Assembly: GCA_963699255.1 (NCBI GenBank)
Contig: OY969425.1
Location: 480,001-512,000 of the forward strand
Origin: an uncultured bacterium
Lineage (GTDB): Bacteria; Margulisbacteria; WOR-1; CAVSGV01
Reading direction: 5' to 3'
Length of the DNA: 32,000 nt
Shown here: in pieces, positions 1 through 32,000 of the stretch
Layout: every line of letters begins with the position of its first letter
How positions within the stretch are numbered: the first letter of the stretch is position 1
Notes under the pieces: generated by a model
Databases searched by the model: none
Seen by the model: the letters and a program-made list of their open reading frames with translations, nothing else
What the model was told of the DNA's origin: nothing
Translations under genes and position numbers: made by a program

Positions 1-1
1 T

Positions 2-556
2 GGGATATTGTGCGAGGGCATTCTAAATCTATCAAAGTGTGAGGTTTCTGGCAACACAGGAGGGTTCGGTGGGGGTGTTGTATGTTTATATAATGGCAAA
101 ATATCAAATTGTTTGATAACCAATAATATCGCGGGTGGGATATCTCTTTTCGATTATTATGGGATGAGTGTCGATGTTGTTAATTGTACAATTGCATCAA
201 ATGAATCACAAGGTAGTTATACTCCAGGAAGAGGTGTTTATTCTTATTATAGTTTAAGTAAAATAATTAATTGTATAATTTGGGGTAATGTATCTCAAAT
301 TAGCGTCGCGACTGATAATTATGGTGATCCATATGGAACATTAACAGTTAATAATTGTGATGTCCAAGGTGGCTATACAGGCGTTGGCAATGTTGATGCA
401 GATCCCTGTTTTTCATCAGGTTCCGATTTTCATTTAACAAGCAGTTCCCCTGCAATTGCAACGCAGGGTGGCACACAAGAGGGTTGCCCAGCTTGTGACT
501 ATGATGGGCATACAAGAACATATCCATATTCGATGGGAGCATATGAATATGATTAA
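2..556 (+). CDS. C-terminal part (5' end outside window) of a secreted right-handed parallel beta-helix repeat protein
   Basis: The frame is open to the window edge. It has repeated N-C-x-(I/V)-x-x-N rungs (SKCEVSGNTGG, ISNCLITNN, VVNCTIASN, IINCIIWGN, VNNCDVQGG). The closing tail NVDADPCF...DFHLTSSSPAI...DYDGHTR...MGAYEYD is typical of beta-helix / choice-of-anchor-Q-type surface proteins. Confidence 0.6.
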   Translation, partial: GILCEGILNLSKCEVSGNTGGFGGGVVCLYNGKISNCLITNNIAGGISLFDYYGMSVDVVNCTIASNESQGSYTPGRGVYSYYSLSKIINCIIWGNVSQISVATDNYGDPYGTLTVNNCDVQGGYTGVGNVDADPCFSSGSDFHLTSSSPAIATQGGTQEGCPACDYDGHTRTYPYSMGAYEYD

Positions 557-601
557 CGTTTCTTCATATTTTCGATTATATTATGAAAGGAAGTATTCTA
601 A

Positions 602-1093
602 ATGAATAAACTGATCCGATCGATCACCCCGGTTGTGCTAGTCTTGTTTGTTTCCGTCTTTGTTTGTCCATGCTGGGCAAAAGAAGGAGATATAACGGCA
701 AAGGTTGAGATGCAAGGCGGAGTTGATCAAGGCACAATATTTGTAATGAAAGCGAGCTTATTCCGAGAAGATGCTTCGGGTATGAAGAATCCAATCTTAG
801 AAAACAACGCCATTAGGATTGAGGTTCCTGATGGATTCAATGTTCGAAGCGAAACAATTTCAACCACCAACGAAGGACAACACATATATCAGATAGTTGC
901 CCCAATAAATGAAAAAGAGTATCCCATCACATTAATATTCGACAATCAAAAAGAAGCCCCTTTGAGATTCGGCTATAAGATCAAAGTTGTTAATCCAGGA
1001 TCATACTATATGCAATTAGCGATAGGTTTTGGAGTGGTAATATTACTGTTGATCGGCTTAAAAGTGTTTTGCGATTCTTTTATAATAAAATGA
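602..1093 (+). CDS. Small exported membrane-anchored protein, family 'A' copy 1 (signal peptide + ~100-aa beta-rich body + C-terminal TM helix)
   Basis: The ATG is preceded by GAAAGGAAG. There is a signal peptide (MNKLIRSITPVVLVLFVSVFVCPCWA) and a C-terminal hydrophobic helix (LAIGFGVVILLLIGL). The stop overlaps the giant-ORF ATG (ATGA at 1090-1093). Paralogues start at 21751 and 22548. Confidence 0.75.
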   Translation: MNKLIRSITPVVLVLFVSVFVCPCWAKEGDITAKVEMQGGVDQGTIFVMKASLFREDASGMKNPILENNAIRIEVPDGFNVRSETISTTNEGQHIYQIVAPINEKEYPITLIFDNQKEAPLRFGYKIKVVNPGSYYMQLAIGFGVVILLLIGLKVFCDSFIIK

Positions 1094-4000
1094 AAACAAA
1101 ATTAACTTTATTATTAATGATGTTTATGCTGCTGTTTTTAAGCAAAGCATTTTTTAGTTGTTATGGCGTAGAATCAGTAATCAAACCCTCACCCAATTAT
1201 TTAGTAATTTTGGTTCACGGTATAGCTGAAACCAGCGATATATTTGATGATGATGGTAGCGGTCATCTAAAACCTTATCTAGAAGATTCCCTAAGTCTTC
1301 CAGGCTATGTCTATGCTTACGATTTTAATGATAACAAAGGATCAAATGTTGTCGCCGCAGATGAACTAGGCAATCAGTTTATCCCTCGGGCATTAAATGA
1401 TTTTAAAGCATGGTATGCCAGTAAAAACCACATAGCAGTTAATGATATCCCGCAAAATGTTATCCCTCAAAAAGTCGTTTTAATAGCCAAGAGTGAGGGC
1501 GGCCTAGCTTCCAGAGTGTACCTGACTTCCAATTATTATCATGATAATGTAAGAAAGCTCATCACATTGGATACCCCTCATCTAGGCTCAGATGCGGTAA
1601 CTTACAAAAAGCTACTATATACACCGGAGAATGTTGCCATGACTATGGCATATGCTGGTGTTGGCTTGGGATACATAATATTGCAAATGCAGGCACATAC
1701 AGCTTCCTTTGCGGATATATATTTTGATGGCGCGATATTTGCAGGGATTGTATCGCCAACAGAGCAGTTCATTTTAAAAGATTTTGTTGCAAAATGGGGC
1801 GATCCTGCCCTAGATGAGATGGACCCGGAAGGGGATTTTATTAAGCATTTGAAAGGTGCTGAAGTCCTCCCAAATAAATCGCCGATTGAATACCGATTGG
1901 TTTCTGCGCATGGCTTTCCATCTCCGGATATAGAAGGGATTAAAAGCTTTTATTTGCTTAAAGGAATTCCTCTAATTAATGCCATTGCAACCCCTTTTGA
2001 CAGCAGATATTGGGATCTTCCTACCACACAAGCTAAGGTTGAAAGTGTGGCAGCAGCAGTTGCAATTTCCGGAGGCACCTTTACAAAAGATGGGAGCATT
2101 GTTGTAGATATTGATAGCGCGTATGGACATGGAGTGTCGTTGTTTAGTCAAAATACAAAAAGATATGACTATCTCTTTTATAATGAACCGGTCGAAGAAT
2201 TTCTGAATGTCCAAATAAACAATGAGTACAATGATATTCATGCAGTCCAAGCCCTATCTGGCTTCAATCCAGCCTTAAATTGTCTGGATCTTATTCCTAT
2301 CGCTGATATGGGGAGTGTAATAGCTACTAATCTTGGCACAGCAATTGATATTGGGACTATTAAGATTGGTGGCGAAAAGGAAGATAGTCTTATATATAAT
2401 GCTTTTGCACATCATCATCTTGTTGAAAAGGTTTACTCCGAAGGCTCCCCCAACATCATAGATCAATGTTTGTTCGACACCCCCATGGCCACCGTCACTC
2501 ATCTTGACACCGATGTCTCGACTGAAGAATACAATATCAGCCAGAAGATCGTTCATACTGGCACAATTCAGCCTGTCGAGATCCTAAATACTTCCGAAGC
2601 CAGCGATACCCCGCCTTATGCAGCCGATCGTTCTGTTTCCCTCATCTTCAATGAAGGAACAACTAATGAAGTAGAGAAATATACATCATCCATGCTTGTG
2701 AAGGCCCCCGTCACTCAAATATCAGGAGTAATCCATGACTTTAAACCCTTGATGCTTCAAAGCTTCCAGATAAGTGAAAACTTTGCGGCATGGCAGGAAT
2801 TTCATCCGAACACCTGCTCGACGCATACAGATCCTCAGGGGTTTAAATATATCGATGTTGACGCGAATAAATTTCATCTTCATATGGACGAATGGGGAAA
2901 ATACACGATATCGGGTCTTAACTTTGCCGAGGGACAGAATCTGATCGGATTCAAGCTGACAAACAGGGCCAAATACAGCTCGAATCAGGTTTTGAAGGTG
3001 ATACAAAATACCATCCCCATGCAAGCCTCTAAATATCAGCCTGAATCGAATTTTATGACCAATAATGTCTATCAGCCCATAAGTGTTGAATTCAATAAAT
3101 CCACTTACTACGAAGACGAAGCGGGGAAAATTCAGATCGTCTCATTCGAAGTGGATGGAACGCCAATGCTCAGCAACGCCAATATAACTTCCGAGATCGA
3201 CGGAGCCTACCATCCCTATGCAAGAGTGAATTATACGCCCAAAACGCCGTTGTCCGACGGCGAACACGCGATCGTCGTCAGCGCAAAGTCGGACGTCGGC
3301 GTATCTCAAGCCATCTGGGCATTCTTTGTCGATACCCAGCCGCCGACTATATCGATCGAGGCATTGTCTCCTTTCTCGCCGCGCGCTCCCGGGACCGGCG
3401 AGGCGAACAACATATCGATCCGATACACCACAACAGACAACCTCTCGACATTTCTCAGAAGCATTACAGCCAGACTCTACGACTCGAATAATAACTTTAT
3501 TACTGAATTAGCTACATTTGATACACAAGCTGTTGGCGAAAACTTTATTCCTGTAAACAGTACACAGTTAACTGTAAACGGTTCTTTGATCCCTGACGGT
3601 AATTATTCGATCAAAATAAAAGCGTATGATCAGGCCGGCAATGTCACCACCGAATCTGTTGCTTTAGTAATCGACTCGACCCCGCCATCAATAATCCAGG
3701 CTGATGTCAACCCGAAACCTATGACCTCTAATTCAGATTCTCTAAACTTTAGCTCCCAGCTTTCGGAAAATTCGATAGTCACGATAAAGATGATAAATAA
3801 AGCGACAAATGTAGCTTCTGCTTATATAACACAGGCGCAAAGAGCGGGAAGTGAAGAGAGTGCAACAGCTTCCTATTCCTGGAGCTACAATAATCAATTC
3901 GGCTCCAACGGCCCCGACGACGGAATATACAGGCTGGAGATCACCGCCCAGGACCAGGCCGGCAACGTTTCCGATCCGTATGTTATCGATAATGTTAAGA

Positions 4001-7000
4001 TCGACCGAACTCCGCCGTTCATATTCTCGAACGCATGCCTGCCTTATGTGCTTGCAAATGTCGGCAACGATCCATACACAACAACTCTCAGTTATCAGGT
4101 ATCGGAATCAAATGACAAACCTGAGAACCAGGATGAGAGCTGTAATGTAACCGTCAGTTTATTTAATGAGAACTCAGGCGAGCTGATCAAGACATGGGAC
4201 AATGCGCCGGCGAATATCGGCGAAGTGAACTCGATAAACTGGAATGGGGATTCGACCCAGTACGGCAACGGGTCTTATAAATTCGCGATAACCGCTACGG
4301 ATGCATCCGGCAATTCTTCTACCGCGTATTCTTCCTGCGTCAAGAACGGCATCGCTCCTGTAATTTCATTTCCGGCAAATAACGGAACCGTATCCGGAAC
4401 TATCGCTATTCGCGGCACCGCAGTAGACCCCGACTGGACGAACAACCTGCCGTTCAAAGATTACAAAATATACTATGCTAATGGAAATGTGCAGTGGACA
4501 GGGGGCAGTGGGCAGGATCCGGATCCGTCTGTGTGGAGATCCGACGTTATCGAAGTCCCGGATGTTGACCGCGATCCGGCATCCGGTATCAGGAATCTAT
4601 CAATAAGGCCTTTGCAGAATGATTCCACACTCGCTTATCTCTACTCTAATGGGCTTGACAATGGAACTTACACTTTACTGCTTATCGCGGAAGAGGACGG
4701 AGGCACAACGTCGGCCTGCACAAGGGTCATCCGGGTCAGCAACGATCCTATGATAACGTCAACGAATGTTCCTGTGGTGAAACTTGACCCGCTTCCCCAA
4801 AAAGTCCATTTCACGTCTGACGGAAAAGTTACTCTTCCGATCTCGTTCATGAATGGGATCAAGGAATCGAACGTCAATATTGAAATAGCACAATTACACA
4901 ATTCCACAATGACCAATGAAGGTATTGTATTTTATAAATTCCAGCCGGACATCATCGGCAATCAGTACACAGGCAAACCGCAATATATACCCGGTAAAGA
5001 TCTAGGCTATTACCTCTGGACCGACGAGACCGGATGGCACATCCGCTGGTCATCGGACGGGACAAACCACCATTTCACGGGCAGTTTGATGGGGTCAGGA
5101 ATTACGGATATCCAAACCTTCAATTGGACTCCGTCAGGACAGGTACAGGGCTTTGTTAACTGGGATACGAATATGTCAAATGGCGAATCCGGCATTGACT
5201 TTACCGCGAACAGCGGCGGAATGATCATAATTACTCCGAAGATCGACGAAGATCCAAATGTACCCACTTTTAATGCTTCAAACATATATTTAGGCATGAC
5301 AAAAGCGACACAGGCATATTTACCCATCATGATAAACACTTCAATGGAAGGTGTCGCGCCGGCAGTTGTCAATTGGGACGGGAAGCTTGATACCGGAGGA
5401 TATGTTGATTCCGGCGTATATACCGTCCGAGTGCGTTCCGAAGGCGCGGACGGGGTCGGGCTTGCAACGGACGAAGCTCAGGTAGAGGTTGAAACGGACT
5501 ACGATGTGTCAAACGTTGAGACTGTCAATAACAGCTTCTCGCCGGTAGGCGCTCCCGATAGAGTGTCGATCTATTACAATGTTTCAAAAGATTCATATAT
5601 CACGGCCTATGTCTATCAGGACGGCAGCGGTACGCCTGCCGCAACCATAACCAGCGAGGCCTTCGTATCAGGAAATATGAACCCGAACCATAAGCATGTT
5701 ATTAACTGGCGCGGCAATTATCCGAACTCTGATTCCACCCAGTTCTTCAGCGGCGGCGGGTTCAATATAAAGATCATCGCGACTGCGGCTGACGGCTCCG
5801 GCAGTAAAGAGATCAATATCGACGGCATAAGTATTGCAGGAACAAGGACCGACTCAAGCCTTGCAAGCCTCGATCCGATAGGGGATGAGGTTATGTTCAA
5901 CGGCGTTCCTTCCAGGATAGCGAACGGCTCATCGGATTATTTCTTTGAAGCCCGCGGAACGGGGCGCCTGTATCCACCAAAGGAATTCAGCTTCAACATC
6001 GCTCCCTACGGAAGACAAACTGTCACTACTTATCCTTATGTTCCCTTCGCAGCGTTGATCCATAGGGGATATAAGCAGGTGGATGTAAAAATGCGCGGGG
6101 AGCTGAGCGGTGCAATAAGGGAGCATTTTACAGAGGGATCAGCTGGCGCAAGCGAACAGATACATACAGAAGGGTTTCGTGTCGGGCTTGATGAGATGGC
6201 GTGGGGTTTCAGGAGCGATAAAGAAGAAATGAACGCGGCCGCACAAAGAGGCCCTTATGCAATTTATTTGCGCGGCAAAAGTGTGAATAGCATATATGCG
6301 GGCAGGAATGCCGGCGCAACGACAAAATTCTACGGCAGCCCGTATCTTTCTTTGACTTTTAATACAGGTAGGGGGGATCCCGGTTATTTCCTGGATAATA
6401 TTGACAATATCCCGGTTATGGAACAATTTGATATAAACATTCCTCCGACCGTGGAAAGCCAGGGAGACGCAAAAGAAAATGATTATATAAAAGGAATATT
6501 GGAAAATATGATGAGTAAAATGACCCTGGACTACCCGAGCACAAAAGGGATGTTCAAGGTCGAGATAAATTATGACGATTTCAAGATAAATAAACATACA
6601 GATGCCGCGTCATCCAGTGGATTCATTTTTTCTCCCCGCAGGAGGGTAGCTACTATCCAGCCGCCAATCGGGAATAACGGATCGGATTTCTGGTGCCGCG
6701 CCAGGGTCATGCTTGAGGCGCCCGTCCAGTATTCGCGATTGACCAACAGGTTTATTCCCTTTTTTGGCTTTGTAAATAGGAATGTGTCAACTTCAGAATC
6801 TTTGGCGGGAGCTAATTACAATATAGACCAACTAGGTTTCCCTGGAGATGAGTTCTTCAATAAATCGAATGCAAAGCCGTATAATGAGTACGACGAAATG
6901 CTTGCTTCCGCTGCGGCAAGGCAGAACATGTCTAAAGCAGATCTGATTAAAGCTTTGAGCGATTTGAGCATCCAAAAGAATTATATCGGAACGTTAACAG

Positions 7001-10000
7001 CTCCAACATGCACAGCCAGCTTTGAGTATTATCTCACTGACCCGATTTCCGGCGAGTTCGGGGATATATTGCCGGGAACAGAGATCATCCCGATAACCGT
7101 CCCGGACGGTGAACAGCCGATACTTATTTCCGAAAAAACACCCAACAAGTATTATACCGGCGGTGGAACGATCGAAATTCAAGGCCTACAGGTGGGCGCC
7201 AAAACCGATTATACAAGCGCTTACGATAATACCAATCATCTGCCATTTTTCTCCTTCAATTTCCCTGCCTCTGAAGCGGAGATACAGCAGTTCCAGAGCA
7301 ATAATGACGCGCTTCTCGATAAGTTCAAAAGATCGCCTTCGCTTTGGACGGGAATAAGCGCATCTTCTCCGCATGAGCTTGATATAACCTCGGTCACACG
7401 GTCGATCGAAGCTGTGACAAAACTTGGTCAGTCCATCAAATACGGCAGCAACGGATATTATTATAAATCGGATACGCTTGGCAGTCTCTGGGGATGGAAT
7501 TCGAACAATTATCCCAATGCGACAGATATCCGATATTCGATCGATGATATTTCGGACCAATCCATATCGCTTGATACCGACCAAACGGGAACCGGCGAGT
7601 TTTCAACAAACTCCTGCTTGATCGGGTCTATTCAGGGCGCGAGCGGTCAGATGTGGGCCACCGCCGATGACCCTATGCTTTCGGCTTTCGGCGGATGCAT
7701 TGCCAGCCGTGAAATATTCAACAGGGACGGTTTCAGCGGATATTCGCAATTTATAAATATATCCGATCCGTACATTAAAAATGTAGTTAATTTGCAGAAT
7801 ATGAACTCGCCGGACATGACTAAATATACTTTCTGGAAATATGACCCTGCTATATCTTCTATTGACGCTTTTAACCCCGTTGACAACCAATACCTGACCT
7901 ATGACAATTGGAGCATAGATCTTAAAGACCTGAGCGGGGGCGAAAACACGGATCTTGCCGCCGTAACGCCTGAAATGGACAGCAGCGACCATTTAAAAGA
8001 TCAATTCAAGGTCAAGCTGAGGCTGGATTCGGCAGAGAAGAAATATATCGACATAACAGGATACGCTTCCGGAGAATACTATCTCATGTATTTCGACGGC
8101 AACTCATGGAACCAAATAGGACATTCCCTGAAAGGCGCCAATGGAATGCTTGGATGGTGGAATGTATCCAGGCTCAACGGGAAATACACGGTCGTCCTCA
8201 AGCTTGCAGGAAGCGACATTATCTCTTCTCAGGATGTTTTGATCGGGAGCATCGTGAAGAATGATCATGTCACGACCGTTTCAAGCCCTTATAAGAGGGC
8301 AGAGGTCACCTTCAAACCCGGCGCTTTTGATAAGGACCAACTTGTGACCGTTACTCCGGTCAAAATGGACGAAATAGATATCTCGAACAGGCCACTGATC
8401 CCGACCGTTGGCCCGATAGTGGAAGTCAAACCTTCGCCCTACTATTTCAGCTGCGGTTCAACTGAATCAGAGGACTATCGTCCAACTTTAGTGTTCAAAT
8501 ATACTAAAGAGGATCTGTTAGAAATGTACCCGGACCTTAAAGAGGTGAACGGCACTTTGGAAGTGGCAAGCCTGGGACTCAATATACATCAGATCACTCA
8601 GAACGGCGATCTACAGGTCATTTCGGATAATAAGCAGAGCTATAACGACGGCATCTACGCGTTCGAAGGACCGCTCGACCATTTCTCAGAATACGCTCTG
8701 ATAAGGGGGAAATACAACCTTATAGCCCCGATAATCCAAACCGACAGGTATAACGTGAACTTTTCGCCGATAACGGTTTACGGCACGGCGCCGGCTGATT
8801 CGGTTCTGAACGTTTATGTGAGCCCGTCAAAAGAAGTTGATATTTCATCTCTTGGATCAATCGCCTCGCTTGACCTTCCCAAAAATGATTCAGGAATAGC
8901 GGAATTCAGATTTGACAGAATTCCGCTTGCCGCCGAAGGCGATAATTACATCTTCGTCACTTCAACACAAGGAGGAGCAAGAACATTATCGGATATCAGG
9001 GTCAATTATGACTTAACACCCCCAACCGTGGAAGTAGCAGCGGATATTCCCGCGTACTCACCGAACGGGGACGGCAAATTCGACATTGTCACCTACAAGG
9101 TCAAGTCGAATGAAGACGGAAAATTGTATTTCACTTTGCAGGGGACAAATGGGGACACGATAATCAATAATGAACTATCATGCGAAGCTGATGAAGAAAT
9201 AAAGATATACTGGGATGGAAGCCAGCTGTATATGTACCTGGGAGCCGATAAGGTCATTCTGGGAGAAGCGCCTGTCCGGGAAGACGGCGAATATGCATAT
9301 ATTGTCTTCGCGATAGATGAATCAGGCAACATATCAAATAATATCGTTGGGAAAACGATAGTCGATCGTGTCGCGCCGAAGATATCCGGACTGACCGCCA
9401 GCCCGAATCCTTTTTCGCCGAATGATGATCAAGTTAACGATACGACCACGATCTCGTTCGAGGTCAATGAACCCAGTTACGCTACCGTCAAGATCTTCCG
9501 CGGCGGCGAACTTTTCAGGTCTTATGGGTTTTCTATTCCCGATGCTCTAAGCTCTATTCCCTGCTTTACCTGGGACGGCAGCGGAGACCATAACGAACTG
9601 ATCGGCGGAAGTTATACGTATTATGTGGAAGCCGAGGACTCCGTCGGGAACATGTCGACTTCTGAAACAGGAACGATATTTGTTGATAGGGAGCCTTATC
9701 TGGTCCAGTACGCTTACTGCGATCCTTATTACTTTGCTCCGAAGAACCCTAAAAACAATATGACGAACGTCAAGTATTCTCTTTCAAGGGATGATGTCAA
9801 AGTGACCGTCGAGATATTTAACGGAACGGGCAAAGTGATCGCAACTCCGCTTGACGAACAGGTGGAAAACTCGGGGGAGCATCAGGTTTCATGGAACGGC
9901 GAAGGAGCGATCGATGGGACATACGGTTTCAGAGTGAAGGCGTTGAGCGTGGACGGTTCGGCTTCATGTGAGGTTACGGGAAATCTTGTGATCGATAATG

Positions 10001-13000
10001 AACCTCCAACAGTGATCATCAAAAGTTGCAATGTGGGAGATACAAGCTGTGAAGTGGTTTATTCGATACCTGAAGATGCGAAGGTAACGGTGAATGTTGT
10101 TGATCAGAACGGGACGGCAGTTGAAACCATTGTGACCGGTGAAACGCAGACAGCGGGACAATACGAGCCCGTCTGGAATTTCGATTCGGGGAATACGGAA
10201 CCCGGTGCGCAGTATTCATTCAAGATCTCAGCTGAGGATAAAGCGTTAAATACCGACGAAAAACAAAGCGCAACATTCAGTTTGCCCGGCCCGCTGGAAA
10301 TATCCGGTGTTTCCTCGGCTCCCGCGATATTCAATCCGAACAGCGAAATAATAAACAAATATACGACAATAAAATACCGGCTGTCTTCAAAAGCCGATCA
10401 ATCCCAGGTAACCATTAAAGTACTGACGGATGCCGGAGCTACTGTGAAGCGTTTGACGGACGGCGAATATCAGACGCCGGGATCATATTCGATCTTCTGG
10501 TACGGCGATGACCTGACGGGCAAAACCGTTACTGCGGGAAATTATACAATTGATATTTCAGCGGTCGATCCCCTTGGCAATAAAGCGAGTGTGCAGGTCC
10601 CTGTTATTGTGGCTGCAAATTCGTCATGCGTCCTTTCCGTGACCCCGGAAGTCTTCTCTCCGAACGGCGATGGCGTCGCTGATACAGCGACTTTCACTTA
10701 CTCTGTCGATTACTACTGGCAGTTGACGGGCGAGGCATATATTCAACTCGACGTCCTGGATGGCAGCGGAAATTCGATTTATACGTATTCAGACCATCAT
10801 ACTCAGGGCACGTACTCGCATATATGGAACGGGCAGGGGGCTTATGATGGGCAGTTCAATGCGGTCATAAAAATGACCGATCCCGCGGGCTCGGTGATCT
10901 ATTCAAATATTGTGCCTATAAAAGCTGATATGAAAGCCGGCTCGGCACTACCAGAAACAGGCTTCATTTATAATAACGGGTTCACTCCGAATGGAGACGG
11001 ACAGAGTGACACATGCGCATTCATCTATTCCATTGACGAGCCAAGTTATGTCACGGTAAAAGTCCATACGTTCAGCGCGACAGCATCTTATGACGCAACA
11101 AACCTTGTGAAAACCCTTGTTGATAATGTCCTGACGCCGGCCGGGACACAGGAAGTCATATGGGACGGCTCAACGGACGGGCCGGGAGATACCGACGGGA
11201 ACGGTTTCGTGAATAAAGGCGAATATGTTTTCGCCCTTGAAACTACGGACCAATTCGGCAACATATCGCCAAAGCAAGGCGCCACGGTCTGGGTTCAGGA
11301 TGTTCCTTTGAACATAAACGCTCCGTCTTTGATCGAGAACCCCACTCCGAAAGTTTTAGGATCAAATGGAAGCAACATCAATTTCGCTTTTACGCTTTCT
11401 CAAAGCCTTGAAGGAGAAGCACAGGAACCGGAAAAATTTACGATATCCGGAATGAAGATAAAGGCGGCGGGTATATATGATGTGGGGCGGGTCACAGTTA
11501 AAGTCTATGATCATGCCGGTAACCTTGCGGCTACTCTTGCGAATAAGCAGGTTTACGATAATAACGGGACAAAAACGGTTTCATGGGATGGCTCCGGCGC
11601 GTCGGAGGACAAATATACGATAATAGCTTCGGCGGAAGACTTGACGGGAGTCCCCGCGGCCCAGAGTATCAGCGGTGTAACTTATCTCGATAAAACCCCT
11701 CCGGTAATTTCGGGCGTTTCCATCAGCAGAAGTTGTTTCAGCCCGGGCATCAATGATGTATCAATTAACTATTCCGTTTCCGATAATCTCTCGGCGCTCA
11801 CGACCGATGTTGCCAACAAAGTCAAAGCCACGATCAAGGTCTATAATAATGATGTTCTGACTAAAACCATTACAGACGGCGTTACAAAAGATTCAGGTTC
11901 GGTTTCCGCCGATCTCTGGGACGGGACTAGGAACATCGGGGGATATGTAGGCACGGGCAATTCCGCAAGTAATGAACCGGACGGGGAATACACTATAAAG
12001 ATTTCAGCGGTCGATGTGGCGGGCAATACCGCGGAAGTTTCGCAGGCGGTTTATGTCGATACTATCGATCCTGATATAACGAATATTTCAATTTCTCCGA
12101 GTCCGTTCAGCCCCGGAGGAGCCAAGCCAAACTCAAACATAACTGCGAGTATAACCGATGAAAGCTCAGTGACATGGGAAGTGAAGATAGAGACTGGAGC
12201 AAATCCTGTAATTTCCTTCGGCTCCGGAACATCGGTCAGCTGCACCTGGAACGGGATGAACGGTATAGTAAGCTATGAGGGGGACGGAATTTATAATTGC
12301 GTCATAAGTGCTTTTGATGCGGCGGGGAATGTCTATCAGACCACCAGAGTTATTACGACCGACACCGTTGCTCCTGTTATAACCGCTTCAGCAAGCCCGG
12401 AATTCTTAAGCGGCAACATGGGACAGATAACAACGCTTGAGATGAGCATAAGTGACATGAATGACCATATATATTGGAATGTGATTATTGCCGGGAGCAC
12501 CGAGTCCGGAAGTGTTGAAGGAAATACAGTAAATGAGGTTTTCATCTGGGAGCCTCCGCATACATCTTCGGGTGACGGAAGCTATAATTTTGTTATAACA
12601 GCTACTGACGATGCCGGGAATACTCGGACAACTATTGAGACAGTATCAATAGATAATACTCCTCCCGTCATATCGATCGAATCGCCAGCCGGTCAAACAT
12701 GGCTAAAAGGATCGGTGTCTATTGATGGATCCGTTCAGGATCCTCATCCCGGAACATGGACACTTTATTATGCAGGCGGGATTATCGGATCCGGCACAGG
12801 GAACATATCAGATCAGCTGCTTGGCTCCCTTTATGTCGGCACTCATGATGGAGATATTGTCGTCTCTCTTGTCGCTACTGACGCGGCTGGCAATCCTGCC
12901 ACTCCTGTTTCAAGAGAATTGTATATCGATAACACTCCTCCGGTGTTCACATATATTACAAGTGAAGTCGGCACATCAATGCAAAATTATTTTAATCCAT

Positions 13001-15237
13001 ATATTGATCAAAGTGAGATCGAGATAATAGCTAATGTTTTTGATAATTCATACGATCCATCCATATATCCTCATCCAGGCTCCCTGTCTCCATTATCGGT
13101 TTCTGCCGAAGTTTGGCTTGGCGAAACGTTTATCAAGGGACTGGGCAGCCAGCTATATTATTCAACTACAGAAACACATGGGTTTAATTGGGATGGCTTG
13201 AATGCATCAGGTGATTATGTGAACGAGGGTGTTTATACCGTCAAACTGCATGCTATTGACGGCCTTGGGAATATTTCCACTTCGGAATATCAGATTAATC
13301 TTGCCGATGACCAGCAATTAACCACAGGAAAAGGCAGCTTATTTTCGCATGATCCGAATTTAACTTTATCAGGCACTATTTTGAAGGTGAAGCTCATTAG
13401 TGGAGAGAGTTGGGGCAAAAGCACAATTTCTTTACCTAATTGGGTGGGTGATCCCAGCTATAGTGGTGTGGGCGCATGTATTGATTTTACCGCGCAAAGA
13501 GACCAAAATGCTCTTTTTACTGGAGAGGCTTCTCCTACTGGGGGAAGTTATTTATATGAAATATTAGGCGCGAACGGCAGTTATCTTTGGAGAAGTTATA
13601 CATCCGGTAGTGGTTCTAAGACAGCGGATGTTAATCAGGGAATTCGATATCGGGCTTTCTTCTATACTTGGGCGGGAGGAGGACTCATACACGCAACAAT
13701 AGATCAACCAATGTATAATATCATTCAGACCAAATCATTGGCTATATCATCTGATATCTGGCATGATCTTTGTTCCTCTGAAGTAAAAGAAGCGGATCCT
13801 TCTGCATCAAATTCTTCTGGGTCTATTCAGCATTATGTTTGGCCATCGACATTTATGGGATATATATATTATCAACCCAGTTGGTCTGAGGGATGGTCAA
13901 ATTTATATAATTTCGGTAACAAAGAAATTGTGTATAGTAAAAAAATAAATGGTAATTGGAAGTCCACTGGTAATTGGGATAATGAGTTCTGGCCCAGATG
14001 TGATTTTCCGATAGAAACAAGGATAACAACTGCAGCCGGCGACTCCATAAACCCATCAGTTGCCTGTGATTCAACCGGTTATAAAGTCTATGTTGTCTGG
14101 GAAGATTATCGCAACGGAAAAGCGGAGATATATTACAAGCAATCTGTAACTTCCGGCGAAACTTGGCCTTCTAATGATACCCAGCTAATTTCTTCTTCAG
14201 ATGCCTGTATGCTGCCGTCAATTGCTGTCGATCAAGGGAATGCATACATTTATGTCGCATTCATAAAACAAGTTAACAGCCATAACGAATTGTGGGTAAA
14301 AAAAGGGACGATCAGTGGAAGTAATGTTACATGGAATAACAATCCTGTCCGCATAACCAGGTATGAGTTTTCAAGCTGTGAAGCTTCCAAGCCATCGATC
14401 GTCTGCGACACGTCCGGCAATGCCTATGTCGCATGGGAAGACACAAGGACAGGAACCTCCGAAATATTCTCCCAGAAAGTACCTTCCAACTTCGCGCCAT
14501 TCTCCGGCTCAGGCATGACAACAATGTCCATGCCGAATGATAAGCCTGTCATTCAAACGCAAATGGTCATTCAATCCGTATCAAGCACCCCGGAGCTTAT
14601 ATCTCCGATCGGCGGAGCAACAGATAACACACTTCGACCAACATTCAAATGGTATGGGGTACAAAATGTTACAGATTATCGAATAGAATGCGCAACATCA
14701 TCGGACGAATCATCGCTTGCCACTTCGATGGATTATTTCACGGCAACGATCTCCGATGTATCAGGCGCCAAACCCATATGCGAATTTACCCAGAACGAAC
14801 ACCTCATGGGCCTTGATGAAAGCGCCCCAAACCATCCTTTCTGGTACTGGAGAGTACAGACGATCACCTCGGAAGCGTCAACGTCAGAAGTCGGCTCTTT
14901 CAGAATTGAACTGCCAGCAAGCTTGTCAGGCGTTACTAACTGGCCAAATCCGTTCGATCCCAACAAGGAAAGAACAAAGATCCGTTATAGGCTTGGCCGA
15001 GAACCCAATTCGGTCACGATCAGAATATATGACATCACCGGAGCATTAGTTAAAGAGTTTGACGGAACAACGAATCCCGAAGGGGCCAGCATTTGGAACA
15101 AATATAACGATGTCGAGTGGGATGGAAGGAACGGCAGGGGAGACATGGTGCTAAATGGAGTGTATCCGTTCGAGATAACCGTCAATTACGGTGATAAGTC
15201 AGTCAGCGGGCGGGGAAAGATGGTGGTGTTAAAATGA
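1090..15237 (+). CDS. Giant (~4,715 aa) secreted surface protein: lipase-like head, FlgD-Ig-like module array, propeller-like segment, T9SS-type C-terminal domain
   Basis: This is a single uninterrupted 14.1-kb frame; the ORF track starts it at 1069. I prefer ATG 1090, which gives MKTKLTLLLMMFMLLFLSKAFF (a signal peptide) and an ATGA overlap with the upstream gene. Domain evidence is listed in the sub-features. Confidence 0.9.
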   Translation: MKTKLTLLLMMFMLLFLSKAFFSCYGVESVIKPSPNYLVILVHGIAETSDIFDDDGSGHLKPYLEDSLSLPGYVYAYDFNDNKGSNVVAADELGNQFIPRALNDFKAWYASKNHIAVNDIPQNVIPQKVVLIAKSEGGLASRVYLTSNYYHDNVRKLITLDTPHLGSDAVTYKKLLYTPENVAMTMAYAGVGLGYIILQMQAHTASFADIYFDGAIFAGIVSPTEQFILKDFVAKWGDPALDEMDPEGDFIKHLKGAEVLPNKSPIEYRLVSAHGFPSPDIEGIKSFYLLKGIPLINAIATPFDSRYWDLPTTQAKVESVAAAVAISGGTFTKDGSIVVDIDSAYGHGVSLFSQNTKRYDYLFYNEPVEEFLNVQINNEYNDIHAVQALSGFNPALNCLDLIPIADMGSVIATNLGTAIDIGTIKIGGEKEDSLIYNAFAHHHLVEKVYSEGSPNIIDQCLFDTPMATVTHLDTDVSTEEYNISQKIVHTGTIQPVEILNTSEASDTPPYAADRSVSLIFNEGTTNEVEKYTSSMLVKAPVTQISGVIHDFKPLMLQSFQISENFAAWQEFHPNTCSTHTDPQGFKYIDVDANKFHLHMDEWGKYTISGLNFAEGQNLIGFKLTNRAKYSSNQVLKVIQNTIPMQASKYQPESNFMTNNVYQPISVEFNKSTYYEDEAGKIQIVSFEVDGTPMLSNANITSEIDGAYHPYARVNYTPKTPLSDGEHAIVVSAKSDVGVSQAIWAFFVDTQPPTISIEALSPFSPRAPGTGEANNISIRYTTTDNLSTFLRSITARLYDSNNNFITELATFDTQAVGENFIPVNSTQLTVNGSLIPDGNYSIKIKAYDQAGNVTTESVALVIDSTPPSIIQADVNPKPMTSNSDSLNFSSQLSENSIVTIKMINKATNVASAYITQAQRAGSEESATASYSWSYNNQFGSNGPDDGIYRLEITAQDQAGNVSDPYVIDNVKIDRTPPFIFSNACLPYVLANVGNDPYTTTLSYQVSESNDKPENQDESCNVTVSLFNENSGELIKTWDNAPANIGEVNSINWNGDSTQYGNGSYKFAITATDASGNSSTAYSSCVKNGIAPVISFPANNGTVSGTIAIRGTAVDPDWTNNLPFKDYKIYYANGNVQWTGGSGQDPDPSVWRSDVIEVPDVDRDPASGIRNLSIRPLQNDSTLAYLYSNGLDNGTYTLLLIAEEDGGTTSACTRVIRVSNDPMITSTNVPVVKLDPLPQKVHFTSDGKVTLPISFMNGIKESNVNIEIAQLHNSTMTNEGIVFYKFQPDIIGNQYTGKPQYIPGKDLGYYLWTDETGWHIRWSSDGTNHHFTGSLMGSGITDIQTFNWTPSGQVQGFVNWDTNMSNGESGIDFTANSGGMIIITPKIDEDPNVPTFNASNIYLGMTKATQAYLPIMINTSMEGVAPAVVNWDGKLDTGGYVDSGVYTVRVRSEGADGVGLATDEAQVEVETDYDVSNVETVNNSFSPVGAPDRVSIYYNVSKDSYITAYVYQDGSGTPAATITSEAFVSGNMNPNHKHVINWRGNYPNSDSTQFFSGGGFNIKIIATAADGSGSKEINIDGISIAGTRTDSSLASLDPIGDEVMFNGVPSRIANGSSDYFFEARGTGRLYPPKEFSFNIAPYGRQTVTTYPYVPFAALIHRGYKQVDVKMRGELSGAIREHFTEGSAGASEQIHTEGFRVGLDEMAWGFRSDKEEMNAAAQRGPYAIYLRGKSVNSIYAGRNAGATTKFYGSPYLSLTFNTGRGDPGYFLDNIDNIPVMEQFDINIPPTVESQGDAKENDYIKGILENMMSKMTLDYPSTKGMFKVEINYDDFKINKHTDAASSSGFIFSPRRRVATIQPPIGNNGSDFWCRARVMLEAPVQYSRLTNRFIPFFGFVNRNVSTSESLAGANYNIDQLGFPGDEFFNKSNAKPYNEYDEMLASAAARQNMSKADLIKALSDLSIQKNYIGTLTAPTCTASFEYYLTDPISGEFGDILPGTEIIPITVPDGEQPILISEKTPNKYYTGGGTIEIQGLQVGAKTDYTSAYDNTNHLPFFSFNFPASEAEIQQFQSNNDALLDKFKRSPSLWTGISASSPHELDITSVTRSIEAVTKLGQSIKYGSNGYYYKSDTLGSLWGWNSNNYPNATDIRYSIDDISDQSISLDTDQTGTGEFSTNSCLIGSIQGASGQMWATADDPMLSAFGGCIASREIFNRDGFSGYSQFINISDPYIKNVVNLQNMNSPDMTKYTFWKYDPAISSIDAFNPVDNQYLTYDNWSIDLKDLSGGENTDLAAVTPEMDSSDHLKDQFKVKLRLDSAEKKYIDITGYASGEYYLMYFDGNSWNQIGHSLKGANGMLGWWNVSRLNGKYTVVLKLAGSDIISSQDVLIGSIVKNDHVTTVSSPYKRAEVTFKPGAFDKDQLVTVTPVKMDEIDISNRPLIPTVGPIVEVKPSPYYFSCGSTESEDYRPTLVFKYTKEDLLEMYPDLKEVNGTLEVASLGLNIHQITQNGDLQVISDNKQSYNDGIYAFEGPLDHFSEYALIRGKYNLIAPIIQTDRYNVNFSPITVYGTAPADSVLNVYVSPSKEVDISSLGSIASLDLPKNDSGIAEFRFDRIPLAAEGDNYIFVTSTQGGARTLSDIRVNYDLTPPTVEVAADIPAYSPNGDGKFDIVTYKVKSNEDGKLYFTLQGTNGDTIINNELSCEADEEIKIYWDGSQLYMYLGADKVILGEAPVREDGEYAYIVFAIDESGNISNNIVGKTIVDRVAPKISGLTASPNPFSPNDDQVNDTTTISFEVNEPSYATVKIFRGGELFRSYGFSIPDALSSIPCFTWDGSGDHNELIGGSYTYYVEAEDSVGNMSTSETGTIFVDREPYLVQYAYCDPYYFAPKNPKNNMTNVKYSLSRDDVKVTVEIFNGTGKVIATPLDEQVENSGEHQVSWNGEGAIDGTYGFRVKALSVDGSASCEVTGNLVIDNEPPTVIIKSCNVGDTSCEVVYSIPEDAKVTVNVVDQNGTAVETIVTGETQTAGQYEPVWNFDSGNTEPGAQYSFKISAEDKALNTDEKQSATFSLPGPLEISGVSSAPAIFNPNSEIINKYTTIKYRLSSKADQSQVTIKVLTDAGATVKRLTDGEYQTPGSYSIFWYGDDLTGKTVTAGNYTIDISAVDPLGNKASVQVPVIVAANSSCVLSVTPEVFSPNGDGVADTATFTYSVDYYWQLTGEAYIQLDVLDGSGNSIYTYSDHHTQGTYSHIWNGQGAYDGQFNAVIKMTDPAGSVIYSNIVPIKADMKAGSALPETGFIYNNGFTPNGDGQSDTCAFIYSIDEPSYVTVKVHTFSATASYDATNLVKTLVDNVLTPAGTQEVIWDGSTDGPGDTDGNGFVNKGEYVFALETTDQFGNISPKQGATVWVQDVPLNINAPSLIENPTPKVLGSNGSNINFAFTLSQSLEGEAQEPEKFTISGMKIKAAGIYDVGRVTVKVYDHAGNLAATLANKQVYDNNGTKTVSWDGSGASEDKYTIIASAEDLTGVPAAQSISGVTYLDKTPPVISGVSISRSCFSPGINDVSINYSVSDNLSALTTDVANKVKATIKVYNNDVLTKTITDGVTKDSGSVSADLWDGTRNIGGYVGTGNSASNEPDGEYTIKISAVDVAGNTAEVSQAVYVDTIDPDITNISISPSPFSPGGAKPNSNITASITDESSVTWEVKIETGANPVISFGSGTSVSCTWNGMNGIVSYEGDGIYNCVISAFDAAGNVYQTTRVITTDTVAPVITASASPEFLSGNMGQITTLEMSISDMNDHIYWNVIIAGSTESGSVEGNTVNEVFIWEPPHTSSGDGSYNFVITATDDAGNTRTTIETVSIDNTPPVISIESPAGQTWLKGSVSIDGSVQDPHPGTWTLYYAGGIIGSGTGNISDQLLGSLYVGTHDGDIVVSLVATDAAGNPATPVSRELYIDNTPPVFTYITSEVGTSMQNYFNPYIDQSEIEIIANVFDNSYDPSIYPHPGSLSPLSVSAEVWLGETFIKGLGSQLYYSTTETHGFNWDGLNASGDYVNEGVYTVKLHAIDGLGNISTSEYQINLADDQQLTTGKGSLFSHDPNLTLSGTILKVKLISGESWGKSTISLPNWVGDPSYSGVGACIDFTAQRDQNALFTGEASPTGGSYLYEILGANGSYLWRSYTSGSGSKTADVNQGIRYRAFFYTWAGGGLIHATIDQPMYNIIQTKSLAISSDIWHDLCSSEVKEADPSASNSSGSIQHYVWPSTFMGYIYYQPSWSEGWSNLYNFGNKEIVYSKKINGNWKSTGNWDNEFWPRCDFPIETRITTAAGDSINPSVACDSTGYKVYVVWEDYRNGKAEIYYKQSVTSGETWPSNDTQLISSSDACMLPSIAVDQGNAYIYVAFIKQVNSHNELWVKKGTISGSNVTWNNNPVRITRYEFSSCEASKPSIVCDTSGNAYVAWEDTRTGTSEIFSQKVPSNFAPFSGSGMTTMSMPNDKPVIQTQMVIQSVSSTPELISPIGGATDNTLRPTFKWYGVQNVTDYRIECATSSDESSLATSMDYFTATISDVSGAKPICEFTQNEHLMGLDESAPNHPFWYWRVQTITSEASTSEVGSFRIELPASLSGVTNWPNPFDPNKERTKIRYRLGREPNSVTIRIYDITGALVKEFDGTTNPEGASIWNKYNDVEWDGRNGRGDMVLNGVYPFEITVNYGDKSVSGRGKMVVLK
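1195..2450 (+). other. Domain: lipase-like alpha/beta hydrolase (class-2 lipase / PGAP1-like motif order)
   Basis: NYLVILVHGI (HG strand); VVLIAKSEGGLASRVYL (A-x-S-x-G nucleophile elbow, Ser codon 1492-1494); KLITLDTPHLGS. Candidate acid and base residues are KDGSIVV (2089-2091) and AFAHHHLVEKV (2410-2418). Confidence 0.6.
3328..5000 (+). other. Domain array I: Ig-like (FlgD-Ig / Big-like) modules
   Basis: Module starts VDTQPPTISI (3328), IDSTPPSIIQ (3669) and IDRTPPFIF (4000). Each module closes with DG-x-Y...(I/V)-x-A-x-D-x-AGN. Confidence 0.6.
9010..13300 (+). other. Domain array II: at least 10 FlgD-Ig-like modules
   Basis: D-x-(T/E/V)-(P/A)P boundaries occur at 9010, 9361, 9991, 11685, 12055, 12358, 12649 and 12925. 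SPNGDG/SPNDD strands occur at 9055, 9408, 10654 and 10981. W(D/N)G...G-x-Y motifs recur throughout. Confidence 0.65.
14020..14490 (+). other. Domain: BNR/Asp-box-like beta-propeller segment
   Basis: Repeated strands YKVYVVWEDYRNGKAEIYYKQS and NAYVAWEDTRTGTSEIFSQK, plus SVTSGETWP (Asp-box-like S-x-x-x-G-x-T-W). Confidence 0.45.
14921..15234 (+). other. Domain: T9SS type-A-like C-terminal sorting domain (FlgD-Ig fold)
   Basis: NWPNPFDPNKERTKIRYRL...VTIRIYDITGALVKEF...WDGRNGRGDMVLNGVYPFEI...GRGKMVVLK at the extreme C-terminus. This matches the N-P-F-N-P...I-Y-D-x-x-G...S-G-V-Y...K-(M/L)-x-L-(L/V)-K pattern of Por-secretion tails. Confidence 0.65.
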
Positions 15238-15647
15238 ACAGTGGACAGTTAACAGTGGGAAGTGAAAGTACTGTATCAAAAGAGTTTGAGTTCGACTTTG
15301 AAAGATTGAATGTTTATAGAACATCAATATTGAATTTTCGAAGTATTTTAGCTCTCACTAAATCCTTGCCGAGAGATCTGCAGTTTTCATTGGCGGATCA
15401 ATTGAGAAGAGCGGCTCTCTCCATATCAAATAACATAGCTGAGGGAAGCGGAAAAGAATCGAAAAAAGAAAAAGCGTATTTTTATTCCACGGCTCTTCAT
15501 TCTGCCAGAGAATGCGTCCCTATGTTAACGATTCTTTTCGAGGAACGAATCATCAATCAAAATGATTATGCCCAATTTCGTCGAATTATAGTAGAGATTA
15601 CAAGCATGTTAAGAGGATTGATTGGATCAGTGAGGCAATATAAATGA
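15234..15647 (+). CDS. Four-helix-bundle protein (the '23S rRNA intervening-sequence protein' family)
   Basis: LADQLRRAALSISNNIAEGSGKESKKEKAYFYSTALHSARE is the family signature (A-x-SI-x-x-NIAEG...S-x-x-E). It has ATGA overlaps with both neighbours (15234-15237, 15644-15647). The true start may be a few codons inside the ORF. Confidence 0.8.
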   Translation: MNSGQLTVGSESTVSKEFEFDFERLNVYRTSILNFRSILALTKSLPRDLQFSLADQLRRAALSISNNIAEGSGKESKKEKAYFYSTALHSARECVPMLTILFEERIINQNDYAQFRRIIVEITSMLRGLIGSVRQYK

Positions 15648-16591
15648 AAAAAGCATTAATTTGTGTCTTATTCCTGTTCACTTTAAACTGTACACTTTTA
15701 ACTTGTTCCTATGGGATTACTGGTCAAGCCGGTCTCGATATCGCTGTTCTCGAAGCCGGTGTTGGAGCCAGGGCTTTGGGTATGGGAAGCGCGTTTACTG
15801 CAGTAGCGGACAACGCCGACGCGCCATTCTGGAACCCCGCGGGTCTTTCTCAAATAAAGAACAATGAGATAACGGCGATGCAAACAAAGTTGTCCACCGA
15901 TGCAGACCATTATTATGTGAGCTATGTCACGCCGCTGTTTGGCGGGGGTTTGGGTATAAGCTGGATACAGGTGGGAATGAGCTCGATAACCCAGACCGGT
16001 AGCTCCACAGGCGAATATAACGAGGTTGAGAATCTTGGCATATTCAGTTACTTTTCTAATGCCTATCTTCTCGCTTATGGAAGGAACATTACCGATAACT
16101 TGAGCTTCGGCATCACCGCCAAATATCTTACATCCGACATGCCGGGATTGGTATCGGTCGAAGGAGCCAGCGCTTATGGATATTCAATCACGCCAGGACT
16201 GCTCTACAAACCGACAAAAGACCTTTCCATCGGCCTTAAGATCGATGAACTGATCAATTATCAGAAGTGGGGGACGGATACGGAAGAGATTGTTCCGTCA
16301 AAATACAGGCTCGGGATAGCATTCGGCACACGGGTTCCCATAATCGGCAACCCGCTGCTATTATCAGGCGATATCAGCCAGATAAATAAAGCTGGATATG
16401 TTCCAGAAGGAAGCGCGGGTGCCGAAGTTAAATTCGGTCAGATAGCTTTTCGGGTCGGATATAGCGACCAGGCAATGAGCGGAGGAGCAGGGTTTGAAGC
16501 GGAGCATATCGCCATCGATTATGCTTATGTCACACAGACAAGTTTGACGAAAGATAACGTGCATAGGGTCAGTTTGACCGGGAAATGGTAA
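15644..16591 (+). CDS. PorV/PorQ-family-like outer-membrane beta-barrel
   Basis: A signal peptide, then GVGARALGMGSAFTAVADNADAPFWNPAGLSQI, which is the N-terminal signature of PorV/PorQ-type barrels. Amphipathic strands alternate through the body, and the terminal residues are SLTGKW (aromatic end). Confidence 0.65.
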   Translation: MKKALICVLFLFTLNCTLLTCSYGITGQAGLDIAVLEAGVGARALGMGSAFTAVADNADAPFWNPAGLSQIKNNEITAMQTKLSTDADHYYVSYVTPLFGGGLGISWIQVGMSSITQTGSSTGEYNEVENLGIFSYFSNAYLLAYGRNITDNLSFGITAKYLTSDMPGLVSVEGASAYGYSITPGLLYKPTKDLSIGLKIDELINYQKWGTDTEEIVPSKYRLGIAFGTRVPIIGNPLLLSGDISQINKAGYVPEGSAGAEVKFGQIAFRVGYSDQAMSGGAGFEAEHIAIDYAYVTQTSLTKDNVHRVSLTGKW

Positions 16592-16595
16592 GGGA

Positions 16596-16671
16596 GCTAT
16601 CAACGGATTAAAAAACGGACCAACGGATGAAACTGTCAACGGATGTGGCCACGGAGCAACGGATAAATGAA
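16596..16671. repeat. Left arm of palindromic element: six tandem (C/A)(A/C)ACGGA(T/C/G) octamers
   Basis: Octamers at 16601, 16613, 16621, 16637, 16649 and 16657. Positions 16633-16671 pair with 17188-17225. The element begins with GCTATCAACGGAT. Confidence 0.8.
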
Positions 16672-16686
16672 TTAAGGGAAGAGGAA

Positions 16687-17187
16687 ATGGATAAGTTAGT
16701 TAAAACAAAATATGACGAGATCACTTATAAGATAATCGGGGCAGCAATGGCTGTGCATGGCAGATTAGGCTCTGGACTGAAAGAAATACACTATCAGAAA
16801 GCTATGACAGAAGCCCTATTGTCGCTCAATGTGAATTTTGATGAGCAAAAACAGATAGGGGTTTATTTTGAAAAAACTCTGGTGGGCCTGTTATTCCTTG
16901 ATATATTCGTCGAGAATTCAATCGTAGTGGAACTTAAAGCATTATCTCAGCAATTAACAAAGAATGAACTTGCGCAGGTTATTACATACTTAAAAGCCAG
17001 CGGCAGCGAGATCGGCCTATTGATCAATTTTGGAAGAAAATACCTGGAATACAGAAGGGTTTTCCCGCCAAAGAAAATGACGGAATTCGATCAAAATGAT
17101 TGGCGTTTCGCAGTGAGGTTCAAGAACCCGGGATTCAGAGGGAATATGCTCAATAAAGATCAACAAGTGACATGTGTATTGCATTAG
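16687..17187 (+). CDS. GxxExxY protein (PD-(D/E)XK nuclease-fold family)
   Basis: YKIIGAAMAVHGRLGSGLKEIHYQKAM (G-x-x-E-x-x-Y motif) and FLDIFVENSIVVELKA (D...E-x-K). I prefer ATG 16687 (SD GGGAAGAGGA) over the track start at 16627, which would translate the octamer repeats. Confidence 0.8.
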   Translation: MDKLVKTKYDEITYKIIGAAMAVHGRLGSGLKEIHYQKAMTEALLSLNVNFDEQKQIGVYFEKTLVGLLFLDIFVENSIVVELKALSQQLTKNELAQVITYLKASGSEIGLLINFGRKYLEYRRVFPPKKMTEFDQNDWRFAVRFKNPGFRGNMLNKDQQVTCVLH

Positions 17188-17225
17188 TTCTTTTATCCGT
17201 GGATCCGTGTGATATCCGTTGACAG
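17188..17225. repeat. Right arm of palindromic element (inverted ATCCGT(T/G)(G/T) octamers)
   Basis: The reverse complement reads ctgtcaacggat-atca-cacgga-tcc-acggataaaa-gaa. The left arm reads ctgtcaacggat-gtggc-cacgga-gca-acggataaat-gaa. About 31 of 39 positions are complementary. Confidence 0.8.
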
Positions 17226-17242
17226 GAATTTAGGGAGGCAAT

Positions 17243-18217
17243 ATGAAAAAAATATTCTTGGTTATATTTGCAATTATATTTTCCAGCTCGATCGCATTTT
17301 CCATGGGAACCATGCCGCCGACAAGTGAGACAGCAGTTGCTCCTTCCGTTGCGTTCGTGAGATCGATAGGCAGCGCCGGTTCAGGCAACGGCCAATTCCT
17401 TTATCCTCGTGATGTTTGTGTCGGAGCATACGGGGACCTCTCAACCGGCCTTGGTAATATCTTTGTCGCGGATACGGGAAATAACAGGATCCAGGTTTTT
17501 GACAGCGGCGGGGATTTTTTGTTCCAGTTCGGGAGCTTTGGAAGCGACACAGGAAAGTTCAATTCGCCGTCAAATGTAGTGGTCGATTTCAATTTCAGTA
17601 TCTATGTTATGGACAGGGAGAACAGCAGGGTGCAGAAATTCGACATTAGAGGCAATTATTTATCCGAATTCGGATCTTTTGGGTCGGACTCCGGGCAATT
17701 CAGCGATCCTTGCGGATTAGCTGTTGATTCCTGGGGGAGGATATTTGTTGCTGACACGGGGAACAATAGGATACAAGAATTTGATACAACGACTTCTTTT
17801 CTCGCTTCAATAGGGTCATTCGGTTGGGGTGATGGTTTCTTTGACACGCCTCGCGATGTCGCAATAGACAAAGACAAGAATATCTATGTTGCGGATACGA
17901 AGAACGACAGGGTCCAGAAACTTGATGAATTCGGGAAACTTATCCTCTCGTTCGGAAAATCCGGCAGCGCTGACGGCGAGTTCCACAGTCCCTCAGGGAT
18001 CGCGGTCGATGATAAATTCATCTATGTGAGCGACAGCGGGAATAACAGAGTTCAGGTCTTTAACAGGAGCGGAGTTTTTCTCGCGAAATTCGGATCGACA
18101 GGATCTAAGAACGGCGAGTTCAACGATCCGACCGGCATATCGGTCGGCAAACCCGGACAGCTTTTTATTGCTGACACCAATAACCATCGCGTGCAGGAAT
18201 TCAGGATAAGTTTCTAA
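17243..18217 (+). CDS. Secreted NHL-repeat beta-propeller protein (six blades)
   Basis: There is a signal peptide. Six repeats have the form G-x-G-x-G-(Q/E/K)-F-x-x-P-x-(G/D)-(V/I)-(A/V)-V-D...(I/Y)-(F/Y)-V-(A/S)-D-(T/S)-x-N-x-R-(I/V)-Q-x-F. The SD is AGGGAGG. Confidence 0.85.
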   Translation: MKKIFLVIFAIIFSSSIAFSMGTMPPTSETAVAPSVAFVRSIGSAGSGNGQFLYPRDVCVGAYGDLSTGLGNIFVADTGNNRIQVFDSGGDFLFQFGSFGSDTGKFNSPSNVVVDFNFSIYVMDRENSRVQKFDIRGNYLSEFGSFGSDSGQFSDPCGLAVDSWGRIFVADTGNNRIQEFDTTTSFLASIGSFGWGDGFFDTPRDVAIDKDKNIYVADTKNDRVQKLDEFGKLILSFGKSGSADGEFHSPSGIAVDDKFIYVSDSGNNRVQVFNRSGVFLAKFGSTGSKNGEFNDPTGISVGKPGQLFIADTNNHRVQEFRISF

Positions 18218-18290
18218 CCGACATTAGAACTTGCCCCTATTTGCCGGGACGGTTCTGAATCTGCAATTCGGATCTAAGGGAATATACGAT

Positions 18291-24852: not shown

Positions 24853-25941
24853 ATGAAAAGAAATCACACGAAAATAGTATCCATAGGGCGCGTCAGGATA
24901 GGCGGCAGCAATCCCGTCGCCGTCCAATCGATGACAAAGACCCACACCTATGACATCAAAGCGACCGTAAAACAGATCCGCGAACTTCAGGATGCCGGCT
25001 GCCAGATCATAAGATGCGCGGTGCCGGAAGAAAAAGACGCCCTTGCCATCAGGCAGATAAAAAAGCACATATCGATCCCGCTGGTCGCCGATATCCACTT
25101 CAATTACAGGCTGGCGCTCATTGCGATCGAATCGGGCGCCGACAAGATACGGATAAACCCCGGGAACATCGGCGGACTCGACAGGCTCAGGTCCGTTGTG
25201 TCCGCCTGCAAAGAAAGAAAGATCCCCATCAGGATCGGCGTCAATTCGGGGTCGCTCGAAAAAGAGATACTGAAAAGATACAAGCATCCGACTGCGGAAG
25301 CGCTTGTCGCGTCGGCGCTGAAGAATATCCGGATACTTGAGGAACTGAATTTCCATGACATTGTCGTTTCGATAAAATCCACGAGCGTCCCTTCCACGAT
25401 AGAAGCGTACAGGCTTCTGTCAAAAAAAGTAAGCTATCCACTGCATGTCGGGATCACCGAAGCGGGGATATCAACTCCCGGGATCATAAAGTCGTCAGTG
25501 GGCATAGGGACCCTTCTGGCCGAGGGGATAGGGGACACGATAAGAGTGTCGCTTACGGGCGACCCCGTGGCAGAGGTCTTTGCCGCGAGGGAGATACTGA
25601 AGTCGCTTGATCTGATAAAAGGCGGAGTGACCATTATCTCATGCCCAACCTGCGGAAGATGCGAGATAGATGTCGAGGAAATAGCGAAAGCGGTCGCGGA
25701 AAAAACTAGGGGGGTTAACCATGAAGTAAAGCGGGGCGCTAACTTCATGGTTAAAAAACCGATAAAAATTGCTATAATGGGGTGTGCGGTGAACGGTCCC
25801 GGAGAAGCATCCGACGCTGATGTGGGGCTCGCGGGCGGAAAAGGAACGGGGCTTATATTCAGGGCCGGCAGGATCGTGAAAAAGGTCCCGGAAAAAGAAA
25901 TGGTCAGGGAACTGATGAGAGAGGTGCATAAGATAAAATGA
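24853..25941 (+). CDS. ispG: 4-hydroxy-3-methylbut-2-en-1-yl diphosphate synthase
   Basis: VRIGGSNPVAVQSMTKT..., ...IPLVADIHFNYRLAL...RINPGNIG, and the C-terminal Fe-S motifs ISCPTCGRC and MGCAVNGPGE. Confidence 0.9.
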   Translation: MKRNHTKIVSIGRVRIGGSNPVAVQSMTKTHTYDIKATVKQIRELQDAGCQIIRCAVPEEKDALAIRQIKKHISIPLVADIHFNYRLALIAIESGADKIRINPGNIGGLDRLRSVVSACKERKIPIRIGVNSGSLEKEILKRYKHPTAEALVASALKNIRILEELNFHDIVVSIKSTSVPSTIEAYRLLSKKVSYPLHVGITEAGISTPGIIKSSVGIGTLLAEGIGDTIRVSLTGDPVAEVFAAREILKSLDLIKGGVTIISCPTCGRCEIDVEEIAKAVAEKTRGVNHEVKRGANFMVKKPIKIAIMGCAVNGPGEASDADVGLAGGKGTGLIFRAGRIVKKVPEKEMVRELMREVHKIK

Positions 25942-27227
25942 TAGACAGATATTCTCTTGAGAAGATGAAATCCATATGGAGCGAGGAGAACAAATTCAGG
26001 AAGTGGCTTGAAGTTGAGCTCGCCGCCTGCGAGGCTTGGAAGACCCTGGGCAAGATCCCCGAAACCTCTCTCAGAAGGATAAAAAAGGACGCCAAGTTCT
26101 CCATCAAGAGGATAAAAGAGATAGAGAAGACCGTCGATCACGACGTCATAGCGTTCCTGACGAACGTGGCGGAGCATGTGGGGCCGGATTCAAGGTTCAT
26201 CCATATGGGGATGACCTCTTCCGACGTGGTGGACACGTCGCTTTCCCTCCTGATGAGGGAATCCGCGCAGCTCATCATTTCGGACATAAAGGACCTTATA
26301 AGGGCGCTGAAGGCGAAAGCGAAGGAGCACAGGCGCACGCTGATGATAGGGCGCACCCACGGGATACACGCGGAGCCGACCACCTTCGGCCTCAAGATGG
26401 CGCTTTATTACGAGGAGATGAAGAGGAACCTGGACAGGATGACAAGGGCGATGGAGATAGTGAGCGTTGGTAAATTCTCCGGAGCCGTCGGGACATATTC
26501 AAATATCGAGCCGAAAGTGGAAGAGATAGCCTGCAAAAAGCTCGGGATAAAGAGGGTGGAAGTCGCCACGCAGGTCATCCAGAGGGACAGGCACGCAGAA
26601 TATCTTACGACCATCGCTATAGTCGCCGCGACCCTGGAAAAGATCGCGACGGAGATAAGGAACCTGCAGAGGACGGAAATACAGGAAGCGGAAGAGCCGT
26701 TCAAGCAGGGGCAGAAAGGCTCGTCAGCCATGCCTCACAAGAGGAACCCGATAACCTGCGAGAGGATCGCCGGCCTTGCAAGGGTCTTAAGGTCCAATGC
26801 TCTCGTCTCTCTTGAGAACGTGGCGCTGTGGCATGAGAGGGACATAACACACTCTTCAACGGAGAGGATAATCGTCCCCGACAGCTCGATACTCATCGAT
26901 TACATGCTCCAGACATTGACGCGCATCATCGACAACATCGTCGTATATCCCGAGAACATGAAAAAGAACGTGGACAGGACCCAGGGATTGATCTTCTCCC
27001 AGAGGCTCCTTCTGATGCTCGTGAGCAAAGGCCTGAAAAGGGAGGACGCGTACAGCATAGTGCAGTCGAACGCCATGAAATCCCGCGGCAGGCGCAACCT
27101 TAAGGACGAGGTGCTCGCCGATCCCGTGGCCGCGAAATATCTGAGCAGGAAGGATGTCGAGTCGGCCTTTGACATAAACTATTACCTGCGGAACGTTGAC
27201 GACATATTCAAGAGGATCGGCATATAA
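25938..27227 (+). CDS. purB: Adenylosuccinate lyase
   Basis: MIDRYSLEKMKSIWSEENKF...; HDV(I/K)AF; GRTHGIHAEPTTFG; the signature loop GSSAMPHKRNP. It has an ATGA overlap with ispG. Confidence 0.9.
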   Translation: MIDRYSLEKMKSIWSEENKFRKWLEVELAACEAWKTLGKIPETSLRRIKKDAKFSIKRIKEIEKTVDHDVIAFLTNVAEHVGPDSRFIHMGMTSSDVVDTSLSLLMRESAQLIISDIKDLIRALKAKAKEHRRTLMIGRTHGIHAEPTTFGLKMALYYEEMKRNLDRMTRAMEIVSVGKFSGAVGTYSNIEPKVEEIACKKLGIKRVEVATQVIQRDRHAEYLTTIAIVAATLEKIATEIRNLQRTEIQEAEEPFKQGQKGSSAMPHKRNPITCERIAGLARVLRSNALVSLENVALWHERDITHSSTERIIVPDSSILIDYMLQTLTRIIDNIVVYPENMKKNVDRTQGLIFSQRLLLMLVSKGLKREDAYSIVQSNAMKSRGRRNLKDEVLADPVAAKYLSRKDVESAFDINYYLRNVDDIFKRIGI

Positions 27228-27290
27228 GAACAATATCACAATGACCAATTAACAAATCCCAATTAATGAATAATATTAGAAAGGTGATTT

Positions 27291-27539
27291 ATGTTTAACG
27301 CGAAAGTAACTGTAAGGCTGAAAAAAGGGCTTCTTGATCCCCAGGGGACGGCTATAGGCGGGGCGCTGAAATCGCTGGGCTATTCACAGGTAAAAGAGGT
27401 CAAGGTCGGAAAGTTCATCGAGATCCAGCTTGACGCGAAGAACAAGGCGGAAGCGGCCAAAAAGACGGAAGAAATGTGCAAAAAACTTCTTGCCAATCCC
27501 GTCATCGAGGTCTACAGCTGCGAGATAGAGGAAGCATAG
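27291..27539 (+). CDS. purS: Phosphoribosylformylglycinamidine synthase subunit PurS
   Basis: 82 aa with VTVRLKKGLLDPQGTAIGGALKSLGY...ANPVIEVYSCEIEE. The SD is AAAGGTGA. Confidence 0.85.
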   Translation: MFNAKVTVRLKKGLLDPQGTAIGGALKSLGYSQVKEVKVGKFIEIQLDAKNKAEAAKKTEEMCKKLLANPVIEVYSCEIEEA

Positions 27540-28220
27540 ATGCGTTTTGGAGTTGTCACATTCCCCGGATCCAACTGCGATTACGACTGCTACAATGCCG
27601 TAAAAAGAGTGCTGAAGGAGCCGGTGGAGTTCATATGGCACGCGGACAAAAAGCTAGACCACTTTGACTGCATAATCCTTCCGGGCGGTTTTTCCTACGG
27701 AGATTACCTCAGGACCGGAGCAATAGCTCACTTCGCCAATATAATGGCCGATGTTAAGGAATTCGCGTCAAAGGGCGGGCTGGTGATAGGCATCTGCAAC
27801 GGCTTCCAGATACTGACCGAAGCCGGGCTTCTTCCGGGCGCGCTTCAGAGGAATAAAAGCCTTCAGTTCATCTGCAAAAACGTTCATTTGAAGTGCGAGA
27901 ACAATAAGACCCCGTTCACAGCTAAGATGAAAAAGGGACAGGTCATAAGGATACCTATCGCCCACGGAGAGGGCAATTACACGGCCGATAAGGCCACCCT
28001 TAAGGAACTCGAAAAGAACAAACAGATCATTTTCAGGTATTGCGATGAGAAGGGGAGGGCGACGGAAGAATCGAACCCGAACGGCTCTATGCTGAACATC
28101 GCCGGGATCTGCAACAAGAAGCGCAATGTCCTGGGTATGATGCCCCACCCGGAGCGCTGTTCCGAGGCCATCCTGGGCGGTATCGACGGGAAATACATCT
28201 TCGAATCGATATTGAGCTGA
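27540..28220 (+). CDS. purQ: Phosphoribosylformylglycinamidine synthase glutaminase subunit
   Basis: [31 protein letters not shown] (nucleophile Cys), MMPHPER. It starts immediately after the purS stop. Confidence 0.9.
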
Positions 28221-28230
28221 GGCCTGAGAG

Positions 28231-28539
28231 TCAATCCTGACAGGGGAACACTTCAAGTATCTGCGCCTTCTTCGGCCCTATCCCCACAGGTAAACCATAT
28301 CTTTTTAATTCTTCCGTTGTCATTATCGTGAACATGGAGGGGTCCAATAAATTCTGAAAACGGTATTTGTTTATCCCGGGCGACAAAAGCGGGGTAACAT
28401 CAAAGTTCCGCCATCTTTTTCCCGAACCATCCGCTCTGTTCGAAAGATTCACTGCGACGATCGCTTTTTGATCCTTATATGATCTTGCAAAAGCCCTTAC
28501 GTCAGAATCCCATCCCGAATGGGTGTTAAGATAATGCAT
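28231..28539 (-). CDS. GH13 C-terminal domain fragment, in frame with the upstream piece
   Basis: (F)RAGKMHYLNTHSGWDSDVRAFARSYKDQKAIVAVNLSN matches the usual ...P-x-L-x-x-G...(V/L)-x-A-F-x-R...(V/I)-x-(V/I)-N-x-S end of GH13 enzymes. There is no SD of its own. Confidence 0.55.
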   Translation of the reverse strand: MHYLNTHSGWDSDVRAFARSYKDQKAIVAVNLSNRADGSGKRWRNFDVTPLLSPGINKYRFQNLLDPSMFTIMTTEELKRYGLPVGIGPKKAQILEVFPCQD

Positions 28540-28566
28540 TTTCCCGGCCCTGAACAGCGGCCTGCT

Positions 28567-29718
28567 CTAAACCTTTGAAAGCGCGATATAGAACCTGGCC
28601 ATATCGGGATCGACATTGTTATAATCGATATACGACTCGGCATATCTGTTGTAGGCATATCCGATCACCGCTTCGATCTCGCCGTTATAGAACATTGGCA
28701 CTCCGGGGAGCGTCGCGATCAGAGCTGTCGCGGTCATTTTTTCCGTCCTGTCAAAGTACCTTAACTTGTCTATCGTGTGGCCGTTAAAATATACATCTCT
28801 TACGTCATGCCCGTCGATATTATGGACCGCTGAAAAAGCCGAACGCGGGCCCTGCGCCCAGGTCAACGCGCGCAGATAGTTATCAAAATCGTTGACGCCC
28901 ATGCTGCCTTTGAACGCGTCATAAATAAAATAAGGGCAATCCTGGTCCTGAACAAGGTCAGCCCCGCAATTCCAAATTTCGTTATGAACATACTTATCCA
29001 TTGTTTCCGCCAGGAATTGGGCATTCGGATTAAGCTTTTTCGCTCTTGTAATGACCTCCTGCAGGAAATCTACAGGATACAGCTTGTCAACTTCTGATTC
29101 TCTTCCATGATACCAGTTTTCTTTCATTATTCTCTTCAGCAGCGCCGGCGCCGCGTCGATCCTCAACCCGTCAAAACCGAGTTCGTGCATAAGATCAACG
29201 GATCCAAGAAGATATTTCTTCACTTCGGGATTTAAAAAATCGAACTGGGCGGTATCCGCGAAAATATGGCTTCCGTTGCGGTCGGTCCCGTGTTGGATCC
29301 ATCCGGAATCATATTTCAGGAACCAATCCGGATGATCGATCAATAAGGGGCTTATCCTTGAGACATGGTTCAGTATCGAATCGCATATAACTTTCACTCC
29401 GTTGTCATGGATCGTCTTGATAAGGCTTATTAATTCGCGTTTTGTCCCGTACCTTTCCTCGATCTGATATAGGTCCGTAAGTGCAAAAGGCGCAGCACCT
29501 CTTCTGATCTCAGTTTTTCCGCCGTATTCGATCTCCGCGCCGTTCTGGAGCACGCCGCACAGCCATATGGTTCCAATATTATGCCCTGCAATTTGCGGAA
29601 TTCGCTGTTCAATATTCTTAAAATTGCTTATGCGGATATCTTTTGAGTAGTTATCCTTGACCATGATCTGATACATGGTTTTTTTCATTATCCAGTAACT
29701 TTTCGCAATGATCGACAT
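28567..29718 (-). CDS. GH13 alpha-amylase-family catalytic part (ends at an in-frame TAG)
   Basis: GH13 regions I-IV are present: VICDSILNHVS, GFDGLRIDAAPAL, FLAETMD and VHNIDGHD. I prefer the start at 29718 (AAGGAG 9 nt upstream) over the track start at 29787. Confidence 0.75.
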   Translation of the reverse strand: MSIIAKSYWIMKKTMYQIMVKDNYSKDIRISNFKNIEQRIPQIAGHNIGTIWLCGVLQNGAEIEYGGKTEIRRGAAPFALTDLYQIEERYGTKRELISLIKTIHDNGVKVICDSILNHVSRISPLLIDHPDWFLKYDSGWIQHGTDRNGSHIFADTAQFDFLNPEVKKYLLGSVDLMHELGFDGLRIDAAPALLKRIMKENWYHGRESEVDKLYPVDFLQEVITRAKKLNPNAQFLAETMDKYVHNEIWNCGADLVQDQDCPYFIYDAFKGSMGVNDFDNYLRALTWAQGPRSAFSAVHNIDGHDVRDVYFNGHTIDKLRYFDRTEKMTATALIATLPGVPMFYNGEIEAVIGYAYNRYAESYIDYNNVDPDMARFYIALSKV

Positions 29719-30529
29719 GCCGAATAACTCCTTATATTTGAGCTTGCACCTCAAGTATATATCAATAAGAACGCGTGATAATTTCAATTAAACCGGAAGA
29801 TGAAGATATTTGATCGCGGGATCGAAGCTGTCGCACGCAAAAATGATCGAAAAAGGGAAGGGGAGAGAGCCAGAAAGATCAAATTCAAACGTTTCTCAGG
29901 CGGATATGGCCGTAATAATCAATAAATAACATCAAAATCCCATATTGCCACATAAATTCCTAAGGTGACGAATAATGGTGACGATTATCATGGGCAATTA
30001 TGCGCCACTATTAATTATCACTTTTGGCGTCCCAATGCGAAAAACAAGCCATTATTATGTTTAATCGTGTACATGCGTGAATATGCCAGACAGAAATCCA
30101 AATAAGCCATTTACAGCCCCGAAAACTCAAAGATCAACTCAATAATACTGAAATAAACCCCAAAAACATCAAAATGAACCCCTAAAATAGGTAGATAGAT
30201 ACCGTAAGATGTAAAGTCGATGACAAATTCATCAAAAAACAACAAAATTTATACAAATATACATACATATGGCTAAATTATGAGAAAAACAGCTTAAAAT
30301 AGGCAAATATAAGGCACAATACGGCCTGAAGATCCTAAATCGAATGAGAAACTTTGTCAGAAAAACCGAGTAAACAACTGGCCAGGGATAAATCTCATGA
30401 CATAGGTATGGAGTGGGACTGCCGGGGGTGAAAAATCAGTATTTTTGTGCTACAAAGCCACCTTTTGATGCTTGCCTTACTTGACATAAGATATATTATG
30501 CGACGTTAAACATGAAGAAAAGCGGCTGT

Positions 30530-31534
30530 TTAGTGTATTTTGCTCAAATAATACGCTTCATTGGTCATTGCAGCCCTGAAGGCATTTAAGCTGTCAGATG
30601 ATGAATCCACCCTCCAATCGCTTTCTTTCTTCATATTGAACCATACGTAAAGCTTGATCTTTTTATAGTTATTCTTCAAACTATTAAATGCATCGGCAAT
30701 CCAGAGAGGCTTGTTTGTTGCTGGTTCTGCAGTTCCGCATGCCATTTCCCCTACCATGACCGGTTTATTTGAGAGGATCGCGCTTGGAAATGAAGAATAA
30801 CCTAATAATAAAACATCATCAGAAGAAGTTGACCCGGAATTCGAATAACCGTCAAATGCGACCCAGTCAACAAAAGTATCTCCGGGGTAATAATTTTGGA
30901 CCATGTTCCAATCGTCCGTAGGGTTGCTGTGATCCATCGGACACCACACCCAGGTCACGTTTTTTGCCCCAACGGCTTCAAATGTAGCGTGTATCCTTTC
31001 CCAAGCGGCCTTATACTTGCTGGTCGCCGCTTCATCGCTGCCGTTAAATGCTCCCGACCATGGATACCAGTTGCCGTTCATTTCATGAGCAAATCTTAAA
31101 AATAACGGCTTTCCCCATGATTCCGCCGATATAGCGAAAGCCGTAATATAGCTGTCGCAGTCACCGGAAATAATATGATCAAGAGAAAATGAAGTGTCGC
31201 TGCTGGATCCCCAATTCCATGGCTCCCAGGTAAGCATAGGTATGCTGTTGTGGTCATGGACAATGTCACAGGCCGAGGTCGGGAAAAGGCTGACAAAATC
31301 CAGATACCACATGACAACGGCGACTTCCCTGGAAATAAGGCCTTCATAATATGTTATTGATTCAGCCGAAGGCTCGCCGTCGTGAAGAAATACACCGATG
31401 CCGCAGCCGGAATAATCTCCCGTGATCTTTAATGTTGGAACAGTTCCGCCGGTTTGTTGGGTCGTTGAACAGGATACCATGCAGCAAACCAACGCGATAA
31501 GGAGTACGAGGATCAAATAGAAGCGTTTTCTCAT
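30530..31534 (-). CDS. GH26-like glycoside hydrolase (beta-mannanase family) lipoprotein
   Basis: Lipobox LIALVCCMVSC|S. FLRFAHEMNGNWYPWSG resembles the GH26 acid/base motif (H-E-M-N-G-x-W-(F/Y)-x-W). VMVGEMACG is the candidate nucleophile Glu. Confidence 0.65.
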   Translation of the reverse strand: MRKRFYLILVLLIALVCCMVSCSTTQQTGGTVPTLKITGDYSGCGIGVFLHDGEPSAESITYYEGLISREVAVVMWYLDFVSLFPTSACDIVHDHNSIPMLTWEPWNWGSSSDTSFSLDHIISGDCDSYITAFAISAESWGKPLFLRFAHEMNGNWYPWSGAFNGSDEAATSKYKAAWERIHATFEAVGAKNVTWVWCPMDHSNPTDDWNMVQNYYPGDTFVDWVAFDGYSNSGSTSSDDVLLLGYSSFPSAILSNKPVMVGEMACGTAEPATNKPLWIADAFNSLKNNYKKIKLYVWFNMKKESDWRVDSSSDSLNAFRAAMTNEAYYLSKIH

Positions 31535-32000
31535 TTATTCAATGCGTCGACCACTTCACCCGCAAAGGCATCGGAATACCTGTATATGTCGACCGTAATG
31601 AAGTTCTTATCTATAACTATGTCTTTTTCAACGTAGCTTACGCCCATTTTCTTGAGATCTCTGGCCAATGAAGGATGAACGGTGGCCTTTATGTCCTTTA
31701 AAAGGCCCCATTTGGCCAGATAAACGGGAATATTATCCATCGCGCATATCAATTTGCCTTTCGCGTTGAATTCCCTGGCTTTATCGATAAGGACCGGGTT
31801 TTCATAGAATTTCTTCGCGAGATACCCGCCGACAAAGACGACCGCGTCATATCGGTCAACATTTATCTGTTCAACGGCCAAATTCGGCCTGACCTTCATA
31901 ATATCCGTGCCCAGAGCTATCTCGCTCGTGGAAGCTGACGCGACCTCAACGGTGTACCCTGCCCTGCTTATAATGACTTTTGGGATGGTATATTCGTCAT
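31531..32000 (-). CDS. DJ-1/PfpI-family protein (5' end beyond window)
   Basis: The frame stays open upstream of the track Met through to the window edge (DEYTIPKVIISRAGYTVEVAS...). It contains RYDAVVFVGG and GKLICAMDNIPVYLAKWGLLKDIKATVHP. The stop overlaps the GH26 ATG (ATGA). Confidence 0.7.
   Translation of the reverse strand, partial: DEYTIPKVIISRAGYTVEVASASTSEIALGTDIMKVRPNLAVEQINVDRYDAVVFVGGYLAKKFYENPVLIDKAREFNAKGKLICAMDNIPVYLAKWGLLKDIKATVHPSLARDLKKMGVSYVEKDIVIDKNFITVDIYRYSDAFAGEVVDALNK

What the first reader, a model, noticed from the sequence alone, without database searches (positions are those of the whole stretch)
1090..15237. 4,715-aa mosaic ORF: enzyme head, long Ig-module stalk, propeller, sorting tail
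Seen in sequence:
- One unbroken 14.1-kb frame.
- Module boundaries are marked by recurring (V/I)D-x-(T/E/V)-(P/A)P motifs at about 3328, 3669, 4000, 9010, 9361, 9991, 11685, 12055, 12358, 12649 and 12925.
- These are followed by SP-x-FSPNGDG/NDD strands (9055, 9408, 10654, 10981) and closed by W(D/N)G...DG-x-Y...A-x-D-x-AGN, the pattern of FlgD-Ig-like domains.
- The copies are strongly diverged at nucleotide level, so the length is not a collapsed or expanded-repeat assembly artefact.
- Two (V/A)WED-x-R-x-G-x-x-EI(Y/F) strands and an Asp-box-like SGETW (14090-14480) precede the tail.

Inference: this is a cell-surface fibre that presents a hydrolase several thousand residues away from its sorting domain. 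ORFs of this size are rare in bacteria, and in uncultivated lineages they have been proposed to serve attachment or predation.
Basis: partly seen in the sequence, partly recalled or inferred. Interest (0 to 1): 0.7.

Follow-up and report, generated by a model that had tools for sequence, protein, structure and literature searches.

The report
Giant lipase-tipped surface fibre gene
This 14-kb gene is real and encodes a member of an undescribed family of giant cell-surface proteins of the uncultivated phylum Margulisiibacteriota: a lipase-like enzyme at one end, about thirty beta-sandwich modules in between, and at the other end a sorting domain that is always encoded next to its own outer-membrane docking protein.

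Summary
One unbroken frame runs from ATG 1090 to the stop at 15237 (4,715 aa).

The protein is not a random mosaic. It belongs to a rare, collinear family of 3,400-5,300-aa proteins found almost only in Candidatus Margulisiibacteriota.

Parts, in order:
- signal peptide;
- lipase/PGAP1-like alpha/beta hydrolase with an intact HG, Ser135, Asp334, His441 set;
- an extremely conserved linker plus beta-sandwich segment;
- 18-19 FlgD-Ig/Big_13 modules in blocks, separated by family-specific modules with no Pfam match (about a third of the length), which model as beta-sandwich arrays where they were modelled;
- only three BNR-type blades, not a demonstrated propeller;
- a FlgD-Ig-type C-terminal tail.

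Two neighbours are new. A PorV/PorQ-family outer-membrane barrel gene follows the tail in the window and 12 related loci. A small membrane-anchored partner gene precedes every head-bearing gene examined. ATGA overlaps link partner to giant gene, and giant gene through an inserted gene to the barrel gene.

[quoted passage not shown] It lies outside Bacteroidota and is uncharacterised. Surface location and activity are inferred.

The parts
602..1093 (+). Small partner gene (163 aa): signal peptide, a domain of about 100 aa and a C-terminal transmembrane segment. Its stop overlaps the giant gene's ATG (ATGA).
   Evidence: Homologous small genes sit directly upstream of every head-bearing gene examined in L001 and L003. 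No Pfam or NCBIfam match.
1090..1167 (+). Signal peptide of the giant protein (aa 1-26). The Cys at aa 24 is a non-canonical lipobox at best.
   Evidence: Read from the translation. The AF2 model has an N-terminal helix at aa 2-22. The N-terminal hydrophobic segment aligns across paralogues.
1195..2484 (+). Lipase/PGAP1-like alpha/beta-hydrolase head with a helical cap (aa 36-465). Catalytic set: H43-G44 oxyanion motif, nucleophile elbow A-K-S135-E-G-G, D334 in the KDGS motif, H441.
   Evidence: Pfam PGAP1 scores 29.3 bits against a cut-off of 24.3; DUF676, Palm_thioest and Abhydrolase_1 score weaker. AF2 model: mean pLDDT 77, pTM 0.72. Foldseek matches BlEst2. The family profile hits only lipases and PGAP1 in the PDB.
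2485..3204 (+). Segment B (aa 466-705): an extremely conserved linker that models as disordered (aa 474-532), followed by beta-sandwich domains.
   Evidence: Between paralogues this segment is 75-87% identical in amino acids (60-65% in comparisons with the L003 giant), where the hydrolase part is 22-46% between the same copies. Third-codon-position identity is only 37-55%. pLDDT is 31-37 over 480-530, with confident beta structure after 534. No Pfam match.
3205..4320 (+). Ig block 1 (aa 706-1077): Big_3_2/Big_3_3/Big_13 and three FlgD-Ig-like modules.
4321..5250 (+). Module D (aa 1078-1387): family-specific and strongly conserved. No family match; not modelled.
   Evidence: 63-65% identical to the L003 and L006 giants, and found in about 35 relatives. 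The only Pfam signal is a weak Big_7 hint at E 0.04.
5251..5805 (+). Ig block 2 (aa 1388-1572): two FlgD-Ig-like modules.
5806..9069 (+). Central family-specific region (aa 1573-2660): F1, a domain of about 100 aa plus linker, and F2 (aa 1872-2660).
   Evidence: No Pfam or PDB sequence match. Only 66 homologue clusters among 1.84 billion representatives, mostly proteins of 1,000-7,600 aa, the shorter ones probably fragments. AF2 model of aa 1860-2665: mean pLDDT 70; the C-terminal two thirds are confident and all-beta. Foldseek matches are tandem beta-sandwich arrays: SiiE, alpha-2-macroglobulin, the HPI S-layer protein and GhpA. No enzyme fold.
9070..13278 (+). Ig block 3, the main stalk (aa 2661-4063): 12 FlgD-Ig/Big_13-like modules found by HMM, plus one probable copy at aa 3855-3945.
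13279..14019 (+). Region I1 (aa 4064-4310): lineage-specific, lower G+C, no family match.
   Evidence: No homologue among the giant relatives apart from weak matches in L006 and L028. G+C is 0.40 against 0.46-0.48 in the flanks. No Pfam match.
14020..14514 (+). Three BNR/Asp-box-type beta-propeller blades (aa 4311-4366, 4373-4422, 4432-4475).
   Evidence: Homologues carry PF02012 and PF13088. A blade HMM built from 509 blades gives E 5e-23, 3e-5 and 1.5e-12, and finds no further significant blade. NCBIfam TIGR04275 scores 28 bits, below its cut-off of 85.
14515..14925 (+). Pre-tail module J (aa about 4476-4612): conserved in relatives, no family match.
14926..15237 (+). C-terminal FlgD-Ig-type sorting tail (aa 4613-4715) and stop codon.
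   Evidence: FlgD_ig scores 34 bits against a cut-off of 27. Por_Secre_tail scores 18 (cut-off 27) and TIGR04183 scores 15.9 (cut-off 23). The tail matches the CTD of PorU at E 2e-9. It is 53-73% identical in relatives.
15234..15647 (+). Four-helix-bundle gene (23S rRNA IVP / TIGR02436, Avd-like), inserted between the giant gene and the barrel gene with ATGA overlaps at both ends.
   Evidence: Present at this position only in the window and L006, so it is probably not a core part.
15644..16591 (+). PorV/PorQ-family outer-membrane beta-barrel gene (315 aa): the conserved downstream partner.
   Evidence: NF033709 PorV_fam scores 112.9 bits against a cut-off of 90. A homologue lies directly downstream of the tail in L006, L008, L009, L010, L012, L013, L014, L016, L026 and L028, at 31-70% identity. 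L020 has one too. L027 has a second cargo-plus-PorV pair.

Best explanation
The gene encodes a giant outer-surface fibre of a Margulisiibacteriota bacterium.

Proposed mechanism, with the status of each step:
1. The N-terminal signal peptide takes the chain through Sec (shown: the signal peptide; inferred: the export).
2. The small membrane-anchored protein encoded just upstream, and translationally coupled, accompanies the lipase head in the periplasm as a chaperone or inhibitor (inferred from the conserved pairing only).
3. The C-terminal FlgD-Ig-type domain is recognised by the PorV/PorQ-family barrel encoded downstream in the same operon. This barrel shuttles the C-terminus and then holds it at the outer membrane, in the way Bacteroidota T9SS type B cargo such as SprB stay bound to a cognate PorP/SprF protein (shown: tail homology and gene pairing; inferred: binding and surface anchorage).
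4. The rest of the chain projects outward: roughly thirty beta-sandwich-sized modules plus three BNR-type blades, of the order of 100 nm if extended. The N-terminal lipase/PGAP1-like serine hydrolase is therefore at the distal tip, where it hydrolyses ester lipids on whatever the fibre touches (shown: the fold class and an intact Ser-Asp-His/HG set; inferred: activity and substrate).

The architecture is a conserved orthologous family, not a recent mosaic.
For: - ORF: intact, with no DNA repeats.
- Family: collinear full-length relatives of 4,446-5,281 aa have the same order of head, B, D, F1, F2, stalk, blade, J and tail. Genome hits are Candidatus Margulisiibacteriota, WOR-1 and Saganbacteria.
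- Head: Pfam PGAP1 above cut-off. S135 and G137 are invariant; H43-G44 and H441 are nearly invariant; the D334 motif is mostly conserved. The AF2 model is an alpha/beta hydrolase with a cap. BlEst2 lipase is the only non-Ig match among the 50 Foldseek hits listed. Apart from one weak match of the Ig part to SiiE, the family profile hits only lipases and PGAP1 in the PDB.
- Stalk: 18 FlgD-Ig-like modules. The B and F2 models match tandem beta-sandwich fibres, including SiiE and the T9SS-secreted grappling-hook protein GhpA.
- Tail and barrel: FlgD_ig above cut-off, and a match to the PorU CTD. The downstream gene passes the curated PorV/PorQ cut-off. The tail-then-barrel pairing recurs in 12 further loci across the phylum.
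- Operon: ATGA overlaps link partner to giant, giant to IVP, and IVP to barrel.
- Precedent: type B CTD cargo bind cognate, genetically linked PorP/SprF shuttles, and SprB binds SprF (PMC9143113, PMC12618676).
Against: - The tail scores below the curated cut-offs of both T9SS CTD models: TIGR04183 15.9 against 23, PF18962 18 against 27, PF13585 16.6 against 27.
- No core T9SS component (SprA/Sov, PorKLMN, PorU) could be looked for in the genome. The 1,132-aa neighbour has only a 31-bit resemblance to SprA, whose cut-off is 200.
- T9SS is described as confined to Bacteroidota or the FCB group (PMC7463736, PMC12398890).
- PorV/PorQ-family barrels also occur in lineages without T9SS; the same protein hits Pfam UPF0164.
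- Modules D, F1 and I1 remain without a fold.
- An independent assembly carries two frameshifting indels.
- No expression or localisation data exist.
Confidence: 0.6

Rival explanations
1. Contact-dependent weapon. The same fibre, but the PGAP1-like head is a phospholipase toxin delivered to the membranes of neighbouring or prey cells. The small upstream membrane-anchored protein is then the cognate immunity protein that protects the producer during export. The stand-alone head paralogues, each with its own partner gene, would be further toxin/immunity pairs.
For: - Every head-bearing gene examined has its own diverged partner gene immediately upstream, 31-45% identical among partners.
- The heads diversify (22-46% identity between most paralogues, up to 58% for one pair) while the adjoining segment B is held at 60-87%.
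- PGAP1-like phospholipases are used as antibacterial effectors with periplasmic immunity proteins: TplE/Tle4 with TplEi (PMC5611513, PMC6099711). The PDB entry 4r1d, which I recall as TplE, is among the profile hits.
- Foldseek matches of the stalk include GhpA, the grappling hook of a predatory bacterium.
- Giant proteins in other uncultivated phyla have been linked to predation (bioRxiv 10.1101/2023.11.21.568195).
Against: - No similarity between the partner and any known immunity protein; it has no family hit at all.
- The partner could equally be a foldase or an assembly factor.
- A lipase at the end of a tethered fibre has no evident way to reach a target's inner leaflet.
- Nothing is known of the organism's lifestyle.
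- The stand-alone paralogues lack a sorting tail.
Confidence: 0.2
2. Structural envelope component. The protein is not an extended fibre with a free tip. It would be a cell-envelope or sheath protein held at both ends, with the N-terminus lipidated or bound through segment B and the C-terminus on the barrel. The hydrolase-like head would then serve as an anchoring or maturation module rather than an exo-enzyme.
For: - A Cys closes the signal peptide in the window protein and in five of its closest paralogues.
- Distant relatives of 6,462-7,612 aa keep the hydrolase-like domain but have Gly in place of the nucleophile Ser (GWGVGG, AWGEAG). The domain can therefore be retained without catalysis.
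- Segment B is under very strong purifying selection, as expected of a binding interface.
- One Foldseek match of the stalk is an S-layer protein.
Against: - The sequence before the Cys does not fit the standard lipobox rule, because a Lys lies inside the required uncharged stretch.
- Many paralogues and most giant relatives have no Cys there.
- In this protein the catalytic Ser, His and HG motif are all intact.
Confidence: 0.12
3. Artefact or pseudogene. The 14-kb frame would be a chimeric or over-polished assembly product, or a gene that is broken in the living population.
For: - The Logan assembly of run ERR10755942 has two single-base deletions that split the frame.
- The orthologue in the closest MAG (L006) is split into at least three ORFs.
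Against: - The two assemblies otherwise agree at 99.94% over 7.2 kb.
- Both indel sites lie inside modules that are continuous in many relatives.
- In the Logan contig the called genes tile the region with hardly a gap across both indels, so no further stops have accumulated.
- At least five relatives are intact from head to tail at 4,446-5,281 aa.
- No internal DNA repeats exist that could mislead an assembler.
Confidence: 0.04

Closest known systems
SprB-SprF and other T9SS type B cargo with cognate PorP/SprF shuttle or anchor proteins (Flavobacterium johnsoniae, Porphyromonas gingivalis)
   Same: A very large repetitive surface protein with a Sec signal peptide and a C-terminal Ig-like sorting domain. 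It is genetically linked to a dedicated outer-membrane beta-barrel gene whose product binds the cargo and keeps it on the surface (PMC9143113, PMC12618676). Here the giant gene is followed by a barrel gene in the window and 12 related loci.
   Different: - The barrel belongs to the PorV/PorQ family (NF033709), not to PorP/SprF.
- The tail is FlgD-Ig type and scores below the type A and type B CTD cut-offs.
- The organism is a Margulisiibacteriota bacterium, outside the phyla in which T9SS is described.
- An enzyme sits at the distal N-terminus.
- A second conserved partner gene lies upstream.
- Core T9SS genes were not testable.
T9SS type A cargo with PorV (gingipains; 'T9SS type A sorting domain' proteins)
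   Same: An Ig-like C-terminal domain of about 80-100 aa with the PNPF-type first strand and a K-x-hydrophobic-K type ending. The tail matches the CTD of PorU at E 2e-9. Many stand-alone relatives of the blade region carry PF18962 tails. PorV is the family of the neighbouring barrel.
   Different: Type A cargo share a single PorV and are cleaved and linked to anionic lipopolysaccharide (A-LPS) by PorU. Here each cargo has its own adjacent PorV-like gene (window, L027, L028). The curated CTD thresholds are not reached.
Bacterial true lipases and PGAP1-like hydrolases (B. subtilis LipA, BlEst2, Burkholderia/Pseudomonas family I lipases, GPI inositol-deacylase PGAP1, TplE/Tle4)
   Same: HG oxyanion motif, a Sm-x-Ser-x-Gly-Gly elbow, an acid in a (N/K)DG(S/D) motif, and a distal His. 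Like BlEst2, the catalytic domain is followed by beta-sandwich domains (PMC10816834).
   Different: Sequence similarity is confined to the elbow region (E 2e-4 at best). The head has a large helical cap and is fused to a 4,200-aa stalk. Substrate is unknown.
Giant repetitive adhesins and fibres (SiiE, LapA-type adhesins, GhpA grappling hook of Aureispira)
   Same: Tandem beta-sandwich fibre architecture. These are the top Foldseek matches of the modelled stalk parts. GhpA is also a T9SS substrate.
   Different: SiiE and LapA are T1SS substrates without a Sec signal peptide. None of these carries an N-terminal lipase. There is no sequence homology beyond the Ig fold.
Giant Omnitrophota proteins ('Archaeovorins')
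   Same: A very large ORF in an uncultivated lineage that is discussed in terms of attachment or predation. Margulisbacteria are listed among phyla enriched in very large genes (bioRxiv 10.1101/2023.11.21.568195; PMC11573180).
   Different: Those proteins are 30,000 aa or longer, with many enzymatic domains (glycosyl transferases and hydrolases, peptidases, NUDIX, SecA-like). This one is 4,715 aa with a single enzyme domain and an Ig stalk. None of the homologues found here is attributed to Omnitrophota.

Membership tests
Alpha/beta-hydrolase, PGAP1-like / lipase (Pfam PF07819) | Profile match above the curated gathering score | tested here: met
   25.2 bits for the whole protein and 29.3 bits for the 520-aa piece, against a cut-off of 24.3. 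Supporting sub-threshold hits: DUF676, Palm_thioest, Abhydrolase_1.
Alpha/beta-hydrolase, PGAP1-like / lipase (Pfam PF07819) | Nucleophile elbow Sm-x-Ser-x-Sm and HG oxyanion motif | tested here: met
   A-K-S135-E-G-G. S135 and G137 are invariant in 21 sequences. H43-G44 are present in at least 90%.
Alpha/beta-hydrolase, PGAP1-like / lipase (Pfam PF07819) | Acid and His of the triad, correctly placed in the fold | tested here: inconclusive
   D334 (KDGS) and H441 are conserved in the alignment. Some paralogues have N at 334, with a D two residues later.
Alpha/beta-hydrolase, PGAP1-like / lipase (Pfam PF07819) | Esterase or lipase activity | not testable with these tools
   Needs an enzyme assay.
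FlgD Ig-like domain (Pfam PF13860) and Big_13 (PF19077) | Profile matches above the gathering score, repeated | tested here: met
   FlgD_ig 136 bits with 6 stretches; Big_13 101 bits with 5 stretches. An iterated HMM finds 18 copies, including the tail.
T9SS type A CTD (TIGR04183 / PF18962) | C-terminal domain reaching the curated score | tested here: not met
   TIGR04183 15.9 bits against 23; PF18962 18.1 bits against 27. The resemblance is real (PorU CTD region, E 2e-9) but below family thresholds.
T9SS type B CTD (TIGR04131 / PF13585 CHU_C) | C-terminal domain reaching the curated score | tested here: not met
   The tail scores 16.6 bits against 27. The stronger CHU_C and TIGR04131 hits fall on internal stalk modules at aa 2772-2854, not on the tail.
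T9SS cargo with shuttle system | Sec signal peptide on the cargo | tested here: met
   N-terminal hydrophobic signal sequence.
T9SS cargo with shuttle system | Genetically linked PorV/PorQ or PorP/SprF-type outer-membrane barrel | tested here: met
   Window 15644-16591 scores 112.9 bits on NF033709 against a cut-off of 90. The pairing is conserved in 12 other loci.
T9SS cargo with shuttle system | Core machinery in the genome (SprA/Sov, PorK/L/M/N, PorU/PorZ) | not testable with these tools
   Only 32 kb of this genome is available. The 1,132-aa neighbour gives 31.5 bits on SprA against a cut-off of 200, which is not evidence of a translocon.
BNR/sialidase-type beta-propeller (PF02012, PF13088) | Blade repeats homologous to BNR/Asp-box blades | tested here: met
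   Homologues of aa 4300-4480 are BNR/BNR_2 proteins with 6-11 tandem blades. The blade HMM gives E 5e-23, 3e-5 and 1.5e-12.
BNR/sialidase-type beta-propeller (PF02012, PF13088) | Enough blades (four or more, typically six) to close a propeller | tested here: not met
   Only three blades are detectable. The next best candidate has E 0.57. Relatives have 1-3. No Pfam BNR hit on the protein itself. No structure model was made of this region.
Giant Omnitrophota 'Archaeovorin' proteins | Length of 30,000 aa or more with a multi-enzyme domain set and a SecA-like domain | tested here: not met
   4,715 aa, one hydrolase domain, otherwise Ig-like modules. Family description from bioRxiv 10.1101/2023.11.21.568195.

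The most novel reading that the evidence does not exclude
Margulisiibacteriota, a phylum related to Cyanobacteria and far from Bacteroidota, may use a self-contained 'cargo CTD plus private PorV-like barrel' module. This would be either a minimal relative of the type IX pathway or a T9SS-independent docking system. Its job would be to mount fibres about 100 nm long whose tips carry PGAP1-like phospholipase toxins. Each toxin would be paired with a membrane-anchored immunity protein. The whole would be a contact-dependent killing or predation device of a new type, with the stand-alone head-plus-partner cassettes as an exchangeable arsenal.
Probability: 0.15. Interest if true: 0.8.

Novelty: new variant of a known kind. 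Interest (0 to 1): 0.55.

Why it matters
- Two surveys list Margulisbacteria among the phyla richest in very large proteins, and one notes that these proteins lack any functional (COG) assignment (bioRxiv 10.1101/2023.11.21.568195; PMC11573180). This locus gives one such family a concrete, testable anatomy: an enzyme tip, a conserved stalk plan, a sorting tail and two dedicated partner genes.
- A conserved CTD-cargo/PorV-family gene pair across a non-FCB phylum bears on where the type IX sorting logic came from, and on whether PorV-like barrels can anchor cargo without the full T9SS.
- The head-plus-partner cassettes offer a compact system for asking whether these lipases are toxins with immunity proteins, or enzymes with foldases.

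Tried and rejected
1. Gene conversion or head-swap cassettes as the reason for the extreme conservation of segment B. Rejected: third-codon-position identity there is 37-55%, close to the 27-45% of the poorly conserved hydrolase part, so the conservation is purifying selection on the protein. The exception is the tandem pair P0005/P0006 at 71%.
2. A hidden enzyme in the 1,088-aa central region. There is no Pfam, NCBIfam or PDB sequence hit. The AF2 model with Foldseek gives only beta-sandwich arrays. The weak LPMO and CBM33 matches are core beta-sandwich similarity.
3. A complete propeller. The blade HMM finds three blades only. PDB sequence searches of the C-terminal region gave nothing.
5. 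Exact look-up of the PorV-like protein to find the source contig: not on record.
6. The 1,132-aa neighbour as an SprA-like translocon. Only 31 bits, no PDB hit, and no NCBIfam hit for its L028 homologue. Left open.
7. T1SS or T5SS adhesin. Rejected on anatomy: a Sec signal peptide is present, and no RTX repeats, autotransporter barrel or transporter genes were seen.
8. Promoter and terminator scans were no better than shuffles.
9. Literature search for T9SS in Margulisbacteria found nothing.
Full report
**1. The observation**

The window contains one + strand ORF, 1069..15237. Its translation has no internal stop. The first ATG is at 1090 and gives 4,715 aa beginning MKTKLTLLLMMFMLLFLSKAFFSC, a typical signal peptide.

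- The strict boundary motif (V/I)D-x-(T/E/V)-(P/A)P occurs six times, against 0.05 expected from shuffles.
- The other named sites are one-residue variants.
- The SPNGDG/NDD strands, twelve W(D/N)G, eight A-x-D-x-(A/S)GN, the two WED-x-R-x-G strands and SGETW are all there.

At DNA level the longest internal direct repeat is 45 nt at 71% identity. The length therefore does not come from collapsed or expanded repeats. A frame of 4,722 sense codons cannot arise by chance at this base composition (inference).

**2. Contiguity**

An independent assembly exists. Logan contig L027 (run ERR10755942) matches window 1-7182 at 99.94%. It differs by one substitution and by two frame-breaking changes:
- GGG to GG at window 4510;
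- GC to A at window 6695-6696.

Gene calling on L027 therefore gives 1,159 + 709 + ... aa.

Three things argue that the window's frame is the functional one.
- Both sites lie inside modules that are continuous in many relatives.
- In L027 the called genes tile the region almost without a gap across both indels, so no further stops have accumulated.
- At least five relatives are intact from head to tail at 4,446-5,281 aa.

The indels are most simply sequencing or assembly errors, but a strain variant cannot be excluded. The orthologue in the closest MAG (L006) is likewise split into several ORFs.

**3. Anatomy**

*Family searches and repeats.* Pfam and NCBIfam find three things: an N-terminal alpha/beta hydrolase (PGAP1 above its cut-off; DUF676, Palm_thioest and Abhydrolase_1 below theirs), Big_3_2/Big_3_3/Big_13, and FlgD_ig. 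An HMM iterated on the protein itself finds 18 FlgD-Ig-like modules:

| Position (aa) | Modules found |
|---|---|
| 768-1077 | 3 |
| 1388-1572 | 2 |
| 2661-3846 | 11 |
| 3996-4063 | 1 |
| 4623-4700 (the tail) | 1 |

A probable further copy lies at aa 3855-3945. These modules cover only about 1,900 aa.

A tile-against-self search shows no internal repeats in aa 1-715, 1135-1426, 1543-2706 or 4078-4292. Pfam is silent there too.

*The head (aa 36-465).* I modelled aa 1-770 with an alignment of 21 family members. The model has mean pLDDT 77 and pTM 0.72, and shows an alpha/beta hydrolase with a large helical cap.
- Foldseek against the PDB returns the Bacillus licheniformis lipase BlEst2 for the catalytic part. 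The other hits match the Ig-like domains that follow it.
- A profile of the family finds only lipases and PGAP1 in the PDB: B. subtilis LipA, GPI inositol-deacylase, BlEst2, staphylococcal lipase 2, Burkholderia/Pseudomonas family I lipases and 4r1d. E-values run from 2e-4 to 0.03.
- In the alignment, S135 and G137 of the A-K-S-E-G-G elbow are invariant. H43-G44 and H441 are nearly invariant.
- The acid lies in a (K/N)(D/N)G(S/D) motif, which is KDGS (D334) in this protein.
- I could not measure triad distances because model coordinates are not exposed.

*Segment B (aa 466-705).* This was the most unexpected feature.
- Between paralogues whose hydrolase parts are mostly 22-46% identical, this segment is 75-87% identical, or 60-65% against the L003 giant.
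- Third-codon-position identity in B is only 37-55%, close to that of the poorly conserved hydrolase part. The conservation is therefore purifying selection on the protein, not recent gene conversion.
- The first 60 residues (DTPMATVTHLDTDVS...) model as disordered, with pLDDT 31-37.
- The rest models as beta-sandwich domains.
- A strongly constrained but unstructured linker suggests a processing site or a binding site. BlEst2 was deposited in a 'propeptide form', described as inhibited by its C-terminal domains (PMC10816834, citing PDB 6WPX). That is only an analogy.

*The central region (aa 1573-2660).*
- It has 66 homologue clusters among 1.84 billion representative proteins. Most are in proteins of 1,000-7,600 aa, and the shorter ones are probably fragments.
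- A model of aa 1860-2665 built with 20 sequences has mean pLDDT 70. Its C-terminal two thirds are confident and all-beta.
- Foldseek matches are tandem beta-sandwich fibres: SiiE, bacterial alpha-2-macroglobulin, the Deinococcus HPI S-layer protein, and GhpA, the T9SS-secreted grappling hook of Aureispira. No enzyme fold appears.
- The modelled part of this 'gap' in the stalk is therefore more stalk, built from family-specific domains.
- Module D (aa 1078-1387) is even better conserved, 63-65% to the L003 and L006 giants. It was not modelled.

*The C-terminal region.*
- Homologues of aa 4300-4480 are BNR/Asp-box proteins (PF02012, PF13088) with 6-11 tandem blades. Many of them have T9SS-type tails.
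- An HMM built from 509 such blades finds exactly three blades in the giant protein: 4311-4366, 4373-4422 and 4432-4475. Nothing significant lies upstream.
- Giant relatives have one to three blades.
- The blades are real, but a closed propeller is not demonstrated.
- Aa 4064-4310 are lineage-specific, with lower G+C.

*The tail (aa 4613-4715).* The tail passes the FlgD_ig cut-off at 34 bits. It resembles the CTD of PorU (E 2e-9). It stays below the curated T9SS type A and type B CTD thresholds.

**4. It is a family, not a mosaic**

I searched eleven segments of the protein against the relatives. Proteins complete at both ends (P0015, P0016, P0017, P0020, P0022) share one order: hydrolase, B, D, F1, F2, blade, J, tail. 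P0013 and P0023, which lack the N-terminal end, keep the same order from where they begin.

Scanning one genome per GTDB species with the F2 alignment gave 21 loci.
- Thirteen are titled Candidatus Margulisiibacteriota, candidate division WOR-1 or Candidatus Saganbacteria.
- Six are unnamed MAGs, including the closest hit, the MFD01476.bin.2.44 MAG (55% identity).
- There are single weak hits in a Desantisbacteria MAG and in a 'Clostridia' MAG.

The rest of the window carries housekeeping genes (ispG, purB, purQ). The region is therefore chromosomal.

**5. Two conserved partner genes**

*Downstream barrel.* After an inserted four-helix-bundle gene, window 15644-16591 encodes a 315-aa protein. 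It passes the curated NCBIfam cut-off for the PorV/PorQ family, 112.9 bits against 90.
- A homologue lies immediately after the giant gene's tail in L006, L008, L009, L010, L012, L013, L014, L016 and L026, at 31-68% identity.
- The same holds in the paralogous locus L028 (70%).
- It also holds in the distant, probably termite-gut, lineage L020 (E 5e-12, below the family cut-off).
- L027 shows a second FlgD-Ig-tailed protein followed by its own PorV gene, just upstream of the window.

*Upstream partner.* Window 602-1093 encodes a 163-aa protein with a signal peptide, a domain of about 100 aa and a C-terminal transmembrane segment. Related proteins precede every head-bearing gene I could examine:
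- in L001, the 240-aa and 204-aa genes before P0005 and P0006;
- in L003, the 310-aa, 238-aa and 144-aa genes before P0004, a head fragment and the 4,126-aa giant.

*Operon structure.* Partner to giant, giant to four-helix-bundle gene, and that gene to barrel each overlap by ATGA. This points to one translationally coupled operon. Promoter and terminator scans were uninformative.

**6. Mechanism**

The closest documented logic is T9SS type B cargo. SprB, itself a giant adhesin, stays bound to SprF, and PG1035 to PorP. Type B substrates depend on cognate, genetically linked PorP/SprF shuttles (PMC9143113, PMC12618676).

I therefore propose these steps:
1. Sec export of the chain.
2. Recognition of the FlgD-Ig tail by the private PorV-like barrel.
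3. Translocation, then retention of the C-terminus at the outer membrane.
4. Projection of a fibre whose distal tip is the lipase head.

With roughly thirty beta-sandwich-sized units at 3-4 nm each (general knowledge of Ig-domain dimensions), the fibre would be about 100 nm long if extended. That figure is inference.

What the lipase attacks is open. The best-supported generic reading is hydrolysis of ester lipids on contacted surfaces. The cognate upstream partner, and the diversification of heads next to a constant segment B, fit a toxin/immunity arrangement like the PGAP1-like TplE with TplEi (PMC5611513, PMC6099711). They fit a foldase arrangement equally well. I give the antagonism reading about 0.2.

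**7. Limits**

- T9SS is described as confined to Bacteroidota or the FCB group (PMC7463736, PMC12398890), and no paper links it to Margulisbacteria.
- I could not search this genome for the core machinery.
- PorV/PorQ-family barrels also occur in lineages without T9SS.
- The claim is therefore 'works like a CTD-cargo/cognate-barrel pair', not 'is a T9SS substrate'.
- Surface location, enzyme activity and expression are all inferred.

**8. Novelty and verdict**

Two surveys list Margulisbacteria among phyla enriched in very large proteins, and one of them stresses that these proteins have no functional assignment. I found no description of this family.

It is a new variant of a known kind: a giant Ig-repeat surface protein with a C-terminal sorting domain and a cognate barrel. 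Four things distinguish it:
- its phylum;
- a PorV-family rather than PorP-family partner;
- a lipase at the distal end;
- a second conserved partner gene.

Interest is moderate to fairly high at 0.55.

Noticed in passing
window 21751-23100 (+): Two relic cassettes of the partner-plus-head type. The first is a 160-aa partner homologue (21751-22233) followed by a 104-aa N-terminal head fragment (22237-22551), which keeps the LVHG motif and is 39% identical to the giant's head. The second is another partner homologue (22548-23063) followed by a tiny head remnant at 23044-23110. Both head remnants break off at the same FSRLYAL(F/V)P junction, so a truncated cassette was duplicated. The rest of the 218-aa ORF overlaps the minus-strand gene and is probably spurious.
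   Followed up: partly
window 15234-15647 and 16627-17187; L001, L003, L006: A four-helix-bundle gene (23S rRNA IVP / TIGR02436, distantly Avd-like) is wedged between the giant gene and its barrel gene, with ATGA overlaps at both ends. Copies are scattered through the related head-paralogue clusters. A GxxExxY/PDDEXK_3 gene follows the barrel gene. Both look like small insertion-prone genes rather than parts of the system.
   Followed up: partly
window 17243-21629; L028 10657-14822: The order barrel gene, NHL-propeller gene, then a 1,132-aa gene is syntenic with locus L028 in the related MAG, at 70%, 65% and 59% identity. The 1,132-aa product has a weak OMP_b-brl C-terminus and a 31-bit resemblance to SprA. 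The giant's body is orthologous to a different locus of that MAG (L006). The giant's last 450 aa or so are slightly closer to the L028 protein (58-73%) than to the L006 orthologue (49-69%). This hints at exchange of the 3' end between paralogous loci.
   Followed up: partly
L027 1-5500 (sequence directly upstream of the window): A second FlgD-Ig-tailed protein (a 539-aa fragment) is followed by its own PorV gene (298 aa). After these come a LolA-like/TP_0789-like gene, a 262-aa gene and a 401-aa beta-helix protein whose C-terminus is the window's first ORF (choice-of-anchor Q hint). LolA-like genes also sit at the start of the head-paralogue clusters in L001 and L003.
   Followed up: partly
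L001 and L002 (same sample ERZ25039480): Two contigs share the same tandem of stand-alone head paralogues (P0005, P0006, each with a partner gene and IVP genes). They differ downstream, where phage-integrase, DprA-like and HTH genes are rearranged. A third head gene lies on the opposite strand. This suggests a recombinationally active paralogue island.
   Followed up: no
proteins P0044 (6,462 aa) and P0046 (7,612 aa): Distant relatives keep a lipase-like domain (weak LCAT and Palm_thioest hits) but have Gly where the nucleophile Ser should be (GWGVGG, AWGEAG). P0046 adds an N-terminal Amidase_6 domain. The head can therefore decay to a pseudo-enzyme or be supplemented by another enzyme.
   Followed up: partly
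window 2509-2685 (aa 474-532): The most conserved stretch of the whole family within this clade (ALFDTPMATVTHLDTDVS...) is predicted to be disordered, with pLDDT 31-37. In more distant relatives it is replaced by Ser/Thr-rich low-complexity linkers. It may be a cleavage or docking site. Unexplained.
   Followed up: no
window 1-3000 and 13001-14000: G+C is 0.38-0.42 over the head and 0.40 over the lineage-specific region I1, against 0.46-0.50 over the stalk.
   Followed up: no
window 23119-24261 (-): A 380-aa protein fuses an N-terminal RDD membrane domain to a trypsin-like serine peptidase domain.
   Followed up: no

Follow-up and report, generated by a model that had tools for sequence, protein, structure and literature searches.

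Why does a small gene of a nuclease family sit as the loop between two complementary repeat arrays, in the middle of an operon that has nothing to do with ribosomal RNA? The question is raised by the window (the whole 32-kb stretch of DNA that was analysed), in which a GxxExxY/PDDEXK_3 gene lies between a PorV/PorQ-family gene and an NHL-repeat gene, both related to secretion. Gene-containing stems of this kind recall the intervening sequences (IVSs) of rRNA. These are insertions in a 23S (or 16S) rRNA gene, typically in helix 25 or 45, and the first-pass annotation names GxxExxY and four-helix-bundle ORFs as the two families that they contain. ORF-bearing IVSs of rRNA have been on record from about 1990 onwards, and there is still no explanation of where they come from, how they move or what their ORFs do (PMC4990558). 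The IVS of Coxiella, for example, has 428-444 nt, a 28-bp terminal stem, an S23p ORF and a GC content below that of the genome; RNase III cleaves it, and the idea that it is the remnant of a mobile element is an old one (PMC4990558). Excision of IVS stems by RNase III is established for Coxiella and other bacteria (PMC4990558). The family 23S_rRNA_IVP has been termed functionally uncharacterised (PMC11270868), and PF13366 appears among families of unknown function (PMC3424549).

In our opinion, the locus is best read as an IVS-type hairpin cassette in a transcribed operon spacer, which has relocated between genomic sites and whose stem would, by analogy, be cleavable by RNase III. We give this reading a probability of about 0.55. 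Elements of the IVS type are already known as such; what would be new is an IVS-type cassette in an mRNA spacer, together with a gene-less sibling.

A gene bracketed by complementary arms

All features are on the + strand. The gene (16687-17187, 166 aa) is preceded by six octamers, all with an ACGGA core: CAACGGAT at 16601, 16621, 16637 and 16657, AAACGGAC at 16613 and CCACGGAG at 16649. It is followed by three inverted units, ATCCGTGG at 17195, ATCCGTGT at 17203 and ATCCGTTG at 17214. These positions, reported in the first-pass annotation, were verified in the sequence, and so were the perfect 12-mer pair of the arms (CTGTCAACGGAT, 16633-16644, and ATCCGTTGACAG, 17214-17225) and the tight bracketing of the ORF, in which the left arm stops 16 nt short of the ATG and the right arm begins at the base right after the TAG. 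The octamers had also been called tandem; with gaps of 0-8 nt between them, they are interspersed rather than strictly tandem. CAACGGAT is found seven times in the window against 1.19 expected, a count reached in 0 of 100 shuffles, and five of the seven copies fall in the flanks of the GxxExxY gene.

The left arm (16596-16672) also contains a 36-nt tandem duplication, 16597-16632 / 16633-16668, with 72% identity, which the first-pass annotation did not mention. Because of this duplication there are two alternative left termini: the outer one, GCTATCAACGGAT (CTATC..., 16596-16608), and the inner one, CTGTCAACGGAT (CTGTC...), which is the perfect complement of ATCCGTTGACAG. The portion of the left arm that is predicted to pair (16633-16672) would form helices of 14, 1, 6, 9 and 3 bp, with small internal loops between them, with the right arm (17188-17226), which ends in the terminus ATCCGTTGACAG(G). 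The ends of the cassette, GCTATCAACGRAT ... ATYCGTTGATAGC, are conserved. A purine-rich stretch, GGGAAGAGGAA (16674-16684), lies directly 5' of the ATG, unpaired in the loop, and is kept in the relative L002; it probably serves as the ribosome-binding region of the gene. The ribosome-binding site of the NHL gene, AGGGAGG, is located about 5 nt beyond the right arm. The cassette has a GC content of 0.39-0.40, compared to 0.45-0.52 in the neighbour genes. Neither a promoter-like nor a terminator-like site was found inside the element, no terminator-like site was found on the + strand between 16300 and 17500, and the 32-kb window has no Rfam match. An intrinsic terminator was rejected for lack of a U-run, no T-run following position 17225 (or position 21724, the end of a gene-less hairpin described below), and an integron attC site was rejected for lack of an integrase.

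The stem is far beyond chance. The long-range pairing proposed in the first-pass annotation is recovered in both the minimum free energy (MFE) and the centroid structures when the 656-nt stretch is folded whole. The flank-to-flank duplex has -52.7 kcal/mol versus -25.4 ± 3.9 kcal/mol for shuffled arms, none of 1000 shuffles being as good, and joining the arms through a GAAA loop gives a fold of -51 kcal/mol (z -8.0); overall, arm-to-arm folding gives -51 to -53 kcal/mol, with z of about -7 to -8. Among 846 equally spaced pairs in the window, just one is as good as the flank duplex, and this one is possibly the element itself. In a comparison of gene flanks, those of the GxxExxY gene have a z of -6.0, against -1.7 to +1.3 for 13 ordinary genes of the window.

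The product of the enclosed gene matches PF13366 PDDEXK_3 (E 1e-30, 107 bits for a cut-off of 22) and TIGR04256 GxxExxY (E 1.6e-31, 109 bits for a cut-off of 35). G30, E33 and Y36 of the G30xxE33xxY36 motif, as well as D72, E82 and K84, are intact and invariant across a 30-sequence alignment, and the ATG at 16687 is supported as the start because the relatives are 166 aa long. The AlphaFold2 model of the 166-aa protein is confident (pLDDT 87). Since Foldseek returned only generic PD-(D/E)XK matches (Cas4 SSO0001, the AdnAB nuclease domain and a restriction-endonuclease-like protein), the predicted fold gives no hint of the substrate. The protein has no sequence match in the PDB, a search for defence systems with PADLOC yielded nothing meaningful, and the exact 166-aa protein has no database record; a 186-aa form is placed on two contigs only, one from Logan (991 nt) and one from NCBI (1.77 Mb). 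The Logan read set ERR10755942 contains the locus. Scanning metagenomes with the cassette protein gave three loci, and scanning viral sequences gave none.

Relatives, selection on the arms and a gene-less sibling

At least five gene neighbourhoods were found to harbour these arms and termini around a relative of the gene, at 57-84% protein identity. L002 (84% protein identity) occupies the orthologous PorV / NHL slot, as in the window, with the same termini and ACGGA units. L004, L007 and L016, and probably also L010 and L011, are placed right after a sigma-54-type promoter and before a HisKA_7TM kinase gene. L012 precedes a gene for an outer-membrane protein (OMP), L025 lies beside a ParE toxin gene, and L017-L024, on WOR-1/Saganbacteria-type contigs, are each between two unrelated genes, which encode 308 and 292 aa in the case of L017. 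The termini CTRTCAACGRAT / ATYCGTTGAYAG are present twice in the window and also in L002, L004, L007, L017 and L025. The arms contain from about 2 to 9 units, and both arms gain or lose them together, as in L010 compared to L011.

The cassette has moved, since the gene tree does not follow the context. The proteins of the window and L002 are 72-76% identical to those of L004 and L007, whereas the latter share only 60-63% with those of L010, L011 and L016 despite the common kinase context. The idea of a mobile cassette, put forward in the first-pass annotation, is supported by the presence of the same arms and gene in at least five unrelated neighbourhoods and by the disagreement between gene tree and context. 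No direct repeat abuts the termini in 10 of 10 junction pairs that were searched for a target-site duplication. The NHL homologues of Margulisbacteria/Saganbacteria (54-57% identity) have other upstream genes and no element, and no clean empty site was recovered among them; the exact boundaries of the insertion are placed, provisionally, by the termini alone. Scanning genome contigs for the right-end pattern recovered only the contig of L007.

Comparison of the window with L002 gives 90% identity for the left arm and 84% for the right arm, versus 63.5% for third codon positions within the gene and 54-66% for the genes on either side. Between L004 and L007 the right arm is 95% identical, versus 68% at third codon positions. 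Being better conserved than synonymous sites, the arms are, on this sequence evidence, under selection, and the stem-plus-ORF architecture that had been proposed between the PorV-like and NHL genes is real. Complementarity of the arms is kept across contexts. The 13-bp terminal stem has only a few compensatory double changes (A-U to G-C, G-C to A-U), and its covariation is not significant against shuffles (30/500).

The arm conservation data contradict the view that the similarity of the arms is due to chance, or that the locus is a decaying remnant without function, which we consider extremely improbable. Such a view might appeal to the folding of the 656-nt stretch as a whole, which is just slightly better than that of shuffles (z only -1.35), and to the many arm mismatches that are transversions (131 versus 98 transitions). 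However, it has to face not only the conservation of the arms above synonymous sites but also their arm-to-arm z and the recurrence of the layout in many contexts and phyla.

The first-pass annotation had also suggested a search for GCTATCAACGRAT-bounded units, and one such unit, without a gene, is present in the same window. It is an 89-nt hairpin (21636-21724), 4.4 kb from the gene-bearing cassette, which begins 6 nt past the stop of a 1132-aa SprA-like gene (at 21629), ends 26 nt before the next ATG (at 21751) and has no U-run behind it. Its termini are as in the cassette and form a perfect 13-nt inverted repeat, GCTATCAACGAAT / ATTCGTTGATAGC. The layout is GCTATCAACGAAT-GAGG-TAACGAAT-AAACGAAT ... 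loop ... TTT-ATTCGTTG-ATTCGCT-GGG-ATTCGTTGATAGC, with three ACGAAT units in the left arm and three ATTCG units in the right one, joined by a short loop. Both arms have changed in concert, because ACGGAT/ATCCGT is replaced by ACGAAT/ATTCGT, and the hairpin folds at -32 kcal/mol (z -5.7). The loop also resembles the first 20 nt of the gene (ATGGAT..TAGT..AAAA), a likeness too weak to count as evidence.

Other derivatives were observed in the relatives. In L017 a second left array replaces the 3' end of the gene and is followed by a remnant of about 50 nt and then by the right array, which looks like a tandem copy with an internal deletion. In L008 a lone left-type array directly precedes an unrelated gene for a signal-peptide protein, just ahead of its ribosome-binding site and ATG. 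The copies seen in the 32 kb are only two, to which this lone array in a relative is added. Some loci depart from the layout: L026 is without any flanking arrays, L043 has the right array only, and in L027, L039 and L047 the flanking arrays are direct, not inverted.

An array such as that of L008 is what one would expect if the left array were a 5'-UTR element for a trans-acting factor, e.g. of the CsrA/RsmE type acting on A(N)GGA, and the right array an anti-sequestor controlling the enclosed and downstream genes. The A(N)GGA motif is that of CsrA/RsmE sites, and the ACGGAU core resembles it. In addition, arrays in the relatives begin at a predicted sigma-54 transcript start, and Beggiatoaceae have intergenic heptamer arrays upstream of start codons, direct repeats that end 1 nt before them (PMC4679880). 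We think that regulation of this kind is nonetheless improbable as the explanation of the locus. The gene-less copy, with its ACGAAU units, has no GGA, other elements have unrelated units that lack it as well, and CsrA-type binding was rejected as a general explanation on this ground; moreover, the conserved terminal inverted repeat and the joint movement of arms and gene would be left unexplained.

Pairing in the transcript or recognition in the DNA

The arms could act as paired RNA or as binding sites in DNA, and four lines of evidence are suggestive of the former: co-orientation, the lack of an internal promoter or terminator, the stability of the sense strand and an excess of G·U pairs. 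The cassette is co-oriented with the downstream gene in 18 of 18 cases having an annotated downstream gene, and most cases are between co-oriented operon genes, e.g. cas6 / cas4 and cas10 / cmr3. With the established sigma-54 consensus as a guide, a TGGC-N7-TTGC promoter can be recognised in the kinase context, and the left terminus begins some 12 nt past its -12 element, where the transcript is predicted to start. In seven of eight members of the ACGGAT family, the duplex formed by the sense strand exceeds the antisense one in stability by 10-19 kcal/mol; the arms of a true rRNA IVS, that of locus L045, behave with the same sign and size, the RNA strand being 15 kcal/mol more stable. For the four-helix-bundle loci, introduced below, the sense strand is more stable in only five of eight. 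Among the transition mismatches in the arms of 25 elements, which come from phylogenetically related loci, 61 are G·U-compatible in the sense strand versus 37 in the antisense strand, a modest excess (p 0.02); the ACGGAT family alone gives 29 versus 19 (p 0.19). All four lines are suggestive, not decisive, because the loci are related and the asymmetry is mixed among the four-helix-bundle loci.

The alternative is a mobile element that acts at the DNA level. The termini and the subterminal ACGGAT units would then be bound or cut by the encoded PD-(D/E)XK nuclease, which would excise or copy the cassette, the gene-less hairpin would be a non-autonomous derivative like a MITE or a REPIN, and any stem in the RNA would be incidental. 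In the terminal 12-13 nt, conservation extends beyond complementarity to the sequence itself, as would suit recognition by a protein; the same termini, GCTATCAACGRAT / ATYCGTTGATAGC, recur across contexts and genomes, next to several inverted subterminal units. The putative catalytic D-E-K residues are intact, the cassette has relocated, and the gene-less copy, the tandem or deleted copy and the lone array of L008 are all derivatives that a DNA element could leave. Moreover, GxxExxY genes from Treponema, Fusobacteria, Gemmatirosa and Bacteroides also have ACGGA-like cores in their arms. We regard such an element as an unlikely explanation, even if it is the one with most in its favour after our own. 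The same architecture is found around four-helix-bundle genes, which encode no nuclease, and the units differ widely among elements. Since complementarity is kept while the units differ, and since a non-nuclease family has the same layout, structure rather than one binding sequence would be the common requirement. In addition, no target-site duplication was seen at any junction read, a DNA transposon would not need the strict 18/18 co-orientation, G·U pairs are in excess on the sense strand, and the fold search yields generic PD-(D/E)XK matches only.

MITEs and inverted-repeat DNA transposons resemble the cassette in their terminal inverted repeats, in the repetition of subterminal motifs and in having gene-less derivatives with internal deletions. 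The cassette differs from them in that its junctions show no target-site duplication, its only gene encodes a PD-(D/E)XK-fold protein rather than a recognised transposase, and it strictly follows the direction of host transcription. REP/REPIN sequences with their RAYT share with it a single gene between inverted copies of a short repeat, and their gene-less hairpins are located in spacers just past stop codons, as here. However, the partner gene of REPINs is a RAYT (HUH/Y1 transposase), whereas the cassette gene is not; it encodes a protein with the PD-(D/E)XK fold, and its profile match is to PDDEXK_3 only.

Returning to the IVS-type cassette, we infer pairing in RNA rather than DNA, cleavage by RNase III and a mode of movement along the following lines. 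The cassette consists of the GxxExxY nuclease-family gene with its putative ribosome-binding site, two complementary arms of short units and a terminal inverted repeat of 12-13 nt. It has no promoter or terminator of its own and would ride in the transcribed spacer of a host operon, here between the PorV-family and NHL genes. In the polycistronic RNA the arms would pair into a stem of about 33 bp, with the gene looped out and the ribosome-binding sites of both the cassette gene and the downstream gene staying free. The stem would be a likely substrate of RNase III, an RNase specific for double strands, by analogy with the ORF-bearing 23S rRNA IVSs, and its cleavage would free the cassette message, so that the host transcript could bear the insertion; it might also uncouple the upstream and downstream messages, as the first-pass annotation suggested. 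Over evolution the cassette has relocated between genomic sites, its arms would grow or shrink through duplication of units, and loss of the gene would leave a bare hairpin.

Intervening sequences in rRNA and probable counterparts outside it

The layout is not restricted to the ACGGAT family, as members of two large, uncharacterised gene families have it in several phyla. Complementary arrays of short units flank three of six plasmid GxxExxY genes, with flank z of -8.9 in Bacteroides finegoldii, -4.4 in Bernardetia and -2.4 in Treponema, and nine of 12 plasmid four-helix-bundle genes, e.g. in Calothrix (-7.9), Geminocystis (-7.6) and Riemerella (-5.5). The median z of the flank duplex is -2.4 for 17 plasmid GxxExxY and four-helix-bundle genes versus 0.09 for the 13 ordinary window genes (Mann-Whitney p 0.0006). 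The units vary by element (CACAGAGGA, CACAGAGA, TCAGGAG, GGGTGTA, GGGAAAA, GGAGATA, GGTGACA, AAGGTTC, GTAACGAG, CACGAAA), and comparison of these arms indicates that complementarity, not one sequence, is kept across elements. A four-helix-bundle gene of L004 has GTAACGAG/GTAATGAG units and their complements in its flanks, and a second PDDEXK_3 gene of L007 has CACGAAA/TCGAAAA units and theirs. Right after the GxxExxY gene of Gemmatirosa (L030) there is a gene-less array hairpin, with CACGCGGAT three times and ATCCGCGTG three times, which folds at -62 kcal/mol (z -7.2). The window has a four-helix-bundle gene of its own (15234-15647); it shares an ATGA overlap with each neighbour and is without arms (z -0.1), and tblastn of its product against plasmids gave no matches.

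The link with rRNA is provided by one of the 12 plasmid four-helix-bundle loci, Azospirillum lipoferum L045, which is a genuine 23S rRNA IVS because the Rfam LSU match spans the locus. Its arms, TCAGAGGACGGATGACAGAGGACGGAGGACAG and CTATCCGTCCTCTGTCTTCTGTCATCCGTCTTCTGA, contain GACGGAT/GACAGAG units and fold at -74.4 kcal/mol (z -6.0). They are short-unit arrays of the same kind as those of the window, with a partly shared core (ACGGAT). L045 is the only plasmid locus found in rRNA, the other 17 being outside it, and the four-helix-bundle family is the only one observed inside rRNA here, or mentioned there in the literature consulted.

The ORF-bearing 23S rRNA IVSs of Coxiella, Leptospira and A. 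lipoferum have in common with the cassette a small ORF, of a family associated or presumed to be associated with IVSs, inside a stem of about 28-35 bp, a GC content below that of the surroundings and a sporadic distribution that suggests transfer. The likeness extends to the arms of the Azospirillum IVS, whose GACGGAT/GACAGAG-type units resemble the CAACGGAT/CCACGGAG units of the cassette. In contrast, the cassette is located between protein-coding genes of an operon and not in helix 25 or 45 of rRNA, and its ORF is GxxExxY instead of the four-helix-bundle S23p of the rRNA IVSs. Furthermore, the number of units in its arms is variable and a gene-less copy exists; its excision by RNase III would be proposed by analogy.

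Short-repeat arrays have also been described apart from IVSs. The cyanobacterial STRR and the Beggiatoaceae TAACTGA repeats are, like those found here, intergenic arrays of units of about 7-8 nt, often ending at a start codon. They are direct arrays with a possible regulatory role (PMC4679880) and, in the searchable literature, they are not paired as arms around a gene of an IVS family. The cyanobacterial four-helix-bundle genes that were examined sit inside short-repeat arrays of the STRR type, and those of Nostocales have complementary arrays of TCAGGAG type in their flanks. A literature search for a link between such arrays and IVS-family genes outside rRNA found none, a weak negative as subscription journals were mostly outside the search.

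These observations lead us to a broader and more tentative proposal, which we hold to be somewhat less probable than not. TIGR04256 (GxxExxY) and TIGR02436 (four-helix bundle, 'S23p') might both be carried by a single, general class of hairpin cassettes, whose arms are made of short tandem units, including the STRR-type heptamers of cyanobacteria, and which could colonise any transcribed spacer. The 23S IVSs would then be the best-known landing sites, and gene-less hairpins and lone arrays would be the remains.

If the stem-plus-ORF unit does live in ordinary operons, the question of the IVSs would be freed from rRNA and opened to comparative genomics. Occupied versus empty sites, co-evolution of the arms and gene-less derivatives would become material for the study of IVSs. 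Besides providing a genomic context for the annotations 'GxxExxY' and 'four helix bundle', of which there are tens of thousands, this would offer a candidate explanation for short intergenic tandem repeats in cyanobacteria and other phyla. In annotation, by analogy with the rRNA IVSs, such cassettes may mark likely RNA-processing sites in operons, for example between cas genes or in the type IX secretion-like cluster described here.

The host operon and its second IVS-family gene

A type IX secretion-like cluster makes up the operon at window positions 1069-21629. Its genes code for a surface protein of 4722 aa, a member of the PorV/PorQ family, an NHL beta-propeller with closest homologues in Margulisbacteria/Saganbacteria (WOR-1), and a protein of 1132 aa that weakly matches SprA/Sov. 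A second IVS-family gene, of the four-helix-bundle type (PF05635/TIGR02436, with a weak Avd-like match), is found on the plus strand at 15234-15647. Its neighbours are the 4722-aa gene on one side and the PorV-family gene on the other, each of which it overlaps by ATGA, and its GC content is low (0.36-0.38). No complementarity was found between its flanks (z -0.1).

The flanks of the NHL gene (17165-17242 with 18230-18303) pair better than shuffled sequences (-44.8 kcal/mol, z -3.5), with participation of the right arm of the GxxExxY cassette; this pairing may be partly due to chance, via GGATCC-type palindromes. A 31-nt inverted repeat at 29710-29740 and 30304-30334 shows 74% complementarity, with 563 nt between its arms.

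Promoter module and repeat arrays in relatives

In the relatives' contigs that carry the cassette ahead of a HisKA_7TM kinase gene (L004, L007, L016 and, probably, L010 and L011), a promoter module is located ~20-130 nt upstream of the cassette. A sigma-54-type promoter (TGGCGGGAAAGTTGCT) forms its 3' part, preceded by a CTGTCAAT box and by an upstream site that is itself an inverted repeat (TGTCGA..CGACA); the cassette starts ~12 nt downstream of the promoter. In L012, in which the cassette precedes an OMP gene, the module is duplicated (2900-3000 and about 3600-3790), the second copy being 3' of the cassette right arm.

L004 contains four sets of GTAACG-type units. Two of the sets (of the four at 3556-3580, 5632-5672, 5935-5980 and 6365-6410) enclose a four-helix-bundle gene with the usual polarity, and the remaining two enclose the HisKA_7TM kinase gene with reversed polarity, from complement to forward.

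A lone left-type array in L008 (2740-2825, minus strand) consists of two GCTATCAACGGAT units and then CAACGGAT units; directly 3' of it, an unrelated signal-peptide gene has its ribosome-binding site and ATG, and no right array was seen nearby. In L017, where the cassette lies between genes of 308 and 292 aa, a second left array replaces the final codons of the GxxExxY gene (3436-3625; 153 aa vs 166); next come a ribosome-binding site, an ATG, a ~50-nt remnant and the right array. This arrangement looks like a tandem copy bearing an internal deletion. Directly 3' of the GxxExxY gene of the Gemmatirosa plasmid locus L030, a gene-less hairpin at 1090-1162 (CACGCGGAT x3 / ATCCGCGTG x3, -61.8 kcal/mol, z -7.2) is found upstream of a SAM_alpha riboswitch match (1275-1351).

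Plasmid loci and CRISPR-Cas operons

The repeats on both sides of the IVS-family genes of three plasmid loci are direct, not inverted: the Fusobacteria plasmid L027 has a 27-nt repeat containing ATCCGTGT (about 620-690 and 1095-1125), L039 carries AAAAGCT/AAAAGCC heptamers and L047 carries CTCCTGC. The IVS-family gene in these loci gives the impression of having been inserted into a tandem array that was already there.

The four-helix-bundle genes of the cyanobacterial plasmid loci L039, L042 and L044 lie between cas6/cas4 or cas10/cmr3; of the short-unit arrays on either side of them, those of L042 and L044 are complementary and those of L039 are direct. The sites occupied by these genes are transcribed spacers within CRISPR-Cas operons.
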